From a virus (lineage: Duplodnaviria; Caudoviricetes): 64,000 nt of DNA. The notes beneath the pieces were generated by a model that saw nothing but the letters and a program-made list of their open reading frames with translations, was not told where the DNA came from and did not search any database. The stretch lies in IMG/VR virus record IMGVR_UViG_3300016482_000089, positions 1-64,000 of that record; one strand, given 5' to 3'. Within the stretch, counting starts at the first letter, position 1. Each line of letters begins with the position of its first letter. A program made the translations under genes and the position numbers. Shown piece by piece: positions 1 to 64,000 of the stretch.

Positions 1-243
1 GCGCCCCACGGCGCCGCCTGCCCCACCCCGCCCACCGCGCCCGCCCAAGGTGACGGCGTGAGCGAGGGGGGCGCCGCGCCAGCCGCCGGCGGCGGCTGGA
101 CGCAATCCGCCGGGGCCTTCTCGGGCCTGACGGCCACCGACCTGGCGGCGCGCCGGCGGCGCGTGCCGCTGCTGCTGAACCAGCCGCTACCGCACTTCGC
201 GCGTCGTCGCCGGAAGGGGGACGCAGCAAGGAGAGAGCCGATC

Positions 244-1479
244 ATGAGCAAGGTCACCCACATCCTCGCCGCCCTCCAGCAGGCGGTGTCGGAGGGCGCC
301 CACCTGCCCGCCGACGAGCGTGACGCGCTGTTCAAGCGATCCTTCGAACAGGCCGGGGAGGAGCTGGCGAAGGCGGTCGCGCCGCAGCTGCCCGCGCCCG
401 GCGAGACCGACCACGTCACCCTGCTCGGCACCCACCTCCGCGCCGCGGAGGAGGCGGTGCGCGCGATCGAGGCCGGCGAGGCGCTGCTGGTCGGCGGCTC
501 CGGCCCCTCCGGCGAGGCGCTGACGCTGGCGAAGGCCTGGCTCGACCTGGGCGAGATCGCGCTGGTGACCATGGCCGCCGAGCAGGCCGCGCCGGTCGGC
601 GAGAACGAGCAGCCGGGCGAGGGCCTGCAGCTGGTGAAGGTGGCGCTCGGCGAGGGCGACGGCGCCGGCGAGGTCCTCGTGAAGACCGCGCTGCCCGAGC
701 ACCTGCACGGGCTGATCGCGCCGCCCGACGCCATCGCCTTCGAGATCGCCGCGCTCGGCCGCTCGCTCTACGACTTCGCCGGCGGCGACGCCTTGGCGAA
801 AGGCTACGACGAGGGGGACGAGGAGGACGAGGGCGACGAGCCGCCGATGGAGGACGGGGACGACATGGGCGACGAGCCCGAGGGCGGCCTCGCGGACGGG
901 CTGCAGACGCTCGCCAAGATCGGCCAGATGGCGGTCATGCAGGTGGCCGCGATCAAGGACGAGATCGGCGACGGCGAGGAGCTGGACGGCGAGGCCGGGG
1001 AGATGTCGGCGCTCGACGCCATCGCCGCGCACGGCACCTTCATCACCCAGCAGGCGGACATGCTGATGCGCGCCGCCGCCGGCGACATCGAGGAGGAGGA
1101 GATGGCGCCGGAGGACCTCGAGCGCGGCGCCAAGGCCGGCGACCTGAAGAAGGGCGAGGCCGGGGGCGACACGCCGCCGGCGGCCGCCGAGCCGAAGCCC
1201 GATCCGCGCGTCGACGCGCTGGAGAAGGCCCTCGCCGAGACGCGCGAGCAGCTGGCGAAGCTGCAGGGCCAGCCGGCCGACCCGAAGGGCGTCCTGAAGG
1301 CCGCCGGCATCGCGATGACGAAGCAGGCCGACAACGGCGGCGGAGAGCAGCCCCGGACCGTCGAGGAGATGGCCGACGACCTCATGAAGATGGACCCGAA
1401 GGACCGCGCGAACGCCCTCTTCAAAATGGCGCTCGCGGCTCCGGTCGCGGTCCTCGGCGGCACCCAGCCCCAGGGCTGA
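244..1479 (+). CDS. Acidic, putative head scaffolding/assembly protein (alternative GTG start at 58)
   Basis: D/E-rich low-complexity stretches and C-terminal coiled coil, directly upstream of the capsid gene; AGGAGAG before ATG 244. Confidence 0.45.
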   Translation: MSKVTHILAALQQAVSEGAHLPADERDALFKRSFEQAGEELAKAVAPQLPAPGETDHVTLLGTHLRAAEEAVRAIEAGEALLVGGSGPSGEALTLAKAWLDLGEIALVTMAAEQAAPVGENEQPGEGLQLVKVALGEGDGAGEVLVKTALPEHLHGLIAPPDAIAFEIAALGRSLYDFAGGDALAKGYDEGDEEDEGDEPPMEDGDDMGDEPEGGLADGLQTLAKIGQMAVMQVAAIKDEIGDGEELDGEAGEMSALDAIAAHGTFITQQADMLMRAAAGDIEEEEMAPEDLERGAKAGDLKKGEAGGDTPPAAAEPKPDPRVDALEKALAETREQLAKLQGQPADPKGVLKAAGIAMTKQADNGGGEQPRTVEEMADDLMKMDPKDRANALFKMALAAPVAVLGGTQPQG

Positions 1480-1716
1480 CGCCCCACCAGGTTGCGCGCG
1501 GCGCCTCGGCGCCGTTGCGCCTCGCCCGCGGTCGCGCCGCGGGCCCCGCTCGTCAATCGCCGGCCTGAGCACCCGGCACCCATGACCCGCCCGTCCTGAA
1601 GGCCACCCCGGTCGCCATGCGCCCGGGGCCTTCGGCGTGCGCGGTCCACGCCCCGTCCATGCCGCTGGGGCGCGGCGACCAGGGCCCGTCATCGGTCCCT
1701 CTGGACACCCGCTACG

Positions 1717-3237
1717 ATGTTCGACTCCACCGCGCTCTCCACCTCGCTGGAGAGCATGCGGCAGGCGCTCGCCAAGGCGCTGCCGCAGTCCGAACTGGCG
1801 AAGGCCTGGACGCAGTCCGCCTCGCCCACCTCCGGCCTCACGATGTACGCCCTCGAGGCGCCGGCCAAGCTCCTGGTCCCCCAGGTGACGCCGCTGCGCA
1901 ACGAGATCCCGCGCGTCACGGCGGGTCAGGGCATCCAGGCCAACTGGCGCGCGATCACGGGCGTAAACACGGGTCTGCTTTCCATCGGCGTGTCGGAAGG
2001 CCGCCGTGGTGGCGTCTCGACCGACCAGACGGCGGACTACTTCGCGAAGTTCGTCCAGCTCGGCATCGAGAACTCGGTGACCTTCGAGGCCCAGCTGGCC
2101 GGCGAGGGCTTCGACGACGTCCGCGCGCGCGCCAGCCAGGCGACGCTGATGGCGATGATGATCGGCGAGGAGCAGGTGCTGCTCGCCGGCCAGGGCACCT
2201 GGGGCTTCGGCCAGACCCCGGCGCCGTCGCTGGCCGCCGCCAACACCGGCGGCGCGCTGCCGGCGAGCTCCGCGGTCCACGTCCGCGTCGTCGCCCTCAC
2301 GCTCGAGGGCTACATGGCGGCGCGCGCCGGCACCGTCCGCGCGCAGGTCTCCCGTGCCAACGCCGACGGCACGACCGAGACCTACGGCGGCGGCTCCGCG
2401 CGTGCCTCGAACAGCGCCACCGTCAACACCGCGGCCGGCACCAACACCAACCGCGTGGACGCCACCGTGGCCCCGGTGACGGGCGCGGTCGGCTATGCGT
2501 GGTTCGTCGGCAACGTCGACGGCCAGGCGGCGAACCTGCGCCTCGCGGCGGTGACGACGATCAACTCGCTGTCGATCACCGCGATGCCCGACGGCGGGGC
2601 CCAGGCGCTGCCGGCGGACCTGGTCGCCAACGACCGCTCCGCCAACGACCGCTACCACGATGGCCTGCTGGCCATCGCGGCGAAGTCCGGCTCCAACGCC
2701 TACATCCGCGCGCTGCCGACCGGCACGGCGGGCGTGGGCACGGCGCTGACCAGCGACGGCGCGGGCGGCATCGTCGAGATCGACGACGCGCTCCGCTGGT
2801 ACTGGGACGTGCTGCGGATGAGCCCCACGAAGATCTGGGTCTCGTCGCAGGAGATGGGGACGATCCGGAAGAAGGTGCTGGCCGCTGGCTCCGCGGCGAC
2901 CCAGCGCTTCACCTTCGTCGCCCAGCAGGGCCAGCTGACCGCCGCCTCGATGGTCCGCGGCTACCTGAACCAGTACGCGATGGGCGGGCCGGCCGAGATC
3001 CCGATCCAGATCCATCCGTACCTGCCGCCGGGGACGATGATGTTCGAGGCGACGGCCATCCCGTACCCGATGAGCGGGGTGGCGCAGGTGCGCCGGGTGC
3101 TCTGCCGCCGCGACTACTACCAGATCGAATGGCCGCTGCGCACCCGCATGCACGAGTTCGGAGTCTACTCCGACCAGGTGCTGCAGCACTACTTCCCGCC
3201 GTCGCTCGGCATCATCCACAACATCGCGCCGGGCTGA
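1717..3237 (+). CDS. Major capsid protein
   Basis: 506 aa; LEAPAKLLVPQVTPLRNEIPRV and RRDYYQIEWPLRTR...GVYSDQVL motifs resemble a capsid family I recall from alphaproteobacterial prophages; position before neck genes. Confidence 0.75.
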   Translation: MFDSTALSTSLESMRQALAKALPQSELAKAWTQSASPTSGLTMYALEAPAKLLVPQVTPLRNEIPRVTAGQGIQANWRAITGVNTGLLSIGVSEGRRGGVSTDQTADYFAKFVQLGIENSVTFEAQLAGEGFDDVRARASQATLMAMMIGEEQVLLAGQGTWGFGQTPAPSLAAANTGGALPASSAVHVRVVALTLEGYMAARAGTVRAQVSRANADGTTETYGGGSARASNSATVNTAAGTNTNRVDATVAPVTGAVGYAWFVGNVDGQAANLRLAAVTTINSLSITAMPDGGAQALPADLVANDRSANDRYHDGLLAIAAKSGSNAYIRALPTGTAGVGTALTSDGAGGIVEIDDALRWYWDVLRMSPTKIWVSSQEMGTIRKKVLAAGSAATQRFTFVAQQGQLTAASMVRGYLNQYAMGGPAEIPIQIHPYLPPGTMMFEATAIPYPMSGVAQVRRVLCRRDYYQIEWPLRTRMHEFGVYSDQVLQHYFPPSLGIIHNIAPG

Positions 3238-3255
3238 TACTGCCCGGTGACTGGG

Positions 3256-3282
3256 AGGGGGCGGGGAAACCCGCCCCTTTCT
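3256..3282 (+). terminator. Intrinsic terminator after capsid gene
   Basis: GGGGCGGG-GAAA-CCCGCCCC followed by TTTCT. Confidence 0.6.
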
Positions 3283-3314
3283 GTATCCGTGAACATCACC
3301 GGAGCAAGACCGCC

Positions 3315-3644
3315 ATGCCCAAGTACACGACATCGCCGCCGGTCACCGGCATCTTCGTGCCGGATTTCGGGTCGTACTCTGCCGACGCCGACGGGATCTT
3401 CGAACTCCCCGCCGAGCCGCAGGTCGAGCAGGCCCTGGCCCAGCTCGGCATCACCCTCACCCTGGTGGAAGACCCCGCGCCCCCGGCCACGACCGGCGCC
3501 GGTGACCCGCCCGCCGACACGATCCCCTCCGGCGCCGACACCGTGCCCGCCAGCGACGCCGAGACCCTCCCGGGGGCCGAGGGCGCCGACACCATCCAGG
3601 CCGCCGAGCCGGCCGCCGGCCGCCGCCGGAAGGGCGCGACCTGA
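3315..3644 (+). CDS. Small head-associated hypothetical protein
   Basis: MPKYTTSPP...RRRKGAT; GGAG upstream; stop overlaps next start. Confidence 0.6.
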   Translation: MPKYTTSPPVTGIFVPDFGSYSADADGIFELPAEPQVEQALAQLGITLTLVEDPAPPATTGAGDPPADTIPSGADTVPASDAETLPGAEGADTIQAAEPAAGRRRKGAT

Positions 3645-4180
3645 TGCCGGCCCGGGCCTACGTCGAGCTCGCCGACATGAAGGCCTGGCTGGCCGAGGCC
3701 GGGGTCGAGCGTGACAGCGAGATCCAGCGCGCCATCGAGGTCGCCTCGCAGATGGTCGAGCGCTGGTGCGGCCGCGACTTCGCCTCCGACACGGTGACCG
3801 AGCAGCTCATCGGCAACGGCGCGTTCTACATCTTCCCGGCGCGTACCCCGATCACCGCGGTCTCCTCCGTCACCATCGACGGCCAGGCGATCCCCTTCCG
3901 CTTCGACATCATGGGCATCAAGCGCACCGACGGCGGGCGGTTCGGCATCCACGACACCGTCGTCGTCACCTACACCGGCGGCTACGACGTCATCCCCGAC
4001 GACGTCGTGCACGCCACCAAGATCACCGCCCAGGCCGTGCTCGGCGCGCCCGCGACCGACCCGAACCTGGCCTACGAGAACGCCGCCGGCTTCGGCGCCT
4101 TCAGCTACGCCCCGCAGGGCCCCGGCGCCCTGCCGCGCGCCGCCATGACCCTCCTCGAAGGCGTGAGGCGCCGCCACTGA
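3644..4180 (+). CDS. Head-tail connector (adaptor) protein
   Basis: YVELADMKAWL...ASQMVERWCGRDF, V.YTGGY..IPDDV..A pattern; synteny. Confidence 0.75.
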   Translation: MPARAYVELADMKAWLAEAGVERDSEIQRAIEVASQMVERWCGRDFASDTVTEQLIGNGAFYIFPARTPITAVSSVTIDGQAIPFRFDIMGIKRTDGGRFGIHDTVVVTYTGGYDVIPDDVVHATKITAQAVLGAPATDPNLAYENAAGFGAFSYAPQGPGALPRAAMTLLEGVRRRH

Positions 4181-4773
4181 TGAGCGCCCGCTCCTTCCAC
4201 TACCAGCGGCGCGCCGCGGTCCTCATGCGCGTCAACGCCGTCTGGGTGACCTACCGGCGCGTCACCCGCCTCGACGGCGCCTACCCGGCGGCGAACCCGC
4301 CCCGCATCACCGGCAGCCTCGTCGCGGCCGGCGCCCAGATCGCCGGCGCCGCGACCCTCGCCATCCGGGCCGAGCGCCTGCAGGGGCGCCTGATCCCGGG
4401 CGACCGTCTCGGCGTCGGCGGCACCACCTACGCCGTGGCGAGCCCCGTCACCGACGCCGGCGCGAACACCATCGCCGTGCCGATCAGCCCGGCCCTCGCC
4501 GCCCCGGTGGCCGACGGCGCCGCCGTCACCGCCACCTGGTCGGCCGACAGCCGCATCCCCTCCCGCCGCCAGGACTTCGGCCTGCGGCTGATCGACGGGG
4601 AGATGATCCAGCGCGGCGACCAGCGCTTCACCGTCGCCCACAACGACCTCGCCGCCGAGCCGCAGCCGCAGGACCAGATCATCCTCGAGGACGGCAAGAT
4701 CCTGGTCGTCGTCGGGGCCATCCCTGCACGGATGGATGGCGACCCGATCACCTGGGACATCCAGGCCCGATGA
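4180..4773 (+). CDS. Head closure/joining protein
   Basis: ATG overlaps previous TGA; C-terminal IQRGDQRF...PQDQIILEDG...WDIQAR. Confidence 0.55.
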   Translation: MSARSFHYQRRAAVLMRVNAVWVTYRRVTRLDGAYPAANPPRITGSLVAAGAQIAGAATLAIRAERLQGRLIPGDRLGVGGTTYAVASPVTDAGANTIAVPISPALAAPVADGAAVTATWSADSRIPSRRQDFGLRLIDGEMIQRGDQRFTVAHNDLAAEPQPQDQIILEDGKILVVVGAIPARMDGDPITWDIQAR

Positions 4774-5363
4774 ACGACTTCGCCTTCGACGTCTCCGCCT
4801 GGTGCGACCGGGCGGAGGCGAAGGCGCGCGAGGTATTCCTGGCGATCGGGCTCGACGCGCTGACCCGCGTGAAGGAACTCACCCCCGTCCGCACCGGCAA
4901 CCTCCGGGCCGGCTGGCAGATCGTCCGCAAGGAGGACGCCCTGCCGGTGGACCGGGAGGTGATCGGCACCGCCGCCAGCGTCGCCGCCGGCTTCGGCGGC
5001 TCCTGGGCGGGCGCCAAGGCCGGCGCCGTCATCGGCACCGCGGCCCTCGGCCCCGGCGTCGGGACCGCGATCGGCGGCTTCGTGGGCGGCGTGGCGGGCG
5101 GCTTCGCGGCCGAGCAGGGCGCCTCCGCCGCGGTGGGCGCCGCCACCGCCCCGGCCGGCGTCCAGGGCGCGCAGCTGGGCGACACCCTCGTGATCCTGAA
5201 CCCGGTGGTCTACGCCCGGCGCGTCGAAGCCGGGTGGGAGATCCAGCGGAAGGACGGCGGCACCACGAAGGTGGAGGGCCGCGGCATGATGGCGCAGACC
5301 GTCTCCGAGCTGCCCCGCATCGCCGACGCCGCCCTGGCGCGCATCGCCCGGGGAGGCGCCTGA
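4770..5363 (+). CDS. HK97 gp10-like neck/tail-completion protein with glycine-zipper insertion
   Basis: TPVRTGNLRAGW and ILNPVVYARRVEAG motifs flank a ~70-aa GxxxG-rich insert. Confidence 0.7.
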   Translation: MNDFAFDVSAWCDRAEAKAREVFLAIGLDALTRVKELTPVRTGNLRAGWQIVRKEDALPVDREVIGTAASVAAGFGGSWAGAKAGAVIGTAALGPGVGTAIGGFVGGVAGGFAAEQGASAAVGAATAPAGVQGAQLGDTLVILNPVVYARRVEAGWEIQRKDGGTTKVEGRGMMAQTVSELPRIADAALARIARGGA

Positions 5364-5761
5364 TGCTCACCGACATCACCCGCGCCATCACCCAGCGCAT
5401 CGAGGCCGCGGTCACCGGCGAGATCGCCTGGCCGGACCGCGGCTACGACCCGCGCCTGGGCGTCCCCTACACCCAGGTCCGCTTCGCGGGGCGCGACCGC
5501 CGCGCCGCCGGCGTCGGCCCGACCGCGCCGAAGATCTGGCAGGGGGTGCTCTACCTGGTCGTCCACGAGCCGCCCGGCGGCGGCATGGTCGCGGCCGACC
5601 AGCGCGCCCAGGCGGTCGCCGAGGCCTTCCCCCGCGGCCTGTCGCTGGTGTCCGGCGCCGCGACCGTGATCGTCGAGGACTGCTCGATCCAGGCCCCGCA
5701 GTCCGCCGCCGACTGGGTGGCGGTGCCGGTGGCGGTCTTCTGGACCTGCATGGAGCCCTAA
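5363..5761 (+). CDS. Tail terminator protein (DUF4128-like)
   Basis: IAWPDRGYDP...YTQVRF...QGVLYLVVHEPPGGG...AVAEAFPRG pattern; just before tail tube. Confidence 0.7.
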   Translation: MLTDITRAITQRIEAAVTGEIAWPDRGYDPRLGVPYTQVRFAGRDRRAAGVGPTAPKIWQGVLYLVVHEPPGGGMVAADQRAQAVAEAFPRGLSLVSGAATVIVEDCSIQAPQSAADWVAVPVAVFWTCMEP

Positions 5762-5771
5762 GGAGAACCCC

Positions 5772-5990
5772 ATGGCGCGTCGCTACGCCGTCGAACACGA
5801 CTTCACCTGTGGCCAGTGGAGCTATCGCGAGGGCGAGGTCCTCTCGGAGGACGACCTCGCCGTCCGCGGCATGTCCGAAGACCAGCTCGCGCACTTCAAG
5901 CGCCGCGGCGGCATCCGGGAGATGACCGACGCGGCGCCGGAAGCCGAGGCCCCGGCACCCGCCGCGGCGGACGACGACCCGACCTACTGA
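5772..5990 (+). CDS. Small hypothetical structural-region protein
   Basis: AAGGAG RBS, 72 aa ORF. Confidence 0.6.
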   Translation: MARRYAVEHDFTCGQWSYREGEVLSEDDLAVRGMSEDQLAHFKRRGGIREMTDAAPEAEAPAPAAADDDPTY

Positions 5991-6077
5991 CCCGCGCGCC
6001 CCCGGCGCGCTCCCCGATCACCCGCAGGCCCGCACCCGTGAGGGGCGGGCCTTCCTCGTTCTGGAAGGACCCGTCCC

Positions 6078-7307
6078 ATGACCGCGACGTCCTACGCCCG
6101 CGGCGTCCGCCGCCAGCTCATCATCGGCAAGCAGGCCGCCCTCGACACCCTGGCGCCGACCAACTCGGGCCGCCAGCTGCGCCGCGTCAGCGCGACGCCG
6201 AACATCATCCGCGACGCCTTCACCAGCCAGGAGATCCTGCCCTCGCAGCAGCTCCGCGACGCCCGCCTCGGCGCGCGCCGCACGCCGCTGGCCTTCGCGG
6301 GGCAGTTCTCGCCGGGCTCCTTCAACGAGTTCATCGAGGGGATGCTGCGGCGCGACTACTCGGCCGGCGTCTCGGCCACCGGCATGACGGTGACCGCGGT
6401 GGCGGGGCCGCCCGGCACCTTCACCCGCGCCGCCGGCAGCTGGCTCGCCGATGGCTTCAAGGTGGGCGACGTGGTCCGCTTCACCGGCTTCACCTCCGGC
6501 GCCGCGGCGAACAACGCGCGCAACTACCGCATCACCGACCTGACGGCGACCGTCATGACGGTCACCGGCGTGGCGAAGGAGGTGGTCGTCGCCGCCGCGA
6601 GCGCCGCGGGCATCGGCTGCTCGGTGACCGGCAAGAAGACCTTCATCCCGGCCGCGAACCACATCTACACCCCCTACACCATCGAGGACCTGCAGCCGGA
6701 CACCATCCCGGTCTCCTCGCACCGGTACCAGGACATGCGGATGCAGGCCTTCATCATCCGCCTGCCCGCCACCGGCCTGGCGACGATCGAGGCCCAGATG
6801 ATCGGCCGCGACCGCCAGAAGGGCACGGCCGCCCACTTCGTGAACCCGGCCGAGCCGAACGCGAGGAACAGCTTCGCGGGCGTCTCGGGCCTGGTGCGCG
6901 TGAACGGCGCCGACATCGCGACCGTGACCAGCGCCACCCTCCAGATCAGCTGCCCCGTGGAGGCCATTCCCTGCATCGGGACCGACAAGGTGCCCGACAA
7001 CTTCCAGGGCGTGATCGGCGTGCAGATGCAGCTGTCGCTCTACTTCACCGACGACACCTTCATGGACCTCTACGACGCCGAAACCGAGTTCGACGTGTCG
7101 GTGATGCTGAACTCGGACACCACGGTGAACAGCGACTTCGTGCAGATCGTGACGAACCGCGTGAAGCTGCTCGGCCTCCAGAAGAACGACAGCGATCGCG
7201 CCATCATCCAGTCGGCGCAGGTGCAGGTGCTCGAGCACGTCACCGGCGCCGGCGCGGGCACCAAGTACGAAGCGACCACCATCTCCATCCAGGACAGCGC
7301 CGCGTAA
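6078..7307 (+). CDS. Major tail tube protein
   Basis: 409 aa, beta-rich, with internal Ig-like insertion; precedes chaperone and tape measure genes. Confidence 0.75.
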   Translation: MTATSYARGVRRQLIIGKQAALDTLAPTNSGRQLRRVSATPNIIRDAFTSQEILPSQQLRDARLGARRTPLAFAGQFSPGSFNEFIEGMLRRDYSAGVSATGMTVTAVAGPPGTFTRAAGSWLADGFKVGDVVRFTGFTSGAAANNARNYRITDLTATVMTVTGVAKEVVVAAASAAGIGCSVTGKKTFIPAANHIYTPYTIEDLQPDTIPVSSHRYQDMRMQAFIIRLPATGLATIEAQMIGRDRQKGTAAHFVNPAEPNARNSFAGVSGLVRVNGADIATVTSATLQISCPVEAIPCIGTDKVPDNFQGVIGVQMQLSLYFTDDTFMDLYDAETEFDVSVMLNSDTTVNSDFVQIVTNRVKLLGLQKNDSDRAIIQSAQVQVLEHVTGAGAGTKYEATTISIQDSAA

Positions 7308-7333
7308 GGCGCAGAGCAGGAGAACGCCGGCCC

Positions 7334-7759
7334 ATGGCCGATTTCGACATCCTCGCCACCGAGGTCCTCACCGGCTCCGAGGAGGGGCGGCCGATGGTGC
7401 TCTCGCACCCGGCCACCGGCCGGCCCTTCCTCGACGCCGAGAAGAAGCCGGTGGCGGTCTACATGCGCGGCCGACACTCCGCGGTCGCGCGGGCGGTGCT
7501 GCGGGAGATCAACGACGAGCGCGCCGCCATCCAGGCGGACGGGCGCGTCGTCACGCCCGAGCAGAACGAGGCCTTCAACACCCGCTACCTGGTGGCCATG
7601 ACGGTCCGCTGGACCTGGACGAAGCTCGGCGGCGAGGACTTCCCCTACTCGCCGGACAACGCCGAGCGCTTCTGGTCCGACCCGCGCTTCCGGCACTGGC
7701 GCGAGCGCGGGCTGATCTTCGTGGCCGAGGACGGGAATTTTTTGGCCGCCTCCGCCTGA
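7334..7759 (+). CDS. Tail assembly chaperone (gpG-like)
   Basis: AGGAG RBS; MADFDILATE...; slippery T TTT TTG near the 3' end. Confidence 0.75.
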   Translation: MADFDILATEVLTGSEEGRPMVLSHPATGRPFLDAEKKPVAVYMRGRHSAVARAVLREINDERAAIQADGRVVTPEQNEAFNTRYLVAMTVRWTWTKLGGEDFPYSPDNAERFWSDPRFRHWRERGLIFVAEDGNFLAASA

Positions 7760-8109
7760 GGATCCTGGCCTGGGGGCGGGCGGCCTTCGCGCTCGACGCA
7801 CCCCAGCCGGGCGGGGGGACGCTCCGGGACCACCTGCTGGCCGCCAAGCGCGCCGGCGCCGACCCGCCGGAGCTGAAGGTCCCCGAGCCGCCGCCGGAGC
7901 TGCACTTCCTGCTGCCGGTCTTCCACCGGCTGTCGCCGCGGCGGCCGATGGAGCAGGGGGTGCCGCTGCCGCTCCGGCACGGCGAGATCGAGGCCTTCTG
8001 CCGGCTCTCGGGCGTCCGGCTCCGGGAGTGGGAGCTGGAGGCGCTGGAGCTGCTGGACACCGCCTATCTGGCAGCCATGAACAGCGGCGGGGCGCAGGTC
8101 CACACCTGA
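7738..8109 (+). CDS. -1 frameshift extension of tail chaperone (gpGT-like)
   Basis: -1 frame from T TTT TTG (7738-7744) is open to TGA 8107-8109 and reads ...PLRHGEIEAFCRLSGVRLREWELEALELLDTAYL. Confidence 0.75.
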   Translation, partial: FFGRLRLRILAWGRAAFALDAPQPGGGTLRDHLLAAKRAGADPPELKVPEPPPELHFLLPVFHRLSPRRPMEQGVPLPLRHGEIEAFCRLSGVRLREWELEALELLDTAYLAAMNSGGAQVHT

Positions 8110-8112
8110 GGG

Positions 8113-8142
8113 TTGCGACGCGCCCGGCGATTTCGGTAGCAT
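8113..8142 (+). promoter_or_regulatory. Sigma70-type promoter of moron gene
   Basis: TTGCGA-N18-TAGCAT, 7 nt before ATG 8150 (leaderless). Confidence 0.55.
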
Positions 8143-8149
8143 CCCAACC

Positions 8150-8437
8150 ATGAGGTTGGGCCTGCTGATCCTGCTGGCGGCGCTGGCCGCCGCTCCCGCC
8201 GCCGCCCAGGACGGGCGGCGGTGGTTCCTGTCGCAGCACGCCGGGCCGGGGGCGCCGCGGTTCGATGGCCCCTACCCGAACGCGCAGGAGTGCGAGGCGA
8301 CACGGGCGACGGTCCTGCAGCAGAACCGCGACTTCGTCGCCCGCGAGGCGGCGAAGCCGAACCAGGTCGTCTACGTCGCCCGCCTGCGCCAGCAGCTGGC
8401 CGCCTTCGAGGGCGGCCTGATCTGCGAGCTGCGGTAG
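8150..8437 (+). CDS. Moron: small secreted protein with two Cys
   Basis: Signal peptide MRLGLLILLAALAAAPAAA-Q; own promoter and terminator, between chaperone and tape measure. Confidence 0.7.
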   Translation: MRLGLLILLAALAAAPAAAQDGRRWFLSQHAGPGAPRFDGPYPNAQECEATRATVLQQNRDFVAREAAKPNQVVYVARLRQQLAAFEGGLICELR

Positions 8438-8464
8438 CCCCACCCACCCATCCCTGAAACGCCG

Positions 8465-8498
8465 GAAGGCCCGCCCCCCGAGAGGGAGGCGGGCCTTC
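8465..8498 (+). terminator. Hairpin terminator after moron
   Basis: GAAGGCCCGCCCCCC-GAGA-GGGAGGCGGGCCTTC. Confidence 0.55.
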
Positions 8499-8517
8499 TG
8501 CATTGTGGGAGGCGCCG

Positions 8518-12584
<4,067 letters not shown>

Positions 12585-12585
<1 letters not shown>

Positions 12586-13028
12586 TGCCGATCAACCTCT
12601 CCGGCTCCGGCTGGACCGCGGTCATCGCCGACGACTTCTCGGCCACCGTCACCGGGCAGGTACCGAACACCCTCTGGTCCTTCCCGGTCTTCAAGCCGCC
12701 GCGAAATCCAGACGTGAACCCAGATTTCGCCGAGGAGCCGGAGGTGCACGCCGTGCGCTTCGGCGACGGCTACAGCCAGCGGAGCCCCAAGGGTCTGCAC
12801 CACATCGCCAAGGCGCTGCGGCTGCGCTGGGGGCTGCTCCCCACTGCCGAGGAGCAGGCGATCCGGACGTTCTTCCGCGAGCGCGCCGGCGTCAAGCCGT
12901 TCTGGTACGGCCTGCCCGGGAAGCGCATGTGGATCTGGCGCTGCACGCGCTGGTCGGGCGGGGAGCGCCTGTTCGAGGTCGACACGCTCTCGGCCGAGTT
13001 CGAGCGCGTCGTCGACATCGGGGCCTGA
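12585..13028 (+). CDS. Minor tail protein (lambda gpM-like)
   Basis: VRFGDGYSQRSPKGLH...FFRERAGVKPFWY motif. Confidence 0.85.
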
Positions 13029-13029
13029 C

Positions 13030-13767
13030 ATGGGCAGCAAGCACCTCCGACAGGCTCAGAAGGCCGCCACCGACCCGCTCGTCGATCTCTACGCCCTCGA
13101 CATCTCCCGCTATGGCGGCCCGGTCCTGCGGTGGACTCCCGGTCCCCTCGGCGGCGAGGGGCACAGCTTTCCCGGCGGTGGCGCCCCGGGAAAGGTCGTG
13201 TTCGCCGGGCAGACCTACGATCCCTTCCCGCTGATGATCGAGGGCATCACCTGGACGGTCCGCGGGGCCATGCCGCGCCCGCGGGTGACCGTGCCCGACA
13301 TCGACAGCTACGCCACCCAGCTGCTGCGCGGCTACGGCAACCTCCTCGGCTGCCCGGTCTCGCGGATCCGGGTCTTTGCGACGAACCTCGACGGCGGGGC
13401 CGACCCCGACCCCACCAGCTTCTTCGGGCCCGAGGTCTGGTACGTCGACCGCATCGCGCGCCATCACCCGGGCCTTGATGTCGTGCTCGAGCTGGCGAAC
13501 CCGCTCGACCTCCAGGGCAAGATGCTGCCTGGCCGCCAGGTGATCCGAGATGCCTGCACCCACGTCTACCGCAGGCACAACGGCACGAGCTTCACCCCGG
13601 GCACCTGCCCGTATGCCGGCAACTCCTACTGGAAGGCCGACGGCACGCCGACCCTCGTGCCTGGCGAGGACGCCTGCGGCAAGCGCCTGGCCGACTGCAA
13701 GCTCCGCTTCCCGGATGTGCCGCTGCCCACACGCGCCTTCCCGGGCGTCTCCAAGTACAGGACCTGA
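13030..13767 (+). CDS. Minor tail protein L
   Basis: LELANPLDLQGKMLPGRQVIRDAC...CPY...DACGKRLADCKLRF Fe-S Cys pattern. Confidence 0.9.
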   Translation: MGSKHLRQAQKAATDPLVDLYALDISRYGGPVLRWTPGPLGGEGHSFPGGGAPGKVVFAGQTYDPFPLMIEGITWTVRGAMPRPRVTVPDIDSYATQLLRGYGNLLGCPVSRIRVFATNLDGGADPDPTSFFGPEVWYVDRIARHHPGLDVVLELANPLDLQGKMLPGRQVIRDACTHVYRRHNGTSFTPGTCPYAGNSYWKADGTPTLVPGEDACGKRLADCKLRFPDVPLPTRAFPGVSKYRT

Positions 13768-13769
13768 CC

Positions 13770-14492
13770 GTGTTCCCAAGAGACGTGATGGAGGCCATCC
13801 GCGCCGACGCGGTGGCGAGGTTCCCGCACGAGTCCTGCGGACTGGTGATCGAGGGCGAGGGCTACGTGCCGCTGCCGAACGTCGCCGCCGATCCCGCGGC
13901 CGATTTCGACATGGGCGCCACCGGCGCAGCGTTCATCGCCGCCGGCGGCGTGCTCGCGCTCGTCCACAGCCACGTCAACGGCCGGGACCACCCCTCCGCC
14001 GAGGATGTCCGCCAGCAGATCGCCTCCGGGATTCCCTGGGGCCTCGTCGTGACGGACGGCGAGGGGGCGTCGGAACCGGTCTTCTGGGGGGACGGCATCC
14101 CCGAGGTGCCCCTGGTCGGCCGGCCGTTCCGCTGGGGGCCGACCGGCACCGACGGACGTGGCGACTGCTTCGCACTGGTGCGTGACTACTACCGCGCCCG
14201 CGGCCTGCTGCTGCCGGAGATCCCCCGCGACGGGGACTGGCAGCGGTACAGCCCGCGCCTCTACGCCGATGGGTGGCGAGCGCACGGCTTCCGCGAGGTG
14301 AACCTGACCGACCTCCCGCCGGGCGGCGCCATCCTGTTCACGGTGCGGAACCGGGGCCTGCCGAACCATGCCGGCATCTGGCTCGGCGACGGGAAGCTCC
14401 TGCACCACCAGCAGAATCGCCTGTCCTGCGAGGAATTCCTCTCCGACTGGCGCCGGAGCGCCGTGGTCTGCCTGCAGCCGCCGGAGGCCTGA
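13770..14492 (+). CDS. Tail tip assembly protein K (JAB + NlpC/P60)
   Basis: PHESCG, VHSH, DCFALVRDYY, NHAGIWLGDGKLLHH. Confidence 0.9.
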   Translation: MFPRDVMEAIRADAVARFPHESCGLVIEGEGYVPLPNVAADPAADFDMGATGAAFIAAGGVLALVHSHVNGRDHPSAEDVRQQIASGIPWGLVVTDGEGASEPVFWGDGIPEVPLVGRPFRWGPTGTDGRGDCFALVRDYYRARGLLLPEIPRDGDWQRYSPRLYADGWRAHGFREVNLTDLPPGGAILFTVRNRGLPNHAGIWLGDGKLLHHQQNRLSCEEFLSDWRRSAVVCLQPPEA

Positions 14493-15175
14493 TGATCCAG
14501 AACATCCACCTGCATGGGGCGCTCGGACGGCGCTTCGGCCGCCTGCACGAGCTCGACGTCGCGACGCCGGCAGAGGCCGTCCAGGCGCTGAGCGTCCTGC
14601 GGCCGGGCTTCGCCGAGGCGATCCGCGAGGGCACCTGGCGCGTCGTGCGCGGTTCGCTGAAACGGGGACGGCGGCTGCGCGAAGCCGACCTCGGCATCAA
14701 TCTCGGCGGCGAGATGCACATCCTGGCCGCGCCGCGCGGCAGCGGCGGCGGCAGCGGCCAGTCCACCGCGAAGGTCGTCATCGGCGTCGCGCTGATCGCG
14801 GCGGCGTTCTGGCTGGCGCCGGCTGTGGCCACCGGTCTCGCCGGTGGCGCCGCCGCGGCACCGGGCACCGTCGCGGGCACGGCCGGCCTCGGCGGATCGG
14901 CGTTCGGCAGCGCGATGCTGGGCGGCTGGGGGATCTCCGGCACGCAGGTGGCGATGTTCGGCGCTGCAATGGCCTTCGCGGGCGCCTCGCAGCTGCTCTC
15001 TCCCGTTCCGAAGCCCTCCAGTTTCAGCCCGCAGGACACGAAGGCCTCCTTCCTGTTCTCCGGCGCCCTGAACTCGCCTGACCAGGGCGTCCCCGTGCCG
15101 CTGGCCTTCGGCCGCTGCCGTGTCGGCGGCGTCCTCGTCAGCGTCTCGTACGACACCGAGGATGTGCCGGTATGA
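14492..15175 (+). CDS. Tail tip assembly protein I
   Basis: IHLHGALGRRFGR...; SFLFSGALNSPDQGVPVPLAFG. Confidence 0.9.
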   Translation: MIQNIHLHGALGRRFGRLHELDVATPAEAVQALSVLRPGFAEAIREGTWRVVRGSLKRGRRLREADLGINLGGEMHILAAPRGSGGGSGQSTAKVVIGVALIAAAFWLAPAVATGLAGGAAAAPGTVAGTAGLGGSAFGSAMLGGWGISGTQVAMFGAAMAFAGASQLLSPVPKPSSFSPQDTKASFLFSGALNSPDQGVPVPLAFGRCRVGGVLVSVSYDTEDVPV

Positions 15176-18100
15176 ACGCGATCACCCCGATCGGTTCCGG
15201 CGGCGGTCCTTCCGCGCCGCCGAGGCCGTCGGAAGCGCCGAACACGCTCCGCGCGAAGCAGACGCTCCGCCTGCTATACCTCGTGTCGGAGGGCACCTGC
15301 CTCGGGCTGATCGACGGAGGGAAGTCGATCTTCATCGGCGACACGCCGCTGGTCGCCGCCGACGGCACCGCGAACTTCCAGGGTGTCCGCTGGGAGGTGC
15401 GCGACGGGTCGCCCGGGCAGGAGCCGATCTCCGGCATACCGCTGAACGTCAGCGCCCTCACCTCGGTCGGCCAGAAGGTGACCGTCTCCGGCGGGCCGGT
15501 TGTGCGGGTGGTAGACTGCACCGGGGCCGACCGGCTCAAGCTGACCGTGCAGGTCCCGGCGCTGTTCCGGGTGGACCAGGGCACCGGCGACCAGTCCGGT
15601 GCCATGGTCGAGTTCGCCTTCGAGTGGCGAGTGGCGGGCACCAGCGGCGCCTGGCTCCTGCTCGCCCAGGCCACCATCGAGGGGAAGTGCGTCGCCCCCT
15701 ACGCCCGTCAGATCAGCGTCGCCGTGCCGAGCGCCGGGCAAATCGAGCTTCGCATGCGGCGGCTGTCGGGCGATTCTACCAGCCAGTACCACCAGACCGA
15801 CATCTACTGGCAATCCTTCGCGACAGTCGTTGACCGGAAGCTGTCCTATCCCGGGTCGGCCATGGTCGCGCTCGAGGTCGACGCAGAGCAGTTCGGCTCC
15901 TCGACGGACAACGTCACGTTCGACTGGGGCGGGTTGTTCTGCTCGGTCCCCGTCAACTACGACCCGGAGACCGCGACATACACCGGCGGCGCCGGATCCT
16001 GGAACGGGGTCTTCAAGAAGGCCTACACCAGCAACCCCGCCTGGATCCTCTACACGCTGCTGACCGACCCGGATTGGGGTTGCGGCGCGCTGATGACCGG
16101 AACCTCGGTGGCCGGCTCGAAATGGCTCTTCCATTCGATCGCGCAGTACTGCGACGAACTGGTCCCCGACGGTTTTGGCGGCCAGGAGCGGCGCTACACC
16201 TTCAACACCTGGATCAACACCCGTGACGAGGCGATGCGGGTGGCCACCGCGATCGCGACCGCCTTCCGCGGGATGCTCTACTGGGGCGCCGGCGTCGTCG
16301 TTCCCGTCGCCGACCAGCCGCGGCCGGTGGTGAAGGACGTCAACCCGACCAACGTCCTCGACGGCATCTTCGAGTACGAGGGCTCGTCATTCCGCGCGCG
16401 GCATTCGGTCGTGAAGGTGCGGTGGCGCGATCCGGCGCTCGGGCACCGCGAGACGATCGAGGTCGTGGAGGATCCGGATCTCGTCGCCATCATCGGTGTG
16501 CGCGAGACCGAGTACGAGGCGTTCGGCTGCACCAGCCGCAGCCTCGCGCGGCGCCTCGGCCGATGGGTGCTCTACACCGAGAAGCACGAGACGACGCTGG
16601 TCCGCTACCGCGCTTCGCTCGACCATGCCGGGCTTCGCCCCGGCGAGGTCGTCGCCATCCAGGACCCGAGCCTCGCAGGGGCCGCGTTCAGCGGGCGCCT
16701 GCTTGCGGTCGATTCCGCCACCGCGGTGACGCTCGATCGCGAGGTCGAACTGTCGGCGGGGCAGACCTACCAGCTCCGGGTGGCCCTGCCCCAGGGGGGG
16801 CTGTCCTCGCTGATCCCGATCAGCAATACGCTGCCGGCGACGACGCGCACCCTCACCCTCGGCTCCGCCATGCCGGCCATGCCCGAGCCGGGCGCGGTGT
16901 GGACCATCGTCGCCTCGAATCTGGCGCCGACGACCTTCGCCGTGCTCGCGGTCGAAGAGGAGGCGCCGATGGTCTACGCCGTCACGGCGCTCCAGCACCA
17001 TGCGGCGAAGTACGGTTTCGTGGACCAGGGGCTCGCGCTGACGGACGAGCCCTACACGATCTTCCGCGACTATGGCGCGGGGCTCGCGCCGCCGAGCAAC
17101 CCGACCGCCGTCGAGTGGATCACTGGCACCGGCGCGACAACGCTCTGCCGGGTCGACTTCTCCTGGACCGCGCCGGTGAATGATCCTCGCGTCACCGGAT
17201 TTGAGGCTCAGGCCCTGTCCGGCGGCGTGCTCAAGCAGGCGCTGGCCAGCCGGTCGGCAACCGTCACCTTCCTGGATCTCACGCCGGGGCCCTACACCTT
17301 CCAGGTGCGCGCCGTCGGCGCCGGCGGCCTGGTCTCCGCGTGGGTGGCGACAGACGAGATGGTCGTGGACGGCCTTGCCGACCCACCGGCCGGCCCGGCG
17401 GGGCTGGCTGCCCTCGGCGGGGTGCGGACCATCGCCATGCGCTGGAACGCCTCGGCGGACCGGCTTTACCGCGACACCGAGGTCTGGGCGTCCAGCACCT
17501 CGACCTTCTCGGCTGGCGCGATCGTCGGCCGGACCTCCGGCCGCGAGTTCATCCACACCGGGCTCAGCCCGAACGTGACGCGCCACTACTGGGTCCGGCA
17601 CGTCAACACGCTAGGCCAGACCTCGGCCTGGGTCGGCCCCGTCAGCGCGACCACGAGCCTTCTGATCGCCGCCGACATCCAGGACGGAATCGTCAGCACC
17701 GCCAAGTTCGCGAGTTCCATCGCGCCGGTCGGGCTCGTCACCTCGGTCCCGACGAGCAAGGGGACCAACCCGGACGTCATCTTCAATCAGACGGATGGGC
17801 AGCTCTACCGCTGGAATGGCTCAAGTTACGTCCGCAGCGTTCCGGCTGCCGACATCGTGGGCGAACTCACCGACAGCCAGATCGCCTCGCTCGCCGCGGC
17901 GAAGCTCACCGGCCAGATCACCCAGACCCAGATCACCGACGGCGCGATCTCGACGCCGAAGCTCGCCGCCGGCGCGGTGGATGCTAACAAGATCGCGGCC
18001 GGCGCCATCACCACCGAGAAGCTCTCGGTCGGCAGCGCGAACGTCCTCTGGAACTCGTGCCTGACCCTCGACACGGCCGGCTGGTCGATCTCGGCCAGCA

Positions 18101-19128
18101 TGGCGCCCGGTCGCAATCCCTCTCTCAGCGCGGCCAAGCAGACCTTCCCCGCCTGGGTGCCCCAGGACGTGGGCGGCGGCGCGATCGAGATCACGGTGCC
18201 GGCCGGCGCTACGGTCGCCACCAGCGAGTTCGCGTCGGCGGAGTGGGAGCGGGTGAGCGTGCTGCCGAGCACCCGCTACCACTTCTCGGCGCTCGTCGGG
18301 CCCCACCGCATCCGCGCCAGGGTGCAGATCAACTGGTTCGATGGCGCTGACAGCTACATCACCTCGACCTTCGGCAACGAGGTGACAGGCCCGAGCGGCG
18401 GCCTGTGGGACGACCAGTTCGGGCGATCCTCGATCATCACGACGAGCCCCGCGAATGCCCGGTTCGCGCGCCTGGTCATTGTCGGCATCGGGACCGGAAC
18501 GCCGAACGCCTTCGCCAACTCCTACGTCTTCTTCACGAAGGCGATGTTCGGACAGGCGCCGTCGAATGCCACGGAGGCGCCCGTCTGGTCGCCGGGCGGT
18601 GTGACCGAAATCTCGGGCGGTATGGTGCGCGCCCGCACCCTCGCGGCCGACCGGCTGATGGCCAACTCGATCACCGCTGGCGAGCTCGCCGCCAACAGCG
18701 TGGTCGCCGGCAAGATCGCCGCTGGCGCTGTCAGCGCCGACCAGATCGCGGCGGGCGAGATCCGCGCCGTCCACATGGCCTCCGAGACGATCATCACCCA
18801 GGCGGCGCAGCTCGGGACCGCGGTGGTGGGCCAGGCGCAGATCGCCAGCGCCGCAATCACCAACGCGAAGATCGGCAACCTCGAAGTCGATACGCTCAAG
18901 ATTGCGAATGGCGCGATCAGCGGCTTCATCGGCGCCTCGGCGGCCGTCAACGCAAGCGTCAACCGGAATCCGGGTGTCAGTTACGTCCACGCTTCGACGG
19001 TCGGGATATCCGTGTCGCTGGCGGGAGACGGCCGAGCCATGATCATCACGCGAAACTTCGGCGTGAAGATCAGCGGCGCCCCCGCCGTGGGCGGCGACGG
19101 CCCGGGTGACGGCGGCAGCGGGGAGTAG
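15172..19128 (+). CDS. Central tail fibre/host specificity protein J
   Basis: AYTSNPAWILY, FRGMLYWGAG, FEYEGSS motifs; FN3-like domains; ITxxKLAAGAV repeats. Confidence 0.9.
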   Translation: MNAITPIGSGGGPSAPPRPSEAPNTLRAKQTLRLLYLVSEGTCLGLIDGGKSIFIGDTPLVAADGTANFQGVRWEVRDGSPGQEPISGIPLNVSALTSVGQKVTVSGGPVVRVVDCTGADRLKLTVQVPALFRVDQGTGDQSGAMVEFAFEWRVAGTSGAWLLLAQATIEGKCVAPYARQISVAVPSAGQIELRMRRLSGDSTSQYHQTDIYWQSFATVVDRKLSYPGSAMVALEVDAEQFGSSTDNVTFDWGGLFCSVPVNYDPETATYTGGAGSWNGVFKKAYTSNPAWILYTLLTDPDWGCGALMTGTSVAGSKWLFHSIAQYCDELVPDGFGGQERRYTFNTWINTRDEAMRVATAIATAFRGMLYWGAGVVVPVADQPRPVVKDVNPTNVLDGIFEYEGSSFRARHSVVKVRWRDPALGHRETIEVVEDPDLVAIIGVRETEYEAFGCTSRSLARRLGRWVLYTEKHETTLVRYRASLDHAGLRPGEVVAIQDPSLAGAAFSGRLLAVDSATAVTLDREVELSAGQTYQLRVALPQGGLSSLIPISNTLPATTRTLTLGSAMPAMPEPGAVWTIVASNLAPTTFAVLAVEEEAPMVYAVTALQHHAAKYGFVDQGLALTDEPYTIFRDYGAGLAPPSNPTAVEWITGTGATTLCRVDFSWTAPVNDPRVTGFEAQALSGGVLKQALASRSATVTFLDLTPGPYTFQVRAVGAGGLVSAWVATDEMVVDGLADPPAGPAGLAALGGVRTIAMRWNASADRLYRDTEVWASSTSTFSAGAIVGRTSGREFIHTGLSPNVTRHYWVRHVNTLGQTSAWVGPVSATTSLLIAADIQDGIVSTAKFASSIAPVGLVTSVPTSKGTNPDVIFNQTDGQLYRWNGSSYVRSVPAADIVGELTDSQIASLAAAKLTGQITQTQITDGAISTPKLAAGAVDANKIAAGAITTEKLSVGSANVLWNSCLTLDTAGWSISASMAPGRNPSLSAAKQTFPAWVPQDVGGGAIEITVPAGATVATSEFASAEWERVSVLPSTRYHFSALVGPHRIRARVQINWFDGADSYITSTFGNEVTGPSGGLWDDQFGRSSIITTSPANARFARLVIVGIGTGTPNAFANSYVFFTKAMFGQAPSNATEAPVWSPGGVTEISGGMVRARTLAADRLMANSITAGELAANSVVAGKIAAGAVSADQIAAGEIRAVHMASETIITQAAQLGTAVVGQAQIASAAITNAKIGNLEVDTLKIANGAISGFIGASAAVNASVNRNPGVSYVHASTVGISVSLAGDGRAMIITRNFGVKISGAPAVGGDGPGDGGSGE

Positions 19129-19131
19129 GGC

Positions 19132-19380
19132 ATGGCGATTCCCGCGAATTTCGCGCAGCGCGTCGGCGTCGCGCTCATGCGCCAGAATGTGGCCAGCGGC
19201 GAGTGGTTCCTGGTGCGCTGGGTCGCCATGAACGCCACCGACGTGACGCTCGATGCCCCCGGTCCCGGCAACTACCGGTACGAGCTGTGGCTGGTCATCG
19301 GCGGCGATCAGCCGGAACTGCAGATCTCGTCGCTGGGGTGGGAGATCCACTCCGTCGTGGTGATGGAGACGAAGAGGTGA
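19132..19380 (+). CDS. Small ORF in frame with J (possible detached J C-terminal domain)
   Basis: Same frame as J, separated by TAG GGC; ends VVVMETKR. Confidence 0.55.
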   Translation: MAIPANFAQRVGVALMRQNVASGEWFLVRWVAMNATDVTLDAPGPGNYRYELWLVIGGDQPELQISSLGWEIHSVVVMETKR

Positions 19381-19970
19381 GCCTGATCCAGTTCGTCTGC
19401 GTCAATGCGGAGGGCCGGGTCGTTCAGGTCGGGACTTGCCGGCCCAGCGAACTCGAGCTGCAGGTGCCGCCCGCGGGCGGGCAGGTCATCGAGGTTCCCG
19501 AGGGGGTCGGCCCCGTCGGGCCGGTGGGCTGGCAGCTGGTGGATGGGGAACTGGTCCACGCGCCGGACCCGGTCCCGATCGCAGATCTGCGCCAGCAAGC
19601 GCTCCGCCGCATTGATAAGGCCGCGGAGTTGGCTCGCCTGCGCTTCCTGACGCCAGGCGAAGGGCAGAGCCTCGAGTACCGCGCGTCCGAGGAGGATGCG
19701 CGCCGCTATGTGGCCGCGGGGTGCCCGACGCCGCTCGCCCAGGCGACGTACCCGTTCCTCTGGGCGGAGGTCGCCGCGCAGGAGGCTGCTCTCGGGGCCT
19801 CGCCCTCTCCCGCCGCCGTCGCGGCGGAGGTGATCTCGCAGGCGGAGGCCTGGATTGCCGCAGGCGCGGAGATCAAGCGGTTGCGGCGGACGGCGAAGCT
19901 GGCGGTGGCGCAGGCCGGCACGCCCGCGGCGATTCAGGCGGCCGAAGTCGTCGAGTGGCCTGAACCGTAA
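19377..19970 (+). CDS. Tail fibre assembly/chaperone-like protein
   Basis: GTG overlaps previous stop; RIDKAAELARLRFLTPGEGQSLEY...EARRY...EIKRLRRTAK pattern. Confidence 0.6.
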   Translation: MSLIQFVCVNAEGRVVQVGTCRPSELELQVPPAGGQVIEVPEGVGPVGPVGWQLVDGELVHAPDPVPIADLRQQALRRIDKAAELARLRFLTPGEGQSLEYRASEEDARRYVAAGCPTPLAQATYPFLWAEVAAQEAALGASPSPAAVAAEVISQAEAWIAAGAEIKRLRRTAKLAVAQAGTPAAIQAAEVVEWPEP

Positions 19971-19982
19971 AGGGGGATCCAC

Positions 19983-20366
19983 ATGATGGCAGGATGGGAG
20001 GCGCCCCTGCTCGGGGCGCTGCTGGGGATGCTCGTCGCCTTCGTGGGCGGGTACCGGGCGGCCGCGGGGCGGCTCTCCGCCCTGGAACGGGATGTCGCCA
20101 CCCTCCGGCAGCAGGCGGTCTCCACCGAGAAGGCGGCCGCGCTGGAAACGCTCTCGCTGAAGCGGGACGTCGACGCGCTGCAGCACCGCCAGAAGGACTG
20201 CGTCACCGCCTACGAGCTCGAGCGGCGGTGGGAGACCTGGGCGGCCCGCAAGGACGAGCTGCGGCGCCGGATCGTCGCGGTGGAGACCCGGGTGTGGGGC
20301 TGGAACCTCGATGGGCTCCCGGCCCCGAGCCAGGTGCAGATCATGCGCAACGACGGGGAGGGGTGA
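19983..20366 (+). CDS. Membrane-anchored coiled-coil protein (lysis region)
   Basis: N-terminal TM segment followed by heptad-like region. Confidence 0.55.
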   Translation: MMAGWEAPLLGALLGMLVAFVGGYRAAAGRLSALERDVATLRQQAVSTEKAAALETLSLKRDVDALQHRQKDCVTAYELERRWETWAARKDELRRRIVAVETRVWGWNLDGLPAPSQVQIMRNDGEG

Positions 20367-20367
20367 C

Positions 20368-21048
20368 ATGGCCATCTGGGACAGGAAGGCCGCGCCCGCG
20401 GCCGCGGTCGCCATCATCCGGGCGACGGAGGGGCTGCACCTCACGCCCTACGACGACAATGGCAGCCGGCCCGGCGGGACCTGGACCATCGGGATCGGCG
20501 CGACGCGCGACCTGGCCGGACAGCCGGTGACGCCGCGGACGCCGCCGATCACGCAGGAGCAGGCCGAGCAGCTGCTGCGCCGCGACATGGGCTTCGCCGT
20601 GCGCGCGGTCGCGCGGACCTTCTCGGTGGAGCTGACGGAGGACCAGGCCGGGGCGCTGATCTCGCTGGCCTTCAACCTCGGCAGTTTCGCCGAGGCGGAG
20701 ACGATGGTCAGCCTCGTGCAGACGGGGCAGTGGCAGCTCGCCGCCCAGCAGTTCCGCGCCTACCGGAACCAGGAGGGCAGGCCGGTGCTCGGGCTGCGCC
20801 GCCGGCGCTGGGTGGAGGCCTCGGTCTTCCTGAACGGCGCGGACGCGATCGCCGCCTGGGAGGAGGCCCAGCAGCGGATCCGGACGGTGGACGACTGGCC
20901 GCCGCTCGCCGGGGGCGGCGGTGCGCCGGCTCCCGTGCCGCCCAGGCCTGCCGCGCCGGCGGCGGCGCGGCCGGTCCCGCTGTCCGAGGCCGACCAGCTG
21001 AACCAGCGCGAGCTCGATCGCATCCGGGGGGGGCGAAGTCATGGATGA
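20368..21048 (+). CDS. Endolysin (GH24 lysozyme)
   Basis: EGLHLTPYDD...TWTIGIG catalytic E/D/T; ALISLAFNLG; GLRRRRWVE. Confidence 0.9.
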   Translation: MAIWDRKAAPAAAVAIIRATEGLHLTPYDDNGSRPGGTWTIGIGATRDLAGQPVTPRTPPITQEQAEQLLRRDMGFAVRAVARTFSVELTEDQAGALISLAFNLGSFAEAETMVSLVQTGQWQLAAQQFRAYRNQEGRPVLGLRRRRWVEASVFLNGADAIAAWEEAQQRIRTVDDWPPLAGGGGAPAPVPPRPAAPAAARPVPLSEADQLNQRELDRIRGGRSHG

Positions 21049-21583
21049 GCAGCTGAAGGCCGCGCTCGGCGCGGTGGCGCCGGCGGTGGCGACGGCGCTC
21101 GGCGGGCCGCTGGCGGGGGTGGCGGCGACGGTCCTCGGGCGGGTGCTGCTCGGCAAGCCGGAGAGCGCCGCCACGACGCTCCAGGAGGCGCAGGAGGCGG
21201 TGACGCGGGCGGTGGCGACGCCGGAGGGCCTGGCGAAGCTGCGGGAGGCGGAGGCGCGGCTGCTGGAGCTGGAGAGCCAGCTGACCATCCGCCTCGAGGA
21301 GGTCGCCGCCGGCGACCGGGCGAGCGCCCGGGCGCGGGAGATCGCGCTGCGGGACCGGACGCCGATGGTGCTGGCGGTGCTGGCGGTGACCGGTTTCTTC
21401 GGGATCCTCGGCTACATGCTCGTGGTCGGGGTGCCGCGGGGGATGCAGGGCAGCGAGGCGCTGATCCTGATGCTCGGGGCCCTGGGCACGATCGTGGCGC
21501 AGGTGTTCAACTACTACTTCGGGTCGAGCAGCGGCTCGAAGGAGAAGACGGCGGCGATCGCGGCGGCGGCGACGCGCCGGTAG
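21041..21583 (+). CDS. Holin-like membrane protein (3TM/GTA-release type)
   Basis: DRASARAREI...TPMVLA, two C-terminal TM segments, VFNYYFGSSSGSKEK. Confidence 0.7.
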   Translation: MDEQLKAALGAVAPAVATALGGPLAGVAATVLGRVLLGKPESAATTLQEAQEAVTRAVATPEGLAKLREAEARLLELESQLTIRLEEVAAGDRASARAREIALRDRTPMVLAVLAVTGFFGILGYMLVVGVPRGMQGSEALILMLGALGTIVAQVFNYYFGSSSGSKEKTAAIAAAATRR

Positions 21584-21696
21584 CGGCCGGACGGGATCCT
21601 CGCGACCGCGGAGGCGACTCTCCCAGCCATCGTCAACCAGGTCGCGAGGTAGGGGCGGCGCGGCGTGACCCGGCGCCGGCCGCCCCGCCGAAATTC

Positions 21697-21749
21697 AGAA
21701 GGCCCGCCGGGCCCTGGGGGTCATCCCCTGGGGCCCGGCGGGCCTTTCT
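21697..21749. terminator. Long hairpin, probable bidirectional terminator between convergent late and early transcription
   Basis: AGAAGGCCCGCCGGGCCC...GGGCCCGGCGGGCCTTTCT. Confidence 0.7.
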
Positions 21750-21987
21750 GCGTTCCGGGCAGGGCGAGCAGGCCAGGCTCGCTCAGCAGGAGGCCGTCGG
21801 GCTGGCGGCGGAGGGTGACCGGGGCGCCGCAGCACTCGCAGGTGAGGCTCTGCACCGGCAGGGTGGGGTCGTAGCGGCTGTCGCCGCGGCAGGTCCCGCA
21901 GGCGAAGACCGGCTGCCCGCTGGCGCGCTGCGCGGCGCGGAGCGCCTTCAGGCGGGCGAGAGTGCGGAGCCAGAGCTCGGCTGTCAC
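21721..21987 (-). CDS. Small Zn-ribbon protein
   Basis: CGTC...CECCG; GTG start coupled to upstream stop. Confidence 0.45.
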   Translation of the reverse strand: MTAELWLRTLARLKALRAAQRASGQPVFACGTCRGDSRYDPTLPVQSLTCECCGAPVTLRRQPDGLLLSEPGLLALPGTQKGPPGPRG

Positions 21988-22316
21988 CGCACGATCCCCT
22001 TCGCGCGCAGCACCGGCCCCAGCGCGTCCATCGCCTCGCGCCAGAGCCGGGCGTCGCCCTTCTGCGTCCGCACCTGCGGGTCGGGTGCCGTGCCGCGCTC
22101 GCCCCAGATGCGGAGGATCCGGGCGTGGCCGAGCTCGATGCGGCGCTGCCGGTAGAGCCGGTCGAGCGCCTTCACGACGTCGTCCGGCTCGCAGGGGCGG
22201 ATGACGGTCGCGCTGTCCGCCCGCCGTTCGCCGTCGCGCCGCGCCGCGAGGCAGGCCATCGTCCAGAACCACGCCTCCTCGGCGGAGGGGAACGGCGAGG
22301 CCGACTCAGGCGGCAT
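21984..22316 (-). CDS. Conserved hypothetical protein
   Basis: SAEEAWFWTM...PCEPDDVVKALDRLYRQRRI resembles a family I recall from Acetobacteraceae. Confidence 0.65.
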   Translation of the reverse strand: MPPESASPFPSAEEAWFWTMACLAARRDGERRADSATVIRPCEPDDVVKALDRLYRQRRIELGHARILRIWGERGTAPDPQVRTQKGDARLWREAMDALGPVLRAKGIVR

Positions 22317-22905
22317 CGGCCGGCGCCGCCATCTGCTCGAGCTCGGCGACGCTGATCCGCCGGAAGGACCAGAGCTGCAGGTCCGGCCCGTTGAAGATCT
22401 GGCCGTGCTGCCGGACGAGCCGGTTCACGCGCTCGTCCGATCCGGGTCCGGAGGCGAGGCCGAGGATCTTCGGCGCCAGGCGGTAGCCGCCTGGGGGGAT
22501 CACGTAGAGCCGGAGGGTGCCGGCCGCCTCGGCGCGCTGCAGGCCGATGCAGGCCCGGTAGGCGACGAGCGCGCAGGCGGGGTGCATGGGCAGGCCGTCG
22601 CTGACCAGCGGCATGCCCTCGAGGGTCGCCCCGGTGGTGGTGCAGATCCGCTCCGTGCCGAGGCGTTCGCAGCAGATCTGGCAGAGGTCGCCGGCGATGA
22701 CCGCGCGCGCCCGGTCGCCGTGGATGATCTTGAACAGCGGCCGGCCCTGGCCGGGCAGGTTCGGGCCGTCGCTGGTGAACTTCAGGAGGCCGTGCGGCCC
22801 GCAGCGCCAGAGGACGACGCGGGGGTTCCGCTGCTCCTGCTCGACGGACCAGGCCGCGGTGATCGGGACGGGGATGGCGCCGTAGCGCTGGGGGGTGAGG
22901 TTCAC
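22306..22905 (-). CDS. Hypothetical Cys/His-containing protein
   Basis: CQICC and HPAC motifs; GTG start overlapping upstream TGA. Confidence 0.6.
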   Translation of the reverse strand: MNLTPQRYGAIPVPITAAWSVEQEQRNPRVVLWRCGPHGLLKFTSDGPNLPGQGRPLFKIIHGDRARAVIAGDLCQICCERLGTERICTTTGATLEGMPLVSDGLPMHPACALVAYRACIGLQRAEAAGTLRLYVIPPGGYRLAPKILGLASGPGSDERVNRLVRQHGQIFNGPDLQLWSFRRISVAELEQMAAPADAA

Positions 22906-23117
22906 GGGCTGGCCTTGCGCGCCTCGAGCGCGACGAGGACCGAGCGGACGATCGGGGCGTAGATCTGGGCGCGGCCGCGCAGCTTCTGGCCGTTGTCCTC
23001 GTCGGCGGCGATCATCTGCTCGGCGCCGCCGGCGCCCAGGCGGTCGCGGTAGACGGCCTCGGCGAGGTCGGCGACGAGGGTCTCGTCGGGGCGGAATTCG
23101 GGCGGGCGCGGTGACAT
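22902..23117 (-). CDS. Hypothetical protein
   Basis: AGGAGAG RBS, 71 aa. Confidence 0.55.
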   Translation of the reverse strand: MSPRPPEFRPDETLVADLAEAVYRDRLGAGGAEQMIAADEDNGQKLRGRAQIYAPIVRSVLVALEARKASP

Positions 23118-23385
23118 GCGGGGCTCTCCTGGGTGGGGCCGGACGATGCCACATCGTTTTGTGATACTCAAAGGGTAGCCGTGTATTTTCCACGACCGGA
23201 CGTGGTCGGTCGGCGCGGTGCTGGCGCTGGCCGCGGCGGCGTGGAAGGGTGGCGGAACAGCGAGAGCGATGCGGCGTTGGGACGAGGCGGGTCACCCCTG
23301 CCCCGCGAGGGGGCCGGCCTATACGCCGCCTAATTTTGATTATGGAAACCCGGCGCGCCTTCGCCGCGCGCCCGATCCCGCGCCC

Positions 23386-23949
23386 CTACGTGCAGTTGGT
23401 CACGCCCGCGCCCCCGAAGCTCCTTCCCGAGCCTTCTTTTCTCTCACTGGGCTTAATGGGCGCACGCGATTGCGCACCCCCCAGCGAGAACGCTGATCGC
23501 GCGGGCTTCTTCCACCACGGCTTCGGGTCGGGCGGCAGCACGACCGGCTTCGGCGGCTGCCACGGCAGCGGCGCCGGCCGCGCGTCGATGCGGCGCTGCT
23601 CCTCCATCTTCGCCCGCCGCGACGGCGGCTCGACGCGCTCGCGGATGAGGATCGTCGTCTGGCCCGACCGCGGGTCGGTCATCCAGTGGATGTAGCCGAA
23701 GTCGACGAGCTCGGCCCGCCAGTTCCGGATCGTGTTGACGCAGCGGCCGAACAGCGTGGCGAGGCTCCTGGTGTAGGTCACGAGGCGCCGCGAGCCGCCC
23801 GCGAGCTTGCGCAGGCCGAGCAGCAGGCGCAGCGGACCAGGTCGGAGATCCCCCAGCGGCTCGGCGCTGAGGGTCAGCACGATTCCATCTGCGAGCCGTG
23901 TCATGCAGCTCGCCAGCCCAGGCGTCAGGACGCAGATCCCCGCCCCCAA
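23386..23949 (-). CDS. Helix-turn-helix protein, candidate plasmid replication initiator (start 23949 TTG or 23904 ATG)
   Basis: TRSLATLFGRCVNTIRNWRAELVDFGYI wHTH; divergent from parA; leader overlapped by an antisense RNA unit. Confidence 0.5.
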   Translation of the reverse strand: MGAGICVLTPGLASCMTRLADGIVLTLSAEPLGDLRPGPLRLLLGLRKLAGGSRRLVTYTRSLATLFGRCVNTIRNWRAELVDFGYIHWMTDPRSGQTTILIRERVEPPSRRAKMEEQRRIDARPAPLPWQPPKPVVLPPDPKPWWKKPARSAFSLGGAQSRAPIKPSERKEGSGRSFGGAGVTNCT

Positions 23950-23955
23950 TTCGGC

Positions 23956-23984
23956 TTGCGAATTGGGCTGGGTGCGCCTAGCAT
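23956..23984 (+). promoter_or_regulatory. Promoter of antisense (ct)RNA
   Basis: TTGCGA-N17-TAGCAT. Confidence 0.65.
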
Positions 23985-23990
23985 CGGGAT

Positions 23991-24066
23991 TGCCACGTCG
24001 CCGACGCTATGCGTTAGCAGGGGTTAGGGTCAGCTCTGGTTCGCCGGGGCTGGCCCTTTCCTTTTT
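23991..24066 (+). ncRNA. Putative counter-transcribed RNA (~75 nt)
   Basis: Promoter, then 14-bp hairpin 24026-24057 with UUCG loop and TTTCCTTTTT tail; antisense to leader of the HTH gene. Confidence 0.6.
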
Positions 24067-24159
24067 CGACTCCACGGGATTGTGGCGCCGCGCCGAGCAT
24101 GTCGGCCGCCTCCGCGAAACGCAACGCCTTATCCGAAAACCGCTTCCGGCGGCCTCATG

Positions 24160-24187
24160 GTACAGTGGTACATTCGTACCATGGTAC
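24160..24187. repeat. 4x GTAC at 8-bp period (centromere/operator 1)
   Basis: GTAC at 24160, 24168, 24176, 24184. Confidence 0.7.
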
Positions 24188-24465
24188 GCCGCTGCAGGGA
24201 TGCGTCCCCGGCCCCGCACATGCGATCGGATGGCGGTGCGAGCGGCCAGTCGGACGGCGAAGGCTTGGCACGCAGCCCGCATTGAACCTGCGAAAGAACC
24301 GGTGTGGCAGCGGACATTCGTGCATGCACCGCGACGTTCACGCGGGTGCAGGTTCAATGCGGGGTGCCCTGCGAGGTGCGGTGCCGGGCGCGCTTGCTCC
24401 CCCTCCCCTGCCCCACCCCGCGCAGCCCAGCCGCCGCAGCATAACCGCCTATGGCGCCGCCTTTG

Positions 24466-24493
24466 GTACACTGATACGCATGTACCTCGGTAC
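24466..24493. repeat. 4x (G/A)TAC at 8-bp period upstream of parA (operator 2)
   Basis: GTAC 24466, ATAC 24474, GTAC 24482, GTAC 24490. Confidence 0.7.
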
Positions 24494-24518
24494 GACCCCA
24501 CAGGAGGAGGAACATGCG

Positions 24519-25157
24519 GTGCGCGTGATCACCATGGCTTCGCGCAAGGGCGGAGCCGGGAAAACCACCATCGCCAGCCACCTGGCGGTGGAGGCGGTGC
24601 GGTGCGGACAGGGGCCGGTCGCCCTCATCGACACCGACGACATGGTCGGCCTGACGAAGTGGTGGCAGGCCCGCGCGGCCGAGACCCCCGTCCTCGTCGA
24701 GCTCGAGGGCGGCGTCGAGAAGACCCTCGCGGCGCTGCGGCAGCAGGGCTTCCGGCTGGTGTTCATCGACACCCCCCCTGCCCTCACCCAGCACGCCACC
24801 GACGCGGTCCTGCACGCCGACCTGGTGCTGGTCCCGGTGCAGCCCTCCCCCGACGACCTCCGCGCCGTCGGCGGCACCGTCAGCCTCGCGAACACGGCCA
24901 AGCGGAAGTTCGTCTTCGTGCTGAACCGCGTGAAGAAGCGGGTCCGGCTGACGACCGAAGCCGCCGTCGCCCTCTCCCAGTACGGCCCGATCGCGCCCCC
25001 TCACCTCGGCGACCGGACCGACTACGCCGGCGCGAAGACCGGCGGCCTGACGGCGCCCGAGGTGGACCCGGCCGGCCCGGCCGCCGGCGAGGTCGCCGCC
25101 CTCTGGACCTACGTCGAGGCCAACCTCGGCCTGAAGCGGGCAGGGGAGGCGGCCTGA
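24519..25157 (+). CDS. parA: ParA/ParF partition ATPase (type Ib, 212 aa)
   Basis: Deviant Walker A RKGGAGKTT, LIDTD, FIDTPP, LVPVQPS..DL; AGGAGG RBS. Confidence 0.92.
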   Translation: MRVITMASRKGGAGKTTIASHLAVEAVRCGQGPVALIDTDDMVGLTKWWQARAAETPVLVELEGGVEKTLAALRQQGFRLVFIDTPPALTQHATDAVLHADLVLVPVQPSPDDLRAVGGTVSLANTAKRKFVFVLNRVKKRVRLTTEAAVALSQYGPIAPPHLGDRTDYAGAKTGGLTAPEVDPAGPAAGEVAALWTYVEANLGLKRAGEAA

Positions 25158-25435
25158 TGGCGAAGCAGCCCCTGCGACCGCTCTCCACGATCAACATCAT
25201 GGAGGAGCCGCCGGCGCCCAGCGTCACGGAGCCGGAGAGGCCGCAGCTCCCGGCGGTCACGCCGCGGGTCGTCGAGGACGAGGCGGCGCCGCCGCCGGAG
25301 CCGCGGCGGCAGATGAACTACCGGCCGACCGTCAGCACCGCCGAACGCCTCCGCCTGATCGGCTTCCGCCAGCGGCGGCCGGTGCAGGAGCTGATCGACG
25401 AGGCGGTCATGCTCTGGCTCGCGAACCAGAAGTAG
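25157..25435 (+). CDS. ParG-like ribbon-helix-helix partition protein
   Basis: Pro/Glu-rich flexible N-terminus plus RQMNYRPTVSTAERLRLIGFRQRRPVQELIDEAV; coupled to parA. Confidence 0.7.
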   Translation: MAKQPLRPLSTINIMEEPPAPSVTEPERPQLPAVTPRVVEDEAAPPPEPRRQMNYRPTVSTAERLRLIGFRQRRPVQELIDEAVMLWLANQK

Positions 25436-25651
25436 GGGAGGGGGGACCGGCGCAACGCAGCTCTGCCTGCGCCGGGCACCACTCCCGGAAGCAGCCGATC
25501 AGCACGCCGCAGCCGGGGCCGCACGGGCCGTCGAAGCTCGGATCGCTCAGGGCCTCCCTGAGCAGGGCGAGGTAGGCGGGCCGGGGGCCGGCCGCGACCT
25601 TGCGCATGAAGGCCGGGGCCTCCTCCAGCGAGCGGCGCCAGCCGAGAGTGG

Positions 25652-26209
25652 TCATCCGAAGGGCTCCGGCGGTCGGGCGGGGCCAGCAGTGTAGAGCTCG
25701 CGCAGCGGCAGCGCGTCCAGCTCCGCCCAGATGGCGGCCTCCCCGAGGTAGCTGTCGGCGACCCCGCGCTCGCTGGTCGTCGAGACCCAGCGGTAGCCGG
25801 GCATGTCCTGGCGCCGCAACAGCAGCAGGGACGGCCAGTTCCGGCCGGGGATGCCCGCCTCGAGGTGCTGGGGCACCAGCACGATGAACCAGCGGCCGTC
25901 CTGCGGCGCGCTGGTGAACGGGGCCCAGGGCGCCGGCGGCCGGTCGCGCAGCCCCGCCGGGTGCAGGTCCTCGAGCGGCAGGGCCTCCAGCGGCGCCCAG
26001 AGGCCGCCCGCCATCCGGTCGGCCAGCGAGCAGACCCCCGGCATCATCCAGAAGCCGGGGCCGACGCGCTCCCCGCACCAGGCGCGCTGCAGGACGGCCA
26101 GATGGGGGGTCGCCCGGGCCCAGCCCTGGCCGATCCGGACGTTGGGCTGCAGGAGCAGGAACGGCCTGCCGTCCCGCGGTGCCGTCGACATCGAGCGCCA
26201 GGCGGTCAT
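25652..26209 (-). CDS. Hypothetical protein with two DUF551-like repeats
   Basis: WRSMSTAPRDGRPFL and WAPFTSAPQDGRWFI; both halves end W(A/P)xLxALPL. Confidence 0.6.
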   Translation of the reverse strand: MTAWRSMSTAPRDGRPFLLLQPNVRIGQGWARATPHLAVLQRAWCGERVGPGFWMMPGVCSLADRMAGGLWAPLEALPLEDLHPAGLRDRPPAPWAPFTSAPQDGRWFIVLVPQHLEAGIPGRNWPSLLLLRRQDMPGYRWVSTTSERGVADSYLGEAAIWAELDALPLRELYTAGPARPPEPFG

Positions 26210-26448
26210 GACACCAACCGGCCGCCCGGCAGGAGGCGGCACCTTATCGACTCGATGAGACGTTCGCGCTCCTGGCCGCTCAGCGAGGTCGCGACGACGA
26301 TTGCGGTGAAGCTCCACCCGGTCAGGGCGGCCCCGGCGGCCCGGACCATAACGCCGGGCGGCACCGCGCGCTCCAGCATGGCTGCCAGCATTGCGTTGTC
26401 CACGACGATCAGAAGCCGTCGCTGCTGCTCGGCCATCGGTGCGGTCAT
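26206..26448 (-). CDS. Hypothetical protein
   Basis: Coupled ATGA overlaps; GGAGG-type RBS region. Confidence 0.5.
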   Translation of the reverse strand: MTAPMAEQQRRLLIVVDNAMLAAMLERAVPPGVMVRAAGAALTGWSFTAIVVATSLSGQERERLIESIRCRLLPGGRLVS

Positions 26449-26795
26449 GGGAGGTCCCCGAACTTCGCGCGGAGCCGCCGGTAGTCGGCCAGCTCGCGCT
26501 GGTGGCGCTTCATGAAGGCCCGGTAGGCCTCGACCTGCTGGCGCTGGCCGTCCCGCAGGTCGGCCACGCGGTTGAAGCCGATCCCGACGAAGGCGACGGC
26601 GTTCAGCTCCTCCGGCCGGCACTCGCGCGTCACGGCGGGCTTCGCCCCCGACTGCCAGCCGGTGAGGATCACCACCGTCTCCGCGGTGTCCACGCCGGTC
26701 GGCCGGTAATCCACCTGGATGCCGGAGATCGGCCCGTGGTCGTAGATCCAGCAGGCGAGGTCGGACGGCTTCGGGGGGGCGCGCTCGTCGCTCAT
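26445..26795 (-). CDS. Hypothetical protein
   Basis: MSDERAPPK...; coupled overlaps. Confidence 0.55.
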   Translation of the reverse strand: MSDERAPPKPSDLACWIYDHGPISGIQVDYRPTGVDTAETVVILTGWQSGAKPAVTRECRPEELNAVAFVGIGFNRVADLRDGQRQQVEAYRAFMKRHQRELADYRRLRAKFGDLP

Positions 26796-26995
26796 GGCGC
26801 CCCCGGCGGCGCGGCGGCGGCCAGGGCGAGCACGCACCGCCGCGCCACGTCCTCCGCCTCCATCTGGCAACCGTCGCAGCTGCCCTGCTCGGCCTTCAAC
26901 GGCCGCACGCACGCCGGCCCGATGCAGACCGCGGGCGCGATGATCGGCTTCAGCAGCGCCACCTGACGCTGCTGCTCGTCGGTCAGCTCGGGCAT
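26792..26995 (-). CDS. Small Cys-rich hypothetical protein
   Basis: CIGPAC...CDGC. Confidence 0.45.
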   Translation of the reverse strand: MPELTDEQQRQVALLKPIIAPAVCIGPACVRPLKAEQGSCDGCQMEAEDVARRCVLALAAAAPPGAP

Positions 26996-27261
26996 CGCGC
27001 CGCCTCCGCCTCGATCGCCGCCTTCCCCGCGTCCGTGAGCACCCACCAGATCGGCGGCTCGCGGGCGGCGCAGATCTTCACCGCCACCAGGCCGGCCGCC
27101 TCGAAGGGCTGCATGAGGGCGCGCGCCTGGTGGGAGTAGGCGACCGGCGAGCGCATCCACTCGCCGAAGCTGATCCCGAGGACCTCGTGCTCGTCCATGG
27201 CGCCGTGGCTGCCGCGCGCCACGGCGCGCCTCAGGGTGGCGATGTCGACCGGCTCGCTCAC
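26983..27261 (-). CDS. Hypothetical (possible winged-helix) protein
   Basis: C-terminal WVLTDAGKAAI. Confidence 0.5.
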   Translation of the reverse strand: MSEPVDIATLRRAVARGSHGAMDEHEVLGISFGEWMRSPVAYSHQARALMQPFEAAGLVAVKICAAREPPIWWVLTDAGKAAIEAEAARCPS

Positions 27262-27476
27262 CGCCCACCTCCGAACAGGTCGTCGTATCCCCGCCCGTTG
27301 TGGTTGGGCGGGCCGTTCACCTCGCCCAGCAGCTCCGCCCCGAAGCGGCACCAGACGGCGTGCAGGGTCCGCAGGTCCACGCCGGCCTCGCGGCACGCCT
27401 TCATGGCCCGGCCGAGCTCCGCCTCGGCGATGCCGACGTCTCGGAGGTGCGCCTTAGGCCCTGGGGCTTCGGGCAT
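27258..27476 (-). CDS. Hypothetical protein
   Basis: Compact ORF in operon. Confidence 0.45.
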   Translation of the reverse strand: MPEAPGPKAHLRDVGIAEAELGRAMKACREAGVDLRTLHAVWCRFGAELLGEVNGPPNHNGRGYDDLFGGGR

Positions 27477-27762
27477 GCGCCCCTCCGAAGGGATTCTGGA
27501 TCGGATCGTCACGCGGCCACGGGGGGAGCGGCACCGACGATGCCGTCCGCAGCCGCTGGTTCTCCGCCTGCAGCTGGGCGACCTGCTGCTGCAGGTCCTG
27601 CACCCTGGTGCGGTTCAGCCGCATGACCAGCCAGCCGCCGCCGATGACGCCGAGCGCGAAGAGCAGGTCGGCGACGAAGCTCAGGACGGTGCTGGCGAAG
27701 TCCACCAGCACCCCCATCCCGAGCATGACGGCAATCAGGCCGAGGATGGCCTTCTCCCTCAT
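27454..27762 (-). CDS. Two-TM membrane protein with coiled coil
   Basis: Hydrophobic N-terminal half; LQQQVAQLQAENQRL; coupled to terB. Confidence 0.65.
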   Translation of the reverse strand: MREKAILGLIAVMLGMGVLVDFASTVLSFVADLLFALGVIGGGWLVMRLNRTRVQDLQQQVAQLQAENQRLRTASSVPLPPWPRDDPIQNPFGGAHARSPRA

Positions 27763-28202
27763 GCCAGCCCGACCTCGCGCAGGTCGATGCCGAGGGTCTG
27801 CGCGCAGCGCTGCAGGAAGGCCCGCTCCGCCGGCTCGATCTCGCCGTCGGCCTTCGCCGCCGCGATGCCGAGGCGCATGACGACCACGCGCTTCTCCATC
27901 GGCGCCGCCTTGATGTCCTCGAGCTCCTTCAGGCAGGCGTCGAGGCCGAGGTCGGTGTCCAGTGCGAACTGCCCGGACAGCTGGGAGAACTTGCCCGTCA
28001 GCACCCCAAGTTCGAACTGGGACATGATCGGGTGGGAGCGCCAGGCCTGCGTCATCTTGGCCTTCTCGCCCTCCTCCAGCTCGCCGTCGGCGAAGGCGAC
28101 GCCGGTCATCACCGCGACCACCGCCTCGGCGGTCTGCTTGTCGCGGTACCTCGCCGCCTCGGCGCCGAGGCCGGCCAGCTTCTCCTTCAAAAGTCCGAAC
28201 AT
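27759..28202 (-). CDS. terB: TerB-family protein
   Basis: AFADGELEEGEK and AAKADGEIEPAERAFL duplicated ADG motifs. Confidence 0.85.
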   Translation of the reverse strand: MFGLLKEKLAGLGAEAARYRDKQTAEAVVAVMTGVAFADGELEEGEKAKMTQAWRSHPIMSQFELGVLTGKFSQLSGQFALDTDLGLDACLKELEDIKAAPMEKRVVVMRLGIAAAKADGEIEPAERAFLQRCAQTLGIDLREVGLA

Positions 28203-28246
28203 GCTGCTCTCCATGTGAAGCCGGCCTGACCCGGGCCGGCGCGGGG

Positions 28247-28798
28247 TCAGCCCCGGGTCGGGGGGGCGGATGCGGTCGGCTCGGCCGCGTCCAGCGGCGC
28301 GGCCAGCGTCTCGTAGGCGGCGTTTCCGGGCCCGATGCCCGGCCGCATGGCGGCCTCCGCCCCCAACAGCTGGGCGTGCCAGTTCGCCAGCGCGGCGGCC
28401 GTGCTGATGGTGTGGTGGAGCGCCTTCTCCCGGTCGCCGGCCATGGCGGCCGCCAGCGCCTTCCCGCCGAGGTAGCCGAGCAGCCAGAACCAGTCCTGCG
28501 GGTCCTTCCCGGCGTCGTGGGCGGCGCCCCAGCGCTCCCGCTGGTGAACCGCCTCGCGCACCACGCCGGCGGCGAAGTCGTTCAGTTCCGGGCTGTGGAC
28601 CTGATCCCACAGCCGCTCGCAGAGGTCCGTCAGGTGCTTGAAGATGCTGGTGCCGAGCGTAGCGCCGGTCTTCTGGGCAACGCGCTGGGCGCGCTCGATG
28701 TCGCTCAGCCAGAACTCGATCGTGGCCTCGGCCCGCTCGGCCCGCCGCTTCCAGGCGGCGAGCTCGGCCTCGGGGGAAGCCTCGTTCTGCTCGGTCAT
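28247..28798 (-). CDS. Phage hypothetical protein
   Basis: DWFWLLGYLGGKA...KALHHTISTAAALANWH. Confidence 0.65.
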   Translation of the reverse strand: MTEQNEASPEAELAAWKRRAERAEATIEFWLSDIERAQRVAQKTGATLGTSIFKHLTDLCERLWDQVHSPELNDFAAGVVREAVHQRERWGAAHDAGKDPQDWFWLLGYLGGKALAAAMAGDREKALHHTISTAAALANWHAQLLGAEAAMRPGIGPGNAAYETLAAPLDAAEPTASAPPTRG

Positions 28799-28801
28799 GC
28801 C

Positions 28802-29377
28802 TCACTCCTCGTCGTAGCGGACAGGGTGAATGCGCCCGCCCTGCCGGCGGGGATCGTTCATCAGCTCGCGCTCGAGCTGCTCCTCCCGCGCCCAGCGCTC
28901 GCGCGCCTGTTCGAGCGTTTCGCCCTTCAGCACGCGCTGGCGCCTCACCTGGACGCCGCCGGCGAAGCACGCTTGGTGCCCGGTCATGTAGCGGTCGGCC
29001 GTAAGCGCGGCCCGCAGCTTCTCCACGGTGTCGAGCGGGGGCTTCTGGCGCGACACGATCAGGCCTCCCTTCGCCTTCTCGCGCTCCCGGAGCGCCGCGA
29101 TCATGCGCAGCTTCTCCTCGTCGCCGCGGAGCCGCGCGACGTGCTCCACCGGGCCGTAGCGGTCGGTGAGGATGGCGCCGGCCTTCAGGGCCAGCGCCTT
29201 CTTCGACATCGCGATGTCGTAGTGCTTCCAGGAGGCCTTCGGCGGCTGCTGGAACCACTGCCGCGCTACGCCGATCCGGTCGGCCATCGCGTGCAGCTCC
29301 TCGTCGGAGTCCGCCCACATGTGGCACATGATCATCCGCCCGAACGGCAGCCGGACGTCGTCGACGTAGACGGCCAT
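28802..29377 (-). CDS. DUF4031-domain protein with C-terminal extension
   Basis: MAVYVDD...CHMWADSDEELHAMADRIG...HYDI. Confidence 0.75.
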   Translation of the reverse strand: MAVYVDDVRLPFGRMIMCHMWADSDEELHAMADRIGVARQWFQQPPKASWKHYDIAMSKKALALKAGAILTDRYGPVEHVARLRGDEEKLRMIAALREREKAKGGLIVSRQKPPLDTVEKLRAALTADRYMTGHQACFAGGVQVRRQRVLKGETLEQARERWAREEQLERELMNDPRRQGGRIHPVRYDEE

Positions 29378-29805
29378 CAGGCCACCTTGTCCTGGCGGAG
29401 CGGGATCGCCGGCCGGCTCACCTGCACGATTCGATCCACCGCCCAGTGCGGCAGCTTCACGATCAGCTCGCCGGAGGCGACCTCGTACGAGACCGTCTGT
29501 GCGGGCTTGTCGTCCTGCTCCACGTCGAGCAGCGGCACGAAGACGTGGCACATCTCGGCCTTCGCCGACTGGCGCCAGTGGACGGCGCGGGCGCCGTGGT
29601 CCTTCGGCTTCGCCACCAGCAGCCGCAGCTTCCCGGCGATGCGGTCGCGCTGCGCCACCACCTTGTCGCCGCGACTCAGGCCCATGGCCCTCGCGACGCC
29701 GGAGCCGATCTGCACCCGCAGCTGCCGAGACGCGCCCTTGCCGCCCGGCAGCTTCCACGAGACGGTAACGCCGCTGCCGCGCAGCGGGATGGTCTCCCAG
29801 GTCAT
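29377..29805 (-). CDS. Hypothetical protein
   Basis: 142 aa, coupled. Confidence 0.55.
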   Translation of the reverse strand: MTWETIPLRGSGVTVSWKLPGGKGASRQLRVQIGSGVARAMGLSRGDKVVAQRDRIAGKLRLLVAKPKDHGARAVHWRQSAKAEMCHVFVPLLDVEQDDKPAQTVSYEVASGELIVKLPHWAVDRIVQVSRPAIPLRQDKVA

Positions 29806-29806
29806 G

Positions 29807-30181
29807 TCAGCGCGCCTCCGGCCAGAGCAGGCGCCGCACCTCGTCGAAACGCTCCTGGACCCAGGCCACGACCTGCGCCTTCACCTCCTCCTCGGTGTCG
29901 GCCTCGAACTCCGCCTCGCGCCAGGTGAGGTATTCGTCCATCACCCAGGGCTCGCTCGGCTGGCCGAAGGGCAGGATGATGGAGGCCTTGGCGCTCGGCC
30001 GGCGGCCGTAGGGAAGCGATCCGACCTGCTTGGTCGACGTGTCGAAGGTCATGCTCCCGCCGCCGCCCGGGCCGGGCCAGAAGCGGCAGGAGATGGCGAG
30101 GAGGGGACCGTCGTAGTCCTGCTTGCCCTGGCAGTCCGGCGTCCACATCGCCGAGGGGGTCATCTGCGTGGTGTCGCTCAC
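29807..30181 (-). CDS. Hypothetical protein
   Basis: CQGKQDYDGPLLAISCRFWP motif. Confidence 0.55.
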   Translation of the reverse strand: MSDTTQMTPSAMWTPDCQGKQDYDGPLLAISCRFWPGPGGGGSMTFDTSTKQVGSLPYGRRPSAKASIILPFGQPSEPWVMDEYLTWREAEFEADTEEEVKAQVVAWVQERFDEVRRLLWPEAR

Positions 30182-30555
30182 CGGAACACTCCCTTCTCGA
30201 ACGCCGCGTCGCGCCACGCCTGGGCACGCTCCCGCAGGTCCTCCAGCTGCGTCTCGTCCTCGCAGGACCAGGCCACGGCGACGACGACCAGGGGCGGCTC
30301 GCCGTCCTCGGCGGGCACGATGCGGGCCTCGCTCACGGCGGCGCCGGGGGGGATCTTCGCGCGATCGCGCGGCTTCACGGCCACGTCGTAGCCGCCGCCG
30401 ATCAGCGGCGTGGTGACGGCCTCCCAGTCCTCGCCGCAGAGGACGGTGGCGATCTCGCTGATGTGCCGGCTGCCGTCCGAGGCCCGCCAGGCATCCAGGA
30501 TGCGCGCCTCGAGCGCGGCGGCCGCGGCGCGCTCCGGGGGGAGGGCGAGGGTCAT
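30178..30555 (-). CDS. Hypothetical protein
   Basis: Coupled ATGA/GTGA overlaps. Confidence 0.5.
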   Translation of the reverse strand: MTLALPPERAAAAALEARILDAWRASDGSRHISEIATVLCGEDWEAVTTPLIGGGYDVAVKPRDRAKIPPGAAVSEARIVPAEDGEPPLVVVAVAWSCEDETQLEDLRERAQAWRDAAFEKGVFR

Positions 30556-30770
30556 GCCGGCCGCCCAGGCTTCGCCGTGGCCGCGTGCTGGTCCAGCCAC
30601 GCCTTCAGCGCGCTCTCGGCGTAGTAGACGCGCCGCGAGAGCGTGAAGAACGGCGGCCCTTCGCGGGCGATCGCGAGCTTCTCCAGCCGCTCGCGCGTCA
30701 TCACGGTCAGCCCGCGCTGCTGGAACCACTCGGCCGCCTGGTCGCGGGTCAGGTAGACCTCGTCAGCCAT
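30552..30770 (-). CDS. Excisionase/AlpA-like HTH protein
   Basis: YLTRDQAAEW...LEKLAIAREGPPF...RRVYY...LKAWL. Confidence 0.75.
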   Translation of the reverse strand: MADEVYLTRDQAAEWFQQRGLTVMTRERLEKLAIAREGPPFFTLSRRVYYAESALKAWLDQHAATAKPGRPA

Positions 30771-31251
30771 CGGCGCCGTCCTCGTTCGGCAGCAGGTCGC
30801 GCCACTCCACCGGGCGGCAGGGGCTGCCGTCGGGCGCCGGGCCCGGGCACCACATCTCCCCCTTCTCGGTGATCACCCACCGGTCGTCGGGACGCGCCAC
30901 CGGCTCGAACAGCAGCCCGCGGGCGGTCCGGAAGAAGCACCGGTAGATGCGCGCGGCGTCCTCACCCACGCCGACGTCGCCGGCCAGCTGCAGCAGGTAG
31001 GTCAGCTGGTTCTGTGCCCGCCCGCCGGCGCCGTCCGGCGACCAGAACGCGTGCAGCCGTCCGGCCGAGAGCATGAAGATCACGCTCCGCGCGCTCACCG
31101 CCGCCGCGTGATAGGCCTGAACCAGCCGCAGCAGCTCGCCGCGGGAGAGGTTGTCGAAGGGCGTCTGCCCCCAGCGCAGGTCCTTCGCCGGGATGAAGCG
31201 CTCGCGCGGCGGCAGGCCGTGCGGCGGCGGCCAGGGCGTCTCGTCAGCCAT
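30763..31251 (-). CDS. Hypothetical protein
   Basis: 162 aa, coupled. Confidence 0.55.
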   Translation of the reverse strand: MADETPWPPPHGLPPRERFIPAKDLRWGQTPFDNLSRGELLRLVQAYHAAAVSARSVIFMLSAGRLHAFWSPDGAGGRAQNQLTYLLQLAGDVGVGEDAARIYRCFFRTARGLLFEPVARPDDRWVITEKGEMWCPGPAPDGSPCRPVEWRDLLPNEDGADG

Positions 31252-31516
31252 GGCGGGCGTGCGGCTTCAGGCGGCGGAGGAGGGCGGCGACCGCGCGAAG
31301 GCTGGCCCCGTCGGCGTGCGGCAGCCAGTCGGGGAAGTCGAGCTGCCGCGCCGCGAGCTCCAGGTCCGCGGCGCCGACGTCGCCCATGATGTCGGCGCCG
31401 GCGTCGAGCAGGCGCGCGGCCTGCTCGAGCTCGCCTGCGGCGACGTCGCGGAGGATGGCGGTCGTCTCGGTGCCGCGGCTGGGCGGCACCGAGACGACCT
31501 GGCGGGGCTGCAACAT
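31244..31516 (-). CDS. Hypothetical protein
   Basis: 90 aa, coupled. Confidence 0.45.
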   Translation of the reverse strand: MLQPRQVVSVPPSRGTETTAILRDVAAGELEQAARLLDAGADIMGDVGAADLELAARQLDFPDWLPHADGASLRAVAALLRRLKPHARHG

Positions 31517-32469
31517 CAGGTCTCCTGGGCCCCCACGAAGACCGGCAGCTCCGTCTCGTCCCGAACCTTCTGGACCGCCTCGTTGAAGGCGTTCTCGAAG
31601 TAGAGCTCGGGGCGGTGCCGCAGGATCGCCCAGGTGACCCGGCCGCCGTTCAGGCGGTACCGGAGCCGGACCGGGATCCGGTACATGGCGCCCGCCTCGA
31701 ACACCGGCAGCGCCAGCAGGAACATGTTGGGCACCTTGAACTGCTGCCCGGTCTGGTCCTGGTGCTCGGTCTCGTAGACCAGCTGCACCTCGCCGGTGCT
31801 GAGGTTCGTCGCGGTCTTGACCTTCGAGTGCTCGGTCACCTGCAGGCCGCGGGAGAGCTCCAGGAGCTTGGTCGGGCCGGCCAGCGTGCCGCCGAGGACC
31901 TTCACCAGCTCGGCGAGCTTCCGGTCGCCCTCGTCCATGTCGTCGCCGCCGGGCGGCGGCAGGATGTCGGTGATCCGGTCCTCGAGCAGCTGCGCGAACT
32001 CGGCCTAGCCCATGTAGCCCTTGGCCTCCGCCTGGACCCAGGCATTCCAGGTCTTCGACAGGGGGAAGGCGTAGGTGCCGCGGTGGTCGCCGTAGCCGGC
32101 GTGCCAGCCGCTGTCGTACTCCTCGTGGTCCGCGTTCGGGTCGTGGTAGTTGATCACCGCGGTGACGGACGGCGACTGCATGTTGTTGTTCGCGAAGATG
32201 ACGCTCGGGGCGAGCTTCTGGCGGTTGACCCAGGCGATGAACGAGGCGAGGTCGAAGAACTTCGCGGTGCCCTTCGGGCGCTCCGGCCGCGTCCGGTACT
32301 CGTCCATCAGCGCCTTGACGCTGTTCGCTTCGAGGCCCGTCGGCAGGACGAGGACGGGGCGCTCGTGGCCCCGGTGATCGTCGAACGTCTTGATCGTCGG
32401 CTGGAACAGCCGCTCGACGAGCGCGGCGACGTCGGCCGCGGTGCTGTTGGGCTTGGTGGTCTCGGGCAT
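31516..32469 (-). pseudogene. DUF2303 (YfdQ-like) gene interrupted by one in-frame TAG
   Basis: ORFs 32005-32469 and 31516-31938 are in frame; ...KGYMG*AEFAQLLEDRITDI... with TAG at 32005-32007. Confidence 0.75.
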
Positions 32470-32479
32470 CTGCTGGTCC

Positions 32480-32839
32480 TCAGCCGGTGAGAGTGCGGAT
32501 CTGCTTGGCGTCGCCGCTGACGTCGCGGAGGTTCAGCTCCGGCTGGCGCGGGTCGGTGCGGGAGAGGTTCCCCTCCGGCGTCACGTGCAGCAGCGTGCGG
32601 CCGCGGCGGAGGGCAGGGGTCTTCACCTTGTAGGAGCCGGTGATCTCGACGAGCCCGCGGTCGAGCAGGACGTTCAGCTCCAGGGTGATCTTCCCCTTCG
32701 CCTTGCCGCCGTTCATCTCGACCTGGCCGAGCTTCTCGATGAGGTCGCGGGTCTCGTCGGAGAGGTCGGTGACCAGTTGGCCGTCCTCGGCCGCCTGGAG
32801 GACCTGCGTGAACGAGCGCAGGATCGGTGCTTCGGGCAT
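32480..32839 (-). CDS. YfdP-like partner of DUF2303
   Basis: KGKITLELNV...VKTP...TPEGNLSRTDPRQPEL. Confidence 0.7.
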   Translation of the reverse strand: MPEAPILRSFTQVLQAAEDGQLVTDLSDETRDLIEKLGQVEMNGGKAKGKITLELNVLLDRGLVEITGSYKVKTPALRRGRTLLHVTPEGNLSRTDPRQPELNLRDVSGDAKQIRTLTG

Positions 32840-32847
32840 CTGACCTC

Positions 32848-33291
32848 TCAGAGCAGGGTGTTGGCGGGGGCCGGCGCCGGGGCGAACCAGGCCGGGAGCT
32901 CGAGGAACAGCTGGCCGCCGAAGCTCCGGTGCTGCACGACGACCGGGGCGAACGGCCCGTCCGTGAGCTGGTGGGCGCGGAAGGTCTTCATGGGCCAGCG
33001 CAGGCGGGCGTGGCCCTTGCCGCTGCCGTAGCTGGAGAGGACGCGGCCCTGCCCGGCGGAGGCCGCGCGGAGCAGGACCTTCCCGGCGTCGACGCCGGTG
33101 CCCTCCGAGAGCATCACGGAGGTCTGCAGGGTCAGGCCGACCGCTCCGAGCACCAGGGCGCCGATGCGGATGTCGAGGTGCGTCCGCCCCTCGATCTCGC
33201 CGCGATCGCCGCAGGCGGCGATCACCACGTTGTCGGGCCGGCTCAGCCGGGCATAGCCGGCGCCATCCGGCACGAGGTCGTCAAACGGCAC
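32848..33291 (-). CDS. Hypothetical protein
   Basis: GGAGG RBS before GTG 33291. Confidence 0.55.
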   Translation of the reverse strand: MPFDDLVPDGAGYARLSRPDNVVIAACGDRGEIEGRTHLDIRIGALVLGAVGLTLQTSVMLSEGTGVDAGKVLLRAASAGQGRVLSSYGSGKGHARLRWPMKTFRAHQLTDGPFAPVVVQHRSFGGQLFLELPAWFAPAPAPANTLL

Positions 33292-33438
33292 CCCTACGCC
33301 TCCACTCGCTGCTGCGGGTGTCCGGAGGGAACCACGACGCGCGGGGGAAATCAACAAGACTTTGTGTTTTACACGCCGGAAAATGCGAACGGCGGCGCCC
33401 CCGTGGCCAGGGGCGCCGCCGTTGCCGCCGCGGCCGAG

Positions 33439-33597
33439 TCAGGCCTTGGCGCGGGACCGCGAGGTCGTCTTCGCCTTCGCCGTGGAGGCGCGGGCCGGGG
33501 CCTTCGTGGGGGCCTTGGCCGTCGCCTTCGCGGGCGCCTTCGCCTTCGTGGCGGCGGCGGGGGTCTTCGACTTCGTCGCGGTGCGGGTGGCCGGCAT
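33439..33597 (-). CDS. Histone H1-like basic peptide (52 aa)
   Basis: MPATRTATKSKTPAAATKAKAPAKATAKAPTKAP...; GGAGG RBS; downstream hairpin. Confidence 0.65.
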   Translation of the reverse strand: MPATRTATKSKTPAAATKAKAPAKATAKAPTKAPARASTAKAKTTSRSRAKA

Positions 33598-33662
33598 CGC
33601 CGTGCCTCCAGGGGGCATGATGGGACAGGGCTGGCGCGGCCCCCGGCGCGCCGCGGCCCATC

Positions 33663-34244
33663 TCAGAGCAGCGGCGGCGTCGGCGCCTGCAGCGCGCCCT
33701 CCCGGCGGAGCCACAGCAGGACCTCGCGGCAGGCTTGGCAGTCCGCCGCGGCGCTGTGCGCGTTCTCCAGTTGCCGCTCGGTCGCCAGCGCGTAAAGCTC
33801 CGCGAGGCTCGCGCCGCTGCCTGCCGCCTTCGCCAGCGGGCGCCCGGATTGCATGGTGCAGATCCGGGTGACCGGCCAGGGCGGCTCGCCGACACGCAGC
33901 TGGGCGTACACCATCTCGATGACCCGCAGGTCGAACTCAAGGTTGTGCGCCGCAACCTCGTCGGCCGCGTCGAGCAGCGTGTTGAAGATCGAGAGCGCCG
34001 CCTTGGCCTGCACGCCCTCCCGCTCGGCCCGCTGGATGGTGATGCCGTGGGCGCGCAACGCGCCCACGGCCACCTGGCGGCCAGGCAGGTACGGCTTGAT
34101 CAGCACCGAGATGGCGCCGACCAGCCGCGCGTCGTCCCAGAGCTGGGCGCCGAGCTCCAGCAGGATGGGCTGGCTCGGGTGGGTGGCCGGGTAGTTCTGG
34201 CTCGGCCAGCCCGAGGTCTCGGTGTCGAAGATGAGGGTCTTCAT
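33663..34244 (-). CDS. DEDDh 3'-5' exonuclease (DnaQ-like)
   Basis: FDTETSG, AHNLEFD, AHSAAAD motifs. Confidence 0.9.
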   Translation of the reverse strand: MKTLIFDTETSGWPSQNYPATHPSQPILLELGAQLWDDARLVGAISVLIKPYLPGRQVAVGALRAHGITIQRAEREGVQAKAALSIFNTLLDAADEVAAHNLEFDLRVIEMVYAQLRVGEPPWPVTRICTMQSGRPLAKAAGSGASLAELYALATERQLENAHSAAADCQACREVLLWLRREGALQAPTPPLL

Positions 34245-34270
34245 GGGAGGGTCACATAGTGTTGTGTTGG

Positions 34271-35641
34271 CTATTCGGATTGGCGTGTAGAATGAGCATC
34301 GCGCCGGAACCACTCGGTCGTGTGGAAACGGTGACAGGTCGCGCAGACCTGCACCCGGTTGCCGGGCTCCGCCTTCCCGCCAGCCCGGAGGGGCTTGAGG
34401 TGCATGGTCTGCAACACCTCCCGCTCGAAGGTGCCGAGGCAGATGTCGCATCGGAGCATGCTCTCCGTTGGTCGTGGCTGCCCCTTCTGGGCCAGCATCC
34501 GGGCGCGCAGCACCTCGAAGGAGTAGCCGCGCCCGGCTCGGTTCACCTGCTTCACCAGCCCGTTCAGGGTCTCCGTCCGGGCGTTGGTGATGCGGTGGTC
34601 CCAATAGGCGAACACTGCCCCGCGCCAGTTCTTGACGGCGGTCAGCAGCGGCTTGAACGCCTTGGCCGTGTCCGGCGGCAGCGCCGCCGCCCATGCGTCG
34701 TAGGCCGCCTCGGCCTCCTCGCGGGTGGTGATGGACCACAGGTCGTAGAACGCCTCCTTGGCGTCGTAGGCTGCCTTGAGCGCGGGCGGGGCATTGGCCA
34801 GCCAGCCGGACAGGGCCAGTTCGCCGCGCGCCTTGAGGGACGCGCGGCGGGCCAGCAGGAGGTAGCGGCCCCGCTTGGACAGGCGCCGGGCGTTGGGGCT
34901 GAGGTCGCGCTGGATGGCCTTGCGGACGCCCTCCAAGGCATCGGACGCCATCCGCTGGACGTGCCACTTGTCCACCACCACGGCGGCCTGCGGCAGCAGC
35001 ATGGCCACCACGTCGAAGTAGGGCCGGTGCATGTCGATGGTCACCACCTTCACCCGGTCCTTGCCGGGCAGGCGGGACACCCAGCGGGCCACGGTGGCCT
35101 TGTCGCGCTCGGCCAGCATGTCGATCAGCAGCCCCTGCTCAGCGTCCGTCAGGACGGCGCGGGCGCGCTTCATAATGTGGACCTCGTCAATGCCGAGGAC
35201 GCGGGGCGCGGAGGGCCGATGGGCAGCGTCGAGGGCGGCGATGCGGTCGGCGCAGATGAGCCGGACCGTCTTCTCGTCAATGCCGATGTCGTCCGCGACC
35301 TGCGTGAAGGGCCGCTTGAGACCCTGTTCCTCGATGTATTCCCGGCATCGCACCGTCATTCGGCGCCCCTCCTCCATGTCCGGGAGAGGCTGGAGGAAGG
35401 TGCTGGCGCAGGCCCGGCAGCGGTAGCGGCGCCGCTCCACGCGGATGACGACCTGCCTGCCCCGGATGGGGGCGTCCCGGTAGTCCACCACCTTGGACCC
35501 GTGGCGGTAGAGTTGTCCGACCACCCCGCACTTGGCGCAGGTGTCCGGCTCCGGGTCGTAGGACGCCTCGGCGGTGAACAGGTCGGTTCCGGGGTGGACC
35601 GCGTTCACGGTCCACCCCGGCAGGTAGAGGAAGTTGGCCAT
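34271..35641 (-). CDS. ISL3 transposase with C-terminal HNH-like domain
   Basis: zf-ISL3 CAKCG..RYRCRAC; LGIDE, TIDM, VDKWHV, NARTETLN; tail RCDIC..MHLKPLRAGG..PGNRVQVCATCHRFH. Confidence 0.88.
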   Translation of the reverse strand: MANFLYLPGWTVNAVHPGTDLFTAEASYDPEPDTCAKCGVVGQLYRHGSKVVDYRDAPIRGRQVVIRVERRRYRCRACASTFLQPLPDMEEGRRMTVRCREYIEEQGLKRPFTQVADDIGIDEKTVRLICADRIAALDAAHRPSAPRVLGIDEVHIMKRARAVLTDAEQGLLIDMLAERDKATVARWVSRLPGKDRVKVVTIDMHRPYFDVVAMLLPQAAVVVDKWHVQRMASDALEGVRKAIQRDLSPNARRLSKRGRYLLLARRASLKARGELALSGWLANAPPALKAAYDAKEAFYDLWSITTREEAEAAYDAWAAALPPDTAKAFKPLLTAVKNWRGAVFAYWDHRITNARTETLNGLVKQVNRAGRGYSFEVLRARMLAQKGQPRPTESMLRCDICLGTFEREVLQTMHLKPLRAGGKAEPGNRVQVCATCHRFHTTEWFRRDAHSTRQSE

Positions 35642-35650
35642 GTGGCCAAC

Positions 35651-36271
35651 CTAGACGGCATTGGCGGCCTCCGGCAGCAGCGCGCTAAGGGCGGCCACGA
35701 TGCGCTGTGCATGAGCGGGCTCCACCTTTCCGGCTTCCACGTCCCGCAGTGCGCGGTCGTATCCGGCCTGCTCAGCGTCCCTTGCATGCTCCCCGATCTG
35801 AGCTTGCACGCGGCGAAGCTGCTTCATGGCCTCGCCGTTCTCTGCGTGAAGGTCGCCGACCAGCCGCGCCAAGTTCTCCTCGGCCGCCCGAAGCGCCTTG
35901 ACCAAACCGCGCTCCTCCCCCGCCTTGATGCGGCAGGCCGGATCACACGAGCAGTCGAAGCCGAAATGGTCGCGCGCCTCGTCTTCGGTGACGAAGACCT
36001 CGTCGCAGTGGAAGCAGCGCCACCGTCGCGGGTTGCCAGCGCTTCGCAGCCGCGTTCGCTCCGCCCGAGCGCCCGCCGCCTCAGCATCGGCCAGCATGCG
36101 TTCCGCGACCGTCGCGCGCTTGGAAAGAGACCGAAGGGCGGCGGCGGCGGCGGCCAGCGTGCCGTCCACGAAGTCATGAGGCATCTCATACCTGACGCGC
36201 CCGTCGCTCAGGTCCGCGCATTCCGCCGCCAGCCGCTCCACCGTCTCCGGGCTCAAGTCAACGTCGCTCAT
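35651..36271 (-). CDS. IS passenger: C2H2-type Zn-finger/coiled-coil phage-like protein
   Basis: WRCFHCDEVF...ARDHFG; lies inside the TIRs. Confidence 0.65.
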   Translation of the reverse strand: MSDVDLSPETVERLAAECADLSDGRVRYEMPHDFVDGTLAAAAAALRSLSKRATVAERMLADAEAAGARAERTRLRSAGNPRRWRCFHCDEVFVTEDEARDHFGFDCSCDPACRIKAGEERGLVKALRAAEENLARLVGDLHAENGEAMKQLRRVQAQIGEHARDAEQAGYDRALRDVEAGKVEPAHAQRIVAALSALLPEAANAV

Positions 36272-36383
36272 AGCCATCCCTTTCCACACGGAAATCCGAC
36301 TTATGGATACGATGCCGACACGCTCCTTTCAACACGGAAATCCGAATGGCCGTTGTGTTTCGCGCCCGTCCGCAAGCGGTGGG

Positions 36384-36716
36384 TCAGTCGGTGATCGTCT
36401 GCACCGCGATGGACTCCTCGAACTCCCCCGCCGTCCGCTCCTTCGCGCGGCGGAACGCCTCGTCGCTGACGTCGCGCCAGAGATCCGCGTTCGGCTCGCC
36501 GGTCAGGAACTCCCGGCGGATCCTGCAGGCCGTGCCGGCCGCCTTGTCGAGCAGCCCGTGCACGCAGACCGTCAGCGCCTGGGTCGTGTCGAGGCCGGTC
36601 GCCTTCAGCAGCGGGATCGTCTCCAGGATCAGGCGATTGAGCTGCCGGTCGAAGTCCTGGCGCAGCGCATAGGCCGCCTCCGGCGGCTGGAATGGAGCGT
36701 CCTTCTTCTCCATCAC
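36384..36716 (-). CDS. Hypothetical protein
   Basis: 110 aa ORF. Confidence 0.55.
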   Translation of the reverse strand: MMEKKDAPFQPPEAAYALRQDFDRQLNRLILETIPLLKATGLDTTQALTVCVHGLLDKAAGTACRIRREFLTGEPNADLWRDVSDEAFRRAKERTAGEFEESIAVQTITD

Positions 36717-36898
36717 CGCGCCCCCCGCACGGCCTGGATCGGCTCGCAGCGGACATGCGCCACCGCCCGCCCCGTCGTCTCGAGGTGATAGGCCTGCACC
36801 GGCGCCAGCGCGCGGCAGGCCTCCAGGCTCTCCACCGGCACGCTGACGGGCATCGCCCGCGGGTCGGTGAGGAACAGCACCAACAGCCAGGTTCGCAT
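36713..36898 (-). CDS. Small hypothetical protein
   Basis: MRTWLLVLFL...SLEAC...VRCEP. Confidence 0.5.
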   Translation of the reverse strand: MRTWLLVLFLTDPRAMPVSVPVESLEACRALAPVQAYHLETTGRAVAHVRCEPIQAVRGAR

Positions 36899-36908
36899 TC
36901 GATCTCCC

Positions 36909-37331
36909 TCAGGCCGCTTCCCGGGCGGCCGGCCGCATCCAGGTCACCGCCATCAGCGCGCGGCGGCACCACTCCACGTCGAACAGGCCGATGTGGCAGA
37001 GCTCGGGAGGCAGCCCGAGCAGCTGCGCCAGCTCGCGATAGGCCTCGGAGCGGTCCACGCCCTCCGACTGCCAGAGCGGGTCGAAGGCGGCGTGCACCGA
37101 GCGCCGCCAGCCGCGCACCTCCTGGGTCGCCAGCGTGCCCAGCGGGCGGATCGTGCCCGGGTGGCAGCCGATCGCCGCGTCGCAGGGCCGGCAGACCCAG
37201 AACTGCTTCTCGGCCAGCTTGCCGCGCCGGTAGAGCTCGTCGCCGCGCAGCAGGATGGCGACGTGCCCGCAGCTGCAGATCGGCCGGCGGCCGTAGAACT
37301 TCGGGGGCGCGGGGAGGGGGTGGTCAGTCAC
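36909..37331 (-). CDS. DUF3268-like zinc-finger protein
   Basis: CSCG..WVCRPCDAAIGCHPGT..PLGTLA..HAAFDPLW..CHIGLFD. Confidence 0.8.
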   Translation of the reverse strand: MTDHPLPAPPKFYGRRPICSCGHVAILLRGDELYRRGKLAEKQFWVCRPCDAAIGCHPGTIRPLGTLATQEVRGWRRSVHAAFDPLWQSEGVDRSEAYRELAQLLGLPPELCHIGLFDVEWCRRALMAVTWMRPAAREAA

Positions 37332-37506
37332 GGAACACCTGGAACATCTGCACAATGCAGGTGAGCGCCAGGAAGACCGCGCAGCCGGCGATCGCCGCCG
37401 ACAGGACGGCATAACCCTCAGCGAAGGCCGCCACGGCGGCGCTCGTCGAGAGTGACGCCCAAACTGCGAGCAGGAACGCGCGGCGGACGGTGGGGTCCTT
37501 AGGCAT
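37324..37506 (-). CDS. Small two-TM membrane protein
   Basis: Two hydrophobic segments. Confidence 0.5.
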   Translation of the reverse strand: MPKDPTVRRAFLLAVWASLSTSAAVAAFAEGYAVLSAAIAGCAVFLALTCIVQMFQVFRD

Positions 37507-38515
37507 CGGCCGGCATCTCCCGCCACTCGCGGCCGTCGAGCTCGGCGCCCGCGCGCCACTTCCGGACCCGCCGCATGGCGACGCCCTGGCCTTCCAGCTC
37601 GCCCACCGACAGGTCGGGCGCGACCACCGCCCGCCGGCCGTCCTCGGCGACGATGACGTCGCCGGCGGCGATCATCTGCCCGATGCCGTCCGGCCCGGCG
37701 GGCGCCGGCGCCCAATCCCCCCACTGCTTGAAGAAGAACGGCACGCGCGCCTCGACACACTGGTCGCGCAGGCTGCGGAACCAGTCGGGGTGCGGCGCCC
37801 GCCGCCCGGGGCCGCTCTCGCCGCCGGCGATCACCCAGTGAATGCGGAGCGGGGCCGCGTCGGCAGGGAAGGGGCCGGTGATGTCCCATTCGCCGATGTA
37901 GGGCATCCCACTCTCGACGTACTGCCCGCGCAGCGCGTCCAGATGGATGCCGGCGCGTGCGGAGCCGGGCTTCTGCGGCAGCAGGCACACCCGCGTCAGG
38001 TCAACGGGCCCGAGGAGCGGCTCGCACGACAGGAACCGCACCCGTGCCGGCACGGAGAGGAGATGCGGGATCCGGCGCTCGGCCTCGGCCTGGTTCTCGA
38101 CGGTCGTCCCGAGCCAGACATTGCCGAAGGCAGGCCAGTCCTCCGGCAGCATCTTCACGATGTTCTGGGGCCGCTTCGTCAGGAGCAGCCAGGTCAGCCA
38201 CGGCGTCGCGCGGATCAGCCGCCACAGGTCGACGCGCCACTCCGCCGGAACCTGGTTGTCGAAGACATCGGCGAGAGAGCTGCAGAACACCTTCGCGGGT
38301 CGTCCGGCGGCCTCCGCCACGCGGTTCCAGCGCACCGGCTGGAGCCAGTTCTCGGCCGAGGTCCGCCGCCGCTCGCCCTGCCACAGCTCCGGGCTGCCGG
38401 TGCGGCGCGCCCAGGACTCGGCATAGCAGTGGTCGCAGGCCGGGCTGATCTTGGTGCAGCCGAGCCACGCGTTGAACGTGTGGTCGCACCACTCGATGGC
38501 GCTGTTCTCGCCCAT
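37499..38515 (-). CDS. Phage Gp37/Gp68 (DUF5131) family protein
   Basis: IEWCDHTFNAWLGCTKISPACDHCYA; LLLTKRP; FLSCEPLL; WVIAGGESG; PFFFKQWG. Confidence 0.92.
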   Translation of the reverse strand: MGENSAIEWCDHTFNAWLGCTKISPACDHCYAESWARRTGSPELWQGERRRTSAENWLQPVRWNRVAEAAGRPAKVFCSSLADVFDNQVPAEWRVDLWRLIRATPWLTWLLLTKRPQNIVKMLPEDWPAFGNVWLGTTVENQAEAERRIPHLLSVPARVRFLSCEPLLGPVDLTRVCLLPQKPGSARAGIHLDALRGQYVESGMPYIGEWDITGPFPADAAPLRIHWVIAGGESGPGRRAPHPDWFRSLRDQCVEARVPFFFKQWGDWAPAPAGPDGIGQMIAAGDVIVAEDGRRAVVAPDLSVGELEGQGVAMRRVRKWRAGAELDGREWREMPADA

Positions 38516-38937
38516 CAGTTCAGGGCCCCCTGCGCGCGGGCCTGGGCGGCCTCGGCCTCGGCCTGCCGCTGGGCCTGCTTGGCCTCCTGCTCGGCCAGCT
38601 GCTGCATGGCCGCCTCGCGCTTCGCCGCGAGCTCCTCGGCGGTGATGGGCTCAAGGGCGATTCGGGAATGCTGCTCAGCGCAGGCGGAGGCTGGGTCGAG
38701 GCCTGCCGCGGCGCCGGCCGTCAGCGCCATCTGGATCGCCGAGAGGAGGGCCGGCACCAGCATCTGCGAGGCTCCGTAGAGGGCGTTGTTGATCGCCATC
38801 GAGGCCGGCGCGTGGGAGCCGTGCCAGATCTCGATCGTCATGGTCAGGCGATGCCGGACGGGAGAGGCGGGGGCGGTCTTCATCCGCAGGTCCTCCTCGG
38901 CGCTCGTCTCGAGGACATCCAGCTGTAGCTCGCTCAT
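38515..38937 (-). CDS. Hypothetical protein
   Basis: GAGGAGG RBS; C-terminal coiled coil. Confidence 0.55.
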   Translation of the reverse strand: MSELQLDVLETSAEEDLRMKTAPASPVRHRLTMTIEIWHGSHAPASMAINNALYGASQMLVPALLSAIQMALTAGAAAGLDPASACAEQHSRIALEPITAEELAAKREAAMQQLAEQEAKQAQRQAEAEAAQARAQGALN

Positions 38938-40583
38938 GCGGCCCTCCTCGGCGCGCTCAGGGCGTGGACGACGTTCGCCTCGGCCAGCAGCCGGGCGATG
39001 CGCTTGGGGACGGAGTTGCCGACCAGCCGCATCGCCTCGCTCTTCGTGAGCGGGCGGCGGCGTCCGCCGACGGTGATCTGCCGCGGCAGCCTCAGTTCGT
39101 GCGCGGCCGCCGCCTCGTGGGGCTCCAGCATCCGCATGCCGATGTCGGTCACGACCCAGGGCTCGCCCTGGATGCTGACGGTCACCACGCCGAACCGGGC
39201 CAGGGTCGAGAGGGTGTGCAGCGGCTCGTCGAGCCCCTGCGCGGCGCCGCCCTCCCCGTAGTACTTCGTCATGAAGGCCGCGACCGCGGCGATGTGGTTC
39301 CCGCCGGCCGACACCGTCGGGAGGGGGTCGCTCGCGTCGGTGGCGGTGCATTCGCCCCGGAGCTTGGCCAGGAACGCGGCGGCCACCTGCTGCTGGGTGC
39401 CGAGCGTGGTCAGGGTGCTCATCGGCTGGCGGATGTCGAAGCCGACGGCGCCCAGGTTGTGCTGCGCCATCCAGGCGGCGACCACGGCGTGCTTCGCGCC
39501 GCCGGCGACCATGGTGCCGATCGGCTCCTGCAGGTCGAGGGCGCGGGGCGCCTGGCCTTCGCGCTCGCCGTAGCCGGTCTGGATCAGCGTCGGCGCGATC
39601 AGCGCGAGCTCGCCGCGGTTGGCTGTGGTGAGGGTCGGGATCGGCTCGGCGGCGCTGCGCACCCGGTTCCCGCCGGCATGGGTGACCGAGATCAGGAACG
39701 GCTCCTGGGCCTTCAGGACGTAGCGCCACATGCCGGCCGCGATGCGGCGGTGCGTGGCTTCCACCAGGGGGCGGGGGCGGTCGAAGATGCTCGGGATCGG
39801 CAGGGACCAGTCGATGATCTCCGCCGCCGGCCGCCAGGGTTTCAGGTGAAGCGCCGGCGCCTGCAGGCGTGGCGCATGCGTGCGCTCCGGCCAGCCGATC
39901 AGCCCCCCATCGAAGCGGATGATCGCGTGGAAGCGCCGCCTGGTGGTCGGCACGCCATAGTCGGCATAGTTCAGGTCGCGGTCCTCGTAGGCGCCGCCGA
40001 GGGCGCGCAGGTGGGCAACCCAGCGCCGGAAGGTCCGCCCGACCCGGCGGCGGTCGCGCACCAACTGCTGCTGCTGGCGGGGCACCCGCTCACCCGGCGC
40101 GGCGACGGAGCCGTCGAGCTTCAGGACGCGCCCGGTCGCCTTGTCGCGCTTCGCGACCAGCGGCCCCCAGCCGCGGATCTCCCGGACGTTCTCGACGAAG
40201 ACGATCTCGGGCTGGGTCTTCCCGATCCAGCGGCAGACCTGCCAGGGCAGTGACCGCACCCGGGGGGAGCGCGGCGCGCCGCCCTTCGCGACGGAGTGGT
40301 CCGTGCAGTCTGGCGAGGCCCAGATGTTGAGCACCGGCCGTCCACCGGTGGCGACCAGCGGATCGACGTCGAAGATGTCGCCGCGGACGTGCGCCGTATG
40401 GGGGTGCCGCTCGGCATGGGCGGCGAGCGCCACGTCGTCGTGGTTATTGGCCACCGCGACGGGGCATCCGGCCTCCTCGAGCCCGTCACAGGCGCCGCCG
40501 AGGCCGGCGAAGAGGACGACGGTGATGCGGCCGTCGAGCGGCCACTGGCGGGCCTCGGCGGCCAGGTTGCGGCGAGGCTTCAC
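38934..40583 (-). CDS. C5-cytosine DNA methyltransferase (orphan)
   Basis: LFAGLGG, ASPDCTDHS, FVENV, YGVPTTRRR, LVGNSV. Confidence 0.92.
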   Translation of the reverse strand: MKPRRNLAAEARQWPLDGRITVVLFAGLGGACDGLEEAGCPVAVANNHDDVALAAHAERHPHTAHVRGDIFDVDPLVATGGRPVLNIWASPDCTDHSVAKGGAPRSPRVRSLPWQVCRWIGKTQPEIVFVENVREIRGWGPLVAKRDKATGRVLKLDGSVAAPGERVPRQQQQLVRDRRRVGRTFRRWVAHLRALGGAYEDRDLNYADYGVPTTRRRFHAIIRFDGGLIGWPERTHAPRLQAPALHLKPWRPAAEIIDWSLPIPSIFDRPRPLVEATHRRIAAGMWRYVLKAQEPFLISVTHAGGNRVRSAAEPIPTLTTANRGELALIAPTLIQTGYGEREGQAPRALDLQEPIGTMVAGGAKHAVVAAWMAQHNLGAVGFDIRQPMSTLTTLGTQQQVAAAFLAKLRGECTATDASDPLPTVSAGGNHIAAVAAFMTKYYGEGGAAQGLDEPLHTLSTLARFGVVTVSIQGEPWVVTDIGMRMLEPHEAAAAHELRLPRQITVGGRRRPLTKSEAMRLVGNSVPKRIARLLAEANVVHALSAPRRAA

Positions 40584-40777
40584 CGGCCGCGGTCCTTGTC
40601 GCGCTCGATGCGGACGGTTTCGGCGCGGTGGGCCTCGCGGGCCTCCTCCAGCGCCTCGGTGAAGCCCTCGCCGGGGAGCCCGGCGGCCGCCCAGAGGGCG
40701 GCGGCGGAGCGGAGCATCCGGCGCACGGTCCGCTCGGTCACGCCGGCGGCCACCTCGGGCTGCACATGGCCGTCCAT
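40580..40777 (-). CDS. Small HTH-like protein
   Basis: PEVAAGVTERTVRRML. Confidence 0.45.
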   Translation of the reverse strand: MDGHVQPEVAAGVTERTVRRMLRSAAALWAAAGLPGEGFTEALEEAREAHRAETVRIERDKDRGR

Positions 40778-41124
40778 CAGGGGCGCGCTCCACGGTTGTT
40801 GGCTGAGAGGGTCCGCCAGACCTCGATCCGGACCTCGTAGCCGCGGCGGCGCGCGAGCATCGTCCGGACCTTCATGAAGGCGGCGCGGCGGGCCTCCAGG
40901 GCCTCATGGTACCGCGGATGGGTCAGGGCCTCGGCCTCGCGCCTGTCGGCGCTGGTGCCGCGGGACTGGGCGATGATCTCGGCGCGGGTGGCCTTGACCA
41001 TGTGCTCGGCGAGTTCGGCGTCGGCCTCGGCCGCGCCGAACTCGTCTGCCCGCTCGATCAGGAAGTGGAGGGCCTCCTCCACCTCCTCATCGGTGACGAG
41101 CGGGCGGTTGCGCCGCTCGTTCAC
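40777..41124 (-). CDS. Helical protein, possibly UvsY-like recombination mediator
   Basis: ADRREAEALTHPRY...IEVWRTLSANNR; next to the annealase. Confidence 0.45.
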   Translation of the reverse strand: MNERRNRPLVTDEEVEEALHFLIERADEFGAAEADAELAEHMVKATRAEIIAQSRGTSADRREAEALTHPRYHEALEARRAAFMKVRTMLARRRGYEVRIEVWRTLSANNRGARP

Positions 41125-41127
41125 GCG

Positions 41128-42423
41128 CTACTTACCTGCCGCGAGGGGGAAGTCGTCGGTGTCGCGCTGGATCTGCATCGCGCGCTCCGCGTCATCCTTG
41201 GTTGGCGAGACCCAGCAGTTCCGCTGGTTGTCGCGCCAGCCCCAGCAGGTGCCGTCCTTCAGCGCGATCTCGCGGACCAGCCACGCCTTGCTGGTGGCGA
41301 GGGCGCGCTTGGCGACCTCCCCGGCCGCCTCGAAGCGGGGCTCCGGCGGGGGCGCCGGCGGATCCTCGCCGGCGTCCGCGTCGCCAGCCGCGGCGGCGGT
41401 GTCCTCCGCCGCAGGCTGCACCTCGCTGGCCTCGGCCTCGGCCTCGGCCCCCCCGTCGCCGGCCTCCGCCGCGCCGGCCACCTCTTCCGCCTGGCCGGCG
41501 ATGTCGCCGATGTCCGGCTCCACCCGCCCCGGCTCCGCCGACGGGACGGACCAGTAGCCCGCCATGTCGCGCTCGGCCTCGAGGATCTCGCGCACCTCGT
41601 CGTCCGTGCGGATGCCCATCAGGACCTCGGGCGCGTAGAGCCGCCCGAAGAAGGCGGCCGAGCGGTAGCGGATCATCAGCTCAGGGATGGTCTGCCACTT
41701 CGACCCGTTCCGGCCGAACCAGCCCTCCGCGACCGCCATCTCCATGGTGATCTCCGGGGACTCCAGCAGCTCGCCGGTCGCCTTGTCCTTGGCGTAGGCG
41801 ATGCACGACAGCTGCCGGAAGTTGGCGGTCTTCTTGACCGGCACCTTGTCCCGGACCGTGTCGTCCCAGACCATCTGCTCGTAGGTCAGGCTCACCGGCT
41901 CGCCGCGGGTCAGCCTGAACTGCAGCGGGGTGAAGCGGCCCGAATTGTTCAGCATGGCGATGACGAACTGCGACGACCAGGACGGGCGGCCCTCGATGAT
42001 ATGCAGGTTCTGCATCACCATCAGCGGATCGGCCTTCATCCGGTCCGCCATGTTGAGCGCGATCATGCAGTTCGCGATCGCGTTCGGGTTCTCCACCATC
42101 TCATCGCGGGCCTTGCCGTAGCGGCCCTTCGGCACCAGGAGGCGGTAGGCCTCCGGCACCAGCGACGAGCTCGCCAGCGCGCGGGCGACGCGCTGGCTGA
42201 ACTCGAAGGACTGGAGGTTCGTGAAGCCGAAGCCGATGGCAGGCATCGAGGCCTCCGGCGCGACGGGTGCGGGGGCGCCGGCCACCGGCCGGCGGGCGAC
42301 GGGCTGCGGCGCCGCCGGGGTCAGGTTCACGCGCAGCTGGTCGAGCGTGCGCGTCGGCGCCGGCGCCTGCTGGGTGGACGGGTGGAGGGGCTGCGCCCCG
42401 TTCGGGGCCTTGGTCTGGCTCAT
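41128..42423 (-). CDS. RecT-like ssDNA annealing protein
   Basis: MVMQNLHIIEGRPSWSSQF; KWQTIPELMIRYRSAAFFGRLYAPEVLMG. Confidence 0.8.
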   Translation of the reverse strand: MSQTKAPNGAQPLHPSTQQAPAPTRTLDQLRVNLTPAAPQPVARRPVAGAPAPVAPEASMPAIGFGFTNLQSFEFSQRVARALASSSLVPEAYRLLVPKGRYGKARDEMVENPNAIANCMIALNMADRMKADPLMVMQNLHIIEGRPSWSSQFVIAMLNNSGRFTPLQFRLTRGEPVSLTYEQMVWDDTVRDKVPVKKTANFRQLSCIAYAKDKATGELLESPEITMEMAVAEGWFGRNGSKWQTIPELMIRYRSAAFFGRLYAPEVLMGIRTDDEVREILEAERDMAGYWSVPSAEPGRVEPDIGDIAGQAEEVAGAAEAGDGGAEAEAEASEVQPAAEDTAAAAGDADAGEDPPAPPPEPRFEAAGEVAKRALATSKAWLVREIALKDGTCWGWRDNQRNCWVSPTKDDAERAMQIQRDTDDFPLAAGK

Positions 42424-42434
42424 GGGAGGTCTCC

Positions 42435-43322
42435 TCAGGCCGCGCGCCGCTGGTACCAACCGGGCAGGTCGAGCGACACGACGCCGAGCGGGTAGCCCGG
42501 CCAGGTGTTGGTGGCGGTGCACTGCGCGTAGGCGCGCATCTGGGTGCGGACCATGTCGCGGGCGCGCTCAATGTCGTCGGGCTTCAGTTCGTACACGCCG
42601 ACGAGGAAGGGCGGCTCCGGCTCCACCGCGATGAACAGGAACGCGTTCGCGTCGAAGCCGCCGGGCGCGAGGCCGATGCCGTCGACGTAGTGGGCGTTCT
42701 GCCAGTCGTACCCGTAGTTCGCGACGGAGCGCGCGAACTCTTCCGGCGATGCGTCGGCGGTCGACTTCAGGTCGCCGATCACCGCCATGTCCGGGCGGAC
42801 GATGTCCATCCGCGAGCGGCAGAGCAGGCCGGTCTCCGGGTCGGTCCAGTAGGCCGACTGTTCGATCAGCAGGCCCTCGGCGAGGATCTCGCGGGCGACG
42901 CTGTGCTGGCGCACGGCGTCCGAGATCCGCATGGCGTTGTCCCAGTCCTTCTGCTGGACGATGTTGCGCCCGCCGGCCCGCTCCTGCTCGGCCTTGTAGG
43001 CCTTGTCCCGGGCGTTGAGCCGCGGGAGGTTCACCACGTGGTAGCGGCTGGCCAGCAGCTCGGGCTGCAGGATGGCGAAATGCGTCAGCGTGCCGAAGCG
43101 GAGGGAGGCGGTTTCCTTCCGCTGCACCAGCGCCTTGGCCGGGGCCTTGGCGAAGCGCTTCAGCGTGCTGATCGAGATGCCCGGACCCGAATGGTACAGG
43201 TGCTCGGGGATGTCGCCGTAGATCCCGGGCTGGATGTCAGCCAGGGGATGCGGGCCGGCCGGGATGGCCTCGCCCGTGGCGCCGTCCTCGACATCATCGA
43301 GTTCGGCGGGGTCCTGGGTCAT
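42435..43322 (-). CDS. PD-(D/E)XK exonuclease (RecE/ExoVIII, DUF3799-like)
   Basis: ISISTLK, FGTLTH, CRSRMD, GDLKST, YGYDWQNAHY. Confidence 0.88.
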   Translation of the reverse strand: MTQDPAELDDVEDGATGEAIPAGPHPLADIQPGIYGDIPEHLYHSGPGISISTLKRFAKAPAKALVQRKETASLRFGTLTHFAILQPELLASRYHVVNLPRLNARDKAYKAEQERAGGRNIVQQKDWDNAMRISDAVRQHSVAREILAEGLLIEQSAYWTDPETGLLCRSRMDIVRPDMAVIGDLKSTADASPEEFARSVANYGYDWQNAHYVDGIGLAPGGFDANAFLFIAVEPEPPFLVGVYELKPDDIERARDMVRTQMRAYAQCTATNTWPGYPLGVVSLDLPGWYQRRAA

Positions 43323-43384
43323 GTCGCTCGCTCCATGGTTGGGGCAGGAGAATCACAACAGAATGTGGTTCGGAGTCAACCGGA

Positions 43385-43428
43385 AACGCAAAGAGCCGCC
43401 CCCGGGTGTGATCCCGGAGGCGGCTCTC
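43385..43428 (-). terminator. Intrinsic terminator
   Basis: GAGCCGCC...GGCGGCTC hairpin then TTTGCGTTT on the minus strand. Confidence 0.65.
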
Positions 43429-43433
43429 GGCCG

Positions 43434-43571
43434 TTAGGCGAGCAGGAAAAGGAATGCGGCCAGGATCAGCACGATGCTGATCATGACCCGGTCGTACAGC
43501 TCCCGCAGGATGGTCAGCCAGGTGCGAGTCGCGCCGGGCGGACGGCCGTTGGGTGTGGATGCTGCCGTCAT
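43434..43571 (-). CDS. 45-aa membrane peptide
   Basis: MTAASTPNG...VMISIVLILAAFLFLLA; preceded by a repeat copy. Confidence 0.5.
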   Translation of the reverse strand: MTAASTPNGRPPGATRTWLTILRELYDRVMISIVLILAAFLFLLA

Positions 43572-43677
43572 GTGGTCCCCCAACCTTCTGTGATGCCCCC
43601 TGTTCCACGGGCGGGGCCCGGGGGCAAGCGGCCCCGCTGGGCCGCCACCCCCGCGAGGGGGTGACGGCTTCTGCGGG

Positions 43678-44172
43678 TCAGGCCGCGGCGGCGCGATAGA
43701 CCGCGTAGGCCTCGTCGAAGGGCAGGCTGTTCAGCACCTTCACGGCGGAGAGCCGCGAGGGCAGGCCGGGGTCGCGCAGCTTCGCGGCGAGCGTCGCCGC
43801 GGGCATGCGCTTGGTCTCGTAGAGCTTCCCGTCTGCCTTCGTGAACAGCAGCTTCCCGCCGAGGGCGCGGCGCAGGTCGCGCCGGCGCAGCTCGTCGGCC
43901 AGCAGGTCGTCGATCACGCTGTCCGCGTCGGGCTGGTAGGAGAAGGGCTTACCGTCCCCGTCCAGCATGTCGGTGACACGGACGGGCAGGGTCTTCGCCT
44001 GCGCGTCCAGCCGCTCGCGGAGGCTGGTCGGGTGGTAGCGGTGGCAGCCACCGCGGCCCTCGTTCGAGACGTCGCCGGCCTTCTGGCCGTCGATCCAGAC
44101 CGCAGCCTGGAAGCAGTTCGTCTCCTCGGACATCGACGCGTAGTACTTGATCGACTTCAGCTCGATCTTCAT
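43678..44172 (-). CDS. Early hypothetical protein
   Basis: SEETNCFQA..IDG..GDVSNEGRGG motif; repeat and AAGGA upstream. Confidence 0.75.
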   Translation of the reverse strand: MKIELKSIKYYASMSEETNCFQAAVWIDGQKAGDVSNEGRGGCHRYHPTSLRERLDAQAKTLPVRVTDMLDGDGKPFSYQPDADSVIDDLLADELRRRDLRRALGGKLLFTKADGKLYETKRMPAATLAAKLRDPGLPSRLSAVKVLNSLPFDEAYAVYRAAAA

Positions 44173-44262
44173 GGGGTTGGTCCTTGCCCCCTATTCGACG
44201 GGCGAAGCCCGGGGGCGGTGGCGTTCGCGTGCCCTGGGGGGCCTCGCCCCCCAGGTGTTCGC

Positions 44263-44784
44263 TCAGGTGTGGAGCGACCAGTCGCGGCTCGCGCGGTGGC
44301 AGATCATGCCGCCGTGCAGCGCGCGCAGGCCGTCGAACTCCTGCGTCCAGAAGAAGCAGGGCTCCTGGTACCCGTCCGGCCGGATGTCGAGGACGCCGTC
44401 GCGCGCCGGGCGCGCCGGAATCAGCACCGGGTCGGCACCCTCCTCCTGGGCCGGCCAGAGGTGCTCGCGCTGCGCGAGCGCCGGGCCGAGGGAGGAGGTG
44501 ATGAGGTAGCGGAAGCACGCCCAGAACTCCTCCTCGACGCCGTGCTGGCGCGCGAAGGCGAGGGTGTCTGCGAAGTGCCCCGCGTCCCGGATGTGGATCG
44601 TCAGCGAGCCGGTCTTCTCCGGGAACTCCCGGCTGAAGTGCGGCTCGAACCTCGGCGGCAGCGGCTCCGCCCCCTGCTTCTGCAGGTTGCGCAGCGCGCC
44701 GACGGCGACGGCGACATCGGCGATCAGGCGCTTGCGGCGCTGGTCGGCCGTCTCGGCCGCCGGCGCCGGTATGGTGGTGGACAT
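44263..44784 (-). CDS. Early hypothetical protein
   Basis: MSTTIP...; C-terminal GGMICHR...WSLHT. Confidence 0.7.
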   Translation of the reverse strand: MSTTIPAPAAETADQRRKRLIADVAVAVGALRNLQKQGAEPLPPRFEPHFSREFPEKTGSLTIHIRDAGHFADTLAFARQHGVEEEFWACFRYLITSSLGPALAQREHLWPAQEEGADPVLIPARPARDGVLDIRPDGYQEPCFFWTQEFDGLRALHGGMICHRASRDWSLHT

Positions 44785-44881
44785 GGGGATGGTCCTGGCC
44801 CCCTGATCGACGGGCGGTGCCCGGGGGCGGTGGCAACGCTGGGCCGCGCCGGTGGGGGGCACCGGCGGGGCTTCGTAGGGA

Positions 44882-45088
44882 TCAGGTCTTGAGGACGAGG
44901 GCTTGGCAGCGCTTGCAGCGCCGCAGCCCGGCGTCCTGCGGGAAGCGGTACCCGGCCTCGAAGATCTCGGCCTGGGCGCCGCATCGGGGCGCGGGCGGCG
45001 CGTCCGACCAGAACATCGCCTGGTGGGCGATGCCGGTCGTCGTGCCGTCCTTCCGCCGGCCCGCGTACCAGAGGCTGTCGCGGGTCAC
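44882..45088 (-). CDS. Small Cys/His protein
   Basis: H...RCG...CKRC; GTGA coupling. Confidence 0.5.
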   Translation of the reverse strand: MTRDSLWYAGRRKDGTTTGIAHQAMFWSDAPPAPRCGAQAEIFEAGYRFPQDAGLRRCKRCQALVLKT

Positions 45089-45321
45089 GCGGCGAGCGGC
45101 TGCGCCGCGTCGTCGTTGGCGGCCCACCGGCGCTGGTCCTCCATCCGGAGGGCGTGGCGGGCCGCGCCCTCGGCGCTGGAGACAGCGCGGCGGGCGGCGC
45201 CGGCGGCGCGCTTGGCGTGGGCCTTGCGGAGCAGGCGGCGGGCGCGGCGAAGCAGGATGAGCGCCTCCTCGATCTGTCCGAGGGGCGTGGTCGCGGCCGA
45301 GGCCGCGATGGTGGTGGACAT
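45085..45321 (-). CDS. Small helical basic protein
   Basis: MSTTIA...; repeat upstream. Confidence 0.65.
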   Translation of the reverse strand: MSTTIAASAATTPLGQIEEALILLRRARRLLRKAHAKRAAGAARRAVSSAEGAARHALRMEDQRRWAANDDAAQPLAA

Positions 45322-45415
45322 GATGGGGTTGGTCCTTGCCCCCTATCTCGACGGGCGGTGCCCGGGGGCTGAGGCGGCCGCTGGCCGCGGGGCGCGCTGG
45401 GCGCCCCGGGCTGCG

Positions 45416-45853
45416 TCAGGCCACGGCGCGAGGGATGTCGCGCCAGGCGGTGGTGATCAGGTTCTCGGCGACCTCGATGTCGACGCCGCCATAGACCTTC
45501 GCCGCGGCGGTGAGCCGCTCGAAGACCGGGTCGGTGCCGCGGTCCCAGAAGCCGGCGCCGTGGCCGTTCCTGGTGAGCCAGAAGTCGACCCCGGCGCCAC
45601 TCATCGTGCGGCGCGTGAGCTCGACGTAGCGCTCCAGGTCGGCGGCGTGCTGCTCCTGGAAGTCGGCGCAGTCGGCCTCGGCCTCCGCCAGAAAGGCGGG
45701 GGCGAAGCCCTGCAGCGTGTCGCGGGGCGGCGGGCCGATGATGGCGCCGCCGGCGTCGGTCTGCTCCGGGAGGAGCCACTCGACGGCCTCGAGGTATCCG
45801 GTGGTGAACTCGTCGAGGCCCGGCGGGACGTGCTGGGCGACGAACTCGGGCAT
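45416..45853 (-). CDS. Conserved phage early protein
   Basis: GVDFWLTRNGHGAGFWDRG motif. Confidence 0.75.
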   Translation of the reverse strand: MPEFVAQHVPPGLDEFTTGYLEAVEWLLPEQTDAGGAIIGPPPRDTLQGFAPAFLAEAEADCADFQEQHAADLERYVELTRRTMSGAGVDFWLTRNGHGAGFWDRGTDPVFERLTAAAKVYGGVDIEVAENLITTAWRDIPRAVA

Positions 45854-45944
45854 GGTGCCCTCCTGTTCCCCCCTGCGCGACGGGCAGGCCCGGGGGGCGA
45901 GGTTGCTGCATGCCCTGGGGGGCCGAGGCCCCCCAGGTGTTCGG

Positions 45945-47150
45945 TCAGGCGCTGACCAGGTCCATCAGCTTGCCGGCGGCGCGCTCGACGTCGATGCGCC
46001 GGTCCTGGTGCGGGATGTCGCGGGCGAGGGCGGTGACGCCCTGCACCACGTCCCAGATGCTCCTGCAGCGGTGGCCCTCCTCGCCGAGCACGGACGCCAG
46101 CACGTCCTTGGCCTGCTTCTTGGAGAGCTCCAGCCGCTTCTGCATGAAGTCCACGACATCGTCGTCGTCATCCCCCACGCGGCGGGCCTTCGCGGCCGCG
46201 ACCTTGCGGGAGATGGTGGACGCCGAGATCTCGGTGAACTGCTCGATGGCGGGCTTCGCCTCGAGCATGAAGCGGCTGGGCAGGCCGGAGGTGTGGCGGA
46301 GCCGCAGCGTCTGCTTCTTCTCGCAGCCCCAGAGGTTGCGGTTCATGCAGACGGCGCGGAGGTACATCGTCTCGATCGAGAGCGAGCGGGAGCCCGTCTC
46401 GGAGTTCGACACGATGAAGCCGGGGAACATCAGGTCCGGCGACCCGTCGGCGAGCTTGCCGACTTCGATGGGATACTGGTCGCGGCAGAGGAACACGAAC
46501 ACGTCGCGATCCGAGGCGTAGAGCGTGGTGCTCTGCTTCGAGATCGGCGCGTTCGGGTCGTAGGTGCCACGACCCCAGTCGATGACGCCCGGGACCTTCC
46601 AGGTGTCGTCGATGCTCTTGCGGATGACATCGACCACCTCCGCGTCGTAGACGCGGCCGTAGTCCGGGCCGGTGATGGCGCGCAGCTCCGTGCGATCGTC
46701 CCAGCCCGCCTCCAGGATGCCGACGTTCTCGGACGGCAGCCGGTGGAGGCAGTGCTGCAACGCGATGCCGGCGATGGGCGCCGACAGCTTCTCGCGCATG
46801 AAGCTGGCCGGGGCGCCGACCTTCGAGCACAGCTGGCCGAAAGACCAGTGGTTCGGGTGGATCTGGCGGCCGGCCTTGTCCTCGAGCCAGAGGCGGTTCT
46901 CGTCGTCCATCTGAGCCCGGACCCGGAGGTCCGTGGTGGGCAGGATGCTGGCCGTGCTGCGCTCCTTGCGGGCGTGCACGGCCTCGGCGAGCTCGTCGAG
47001 GCTGAGGAAGCGCTGGTCATCGGGGCGGCTGAACCACTGCGACGACACGCTGCCGTCGCGGGAGCCCCGGGTCACATCGACCTTGCGGGCGCCGACCTGC
47101 TGCTCCATGGCAACGGGCCGGCCGTCCGGGGTGATGACGTTGGCGATCAT
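45945..47150 (-). CDS. DUF932-family protein
   Basis: NHWSFGQLC..VGAPA, RAITGPDYGRVYD, YASDRDVFVFL, NSETGSRS, RAVCMNRNLWG, LRHT. Confidence 0.85.
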   Translation of the reverse strand: MIANVITPDGRPVAMEQQVGARKVDVTRGSRDGSVSSQWFSRPDDQRFLSLDELAEAVHARKERSTASILPTTDLRVRAQMDDENRLWLEDKAGRQIHPNHWSFGQLCSKVGAPASFMREKLSAPIAGIALQHCLHRLPSENVGILEAGWDDRTELRAITGPDYGRVYDAEVVDVIRKSIDDTWKVPGVIDWGRGTYDPNAPISKQSTTLYASDRDVFVFLCRDQYPIEVGKLADGSPDLMFPGFIVSNSETGSRSLSIETMYLRAVCMNRNLWGCEKKQTLRLRHTSGLPSRFMLEAKPAIEQFTEISASTISRKVAAAKARRVGDDDDDVVDFMQKRLELSKKQAKDVLASVLGEEGHRCRSIWDVVQGVTALARDIPHQDRRIDVERAAGKLMDLVSA

Positions 47151-47328
47151 GGTGATCTCCCTTGCCCCCTGATCGACGGGCCGGGCCCGGGGGCAGAAGC
47201 GCCGGCGAGCACAACACAAGAGGTTGTGGTTCGCAACGGGAGATCGTGAAGCCCCCTGATCGACGGGCACGGCCCGGGGGCGGAAGCGGTGCGGGCGCCT
47301 GGCGCGCGGGGCGCGCCAGGGCTTCTGG

Positions 47329-47727
47329 TCAGGCGGGGACGGTGATGGTCGGCTCGCCGATGATCCAGCTCGCGGGATCCTGGTAGACTTGGATCGGCTC
47401 GGAGCGGTCGTTGTAGTAGACGGGGGCGATCATGCCGGCGTCCCGCCAGCGCGCGATGCTCTTCTCCACACGCTGCGCGTAGGCCGAGGCGGCCTGGCTG
47501 TCCGTGTCGTAGACGCAGACCACCTCGCGGTAGGTGCCGAAGTCGTGGTGGTTGGCCCTGATCTTCAGCTGGGCGCCCTCCGGCTCATCGCCGTAGACGC
47601 GCCGGAGCGCGGTGATGAAGGCGCGGCACTCGAGCTGGTTGAGCTCGGGGCCGCGGTCAAACTTCTCGCCGATCTGCGCGCAGTCCTCCTCGTAGGGGGC
47701 GCCGCCGATGTCGATGGTTTCGCGCAT
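47329..47727 (-). CDS. Conserved phage early protein
   Basis: GAPYEEDCAQIG...NHHDFGTYREV. Confidence 0.7.
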   Translation of the reverse strand: MRETIDIGGAPYEEDCAQIGEKFDRGPELNQLECRAFITALRRVYGDEPEGAQLKIRANHHDFGTYREVVCVYDTDSQAASAYAQRVEKSIARWRDAGMIAPVYYNDRSEPIQVYQDPASWIIGEPTITVPA

Positions 47728-47812
47728 ATGGGGTGTCCTGCCCCCTCTTTCGACGGGCTGGACCCGGGGGCGGTGGTGCAGCTGGCGCGCCGCCCCGAGG
47801 GGCGGCGGCTTC

Positions 47813-48301
47813 TCAGGCATGGCCTGCTTGGTATTCGAGTGCGACGGTCACCAGGGCTGCGTAGCCCTCGACGACTTCAATGTTGCCGAAGCGGCCGGTC
47901 CCGGGCGCGTCCATCATTCGCCACGCCAGGAGCGGCTGGCGGTCCTTCTGGAAGATGAGGGTGTAGAGCGCCGGGCTGGCCTCGCGTCCGATTTCGGACA
48001 GCCGCTCTCGCGGCCATTCGCTGGATGCCGGGCGCCAGAAGGTGCCGGCAGCGAACGAGGCAGCCCCGCCCTTCTTCTCGACGTGCTCTCCCGCGCGCTT
48101 GTACGCGATGGAGATGGGCTTGCCGGGGGCGGACGTATTCTTCCACTGCCCATTTCGGTACAGGCGGAAGATCTGCGTTTCGGCGACTCCCGCCGCAGTG
48201 ACTCCGTCCGATAGGCCTGCGAGGAGGAATTCGGCATCGGTCTTCTCGAAGCTCGTGCCTGTCGGCCTGAATCCGAGAACCAATCCGGCATACTCGCGCA
48301 T
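47813..48301 (-). CDS. Early hypothetical protein (less GC-biased)
   Basis: AGGAG RBS and repeat upstream. Confidence 0.6.
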   Translation of the reverse strand: MREYAGLVLGFRPTGTSFEKTDAEFLLAGLSDGVTAAGVAETQIFRLYRNGQWKNTSAPGKPISIAYKRAGEHVEKKGGAASFAAGTFWRPASSEWPRERLSEIGREASPALYTLIFQKDRQPLLAWRMMDAPGTGRFGNIEVVEGYAALVTVALEYQAGHA

Positions 48302-48392
48302 GGTTTGTACTCCTGCCCCCTATCTCGACGGGCATGACCCGGGGGCGGTGGTGATGCGGGGCCGCCGGCGCGTGGGGCGCCGGCGGCTTCTG

Positions 48393-48947
48393 CTACGCCG
48401 CGCGCTCGGCGGCGAAGTCGTTGTCCGGCTCAGGATGCCGGTAGGGGAGCAGCCCGCTGAACAGCGGGACGATCTCGTTCAGGTCGGCGATGTGCTGGTC
48501 GGTGACGCCGCGGAAGTCCGCGATGCCGTCGCCCAGCATGCGCTTGCCGTGCACGTAGGGACGGAGCGTCTCGCGGGTGCAGGCGATGCCGAGGGCCATC
48601 GGGATCCGCTCGCGGTCGTTGCTGATCGCGAGAGGGGCGATGTAGCCCACGCAGGTGAGGATGAAGCGATCGGCGTCGAGCTTCTCGGCGACGACCTTGA
48701 CCCAGGCGGCGATGCGCCCGAGCGACCAGCCGGGCTCGGCGGTCATGATCGAGGCGTTCTGCCCGTTCCGGATGATGAGGTGCGCGCCGAAGTGGGCGCT
48801 CCGCATGAACTGGCAGTACTCCTCGAGGCCGAGCTTCGCCATCGCCTCCGGGTCATTTTCCCCGAAGATGCGCGTGGTGATCGTCTCGGCAGTCAGGTCT
48901 TCGTCCTTGCGGACGCCAACCATGTGCATGGCCATCTGGTGTGGCAT
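48393..48947 (-). CDS. Early hypothetical protein
   Basis: AGGAG RBS and repeat upstream. Confidence 0.65.
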   Translation of the reverse strand: MPHQMAMHMVGVRKDEDLTAETITTRIFGENDPEAMAKLGLEEYCQFMRSAHFGAHLIIRNGQNASIMTAEPGWSLGRIAAWVKVVAEKLDADRFILTCVGYIAPLAISNDRERIPMALGIACTRETLRPYVHGKRMLGDGIADFRGVTDQHIADLNEIVPLFSGLLPYRHPEPDNDFAAERAA

Positions 48948-49036
48948 GGATGGTCTCCTGCCCCCTTCTTCGACGGGCTGGACCCGGGGGCGGTGGTGCA
49001 GCGGGGGCGTCCCGGGCCTTGCGGCCCGGGCGCTTC

Positions 49037-49765
49037 TCACGAGCGCGAACCCGCGCGCTGCATGACCGCGAGGGTGTCGTCGAGGTAGGTCCCGAGGTTC
49101 TCCTGGAACGCGCGGATCTGCTCAGCGAAGATGCGCTGGGCGACGCGGTTGCTCATCTCCGGCGACAGCTCCTTCGCGGTCGTGGGGATCAGCTGCCAGC
49201 CGGCGGCGGCGTAGTTGCCGTCGTGGGCGACCAGGTGCTCGTAGGCACGGTCGGCCTCGCGCGCGGCGTCGAAGACGACGCCGGCGTCGTCGTGCTGATC
49301 CTCGTTGGCCCCGACGCGACGGATCGCGTCGAGGGCCATGTCGGACCGGCCCGGCGGGGCGAAGGCAAAGGCGCGGCGCGGGATGCGGATGACGAGTTCG
49401 TACTCGGCTTCGTACATCACCAGGCGGCCGGACTTCGTGCCGTTGGCCACCTCTTCGGCGACCAGGGACACGACGGGCTTCTCGGGTTCCTCGCCGTCAT
49501 CCTTGCGGGGCGGCGCGGGGTTCGCGGGCGCGGGCTCGATCGGGTCGCGCACGCGCCTCGCGAAGTAGTCGTAGCCGAGCGCCTCGTCGCCGGGCTTGTG
49601 GACCCGGATGAGGCGGCGCTGCGGCTGGTTGGGGATCTCGATCGGCGCGTCGGTGTTGGCGGCGCTGGCGGCCCAGGTGCCGAGGTCCTCTCCGAGGTTC
49701 GACAGCAGGCCCGCGAGATCGAGCTTCTTGACCCCGATGTCGGGGCCGATCAGTGAGAAATGCAT
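49037..49765 (-). CDS. Early hypothetical protein
   Basis: Repeat upstream; strong codon bias. Confidence 0.65.
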   Translation of the reverse strand: MHFSLIGPDIGVKKLDLAGLLSNLGEDLGTWAASAANTDAPIEIPNQPQRRLIRVHKPGDEALGYDYFARRVRDPIEPAPANPAPPRKDDGEEPEKPVVSLVAEEVANGTKSGRLVMYEAEYELVIRIPRRAFAFAPPGRSDMALDAIRRVGANEDQHDDAGVVFDAAREADRAYEHLVAHDGNYAAAGWQLIPTTAKELSPEMSNRVAQRIFAEQIRAFQENLGTYLDDTLAVMQRAGSRS

Positions 49766-49847
49766 GGGGGGTTCCATGGCCCCCTGATCGACGGGCCAGG
49801 CCCGGGGGCGAAAGCGTGGCGGGCGCCGGGCCCGAAGGCCCGGAGCT

Positions 49848-50396
49848 TCATTGGGATGGGCCTGCGACGGAGGCGAAGAGGAACTCGAAATCGTCGGGCA
49901 CCTCGGTCCAGTAGCGGGCGAGGACGGCGAGCGCGGCCTCCTTCAGGCGGGGGCCGTGAGTCTTCCAGTCGGTCTTGCAGTCCTCAATGGCCGCATTCGC
50001 GTTCGGGCCGAGCACCGGGATCTCGCATATGAGCGTATCCGGGAGCCGGGGCCTGACCGCGAAGCGCAGGTAGAAATTGCGCTCGATGACAGCGGGCAGC
50101 TGCTCGCGCGCGGGTGGGGTGTCTCGCTCCACCAGGTCGTCCAGCCGCAGCTGGATGGAGGCGAGCGAGTCGGGGGGAAGACCGGCGTGGTTCGCATCGT
50201 AGGGTGCGATGACGAACTCGCCGGCGCCGGCGCGGCGGAACCGCACCGGCTTCTCGTAGGCCATCGCCGCGTGGACGGCGGACCAGGCGTCGCCGTCGGC
50301 GCCGAGCTCGCGGGCGAAGCCTGCGAAGTCGAGCGGCCGGAGGGCGGCGTCGGTGGTCGCGCAGCCCATCAGCGGCGGGCTGGTCGTGTCGGACAT
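49848..50396 (-). CDS. Early hypothetical protein
   Basis: AGGA RBS and repeat upstream. Confidence 0.6.
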   Translation of the reverse strand: MSDTTSPPLMGCATTDAALRPLDFAGFARELGADGDAWSAVHAAMAYEKPVRFRRAGAGEFVIAPYDANHAGLPPDSLASIQLRLDDLVERDTPPAREQLPAVIERNFYLRFAVRPRLPDTLICEIPVLGPNANAAIEDCKTDWKTHGPRLKEAALAVLARYWTEVPDDFEFLFASVAGPSQ

Positions 50397-50484
50397 GGGG
50401 ATGTGTCCTGGCCCCCTGGATCGACGGGCGGTGCCCGGGGGCGGTGGCAGTCGCAGGGCCCCGGGCGCGGTGGCGCCCGGGGCT

Positions 50485-51048
50485 TCATCCGATCAGCACG
50501 AGCGGCGGGATCGGCCAGTTGGCGGCGATCCAGGCGTGGCGCGCGTTCCGCTGCAGCATCTCCGGGTTGTTGATGGTCTGCTCGTTGATCCCGAGGCAGA
50601 TCATCGACCCGCAGAGGCTGATGTAGGCGCGATAGGTGTCGCCGAGGCCGTACGTCTCGACTTCCCGGTTGTGCCGGTCTCCGTACTCCGTGACGCCGCC
50701 GGCGGTGCGCAGCCGGAAGCTGAGCCCGTGGTGGTGGCAGAAGTGGCGGAGTTCTTCGAACGCGTGCGTGCTGTTCGGCGGCCGCTGGTCGTGGTCGTAG
50801 TATTCGTCGTCCACGGTGAGGATCATCGGCCGGCGGCGGCAGATCAGGTCGTTGATCTGGGCCATCCAGAAATCTTCGACGGGGATGCCGGCGTTGTCGG
50901 CCGACTCCGGGCCTTCGGCCGCGGTCTCGTCCTCGTCGATGTCCGCGATCCAGAGGTCGGTCTGGGCGAGGACGGTGACGAGGTCTTCGACGGCTTCATG
51001 GGTGATCGGCCCACCGATGATCATCCGCGCTTTCGTGGTGTCGTGCAT
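50485..51048 (-). CDS. Early hypothetical protein
   Basis: MHDTTKARMIIGG...; partial repeat TCGACGGGC at ~51056. Confidence 0.6.
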   Translation of the reverse strand: MHDTTKARMIIGGPITHEAVEDLVTVLAQTDLWIADIDEDETAAEGPESADNAGIPVEDFWMAQINDLICRRRPMILTVDDEYYDHDQRPPNSTHAFEELRHFCHHHGLSFRLRTAGGVTEYGDRHNREVETYGLGDTYRAYISLCGSMICLGINEQTINNPEMLQRNARHAWIAANWPIPPLVLIG

Positions 51049-51412
51049 GACACTCTCGACGGGCGGCGGCGGCGGCCGGGCGGGGTGCCTGGCCGCGTCC
51101 GCGGCGAGGCGCGGGCATGATGGTGATATGGGAACGCTGCCGCAACAATTCAACCCGTTGGGGCGGAGAGGCCGAGTCTACCCAAGGGGTTGGACCGAAA
51201 AACATCGATTTGTGTTTTCTGGCGGAGTCCGGTTAGCCTTGCCGGGCGACTCCGGCCTCTGAAACGGAAGCGCCCCGGCCTCAGGGAGAGGGGCCGGGGC
51301 GCGTTTGGGGGACGAAGTCGCGGGCACGAGCGAAACCGCCGTCTCCCCGGGGCACAAACTAGTGTGATTGCCCCGGCGAGACAAGGCGATTCGCTCCCAT
51401 CGGAGCGACTCC

Positions 51413-52906
51413 ATGCACGCAGTCCACGGATTCGACGCAGAGGGTACCAGCCGCCAGCGGCGGCTCACAGCGGGGCTCGGTGAAGGGCTCCTCGGCAACG
51501 CGCTGCGACAACCGCCGGTGAACCTCGAAGCGGAGCAGGCCGTCCTCGGCGCGATCCTCGCGAACAACAAGGCGCTCGAGCGCGTCGACACGTTCCTCCG
51601 GCCTGAGCACTTCGCGGAGCCGGCCCACGGCGCGATCTACGCCCGCATCTTGGAGCGCGTGATGGACGGGCAGGTGGCCGACCCCATCACGCTCCGCGCC
51701 GATTTCGAGGGCACCGGCACGCTCGATGAGGTCGGCGGCGCCGTCTACCTCGTGGAACTGCTCGGCGCGATGGTCGGCGTGATCAATGCTGGCGAGTACG
51801 GCCAGCTGATCGTCGACGCATGGATGAAGCGCCAGATCATCGAGATGGCGGAGGGCGCCGCGCAGCTCGCCTACGGCGTCGAGGCGGGCCTGAACCCCGC
51901 GAAGGTGCTCGACCGGATCCGCCTGCAGCTGCTGGAGATCGAGGCGCACACCCCGAACCCCGGCACGATGAAGTCGCTTCGGAGCGCGGTGGACGAGGCG
52001 ATCGCGGCCGGCGAGGCCGCGGCGGCGCGCGGCACCGGCCTCTCCGGCATCTCCTGCGGCTTTCCCTCGCTCGACGCCTTCCTGCTCGGCCTCGAGCCGG
52101 CGACGAACACGGTCATCGCGGCGCGGCCGCGCGTCGGCAAGACGGCGCTCGCGGTCCAGATGGCGCTGCGGATGGCGCGGCTCGGGCACCGGGGCCTCTA
52201 CGTCTCGCTCGAGATGGAGGCGGCGAAGCTGGCGCGGCGGGCGCTCTCGCTCGTCTCCCGCATCAAGCTGCAGGACATCCGCCGCGGCGAGTTCGCGCGC
52301 GACGACGGGCTGGCGGACGATATCGTGCGGGCGCGGGCCGTACTCGCGGACCTGCCGCTGCTGATCGAGGACGAGCCGCGGCTGACCCATCAGACCATCG
52401 CGCAGCGGGCGCGGCTGGCGGAGCGGAAGCTCGGGCGGCTCGACTGGATCATGGTCGACCACCTGCACATCGTCGGCGACGACGACAGGATGGCGCGGAT
52501 GCCCGACATCAAGGCCATCGCCGAGAAGAGCGCGGCGATCCGCGCCATCGGCCAGCGCATGAAGATCCCGGTGATCACGCTGGCGCAGTTGAGCCGGGCG
52601 GTGGAGAGCCGCGAGGACCAGCGGCCGACGCTGGCGGACCTGCGGGGCTCCGGTGCGATCGAGCAGGACGCCGACAGCATCGGCTTCATCTACCGCCCGG
52701 AGGTCGGGATGCGGCCGCCGGTGAAGAAGCCGGGCGAGAGCGACGGCGACTATGCCGCGAAGCTGCACCAGCACAACCAGGGCCTCGACGAGGTGCGGGG
52801 CAAGGCCTGGGTGAACTGGGAGAAGGTGCGCGAGGGTGAGCCCGGCTCGGCGGAGCTGCGGTTCGACGGCGCGCGGGTGCGTTTCCACGAGATCGACGAG
52901 AAGTAG
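51413..52906 (+). CDS. dnaB: Replicative DNA helicase
   Basis: EAEQAVLG, AARPRVGKT, SLEM, VDHL, LAQLSRAVE, DLRGSGAIEQDAD. Confidence 0.95.
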   Translation: MHAVHGFDAEGTSRQRRLTAGLGEGLLGNALRQPPVNLEAEQAVLGAILANNKALERVDTFLRPEHFAEPAHGAIYARILERVMDGQVADPITLRADFEGTGTLDEVGGAVYLVELLGAMVGVINAGEYGQLIVDAWMKRQIIEMAEGAAQLAYGVEAGLNPAKVLDRIRLQLLEIEAHTPNPGTMKSLRSAVDEAIAAGEAAAARGTGLSGISCGFPSLDAFLLGLEPATNTVIAARPRVGKTALAVQMALRMARLGHRGLYVSLEMEAAKLARRALSLVSRIKLQDIRRGEFARDDGLADDIVRARAVLADLPLLIEDEPRLTHQTIAQRARLAERKLGRLDWIMVDHLHIVGDDDRMARMPDIKAIAEKSAAIRAIGQRMKIPVITLAQLSRAVESREDQRPTLADLRGSGAIEQDADSIGFIYRPEVGMRPPVKKPGESDGDYAAKLHQHNQGLDEVRGKAWVNWEKVREGEPGSAELRFDGARVRFHEIDEK

Positions 52907-52918
52907 GGGAAGACCGGG

Positions 52919-54082
52919 ATGGCGAGGCGCCAGCGCTCGAAGGCGGACACGTGGCTGCCGCTCTACGTCGGGGACTATCTGGCCGACACGATGCACCTCG
53001 ATGCCACGGGGCATGGGGCGTACCTGCTGCTCCTGATGCACTCCTGGCGGCGGGGGGCGCTGCCGGATGACGACGCCGAGCTCGCGGCGATCGCGCGGGT
53101 GACGCCGGAGGTCTGGGCGGCGGGGCTGGGGCGCCGGATCCGGGGGTTCTTCCTGGCGGTGCCGGAGGGGCTGGTGCAGCCCCGGCTGGAGCAGGAGCGG
53201 GCGATCGCGGCCAACAACACGGCACAGCGCCAGGCGGCCGGGAAGGCCTCGGCCGAGGCGCGTGCGCGGCAGCGGGAGGGCAACGCCCGTTCAACGGCCG
53301 TTGCCGCGCCGTTGCCGCAGGAGGCCAGCGAGGAAGCCCCCGCGGCGCCTCCGGCCGGCAAGCGCCGTGCAACGGCCGTTGCAGCGCCGTTGGCGCGAAA
53401 GGGCGCCGGGAAGGGGGATTCCGCGGCTCCGCGGCCTCTCCGCGGGGCCTCGGAGGGCGCGGAGGGGGCGGAATCCGAACGGCGGGGCAGCGTCCGTTCA
53501 ACGAGCGTTGCCCCGCCGTTGGAACAAAACGCCAGACCGTCACCGTCACCGTCACCTAGAGAATCTAGCTCTGATTCTGTCGTCGTCTCTCTGCCGACTC
53601 GCGCGCGCGGGCGGGCGACGGGGCCGTTCGGCCCGGACGGGCCGATGGGCGACGAGCTGCCGGAGCGGTGGATCTCCAGCCGCACCCGGAAGCGCCCCTG
53701 GTGGGGCGAACTGGCGTGGCTCGACGACGAGGGGACGTGGCGGGTCGGCCTGCGGCAGATGCCCGAGGGCGCCCATTGGGAGCTCTGCTGGAACGCGCCG
53801 ATCGACCTCGCGGAGCACAAGGTGCTGGACGCCGCCGGGCTCGGGATCATCTCGTGGGAGGGCTCGACGGAGCCGCTGATGCGCTGGCTGGCGCGCGGGC
53901 TGGACCTGCATCTCGCGATCCTGCCGGCGATCGAGGCTGCCGCGGCGAAGCCCGGGTACCGGCCGCCGTCCTCGCTGAAGTACTTCGAGCGCTGGGTGGA
54001 GGTGGAGGCGGCGGCGGTGGAGCGGCGGTACCGCCGCCCCGAGATCCTCTCCGGTGGAGCGAAAAACACAAAGTCTTGTTGA
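52919..54082 (+). CDS. DUF1376 (YdaU-like) replication initiator
   Basis: WLPLYVGDYLADTMHLDATGHGAYLLLLMHSW..G.LPDDDAELAAIA; internal repeats. Confidence 0.88.
   Translation: MARRQRSKADTWLPLYVGDYLADTMHLDATGHGAYLLLLMHSWRRGALPDDDAELAAIARVTPEVWAAGLGRRIRGFFLAVPEGLVQPRLEQERAIAANNTAQRQAAGKASAEARARQREGNARSTAVAAPLPQEASEEAPAAPPAGKRRATAVAAPLARKGAGKGDSAAPRPLRGASEGAEGAESERRGSVRSTSVAPPLEQNARPSPSPSPRESSSDSVVVSLPTRARGRATGPFGPDGPMGDELPERWISSRTRKRPWWGELAWLDDEGTWRVGLRQMPEGAHWELCWNAPIDLAEHKVLDAAGLGIISWEGSTEPLMRWLARGLDLHLAILPAIEAAAAKPGYRPPSSLKYFERWVEVEAAAVERRYRRPEILSGGAKNTKSC
53289..53521. repeat. Three 26-bp iterons within initiator gene (putative lytic origin)
   Basis: GTTCAACGGCCGTTGCCGCGCCGTTG 53289; GTGCAACGGCCGTTGCAGCGCCGTTG 53367; GTTCAACGAGCGTTGCCCCGCCGTTG 53496. 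Confidence 0.75.
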
Positions 54083-54130
54083 TCCCATGCGCGAGATGTG
54101 AGAAATCCGGGGCAGGCAGAGAGGGGGGCG

Positions 54131-54478
54131 GTGAGCGTGTCGGAGATCGACGCGGCGATCGGGGCCAGGATCCGCGAGAGGCGCAAGGCCCTGGGGATGA
54201 GTCAGGCCGATCTGGCCCGGCGCCTCGACGTGTCCTACCAGCAGGTCGCGAAGTACGAGGCCGGGCGGAACACGCTCGGGGCCGCGCGGCTGATGCGGGT
54301 GGCCGAGATCCTCGCCTGCTCCCCGAACCAGCTCCTCGGGTTCGAGCCGCTGCCCCCGGACGCCGGTGTCATGCGGGTCGCTGAGCTGATGGCGGGCCTG
54401 CGGGAGGACCAGCGGGACGCGCTCGCGGCCTTCATGACCACGCTCCGCGGCGCCGAGCCGGCGGCGAGGGCGGCATGA
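54131..54478 (+). CDS. XRE-family HTH regulator
   Basis: IGARIRERRKALGMSQADLARRLDVSYQQVAKYEAG. Confidence 0.9.
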   Translation: MSVSEIDAAIGARIRERRKALGMSQADLARRLDVSYQQVAKYEAGRNTLGAARLMRVAEILACSPNQLLGFEPLPPDAGVMRVAELMAGLREDQRDALAAFMTTLRGAEPAARAA

Positions 54479-54885
54479 GCCGCCGCAACTTCCTCGCGGG
54501 CCTGGGCGGCCTCGGCCTCGGCGGTGCCGTCGCCCGGGGCGCTGCCGCGGCGCCGGTCATGGCGAGCCAGCCGGTAACGGCCGCGTGGCGGCCCGTGGTG
54601 GAGGTGGCGACGGTGGGCCAGATGGCGAAAGCCGCGGCGCCCTCGCCGGCCCAGGACGCCTTCTACGCCGCGAGCCGGGTGCTCTTCGCCCGCCAGAAGC
54701 GCCAGGAGCGGGTGCAGGAGCTGCTGGGCGGCCTGCCGCCGCACCTCGCCTCGATGAAGTCCTGCGCGCCCTGGTTCCGCGCCCAGCGCGCCGTGGCGTG
54801 GGAGGAGGCCAGGCAGGACGGGATGACCGAGGCCTTCCGGGCGCTGCGTGACAGCCTCGGCCTCGGCGAGCGGGAGGCGCCGTGA
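54475..54885 (+). CDS. Hypothetical protein with twin-arginine-like signal
   Basis: MSRRNFLAGLGGLGLGGAVARGAAAA. Confidence 0.6.
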   Translation: MSRRNFLAGLGGLGLGGAVARGAAAAPVMASQPVTAAWRPVVEVATVGQMAKAAAPSPAQDAFYAASRVLFARQKRQERVQELLGGLPPHLASMKSCAPWFRAQRAVAWEEARQDGMTEAFRALRDSLGLGEREAP

Positions 54886-55154
54886 TGCGGTTCGACGTCG
54901 CCGAAGCGCCCATGCTGCGCCCCGTCTCGGTGGGGGACGTCTACGCCGCCCACGGGCCGCGCCACCGCGGCTTCTGGGTGGTCGTGGCGGTGGTCGGGAA
55001 CTCCTGCCACCTCCTCGGCATCGACGAGCACGGCGCCATCGTCTCGACCGCCAGCTACGGCGCCCACGCGCTGCGCGAGCGCGAGGTGATCGGCTACTGC
55101 CAGGACCTCGAGGCGATGGGCCCCATCCGGATCCACTGGACGCACCGCGGATGA
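54882..55154 (+). CDS. Hypothetical protein
   Basis: Coupled ORF, 90 aa. Confidence 0.6.
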   Translation: MMRFDVAEAPMLRPVSVGDVYAAHGPRHRGFWVVVAVVGNSCHLLGIDEHGAIVSTASYGAHALREREVIGYCQDLEAMGPIRIHWTHRG

Positions 55155-55447
55155 TGGGCCTGACCGACGACGAGCGCCGGCGGCGCGGGCGGGAGCACGC
55201 CCTGCTGAACGCCCGCGCCGACCTGGCGCGCCGCGGCTCCTGCACGGCCGCGAGCGGCGTCTACGGCGAGGCCTACAACGGCGAGCACCAGGCGCTGCTG
55301 GACCACATCGAGGACCGCCTCGCCGCGGTGCGGCGCGAGGCCCGCCGGGCGACGCCGGAGTGGCGCTCCCAGGTGGCGCTCGCGGCGCTCGTCACCATCG
55401 TGGTGGTGCCGGCGGCGGCCTTTGCGATCGCCAGCCTGCTGAGGTGA
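55151..55447 (+). CDS. Hypothetical protein with C-terminal TM
   Basis: VALAALVTIVVVPAAAFAIASLL. Confidence 0.55.
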   Translation: MMGLTDDERRRRGREHALLNARADLARRGSCTAASGVYGEAYNGEHQALLDHIEDRLAAVRREARRATPEWRSQVALAALVTIVVVPAAAFAIASLLR

Positions 55448-55449
55448 CC

Positions 55450-55764
55450 ATGCCATCCCAGGCGTTCCCCGCCGTCGGCGGCATCCTGCCGAGCTCCATG
55501 GTCGGCCACCGGCCCCCGCAGCGCCGCATGGGGCGCTTCTGGCTGCACCAGCGGCTGATCGAGAACTCGCCGGCCGACGCGCTGGCGGCGCTCGACGGCT
55601 GCATCATCGTCCGCGCCGAGGCGCACTATGCGACCGGCCGGATCGAGTACGACGCGATCCATCCCGACTTCGAGCCCCTCAGCGAGGGGCAGCCGCTGCC
55701 GCTCTACCGGCCGGTCATCAGCGGCGGCAAGCGCCTGCGCTGGGAGCGCGAGGTCACGGCCTGA
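55450..55764 (+). CDS. Hypothetical protein
   Basis: GAGG RBS; IEYDAIHPDFEPLSEG..P.Y. Confidence 0.6.
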   Translation: MPSQAFPAVGGILPSSMVGHRPPQRRMGRFWLHQRLIENSPADALAALDGCIIVRAEAHYATGRIEYDAIHPDFEPLSEGQPLPLYRPVISGGKRLRWEREVTA

Positions 55765-56233
55765 CGGGCTGGTAGGACTGCGCGACGTAGGGTCGGGCCA
55801 GGCAGCGGACGCCGAGCTGCTGCAGCAGCTCCCACCACTCCTCGGGGCTGCGCACGATCGAATAGCCGAAGCCCATCGCGGTGACGGCGGCCTGGAAGGC
55901 GCGCTGGGCGTCGTTCTGCTCGCCGGCGTCGATCTTCCGCAAGGCATCCTTGGCCGTCTTCACCTCCGCGAAGTGGATCCGCCCACCGGGAAGGAGAATC
56001 ACGAGGTCGGCGACGCCCGGCATCACGCCTTCTTCAACAAGGCGCGCAGCCTCCAGCGCGTTCCGGAAGCCGCCGTTCGGCACGGCGAAGACGAGGCATT
56101 CGCCCTTAGGAACGCAGCGTTTCCAGTACTCTATCAGCGAGATCTGCAGGTCGCTTTCGGGGTGCCGGGGCGCGCGCCGTCGGCGCGCGAAACCCGGTGC
56201 ATCAACCGAAATTCTAGGCTTGCGCTTCCCCAT
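55754..56233 (-). CDS. VRR-NUC domain endonuclease
   Basis: ESDLQ, FAVPNGG, GVMPGVADL, FAEVK, Q..FQ..V..MGF.Y. Confidence 0.88.
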   Translation of the reverse strand: MGKRKPRISVDAPGFARRRRAPRHPESDLQISLIEYWKRCVPKGECLVFAVPNGGFRNALEAARLVEEGVMPGVADLVILLPGGRIHFAEVKTAKDALRKIDAGEQNDAQRAFQAAVTAMGFGYSIVRSPEEWWELLQQLGVRCLARPYVAQSYQPVRP

Positions 56234-56498
56234 TTCCTTGGGAAATGGTAGCCGTTGGTTGGGTACGGGTGCGCGCCTTGGGTGTGGGGCCCTTCAGGGC
56301 CTGCTCGACCTTGCGAAGGATCGCAAGGGTCGGGGACCAGGGCCGGCGGCGGCGATGCCGGCCGCGACGGCTCCCGTGCGCGCGGAACGAACGGAGGGAG
56401 TTTGGATGCACGCCGGCAAGCTCGGCCAGGGCCCGCTTCGTCAGGCCTCGGCTCTGAGCCGTCGCTTCCAGTTCGGCGATTACCTCGTCGATCCGCAT
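56214..56498 (-). CDS. Cro-like HTH repressor
   Basis: GLTKRALAELAGVHPNSL; divergent from cI-like gene. Confidence 0.75.
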   Translation of the reverse strand: MRIDEVIAELEATAQSRGLTKRALAELAGVHPNSLRSFRAHGSRRGRHRRRRPWSPTLAILRKVEQALKGPTPKARTRTQPTATISQGNGEAQA

Positions 56499-56512
56499 AT
56501 CTTCTCATACAC

Positions 56513-56526
56513 CACAAACCTTTGTG
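56513..56526. promoter_or_regulatory. Palindromic operator in cro/cI intergenic region
   Basis: CACAAACCTTTGTG; one of 11 CACAA-N4-TTGTG-like sites. Confidence 0.8.
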
Positions 56527-56545
56527 TCGCAACGAGGACTGCTCC

Positions 56546-57286
56546 ATGACCTCCAGCCGGTGGCAAAACCCTGCCGTCCAGCAGGAGCGGCGCAACGATT
56601 CCGACCACAGGCGCCGCGCCTTCGAGGACTTCATGCAGGCGCACCGGCTGAAGCCGGCGGCCTGGGCCAGGGCCGCCGGCCTGCCGAACGCGAACGCGAT
56701 CTACGCCTACCGGAACGGCACGACCGACTTCCTCAGCCAGAGCACCCTCAACGCGCTCGTCCGGGCCGTGCCAGGCGCCACGGTGGCCGAGATGCTGGGC
56801 GAGGCGCCGCAGCCGATGCCCGTGCGGCTCCTGCCCTGCCGCGCCGAGGCGCGCGCCGGCGTCTGGCAGGCCGACACCCGCGCCCGCGTCCTGCGCGAGA
56901 TCGAGTTCCCGCTGCCGGTCGACATGCACGCCGACGAGCTGGTGAAGCTGACCGACGGCCAGGCCGACCAGGTCTACCGCGCGCCGTCCTACCTCGCGGT
57001 GCAGAACTTCGCGTCGCTGACGAGGCCGCTGAAGGCCGGCGACCGGGTCATCGTCCGCGGCATCGGGCCGAAGGGCCACGAGATCACCGTCCGCGAGGTG
57101 GCCGGCACGCCGGAGGCGCCCGAGCTCATCTTCGCGACGCAGACCCGGCCCGACCTCCGCGAGAAGCGCCTGCCGCTCCCCGTCTGGCCCTATGACGGCC
57201 GCGTCTGGGAGCACGACGGGATCCGGTACCACATCGAGAGCCGGGTCTTCATGATGATGCTGTTCGAGGAGCAGCGGTACAGCTGA
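56546..57286 (+). CDS. CI-like repressor (HTH + S24-like C-terminal fold)
   Basis: LKPAAWARAAGLPNANAIYAYRNG HTH; EARAGVW linker; no clear Ser/Lys dyad. Confidence 0.7.
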   Translation: MTSSRWQNPAVQQERRNDSDHRRRAFEDFMQAHRLKPAAWARAAGLPNANAIYAYRNGTTDFLSQSTLNALVRAVPGATVAEMLGEAPQPMPVRLLPCRAEARAGVWQADTRARVLREIEFPLPVDMHADELVKLTDGQADQVYRAPSYLAVQNFASLTRPLKAGDRVIVRGIGPKGHEITVREVAGTPEAPELIFATQTRPDLREKRLPLPVWPYDGRVWEHDGIRYHIESRVFMMMLFEEQRYS

Positions 57287-57330
57287 GCCGCGCCTTGCCC
57301 GGCGCCGTGCCGCGCCACTATGGTGCGCCC

Positions 57331-57344
57331 CACAAAGTTTTGTG
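57331..57344. promoter_or_regulatory. Operator downstream of TTGCCC-N18-TATGGT promoter
   Basis: CACAAAGTTTTGTG. Confidence 0.7.
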
Positions 57345-57355
57345 GGGCAGCGGGA

Positions 57356-58021
57356 GTGGGGCGCAAGCGCTGGGGGGCCAGGCGGAAGCAGCCAGCGCGG
57401 CGCAAGCCCGGCGCCGGGTCAGGTCGCTACGTCCGCCGCGAGTGGACGACGATCTACCGTGACCCGGCCACCGGCCTCCTCCTGCAGGTCGGCCCCGACC
57501 ACGGCACCGAGGAGCGCGCCAACCACGCCGGCGGCGTCATCAAGGGCAAGCGCCTCGCCTACAACGACCAGGACCGGCCCTACTTCACCGAGGGCGCGCG
57601 CGCCGTCGCCTCCACCGTGCTCGACCAGCTGCGCGCCGGCGGCTGCCTGGCCGCCGTCTACCAGCAGGGGCGCTGGGTGTGCCCGCGGAACCGCCTGGCC
57701 GCGAAGCGCCTCGAGGCGCGGCGCTTCGACGCGGCCGAGGCCTTCACCGTGCTGTGCCGCACCGCCGGCGTCGTGCGGCGACTGACCGGCGGCTACGAGT
57801 TCCGCACCGACCGCGGGACGCAGACCGAGAACCCGCGCGCGGTGAAGGCCCGGAAGGCGGTCGTCGCCCGGGCCCTGCGGCTCGGCTCGACGCACTGGAA
57901 CCAGCTGATCGACGTGCTGCTCTGCGAGCGGCACCCGGACGCGCGCGAGCTGCGCGCCTTCCTCGCGGCGCTCGACGCCTACGCCGACCTGCTGCGCCTC
58001 GCCGCGGCCGAGGGGATCTGA
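57356..58021 (+). CDS. Hypothetical protein, possibly DUF6456-like late regulator
   Basis: Operator-controlled single gene; helical C-terminus ...FLAALDAYADL. Confidence 0.5.
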   Translation: MGRKRWGARRKQPARRKPGAGSGRYVRREWTTIYRDPATGLLLQVGPDHGTEERANHAGGVIKGKRLAYNDQDRPYFTEGARAVASTVLDQLRAGGCLAAVYQQGRWVCPRNRLAAKRLEARRFDAAEAFTVLCRTAGVVRRLTGGYEFRTDRGTQTENPRAVKARKAVVARALRLGSTHWNQLIDVLLCERHPDARELRAFLAALDAYADLLRLAAAEGI

Positions 58022-58038
58022 GGGGCCAGACGGCATTG

Positions 58039-59420
58039 TTGACGTGATTCAGGGAACCCCTAGGGGTTGTGCCTGATCCGTATCTCCATTCGCGGCTCGC
58101 TGAGCGGCACTGCGGCGCAGGCCAAGCCCGCGCCGCTGATCTCCGCTCTCCCCGCGCGTTCGCCGACGACGCGTGTCCTCGGCAGGTTCGGGCATGCCTT
58201 GCCCTACCCATTCTCTCGTCCGTCGCTCGATCCAGCGCGCCGCAGCGTGGTCACGGTCATGCACCGCCCCACACCCCTCGCAGGTCCAGACCCGCGTTCG
58301 CAGCGACAGGCGCTTGCCGATCAGACCGCAGTCCGGGCAGCAGCCCGTGCTGTGGTCGAACCGGCCGATCGCGTGCACGATCCGCCCCCGCCAGGCGGCC
58401 TTGTAGCCGATCTGGCGGTAGAGCTGGCTGAGGCCCGCATCCGCGACGGACTTCGCTAGGTGGCGGTTCCGGGCCATGCCCTTCACCGCCAGGTCCTCCA
58501 CCCCAATCACCGCCGCCTTGGCTGTCAGCGCCGATGAGAGATGGTGATGACCGTCTGCCCGCCGGTCGCGCACCTTCCGGTGCTGCCGGCCGAGCAGACG
58601 CAGCCGGCGCGCATGGCGCCGGCTGACCTCCCGTGCCTCCTTCTTCCTCACATGCTCCGCACGGCTGTAGCGCCGCTGCAGACGCTTCAACTTCTTCTCG
58701 GCTTTGCGCAGGTGCCGCGGCGCCTCGTGCCGTGTGCCGTCGCTCTCGGTGAGTAGGGCCGACAGCCCGCCATCCGCGCCCAGCACATCCACACTCGGCT
58801 CCGGCACCGCGACGCGCCGCATAGGAGGCGGTGCCTCGAACTGGACCGAGAAGGTCCGGCGCTCGCCATCAAGCCGCAGCCGACAGGCGAGGAGCTTCCC
58901 CTCCGGCCAGCGACCGCCCCGGAGCTTCACCTCGCCGAGGCGAAGAATATCGGCTCTGCCGCGCGCCTTCGTCGCATGCGTGCGGGTCAGGTCGGGTAGG
59001 GCGGAGGAGGCCAGGTAGACCGAGCCCTCGCCCGCCTTACGGCGCTTGAACTTCGGGAAGCCGGCGCGCTGGCGCAGCGGCAACCCGGCGCGGATGTCGA
59101 CGAAGGCGCGGTCGCGCGCCTTGCAGTACTGCCGAACCACGTCGACGAGCGCGATCGCCGGAACCTCGGCCAGCCACGGCCTATCAGCCTTCCAGACCGG
59201 CAGCCACTTCGTCAGATCCGCGTAGGAGATGCTCCTGCCGGTGCAGGCTCGGTGCGTCTCATCGAACTCCAGGCATCGGTTCCAAGCCCAGCGGAGCGCG
59301 CCCACCCAGCCGCGCAGCAGATGCTCCTGCTGCGCGCTCAGATAGGCTCGGAACAGGGCTGCCTGAACGACCTCGTTCACCACTCGTTCCAAGATGGTGG
59401 GGCGCCCTGAATCTCGTCAA
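58039..59420 (-). mobile_element. Solo tnpB element (IS1341-like) with 16-bp inverted repeats
   Basis: TTGACGTGATTCAGGG 58039-58054 vs CCCTGAATCTCGTCAA 59405-59420; palindrome AACCCCTAGGGGTT 58055-58068; no tnpA. Confidence 0.7.
58049..59392 (-). CDS. tnpB: TnpB RNA-guided endonuclease
   Basis: RWAWNRCL, GFPKFKRR, RuvC D (LGADGG), E (VEDL), D (HDRD), Zn ribbon CPDC/CEGC. Confidence 0.92.
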   Translation of the reverse strand: MERVVNEVVQAALFRAYLSAQQEHLLRGWVGALRWAWNRCLEFDETHRACTGRSISYADLTKWLPVWKADRPWLAEVPAIALVDVVRQYCKARDRAFVDIRAGLPLRQRAGFPKFKRRKAGEGSVYLASSALPDLTRTHATKARGRADILRLGEVKLRGGRWPEGKLLACRLRLDGERRTFSVQFEAPPPMRRVAVPEPSVDVLGADGGLSALLTESDGTRHEAPRHLRKAEKKLKRLQRRYSRAEHVRKKEAREVSRRHARRLRLLGRQHRKVRDRRADGHHHLSSALTAKAAVIGVEDLAVKGMARNRHLAKSVADAGLSQLYRQIGYKAAWRGRIVHAIGRFDHSTGCCPDCGLIGKRLSLRTRVWTCEGCGAVHDRDHAAARWIERRTREWVGQGMPEPAEDTRRRRTRGESGDQRRGLGLRRSAAQRAANGDTDQAQPLGVP

Positions 59421-59443
59421 TAGTTGAGGGGGCCAGAAACGCA

Positions 59444-59480
59444 GAAAGCCCCGCCAGCTCGTGCCGGCGGGGCTTTCCTT
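59444..59480. terminator. Bidirectional intrinsic terminator
   Basis: GAAAGCCCCGCC...GGCGGGGCTTTCCTT. Confidence 0.75.
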
Positions 59481-60093
59481 GTCGGGTGGGTTTAGGCGTC
59501 GAGGGTGGCGACCCCGATCTCTGCCTTCTCCGCGCGCTCTAGGCTGCAACGCAGCGCGGAATCTCTGTTGATGTCCTCCCACCCGGAACTCGGGGAGGGT
59601 CACCACCGGTAGGCCGCCAGGGTGCGCCCTGGACTTCAACGACCTCGACGAGCCAGTTGGCCCGTGCCGCGTCCAGCGCGGCCAGTGAGCGTCGAGCAGT
59701 GGTGGTGACGGAGGCACTCGCTCCTTGGCCTCGCCCACTCCGGTGGGCGACGTAGGCCGCCTCTTCGCAGGGGCCCGTCAGGTTGGGCATGCAGGGCAAC
59801 GGCGGCGGGGAGGGGAGTGCGGGGGTGTGCAGCGGCATCGTCTGACCGCCGGCGCGTCGGGACCTCGTCCCGCGACGCTGGGGGGCAGCTCCCTTGTGCT
59901 CGAACCCCCTGGACTGCGTTGCTGCATGGGGGAGCTGAGGTGGGAGGGGCCGGCGGAGGCGGAGCCCCGCGGCACGAAAGAGATATGGTGACGCGACAGA
60001 CCCAACGCAAGGTTGTGTCGCGCGGCCTCGGTTCGACGGGCGAAGTAGAGGCGGACTCCGCGGGCCGCCGGCGCGGGGGCGCCGGGCGGCTTC

Positions 60094-60351
60094 CTAGTGC
60101 TGCATGCCCACTCGAAGCGCGGCGTTGCCTTGGAGGGCGTCGGCCGGGACGGTCCGCAGGCCTGCGAGCCGGGACATGCTGGAGGCGCCGACCATCAGGT
60201 GGCAGGCGCGCAGCGTGGCCTCGGTTCGGATGGTCGGGTCCGTGCTCGAGCGGGCGATGTCGAGGAGCCGGTCGGCCTCGGCGGTGAGAGCCTCGCCGGT
60301 GGCGGCGAGCATCTCCTGCAGGGCCTGCGGCAGTGCGAGGGATTGGGGCAT
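60094..60351 (-). CDS. Early hypothetical protein
   Basis: GGAG RBS and repeat upstream. Confidence 0.6.
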   Translation of the reverse strand: MPQSLALPQALQEMLAATGEALTAEADRLLDIARSSTDPTIRTEATLRACHLMVGASSMSRLAGLRTVPADALQGNAALRVGMQH

Positions 60352-60441
60352 GGTAGCTCCGTGCCCCCTGATCGACGGGCACGGCCCGGGGGCGAATGGC
60401 GGTGCGGGCGACCTGGCGCGCGGTGGCGCCAGGTGCGTGCT

Positions 60442-60609
60442 TCAGAAGCGCTGGGGCGGGTAGATCTGGCGGATCGTGGCGCGCTCGGCGATGCGGCGCT
60501 GCTGGCGCCGCTCGCGGGCGCTCTCGTAGAGCGCGTAGAGGATGAAGCCGAGGGCGAACAGGCCGCCGACGGTGCCGGCGATCTGCAGGATGCTCCAGAG
60601 CATCAGCAT
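60442..60609 (-). CDS. Small single-TM protein
   Basis: MLMLWSILQIAGTVGGLFALGFILYALY plus basic tail. Confidence 0.6.
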   Translation of the reverse strand: MLMLWSILQIAGTVGGLFALGFILYALYESARERRQQRRIAERATIRQIYPPQRF

Positions 60610-60681
60610 GATATGGTCCTCGCCCCCTGTTTCGACGGGCACGGCCCGGGGGCTGAAGCAGTGCGGGCGGGCCGCCCCCCG

Positions 60682-61092
60682 TCAGAACGGGGGGCCGGCT
60701 GCCGCTTCTTCCGCGATGAGGCGATTGCGCCACTCGCGGGGGAGGAGGTGGTCTCGGACGTAGACGAAGACCGTGGTGAAGTCGTCCGGGTCGTTGATGG
60801 CCCAGGCGCGGTCTTCGAGGATGGCGGTGCGCAGCAGCATGGGGCTGCCGAGCTCGTAGGCGATTTCGATGGCGGTCTCGCGGCTGCAGAACCGGCCGCC
60901 GAACAGGATGATGTCGGCGTGCCGGTAGGGCAGCTGCCGCGCTGCTGGGCCTGGGTGCAGGCCGTTCTCATAGGCCTTGGCGAGGCCCATGACGTCGGCC
61001 TCGCCGAAGTGCTCGAGGAGGCGTTCCTCGGCCTCCATGAGGTCGTAGGCAGGCGCGGTCGGATCCGCCGCGGAGACGAGCTCCGTGGACAT
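60682..61092 (-). CDS. Hypothetical protein
   Basis: GAAGGA RBS; candidate promoter TTGAGA-N17-CATATG upstream. Confidence 0.65.
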   Translation of the reverse strand: MSTELVSAADPTAPAYDLMEAEERLLEHFGEADVMGLAKAYENGLHPGPAARQLPYRHADIILFGGRFCSRETAIEIAYELGSPMLLRTAILEDRAWAINDPDDFTTVFVYVRDHLLPREWRNRLIAEEAAAGPPF

Positions 61093-61193
61093 GGCGAAAT
61101 TCCTTCATGTGGGGGGATGGAAAGAGGGGCCGGTGGCCGCTCTCTCGATGTCATATGGTAACGATATTGCCGAATCTCAAGCCCTGACATGAC

Positions 61194-61231
61194 GAAAGCC
61201 CCGCCGAACGGGGGCGTCCGGCGGGGCTTGG
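61194..61231 (-). terminator. Intrinsic terminator
   Basis: AAGCCCCGCCG...CGGCGGGGCTT, TTTCGT tail on minus strand. Confidence 0.65.
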
Positions 61232-61232
61232 G

Positions 61233-61448
61233 TTAGGCGGCCGCGGCGCGGGGCCGCGGCGGGATCTCGATACCGGTGTCGGCGTCGAAGGTGCGGCCCG
61301 GCCGCAGAGGGGTGACCGGGTCGGGCTTGCTGGGCGGGGGCTGGTCGCCGTCGAGCTTGCGCGCGATGCGGCGGCCGAGGGCGTCGCTCACCTGCACCAG
61401 GGCGGGGGAGATGATGACGGCCGCCCAGATGATGGCGATGAGGGGCAT
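61233..61448 (-). CDS. Small membrane/secreted protein
   Basis: MPLIAIIWAAVIISPALV; AGGAG RBS and repeat upstream. Confidence 0.6.
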   Translation of the reverse strand: MPLIAIIWAAVIISPALVQVSDALGRRIARKLDGDQPPPSKPDPVTPLRPGRTFDADTGIEIPPRPRAAAA

Positions 61449-61539
61449 GTGCTGCTCCTGGTGCCCCCTGATCGACGGGCGAGGCCCGGGGGCTGTGGCG
61501 TTCGCGTGCGCCCCGGCGCGCGGTGGCGCCGGGGGCGGT

Positions 61540-61848
61540 TCAGCTGGTGGGGTGGAGGGTGTAGCCGCCTGGGCTGCCGCGGCTGGGCCGGGTGGCGGTG
61601 ATGTGGTGGCCGTGCTTGCGGAGGGTCCAGATCGCGTTCGAGATGCCCCCCTGCGGGTTGCTGTAGGTCTCCAGCGCGCTCTCCGGGTACACCTCGTAGA
61701 AGAGGTCGATCGAGCGCACGACCTTGCCCGGCGTCCGCTGCAGGATCTTCAGCACCTGCTCGGCGAGGGTGTTCGGGCGCACGCCGATGCGGCTGCGTCG
61801 CTTCCGGCCTGGCGGCAGGGGGGCGAACTGGGCGCTCTGCTGCTGCAC
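61540..61848 (-). CDS. Small winged-helix DNA-binding protein
   Basis: VLKILQRTPGKVV...ISNAIWTLRKHGHHI...GGYTL. Confidence 0.7.
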   Translation of the reverse strand: MQQQSAQFAPLPPGRKRRSRIGVRPNTLAEQVLKILQRTPGKVVRSIDLFYEVYPESALETYSNPQGGISNAIWTLRKHGHHITATRPSRGSPGGYTLHPTS

Positions 61849-61943
61849 GGGTGGGTCTCCTGTGGTGCCCCTGTCTCGACGGGCACGGCCCGGGGCGATG
61901 GCGGTGCTGGCCGCGGCGCGCGCGGTGGCGCGCCGGGCTGCGG

Positions 61944-62165
61944 TCAGGTGTCGGTGGTGGGCGGCGCCACGGCGTCGATGCGGGCGATGACGTCGTCCAT
62001 GTGCGCGACGACCTCGGCCGCGTCCTCGTCGTCGAGGGTGGCGCGGTCGGGCAGGCCGTCATTGCCCCGGAGGCAGTGCCCCTCGAGCAGGACGTCGCGC
62101 TCCTCGGCGATGATGTCGCGCGCCTCGCGGAGGAGGCTGACGATGTCGGCGGGGAGGTCGCTCAC
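61944..62165 (-). CDS. Small acidic hypothetical protein
   Basis: GTGA coupling. Confidence 0.55.
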   Translation of the reverse strand: MSDLPADIVSLLREARDIIAEERDVLLEGHCLRGNDGLPDRATLDDEDAAEVVAHMDDVIARIDAVAPPTTDT

Positions 62166-62419
62166 TGGTGGCGGTATCCGACGAGGCGGTAACCGCCGTT
62201 TCGGCCGATGCGGGAGTCGATCTCCCAGCCGAGGCGGCGGAGGTCCTCGACCGCGTGCTTGGCGCTGCGGCCGGGGTGGCGGAGGCGCTTGAAGGCGGCC
62301 TTCGGCCAGGCGAGCTCGCAGAGCATGACGGCGGGCAGCCAGACCTCGCGGTGCTTCACGAGGGTGCTGAGCACGGCATAGTTGGCGGTGTTCTCGCGCG
62401 GGTAGCGCGGTTCGGGCAT
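62162..62419 (-). CDS. Small winged-helix DNA-binding protein
   Basis: VLSTLVKH...AKHAVEDLRRLGWEIDSRIGRNGGYRL. Confidence 0.7.
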   Translation of the reverse strand: MPEPRYPRENTANYAVLSTLVKHREVWLPAVMLCELAWPKAAFKRLRHPGRSAKHAVEDLRRLGWEIDSRIGRNGGYRLVGYRHQ

Positions 62420-62518
62420 GGGGGCTGCTCCTGTGGTGTCCCCCTCTCGACGGGCGGGCCCGGGGGTGTGGGTGGTCCGCTGGCCGCTGGCGCCGGTGGT
62501 CGGGCGCCAGGGCTGCGT

Positions 62519-62968
62519 TCAGACAGGGGCGGGCTGGTCGAGCACCGCGGTGGACAGGCCGTAGCGCTGCGCGACGTCGCGGGCGTGCTTCCGGAAGACG
62601 GCCAGGAAGGGTTCTGGCTGGTTGCCGCGCTCGCTCATGACCGCGTCGTCGTGGGCGCGGATCAGTTCGCTGAGCAGGCTGGGGCCGCGCCCCGCAAGGT
62701 CGACATGCGGGAGGAGGTCGATCACCTGCATGTCGGCCAGGGAGGCGACGAGCTGAGGCATGGACCAGCTCTCGGGATCGCGGAGCCGGGTGGCGAGGCG
62801 GGCGTACCCGTCATCCGGGATGAGATGGCCGAAGGAGCACTTCGTGCCGTCGGCGCCGCGGTAGCGGCAGGCCCAGTCGCTGTCGGGGGAGACGCTTGGC
62901 CGCCCTTGCTTGAGCACGCCGCCCACGGCGGTGTCGAACACCTCCTGAGCGGTTGGCGTTGGAACCAT
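62519..62968 (-). CDS. Phage hypothetical protein
   Basis: QEVFD..V..VLKQGRPS..CRYRG.DGTKCSFGHLIPD...LIRAHD. Confidence 0.7.
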   Translation of the reverse strand: MVPTPTAQEVFDTAVGGVLKQGRPSVSPDSDWACRYRGADGTKCSFGHLIPDDGYARLATRLRDPESWSMPQLVASLADMQVIDLLPHVDLAGRGPSLLSELIRAHDDAVMSERGNQPEPFLAVFRKHARDVAQRYGLSTAVLDQPAPV

Positions 62969-63070
62969 GCGGTTTCTCCAAACTGCTGCGGATAGCCGTC
63001 AGCGCAATGCGGACGGCCAGTGATATATGGTGAGCCTCCGCAACGAATACCACCACAAAATCGGGACTTG

Positions 63071-63084
63071 CACAAACCTTTGTG
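63071..63084. promoter_or_regulatory. Operator in divergent promoter region
   Basis: CACAAACCTTTGTG, identical to 56513 site and overlapping TTGCAC. Confidence 0.75.
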
Positions 63085-63203
63085 GCTATGGTACTTGCGA
63101 TGCCGCACCGCCCGACTTGCGCCTGGACCGGTTCCCGGTCCCAAGCCGTCCCGGCGATCCCCAGCCGGGCGGTGCATCCCGCGCTTCGACAGAGGAGGCC
63201 GTG

Positions 63204-63983
63204 ATGGCCACCATCGAGGACTTCATCGGCTGGATCACCGCCGACCTCGCCCGCTTCGCCCCCGCCGACCAGCACGTCCACGTCGTCTCGGACGACACCC
63301 AGGCCCATGACCGCGGCTGGGAGCGCCGCCTGGTGCTGCGGCTCTACACCGCCGCCAGCCGCTACCAGATCGCCGCCGTCGAGCGCGGCACCACCGGCCT
63401 CACCGGCAACGACAGCGACGGCTACCTCGGCGCCACCGTCTCCGCCCGCGCCCCGCGCCCGGGCGAGGACCAGACCCGCGGCCGCGACCTCACCGACGGT
63501 CCCCTGGACCGCGCCACCTGGGACCGCATCCTCCGCGACATCGTCGCCTGCGAGCTCGTCCAGGTCCGCACCACCACGCCGCTCTCCCGCTGCGTGATGC
63601 GCGCCGGCGCCGCCCAGGTCACCGGCTGGCCGGCGCCCAGCGATCTGCCCCGCTACCCGGCCGCCGCCTACCAGCAGCAGTACGTGCCCGCGGGCGACGT
63701 CGGCGACGCCATCCGCCGCTCCCTGCAGGCGCAGATCCCGGCCTACACCGTCGCCCCCGCCTACGCGCAGATCCCCGCCGGTGCCATCGCGGCCCAGGGC
63801 ATCCACGCCGCGCTGCAGCAGAGCTGGGATCCCAACCGGCTCGCGCCGGCCACCGCGGCGTTCATCCCGCTGGGCGTCGTCCCCGGCCAGCCGGTGACCG
63901 ACCTCGGCGCCCGCGTCACGACGCTCGCGACGTCGCAGCCCGCCGCCGACGCGCCGCCGCCGCCGCCCGCGACAGGCGACTGA
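63204..63983 (+). CDS. Hypothetical protein
   Basis: GAGGAGG RBS; folded N-terminal half and Pro/Ala/Gln-rich tail. Confidence 0.65.
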   Translation: MATIEDFIGWITADLARFAPADQHVHVVSDDTQAHDRGWERRLVLRLYTAASRYQIAAVERGTTGLTGNDSDGYLGATVSARAPRPGEDQTRGRDLTDGPLDRATWDRILRDIVACELVQVRTTTPLSRCVMRAGAAQVTGWPAPSDLPRYPAAAYQQQYVPAGDVGDAIRRSLQAQIPAYTVAPAYAQIPAGAIAAQGIHAALQQSWDPNRLAPATAAFIPLGVVPGQPVTDLGARVTTLATSQPAADAPPPPPATGD

Positions 63984-64000
63984 CCCATGCCGGGCCGCCG

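Follow-up and report, generated by a model that had tools for sequence, protein, structure and literature searches.

The ISL3 family of insertion sequences (ISs) is defined in ISfinder by terminal inverted repeats that start with GG and by an 8-bp duplication of the target. Two described relatives can be compared with the element presented here. The first is represented by proteins that bear the NCBI name 'ISL3-like element ISRso21 family transposase' and are found on Ralstonia megaplasmids. The second is the annotated IS of the Burkholderia phage Bcep22 (gp32-gp34, 2,158 bp). Their transposases align with that of the present element over residues 1-453 and 1-455, respectively, at 41-43% identity, and they have the same architecture, including a homologous C-terminal tail with four cysteines (Cys4). 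As in the element studied here, the transposase gene stops at or within the terminal repeat, and the size is about 2.1 kb. The cargo upstream of the transposase differs from that of the present element: ISRso21 carries a methyltransferase gene and the Bcep22 element two small ORFs. ISBma1 of Burkholderia is also an ISL3-family element (PMC6350997), and it probably belongs to the tailed branch as well, as judged from that annotation together with a 482-aa match from B. pseudomallei.

The tail resembles nucleases of the HNH type. The Gme HNH nicking endonuclease (4H9D) and the HNH (En) domain of a group II intron maturase (6ME0) have the same Cys4 zinc scaffold and the same motif spacing. The HNH domain has no partner in 4H9D and is joined to a reverse transcriptase in 6ME0, whereas here it is joined to a DDE transposase. 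In group II introns, second-strand nicking is performed by an HNH domain that is part of the mobility enzyme, and such fusions provide a functional precedent for this transposase. Tn7, with TnsA and TnsB, offers a likeness in concept only, namely a DDE transposase combined with a second nuclease for the other strand. TnsA is a distinct protein whose fold is that of restriction enzymes and not of HNH nucleases, and it has no relation in sequence or fold to the tail described here. IscB contains an HNH domain and rides in transposons, as the tail does. The IscB/TnpB (OMEGA) systems differ from the present element, in which there is no RuvC domain, no guide RNA was found, and a DDE transposase of its own is encoded.

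The window (the whole 64,000-nt stretch of DNA that was analysed) comes from an 82,944-bp virus record in which the element occurs once. Among sequencing runs, the whole stretch is contained only in one from a freshwater metagenome, its possible source. The coordinates of its features are collected in Table 1. The terminal inverted repeats are identical at 21 of 26 positions by manual count, and a repeat finder reports them as 24 nt at 83%. The 8-mers at the two tips are a perfect duplication, for which the chance probability at one fixed position is about 1.5e-5. A contig from an unrelated landfill metagenome gives a match that begins exactly at the tip (34269) and runs inward, and its flank differs. 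Matching repeats that start with GG and perfect 8-bp duplications were found in this element and verified in 52 related loci. The element is an intact ISL3-family IS that was recently inserted in the genome of a freshwater phage. The insertion point is intergenic, 16 bp upstream of an exonuclease gene, and the element has the same orientation as the flanking phage genes. An exact search of viral contigs for the reconstructed empty site gave no match. Joints were absent from the contigs (not reads) of four runs, a result that is silent either way on excision or circles. An earlier note, made from the letters of this DNA, had described a 2083-bp element with these repeats and this duplication and had placed the transposase stop codon inside the repeat. 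The boundaries were confirmed, and the TAG stop (34271-34273) does fall within the repeat.

Table 1. Features of the ISL3-family element and of its insertion site, in window coordinates
Feature	Position	Strand	Details
Whole ISL3-family element	34269..36351	-	2,083 bp: repeat, cargo gene, transposase, repeat
Target-site duplication, copy 1	34261..34268		GTTGTGTT; identical 8-mer abutting the tip
Target-site duplication, copy 2	36352..36359		GTTGTGTT; identical 8-mer abutting the tip
Terminal inverted repeat, transposase end	34269..34294		GGCTATTCGGATTGGCGTGTAGAATG; codes for the last 8 codons (HSTRQSE + stop)
Terminal inverted repeat, cargo end	36326..36351		Reverse complement GGCCATTCGGATTTCCGTGTTGAAAG; holds the outer 8-mer TTCAACAC at 36328-36335
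Transposase gene	34271..35641	-	456 aa + stop; match to ISL3 family model
Zinc ribbon (Zn_ribbon_ISL3, residues 32-78) and helix-turn-helix (HTH_Tnp_ISL3, residues 85-130)	35252..35548	-	Pfam
DDE_Tnp_ISL3 catalytic domain, residues 149-382	34496..35197	-	PF01610, E 2.1e-54
HNH module, residues 398-441	34319..34450	-	C398/C401, H414, P417, G421-G422, N428, C433/C436, H437, H440; Pfam, profile, model
Outer TTCCACAC copy, transposase end	34285..34292	-	Here TTCTACAC; 24 nt from the tip; read as Ser-Thr
Inner TTCCACAC copy, transposase end	34320..34327	-	59 nt from the tip; read as Phe439-His440-Thr441, including the last HNH His
Inner TTCCACAC copy, cargo end	36282..36289	+	70 nt from the tip
Passenger gene orfA	35651..36277	-	208 aa (coding 36277..35654); stop 9 nt before the transposase ATG

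The transposase scored 293.9 bits against the NCBIfam model transpos_ISL3 (NF033550), for which the cut-off is 180. The zinc ribbon (PF14690, 41.9 bits) and the helix-turn-helix (PF13542, 31.3 bits) both exceed their cut-offs and are presumed to be the end-binding part of the protein. D152, D224, and E357 are invariant across an alignment of 30 family members and were assigned by position as the putative DDE triad. The protein extends for 74 residues beyond the DDE domain, which ends at residue 382. Scans of viral and genome contigs with this single transposase as the query returned nothing useful, and the one genome match was a distant relative at 29%.

The extension displays the canonical HNH spacing: C-x2-C, x12, H-x2-P, x3, GG, x5, N, x4, C-x2-C-H-x2-H. 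When the whole protein was scanned, the Pfam HNH model (PF01844) matched residues 398-440 with an E of 4e-4 and 20.9 bits, just under the cut-off of 21.4; when the last 69 aa were scanned alone, the cut-off was exceeded (E 2e-5, 25.1 bits). A profile built from 30 tails spread over the family placed HNH enzymes of solved structure at the top. The Gme HNH nickase 4H9D was matched at E 9.4e-7 with the motif residues aligned, the maturase domain 6ME0 at E 1.7e-6, and McrA (6GHC) at E 5.7e-4. The modelling of the C-terminus that the earlier note had proposed pointed in the same direction. The AlphaFold model of the tail has a mean pLDDT of 75, with 80-87 in the module, and in it a strand ends at H414, another strand follows N428, and a short helix is found at the second CxxC. 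Compared with 4H9D, it gave a Foldseek E of 7.5e-3 (probability 1.0) and a Z of 4.6, with an rmsd of 2.5 Å over 53 residues, and the other top structural matches were the HNH domains of TasH, McrA, and Cas9. Scores this weak are to be expected for a structure of about 45 residues, and they support the sequence evidence without proving the fold. In the full-length AlphaFold model, the tail is left unplaced relative to the DDE site, with a pLDDT of 54-65 in the tail and below 50 in the linker. Judged by its sequence, the tail is a genuine HNH homologue with a putative general-base His, the Asn, the final His, and four predicted zinc cysteines, much as the earlier note had described it (an HNH-like Zn-binding domain with H, N, and H).

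One position of this homologue is unusual. In most characterised HNH enzymes, the residue before the general-base His is an Asp or a His that acts as a metal ligand. Asp or His is found there in 4H9D and 6ME0, whereas Met413 precedes H414 in the window's tail. Among the 67 relatives that have the general-base His, only 20 have D, H, E, or N before it. The Met at this position in the window's tail is an observation that speaks against nicking.

The assumption of the earlier note that ISL3 transposases normally end after the DDE region is false for this branch. The CxxC...CxxC tail ends 84 of the best 120 database homologues. After these 120 sequences were joined with 80 IMG/VR loci and duplicates were removed, 197 non-redundant relatives were obtained, 138 of them tailed and 58 tail-less. 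In a maximum-likelihood tree of the transposase core, a single split isolates all tail-less sequences but one frameshifted copy, and the support for this split is low (0.21). A phmmer search with the 72-aa tail alone against 1.8 billion representatives gave 16 weak matches, some of them cysteine repeats, and is underpowered for mapping the distribution of the tail. The earlier note had named an ISfinder entry for the fusion as a ground against its reading, and in substance this is the case, as the ISRso21-family proteins and the Bcep22 IS carry the tail. From these alignments, the element is a further member of a large ISL3 branch that is already catalogued.

The described members nevertheless differ from the window's copy in the tail itself. 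In the ISRso21 and Bcep22 elements, HH or AH is followed by Arg or Lys in place of the Asn, and the score stays under the Pfam HNH threshold, whereas the window's tail has the full H-N-H. The ISRso21-family tail reads HH-x2-P, has an Arg at the Asn position, and continues with C-x2-C-H-RRFHT. No description of the tail as an HNH domain was found in the literature searched, and the member sequences have long been in databases. The HNH nature of the branch's tail, its pattern of decay, and the overlap with end sites appear to be new to that literature. A 'protein with HNH endonuclease domain' of Escherichia phage Fraca was considered as an example and rejected; it is an ISL3 transposase that lacks the Cys4 tail and gave no Pfam HNH match.

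The ends of these elements contain copies of an 8-mer, TTCCACAC. It was searched for in 38 tail-bearing elements with one mismatch allowed, and distances were counted towards each tip. The outer copy begins 24 nt from both tips, and at the transposase end it is found there in 31 of the 38 elements. At the cargo end, the inner copy lies at 69 or 70 nt in 34 of them. A second copy at the transposase end lies at 59 nt in 25, the window's element included. The copies are very likely paired binding sites for the transposase.

At the transposase end, these sites overlap the coding sequence. The conserved 'ST' near the C-terminus is explained by the outer copy of the 8-mer, which reads Ser-Thr. The copy at 59 nt is made up of the codons TTC-CAC-ACG (Phe-His-Thr, FHT), which are the most conserved part of the tail. 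FHT codons begin 59 nt from the tip in 23 of the 26 elements that have FHT, even when the ORF stops early. The Thr of FHT is encoded by ACG or ACA only, and the Gly codons of the conserved GRGY motif vary freely. The fixed distance, the restricted Thr codons, and the free Gly codons together indicate a constraint at the DNA level. The codon of H440 lies inside the DNA repeat, and the conservation of this residue is therefore uninformative on catalysis. The near-invariance of FHT was once considered a sign of catalytic selection, and this argument was dropped, since FHT coincides with the repeat.

In all 52 verified relatives, the repeat is separated from the transposase start by 380-1,300 bp that carry ORFs on the same strand. 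In the window, this slot is occupied by orfA, a gene that the earlier note had overlooked and for which no match was obtained in Pfam or PHROG. Its residues 83-200 are 45-89% identical to small phage early-region proteins of an unnamed family. The homologues of this part adjoin GcrA-like, ParB-like, and integrase genes, and none of them is located inside an ISL3 element. A Pfam search of 83 cargo ORFs, orfA included, identified four DNA methylases, two PAPS-reductase-like proteins, DpdA, Lar, NADAR, and three YopX proteins, and the majority of the ORFs had no Pfam match. A promoter and terminator scan of the element found none. No promoter-like site was seen, and the element runs in the same direction as the phage genes, with orfA directly before the transposase start; read-through and translational coupling are therefore a plausible route of expression.

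ISs are considered rare in wild-type phages (PMC3091744). Of the tailed elements outside the virus collection, seven were examined, with the one in the window among them, and all 7 had phage-like neighbourhoods. One identical transposase occurs in two different phage backbones. The neighbours of ISRso21 are metabolic genes. From these neighbourhoods, the association of the tailed branch with phages seems strong and not exclusive.

The residues of the HNH motif have not been retained equally. The family alignment shows no variation at the four tail cysteines. The first His occurs in roughly half of the 138 tails, and the Asn position is occupied by K in 53, N in 33, and R in 16. That Lys or Arg replaces the Asn in most of the branch is a further observation that speaks against nicking. 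The complete combination of His, Asn, and final His was found in only 25 of the 138 tails. On the tree, the complete state requires at least 15 changes and has a scattered distribution. At least 15 independent gains of the full signature are implausible, so a complete HNH in the ancestor, followed by repeated decay, is most likely. The branch's ancestor thus very probably possessed the module, which remained complete in scattered lineages, the window's among them, and decayed in most others.

The decayed copies are informative about transposition. L067, L072, L078, L090, and others have lost all three catalytic positions, and their repeats and perfect 8-bp duplications are intact. Since elements with fully decayed tails were inserted cleanly, the DDE chemistry is independent of an active HNH, and HNH catalysis is not needed for transposition. 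The decay in most lineages likewise sets the module apart from the core chemistry of DDE transposition. What is conserved of the tail across the branch (the four cysteines, Arg438, and FHT) may correspond to a zinc-stabilised fold combined with the constraint on the DNA.

Three features are common to the sub-branch: a cargo slot between the repeat and the transposase, two TTCCACAC sites per end, and an HNH C-terminus. In the reading that we prefer, to which a probability of roughly 0.6 is given, the element is an intact ISL3 IS from a branch with a cargo slot, paired TTCCACAC sites, and an ancestral HNH tail, which in this copy may be a nickase. The last part, taken separately, is more tentative. 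That the tail of the window's copy is a still-active accessory nickase has a little less than an even chance. Such a putative nickase would act on the DNA that is held in the transposition complex, most plausibly by cutting the strand left uncut by the DDE site, a job like that of TnsA in Tn7, taken over here within a single protein. In the nearest relative (65% identity), every motif residue is kept, and only 52% of the tail positions are identical. H414, P417, GG, and N428, which are free of the DNA constraint, persist in at least ten scattered lineages with a root-to-tip distance of about 1 substitution per site, and their neighbours are randomised. This persistence argues for continued selection on the motif residues in the lineages that retain the full signature.

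The best surviving alternative is that the tail, which descends from an HNH nuclease, now serves purely as a zinc-stabilised module for DNA binding or assembly, which would hold the ends or the target and would cut nothing, even here. The invariance of the four cysteines, beside a catalytic His kept in about half of the branch and an Asn kept in a quarter, is what such a module would display, and the mobility of elements with dead tails, the Met before the general-base His, and the DNA constraint on FHT agree with it. The residues outside the repeat do not: unless residues of the catalysis type are under selection, it is difficult to see why these should persist amid randomised neighbours in at least ten scattered lineages. 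A purely structural tail is rather unlikely in the window's copy.

The nickase reading can be extended to all lineages with the full HNH signature, and in this wider form it is doubtful, standing below the structural alternative. Their transposase might be a two-nuclease enzyme, with cutting and joining of the transferred strand left to the DDE site and nicking of the opposite strand, either at the ends or at the target, left to the tethered HNH.

The earlier note had instead suggested homing or retention of the kind proposed for TnpB/IscB, in which the HNH would cut empty sites or sister copies and repair would restore the element. Homing is a role of HNH domains in many phage genes, and phage-like DNA surrounds the sampled relatives. 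However, RuvC is missing, and the IscB model NF040563 gave the transposase 14.6 bits against a cut-off of 175, over the HNH part only. An Rfam scan of positions 33500-37000 matched no RNA family. The 8-bp targets vary across the 52 verified insertions, so there is no fixed homing site, and the 45-residue HNH comes with no evident specificity domain. Fresh insertions are also known for elements with dead tails. Homing or retention is therefore very improbable. Taken as a whole, the earlier interpretation stood with respect to the intact ISL3 IS and the HNH homologue, and it fell with respect to the normal end of ISL3 transposases and to homing or retention.

A chance match of a cysteine-rich tail is the least credible explanation, scarcely to be entertained: the single-sequence HNH scores are modest, the tail-alone search found few and weak matches, some of them cysteine repeats, and zinc fingers also appear among the profile matches, yet the family profile places true HNH enzymes first, at E values near 1e-6 and with aligned motif residues, structural comparison also gives HNH enzymes as its best matches, and the spacing of the cysteines, His, and Asn follows the canonical HNH pattern.

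A nuclease domain fused to the transposase in a whole sub-branch offers a concrete handle on second-strand processing by ISL3 elements. If the two-nuclease reading were true, the enzyme would be the first case of a DDE transposase that has its own HNH nickase for the second strand, and the handling of the second strand in ISL3 elements would become directly testable. Through the HNH, the mode of an ISL3 element would then change between copy-out and cut-out, and this ability would be kept or lost according to the life of the element in phage genomes. If confirmed, a branch that resides mostly in phage DNA would bear on the exchange of anti-restriction genes among phages. The picture of the family, with small ISL3 transposons in phage-like DNA, swappable cargo that often consists of DNA-modification or anti-restriction genes, an overlap of coding sequence and end sites, and a decaying nuclease, may prove of more use than the single element.

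The position of the inner copy of the 8-mer TTCCACAC at the transposase end varies with the type of C-terminal tail. A spacing of 59 nt accompanies the standard tail, in which the codons of the Phe-His-Thr (FHT) motif make up this copy. Among L067, L069, L072, L074, L078, and L047, the elements whose tails lack FHT have the inner site at approximately 70 nt, and so has a single element in which the tail is longer. This is the spacing seen in elements without a tail and also at the cargo end. Damage near the 3' end was observed in two relatives. In L038, two in-frame stops directly precede the final Ser-Glu codons, and in L048, the second CxxC is missing, apparently due to a frameshift.

The cargo gene, orfA, encodes a member of an unnamed family of small proteins from phage early regions (116 hits), for which there is no Pfam or PHROG model. 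Its members, including those of L003–L009, have in common the motif W-x-C-x-H-C ... H-F, followed by a coiled-coil-like stretch, and the N-terminal 80 residues of the window's protein are unique to this copy. In several relatives, such as L095 and L020, the stop codon of the cargo ORF overlaps or adjoins the transposase start codon, and this arrangement suggests that the transposase is translationally coupled to the cargo ORF. In the window element, the two are separated by 9 nt.

The element was inserted 16 bp upstream of an RNase_T-type exonuclease gene, which may have been cut off from its own promoter. A palindrome-like sequence, CACAT-AGTG-TTGTG, overlaps the target duplication. Two genes upstream of the insertion lies a DUF5131 gene, and its presence there is consistent with an early or DNA-metabolism region of a phage.

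Coordinates of the features discussed
Feature	Location	Strand	Remark
Palindrome-like sequence	window 34253-34266		
Exonuclease gene	window 33666-34244	minus	
orfA	window 35654-36277	minus	
DUF5131 gene	window 37502-38515	minus	phage Gp37/Gp68-type; 301.8 bits
Damaged relative	L038:2992-4347		
Cargo ORF	L095:1004-1501		
Transposase	L095:1501-2922		
Cargo ORF	L020:2429-3001		
Transposase start	L020:3001		
Tailed transposase	L103:6001-7407		468 aa
Tailed transposase	L104:4976-6382		identical to L103

The backbones around the identical tailed ISL3 transposases of L103 and L104 are both phage-like but differ from each other: one carries GcrA, RecT, and an S24 peptidase, the other ERF, YqaJ, and CHAP. 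This arrangement implies recent movement from phage to phage. A 118-nt contig from the landfill metagenome run X2 shows zero differences from the window element exactly from its tip inward (34269-34303), and its remaining 83 nt differ from the window's flank. In further X2 contigs, the 3' half of a related transposase is present, with about 93-98% identity across the segments compared. From these matches, the lineage of the window element appears to be present elsewhere, at another site.

Follow-up and report, generated by a model that had tools for sequence, protein, structure and literature searches.

The repeat and its genomic setting

The question raised by this locus is what a short, G+C-rich hairpin motif is doing in front of one early gene after another in an uncultured phage. 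The source is an 82,944-bp (~83-kb) IMG/VR record, of which the window, i.e., the whole stretch of DNA that was analysed, comprises the first 64,000 nucleotides. The phage is high-GC and temperate, its genes include siphovirus-type tail genes and a CI/LexA-like repressor, and its nearest named terminase relative is from an alphaproteobacterium. All motif copies of the record lie in two leftward early-gene blocks (A and B), and genes for RecT and a PDDEXK exonuclease adjoin block A on its downstream side.

We found 17 copies on the minus strand of the window, 29-32 nt each (typically 31) and 77-90% G+C, at all of the places given in a preliminary description. The consensus proposed there was also recovered, in which an inner hairpin of 4 bp and a GTCG(A) bulge are enclosed by two outer arms of 6 nt, C-rich on the 5' side and G-rich on the 3' side. 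In these copies the bulge is one-sided and measures 7-9 nt; the inner loop had been called freely varying, which needs qualification, as its length is 3 nt in 15 of the 17. A 19-nt core pattern with at most one mismatch gave 15 matches, all on the minus strand, versus 0.26 expected from shuffles, and a more permissive scan of all 82,944 bp of the record added just the degenerate copies at 45868 and 62439, with none elsewhere. Two partial cores, reported near 51056 and 60033, are 11-nt bulge-side matches that lack the outer arms: the first is probably a chance match or a remnant, and the second is a decayed cassette.

Motif copies and partial cores
43595-43625, minus: copy 1; GTGGA bulge variant, start codon 22 nt downstream
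44186-44216, minus: copy 2
44798-44828, minus: copy 3; the RNA minimum-free-energy fold of 44770-44880 consists of hairpin 1 (described below) and the bulged motif hairpin
45338-45369, minus: copy 4; 9-nt bulge
45868-45897, minus: copy 5, degenerate; outer stem shifted to six C/six G, both arms changed
47164-47194, minus: copy 6; downstream of the palindrome at 47215-47228, before the DUF932-like gene
47251-47281, minus: copy 7; own hairpin 1, no Shine-Dalgarno sequence (SD) or gene, followed by the palindrome and then copy 6
47740-47771, minus: copy 8; sense-strand U-G at the inner closing pair
48315-48346, minus: copy 9; U-G variant
48960-48991, minus: copy 10; U-G variant
49779-49809, minus: copy 11
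50411-50442, minus: copy 12; its cassette is the first in block A and follows the head gene 50485-51048
60363-60393, minus: copy 13
60622-60653, minus: copy 14
61463-61493, minus: copy 15
61867-61896, minus: copy 16, degenerate; outer stem one C and one G shorter, both arms changed
62439-62467, minus: copy 17, degenerate, outermost pair lost; first cassette of block B, where collinearity with L285, the nearest related phage, ends
51054-51064, minus: partial core; its 11 nt match the bulge side alone and lie in the leader of the block-A head gene
60031-60041, minus: partial core; a normal hairpin 1 precedes it, and a promoter-like box of the ACCATAT type comes after it

Cassette architecture

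The motif is half of a regular cassette of 82-105 nt, a feature absent from the first description, in which the upstream stop codon is followed by a variable GC hairpin (hairpin 1), a C-rich spacer of 16-19 nt, the bulged hairpin, the SD and the ATG. The cassette occupies 15 of the 16 intergenic gaps longer than 60 nt in the two blocks, with 28-53 nt from stop to motif and 11-22 nt from motif to start. The 3' arm, rich in G, directly adjoins the SD of the gene that follows. A ribosome-binding site and a start codon do follow most copies, as had been noted, but closer than the ~15-25 nt then given, the SD beginning 1-8 nt and the start codon lying 11-22 nt downstream. Computed SD accessibility is nearly unchanged by the motif (0.48 intact versus 0.47 with the motif shuffled and 0.46 with it deleted). 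Hairpin 1 is variable in sequence and perfectly paired, and lies 16-20 nt upstream of every copy except that at 47164; at 62439 it is imperfect.

Two other families of sites occur in the blocks. ACCATAT-type promoter-like boxes form a distinct family, and every gene in blocks A and B has either such a box or the motif. The palindrome CACAA-N4-TTGTG, of repressor/operator type, is over-represented and is separate from the bulged motif. U-tailed terminators are also present.

Other features of the blocks
44829-44881, minus: upstream half of an example cassette; 8-bp perfect hairpin at 44847-44867, no U tail, then an 18-nt C-rich spacer
45945-47150, minus: 401-aa DUF932-like gene with motif copy 6 in front
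47215-47228: operator-like palindrome in block A, between copies 7 and 6
50485-51048, minus: block-A head gene, preceding motif copy 12
61145-61232, minus: the sole long gap without a cassette; a U-tailed hairpin (canonical terminator type) is followed by a promoter-like pair, TTGAGA / ACCATATGAC, before the gene 60682-61092
62519-62968, minus: first gene of block B, without the motif
62969-63084, minus: head of block B; operator-like palindrome 63071-63084 and ACCATATATC box 63022-63031

Evidence for a fold in the sense RNA

Among 47 copies from three phages, 99.6% of the stem cells are paired, and three cells are changed on both sides. One copy has C-G replaced by U-A at one pair, both arms being altered, and in two copies both arms grow or shrink together. 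The bulge varies from 7 to 10 nt between invariant blocks across phages, which is tolerable for a fold and not for rigid DNA half-sites, and therefore favours a fold. The strand is indicated by the inner closing pair, with 11 cases of U-G and none of C-A; the asymmetry first reported for the copies at 47740, 48315 and 48960 is real, and its position is the loop-closing pair. Loops of hairpin 1 point the same way, with six UNCG and three GNRA loops on the sense strand versus none and two, respectively, on the opposite strand. Taken together, the paired stem changes, the variation in bulge length, the sense-only U-G pairs and the loop types favour the folding of the coding strand that had been suggested, specifically a sense-strand RNA fold; the suggestion of a single-stranded DNA promoter found no support. 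A check for covariation yielded the three compensated cells but no strong covariation within this motif type, as its stems are almost invariant.

These observations bear on the idea that the motif is a double-stranded DNA site, at which a phage DNA-binding protein blocks elongation in the lysogen, as the stoperators of mycobacteriophage L5 do. The sites are numerous and asymmetric, lie in short intergenic gaps in a single orientation relative to transcription, and belong to a temperate phage with a CI/LexA-like repressor. However, the repressor-type palindrome is a different, separately over-represented site, the spacing varies inside the motif, the arms change together, and the wobbles are sense-only; we consider this explanation highly improbable.

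Conservation and specificity

The motif is near-identical in at least three related phages, G001 (22 copies), G002 (11 copies) and L285, again always on the transcribed strand. Between orthologues, the proteins of these phages show 30-70% identity, and for most of the genes that follow the motif the other phages have no homologue. Near-invariance of the motif between phages with diverged proteins, and in front of unrelated genes, favours selection over recent copying. A further phage, G006, adds to this evidence: in the equivalent position it has a different cassette of two hairpins, in 29 copies, and this cassette covaries clearly, one pair being C-G in 18 copies, U-A in 10 and G-C in one. 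In common with the bulged motif, it leaves a GUCG unpaired and has its G-rich arm directly next to the SD, and it shows five sense-strand G-U cases versus one C-A.

A search with Rfam covariance models found no match at the gathering score over the window and none on any copy at E up to 10 (window and L149); this search also covered CRISPR direct repeats, with no match. Host origin had been raised as a threat to novelty. Matches were single per contig among the matches listed (120 genome stretches), four whole alphaproteobacterial genomes had one each, and no bacterial genome examined had more than one copy, which is not the pattern of a dispersed host repeat of the REP/BIME type. The bulged hairpin is a real, strand-specific, structured signal that is absent from the Rfam catalogue.

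Evidence for gene exchange at the motif

Collinearity of the phage with L285 ends no more than 2 nt from the 3' edge of motif copy 17. Past this point the cross-matches are confined to cassettes, all-against-all, at 73-81%. The homology breakpoint thus sits exactly at a motif, which agrees with the recombination-joint role suggested earlier and, together with the tandem paralogues of G006 that have cassettes between them, supports gene shuffling at motif sites. This single junction supports the view that such sites may mark gene swaps between phages. An integron-like gene-cassette system received no support: the tyrosine recombinase family PF00589 is absent from this record and from the complete relative G001, positive controls having been used, and no GTTRRRY-type attC core sites (R''/R') were seen on reading the motif copies.

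A stronger version of this view takes the motif to be mainly a recombination linker or selfish repeat, which persists by its own spread and by exchange of the genes that it flanks, any effect on expression being secondary. The breakpoint and the all-against-all matches between phages are consistent with it, as are copy 47251 with no gene behind it, the tandem paralogues with cassettes between them in G006, and the RecT and exonuclease genes beside block A. Conversely, strict orientation, restriction to two operons, a fixed distance to SD and start, and preserved pairing point to a role in expression, and no multi-copy bacterial contig occurs in the matches described above. We therefore regard a mainly recombinational role as improbable.

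Transcriptional explanations

The cassette could also be read as a terminator followed by a promoter: hairpin 1 would terminate, and the motif would be a phage-specific promoter, used either by an unrecognised phage polymerase or by the host RNA polymerase together with a factor that the phage makes or delivers in the virion, with a start in the G run and a leader of 12-15 nt. We consider this, the main alternative, possible, although doubtful. Such terminator-promoter logic is that of T4-type PeSL (promoter-early stem-loop) cassettes and of the phiC31 early promoters. The motif occurs once per gene, upstream of ORFans, and is absent exactly where an ACCATAT-type box is present; its short, fixed distance to the SD is compatible with a fixed transcript start; and the CGTCGA string in the bulge is reminiscent of ECF-type -10 boxes. 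One cassette copy in G006 lies directly 3' of a U-tailed terminator. As to a possible factor, matches to Sigma70 r2 and r4 are recorded for the MuF-type head protein of a relative whose terminase is 62% identical, and G001 encodes a 1602-aa virion-module protein of no recognisable family.

However, none of the ~47 hairpins 1 has a U tail, though U-tailed terminators do occur in the blocks, and the MuF proteins of the motif-bearing phages contain only InPase and MuF domains. Neither sigma region 2 nor a T7-type polymerase was found in this record, G001 or G002, the polymerase search being one without a positive control. No sigma-70-type hexamers are present in the motif, and a promoter scan of 43200-63100 returned one site, at 60608-60635, versus 0.7 expected; this is an overlap by chance. 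The block of highest conservation would sit in the promoter "spacer", the two conserved blocks being only ~13 bp apart, and arm-to-arm compensation, sense-only wobbles and variation in bulge length would be left unexplained. Some 17 operator-less promoters for host enzymes would also be awkward in a repressor-controlled temperate phage.

Processive antitermination of the nut/put type, in which the nascent hairpin modifies RNA polymerase to read through later hairpins, would account for the recurrence, along a hairpin-rich operon, of a hairpin that is on the sense strand and has a conserved bulge, and block A, with exo/RecT genes at its end, is similar to an operon of the lambda PL type. Yet known antitermination systems need no more than one or two sites per operon, the tight link to the SD is unexplained, the hairpins to be crossed have no U tails, and no arginine-rich motif is seen in the block-head proteins, which are acidic or unremarkable. 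This makes antitermination very improbable.

A proposed intercistronic signal

We give an even chance to the reading that we prefer, in which the cassette is a signal between the cistrons of the mRNA; it would serve processing, stability or translation and be read by a conserved factor, probably one of the host. Long transcripts would start at the heads of the operons, from a few ACCATAT-type promoters under repressor control, and cross the cassettes, both hairpins folding in the sense RNA, as the pairing data support. The conserved factor would recognise the G-C stems and the unpaired GUCGA-purine bulge; a host origin is probable for it, given that the motif does not vary across phages whose proteins have diverged to 30-70% identity. 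The message would thus be punctuated, hairpin 1 serving as a protective 3' end of the upstream cistron, and the motif hairpin as a protective or organising 5' structure of the downstream cistron that sets the translation start. About 16 unrelated ORFan genes may thereby be given a common expression signal. As a by-product, each gene boundary would provide 50-100 nt of near-identical DNA as a substrate for homologous recombination, and the phage has its own RecT and PDDEXK exonuclease; we therefore propose, from the one junction with L285, that single genes may be swapped there.

Several points stand against the preferred reading: covariation within this motif type is thin, the 11 U-G cases fall at a loop-closing pair, the computed SD accessibility barely responds to the motif, the rule of an ACCATAT box or a motif for each gene is also predicted by a second promoter class, one G006 copy comes after a U-tailed terminator, and a 10-bp hairpin is too short for a classical RNase III site. 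A bolder proposal, which we consider unlikely, is that the bulged hairpin is a common RNA operator (or hairpin-type promoter) of one trans-acting factor, possibly virion-delivered, that switches some 16-29 unrelated ORFans on or off together, each lineage having co-evolved its own version of the hairpin. If true, this would be a plug-and-play expression standard, under which newly acquired genes are controllable at once.

Comparison with known systems

The early RNase III sites of T7 and T3 comprise about two helical turns (an irregular hairpin of ~20 bp or more) with an internal loop, and cutting leaves a protective hairpin on the upstream message. The present motif is likewise intercistronic, a hairpin whose internal loop is asymmetric and which lies in an early polycistronic mRNA; however, it has only 6 + 4 bp with a one-sided bulge of 7-10 nt. 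L5 stoperators, which are 13-bp duplex sites of the repressor, are similar in being numerous, asymmetric, intergenic and oriented with transcription, whereas here the repressor-type site is a separate palindrome and the motif behaves like a fold. REP/BIME elements and puf-type stabilisers are GC-rich intercistronic hairpins of host genomes that protect upstream mRNA segments; the likeness applies to hairpin 1, whereas the motif, found in just a few phages, is linked to the SD.

Two systems put forward in the preliminary description, the start-associated sequences (SAS) of cluster K mycobacteriophages and the T4-type PeSL, hold as analogues, although their defining sequence features are lacking here. 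The cluster K SAS is a 13-nt sequence that includes the SD and lies 3-7 nt from the start, and the extended form (ESAS) has imperfect arms of 17 nt (PMC3203893); the function of the SAS is still untested (PMC12699233). Like these elements, the motif accompanies non-structural genes only, in one orientation, just upstream of starts and, across phages, before unrelated genes, and the ESAS is likewise an inverted repeat with a variable spacer immediately before the ribosome-binding site. The differences are that the sequences are not similar, that 11-22 nt and a separate SD lie between the motif and the start, that the host phylum is another one, and that the variable upstream hairpin is additional here. 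The PeSL combines a strong sigma-70-like promoter (-35, -10 and an AT-rich upstream region) with a stem-loop demonstrated to terminate (PMC2839356, PMC4122927), whereas the present cassette has neither sigma-70 hexamers nor hairpin U tails, and its conserved part is the bulged hairpin abutting the SD. Nevertheless, both are ~100-nt composite intergenic stem-loop cassettes in tens of copies, mostly before ORFans, and both mark gene gain, loss and replacement between relatives, as seen here in the breakpoint at a motif and in downstream genes mostly without a homologue.

Results

The motif and its cassette

All 17 of the minus-strand copies counted in the preliminary description were found on that strand. 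Each copy is a bulged hairpin of 29-32 nt with a one-sided bulge, mostly of the GUCGA type. When up to one mismatch was allowed, the 19-nt core matched 15 times versus 0.26 expected. Relaxed scanning of the entire record contributed only two further copies, both degenerate, with no match beyond 43.6-50.4 kb and 60.3-62.5 kb, i.e., the two leftward gene blocks (A and B) on either side of the rightward replication and repressor block. Every copy belongs to a larger, highly regular cassette, which starts at the upstream stop codon (mostly followed by GAAGCC) and continues with hairpin 1, a perfect stem of 7-11 bp that varies in sequence from copy to copy and has no U tail, a C-rich spacer of 16-20 nt and the motif; the Shine-Dalgarno sequence (SD) lies 1-8 nt and the start codon 11-22 nt past the motif. 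The intergenic lengths with a cassette are 82-105 nt, except for one 72-nt gap and one 178-nt double cassette, and a cassette is present in 15 of the 16 gaps that exceed 60 nt within the two blocks. It should be noted that the copy starting at 47251 has no gene behind it; an operator-like palindrome and then a second motif copy follow, as if a segment without any gene had entered between two motifs.

The only gap of over 60 nt that lacks a cassette (61093-61232) contains a hairpin that ends in a U-rich tail and, after it, a promoter-like pair, TTGAGA / ACCATATGAC. Boxes of the ACCATAT type (ACCATATNNC; three exact occurrences versus 0.03 expected) and one variant are located as follows:

59980-59989, minus strand: ACCATAT-type box
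61150-61159, minus strand: ACCATAT-type box
63022-63031, minus strand: ACCATAT-type box
about 51123, minus strand: variant ACCATAT box

The boxes head leftward transcription units and adjoin CACAA-N4-TTGTG palindromes, and the three genes directly behind them have no motif. They are probably the -10 regions of repressor-controlled early promoters. Behind the ACCATATCTC box, the minus strand at 59440-59990 has approximately 500 nt without a convincing open reading frame of high GC3, ending in a canonical U-tailed terminator (about 59440-59480) that adjoins a TnpB element; this stretch may represent a non-coding RNA or a small gene.

Folding and strand

Of the stem cells in 47 copies of this first motif type, 99.6% are paired; two are unpaired, and three show a change on each side. 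In one copy of the complete relative G001 the same pair is altered on both arms, from C-G to U-A, and in copies 45868 and 61867 both arms are lengthened or shortened together; the bulge, flanked by invariant blocks, differs in length from copy to copy. At the inner closing pair, 11 copies have U-G and none has C-A. The loops of hairpin 1 are UUCG/UCCG in six cases and GNRA in three when read on the sense strand, versus zero and two, respectively, on the other strand, and RNA folding of the whole cassette yields both hairpins. Together, the pairing, the joint changes of the arms, the variable bulge, the U-G pairs and the loop types favour a sense-RNA structure, in line with the coding-strand folding proposed in the preliminary description. 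Within the first motif type the stems show little variation, and the evidence for the fold is accordingly modest.

Relatives with the same motif and proposed exchange of genes

Scanning related phages with a covariance model of the motif revealed 22 copies in G001 (100.7 kb) and 11 in G002 (92 kb); in each of these genomes the copies share a strand and form two blocks. The scan also found, in the 97-kb contig L285 (terminase identity 75%), a variant of the motif with GTGGAGA as its bulge. Searches of metagenomes by repressor alignment or by motif pattern returned none beyond these same phages. The proteins common to the motif-bearing phages are only 30-70% identical, and the genes that follow the motif mostly lack homologues in the other phages. 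The motif is far better conserved than its surroundings, a contrast better explained by selection through a conserved reader than by recent copying. Since no early phage protein is comparably conserved, we infer that this reader is a host component.

Comparison with L285 agrees with the suggested shuffling of genes at the repeats. Collinear similarity extends through the head of block B and its first gene, and ends no more than 2 nt from the 3' edge of motif copy 17; past this point, going downstream, the two phages have unrelated genes, and cross-matches (73-81%) are confined to the cassettes.

A second cassette type

In the phage G006 the two-block layout recurs with a different cassette, present in 29 copies on one strand. 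Its elements are, in order, a variable hairpin, a hairpin of 8-9 bp, an unpaired CAGUCGCG, and a hairpin of 6-7 bp with its G-rich arm directly next to AAGGAC. The stems of this cassette covary: one pair is C-G in 18 copies, U-A in 10 and G-C in one, and others exchange A-U or G-C. In the last hairpin, by reading of the copies, the third pair alternates between U-A and G-C, and shorter copies lack that pair on both arms. Over the G006 cassettes as a whole, sense G-U versus C-A is 5 to 1, which also favours a sense-RNA structure. Both cassette types have an unpaired GUCG where helices meet, and in both a helix of a C run with a G run ends at the SD. Three tandem paralogous genes of 170-178 aa (positions 6078-7846 of L149, a piece of G006) have a cassette between each and repeat units up to 90% identical, and look like the result of recent duplication through the cassettes, another sign of the proposed shuffling.

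The phage and its probable host

The IMG/VR record is linear, 82,944 bp long (the window being its first 64 kb), approximately 81% complete and 72% G+C. It encodes a terminase, a portal, RecT, a PDDEXK exonuclease, DnaB, a DUF1376 protein, a C5 methylase and an ISL3 transposase; the tail genes in the window are those of a J-type tip protein and of a probable tape-measure protein, called by size and position. One further gene is relevant to lifestyle:

56255-57286, plus strand: 343-aa repressor-like protein without Pfam hits, matched in a language-model protein-atlas search to HTH-plus-S24 (CI/LexA-like) repressors

From this gene content the phage looks temperate. The 343-aa protein is kept in all relatives (42-44% identity in G001, G002 and G006). 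A DNA-level search found no relatives among cultured phages; the nearest named terminase relative is from Rhodovarius crocodyli (61% identity) and those of the ISL3 transposase are from Rhodobacterales (46-47%), and these matches make an alphaproteobacterial host likely.

The ISL3 transposase (34271-35641, minus strand) has a C-terminal HNH hit (E 4e-4), and PF01844 is also recorded for several of its homologues. The large terminase, located outside the window (G000, the whole record, 68273-70801; L009, its later piece, 4273-6801), has 842 aa. Only about half of its length is covered by its closest homologues (500-520 aa), and in more distant, long homologues Pfam gives LAGLIDADG, Hom_end and intein-splicing hits; these comparisons make an intein-type insertion likely.

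Identities considered for the motif

No Rfam family matched at any threshold, including E up to 10 on the motif copies (window and L149), and a host dispersed repeat was rejected, as only single matches per contig occurred among the at least 120 genome stretches listed and one match in each of four alphaproteobacterial genomes. A gene-cassette recombination system has no support, as no tyrosine recombinase partner was found in this record or in G001. The GTCGCG start of the G006 hairpin resembles some type I-C CRISPR repeats; CRISPR-repeat mimicry was dropped because no Rfam CRISPR-DR family matched, even with E up to 10. The idea that the motif insulates the SD by holding it unpaired was abandoned, the computed effect being negligible. 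The 343-aa protein was rejected as the motif factor because of its likeness to CI/LexA-type repressors and its presence also in G006 with its other cassette. The block-head proteins have no basic motif and were set aside as N-like antiterminators; the first has no family hits, and the sole match of the second is a PHROG of unknown function.

Discussion

We see roughly an even chance that the cassettes act at the RNA level, as intercistronic punctuation of polycistronic early mRNA. Transcription would read through hairpin 1, which would serve the 3' end of the upstream cistron, and the invariant bulged hairpin would provide recognition and a 5' structure for the downstream cistron, being read by a conserved factor with processing or protection as the outcome. 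Recombination at the repeats would be a by-product. Of this picture, the sequences show the anatomy, conservation, pairing, strand bias and junction; the read-through, the processing or protection and the factor are inferred.

The main rival, that the motif is a factor-dependent promoter, appears rather unlikely to us. It would account for each gene having either an ACCATAT box or a motif, and for one G006 copy that follows a U-tailed terminator. The motif contains no sigma-70-like hexamers, and neither a sigma region 2 nor a T7-type polymerase was found in the three genomes (this phage, G001 and G002), the polymerase search having been run without a positive control. The rival also draws on virion proteins, namely a MuF head protein of a relative with sigma-70 domain hits on record, and a 1602-aa virion-module protein of unknown family in G001. 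The former has 1118 aa (terminase-P0132 97-kb contig, ENA sample ERZ21849424), with Sigma70_r2, Sigma70_r4, InPase and Phage_Mu_F hits, and could carry a sigma-like domain associated with the virion. In G001 and L285 the MuF proteins have InPase and MuF only; in L285 the N-terminus of this protein has only one homologue beyond its own record and a poor single-sequence model (pLDDT 53). The 1602-aa protein (G001 76556-81364; L152, a piece of G001, 14556-19361), whose gene follows that of the head protease, has no match in Pfam, PHROG or the protein atlas.

Phage early regions are rich in ORFans, whose expression and exchange are poorly understood beyond a few model phages. The motif is invariant across strongly diverged phages, attached to unrelated genes and positioned exactly at a recombination junction, features that make it a candidate for a universal expression adaptor and for an exchange joint of accessory genes. 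Because it is short and sharply defined it is directly testable, and a possible use is as an insulator part for high-GC hosts.

Literature searches by literal sequence and by keyword returned nothing on the motif, and neither Rfam nor the searchable literature describes its sequence and structure. Elements of this kind are already known: repeated regulatory cassettes precede early ORFans in other phages, as the T4-type promoter-early stem-loop cassettes (PeSL) and the start-associated sequences of cluster K mycobacteriophages (SAS/ESAS). The cassette described here differs from both families in defining features.
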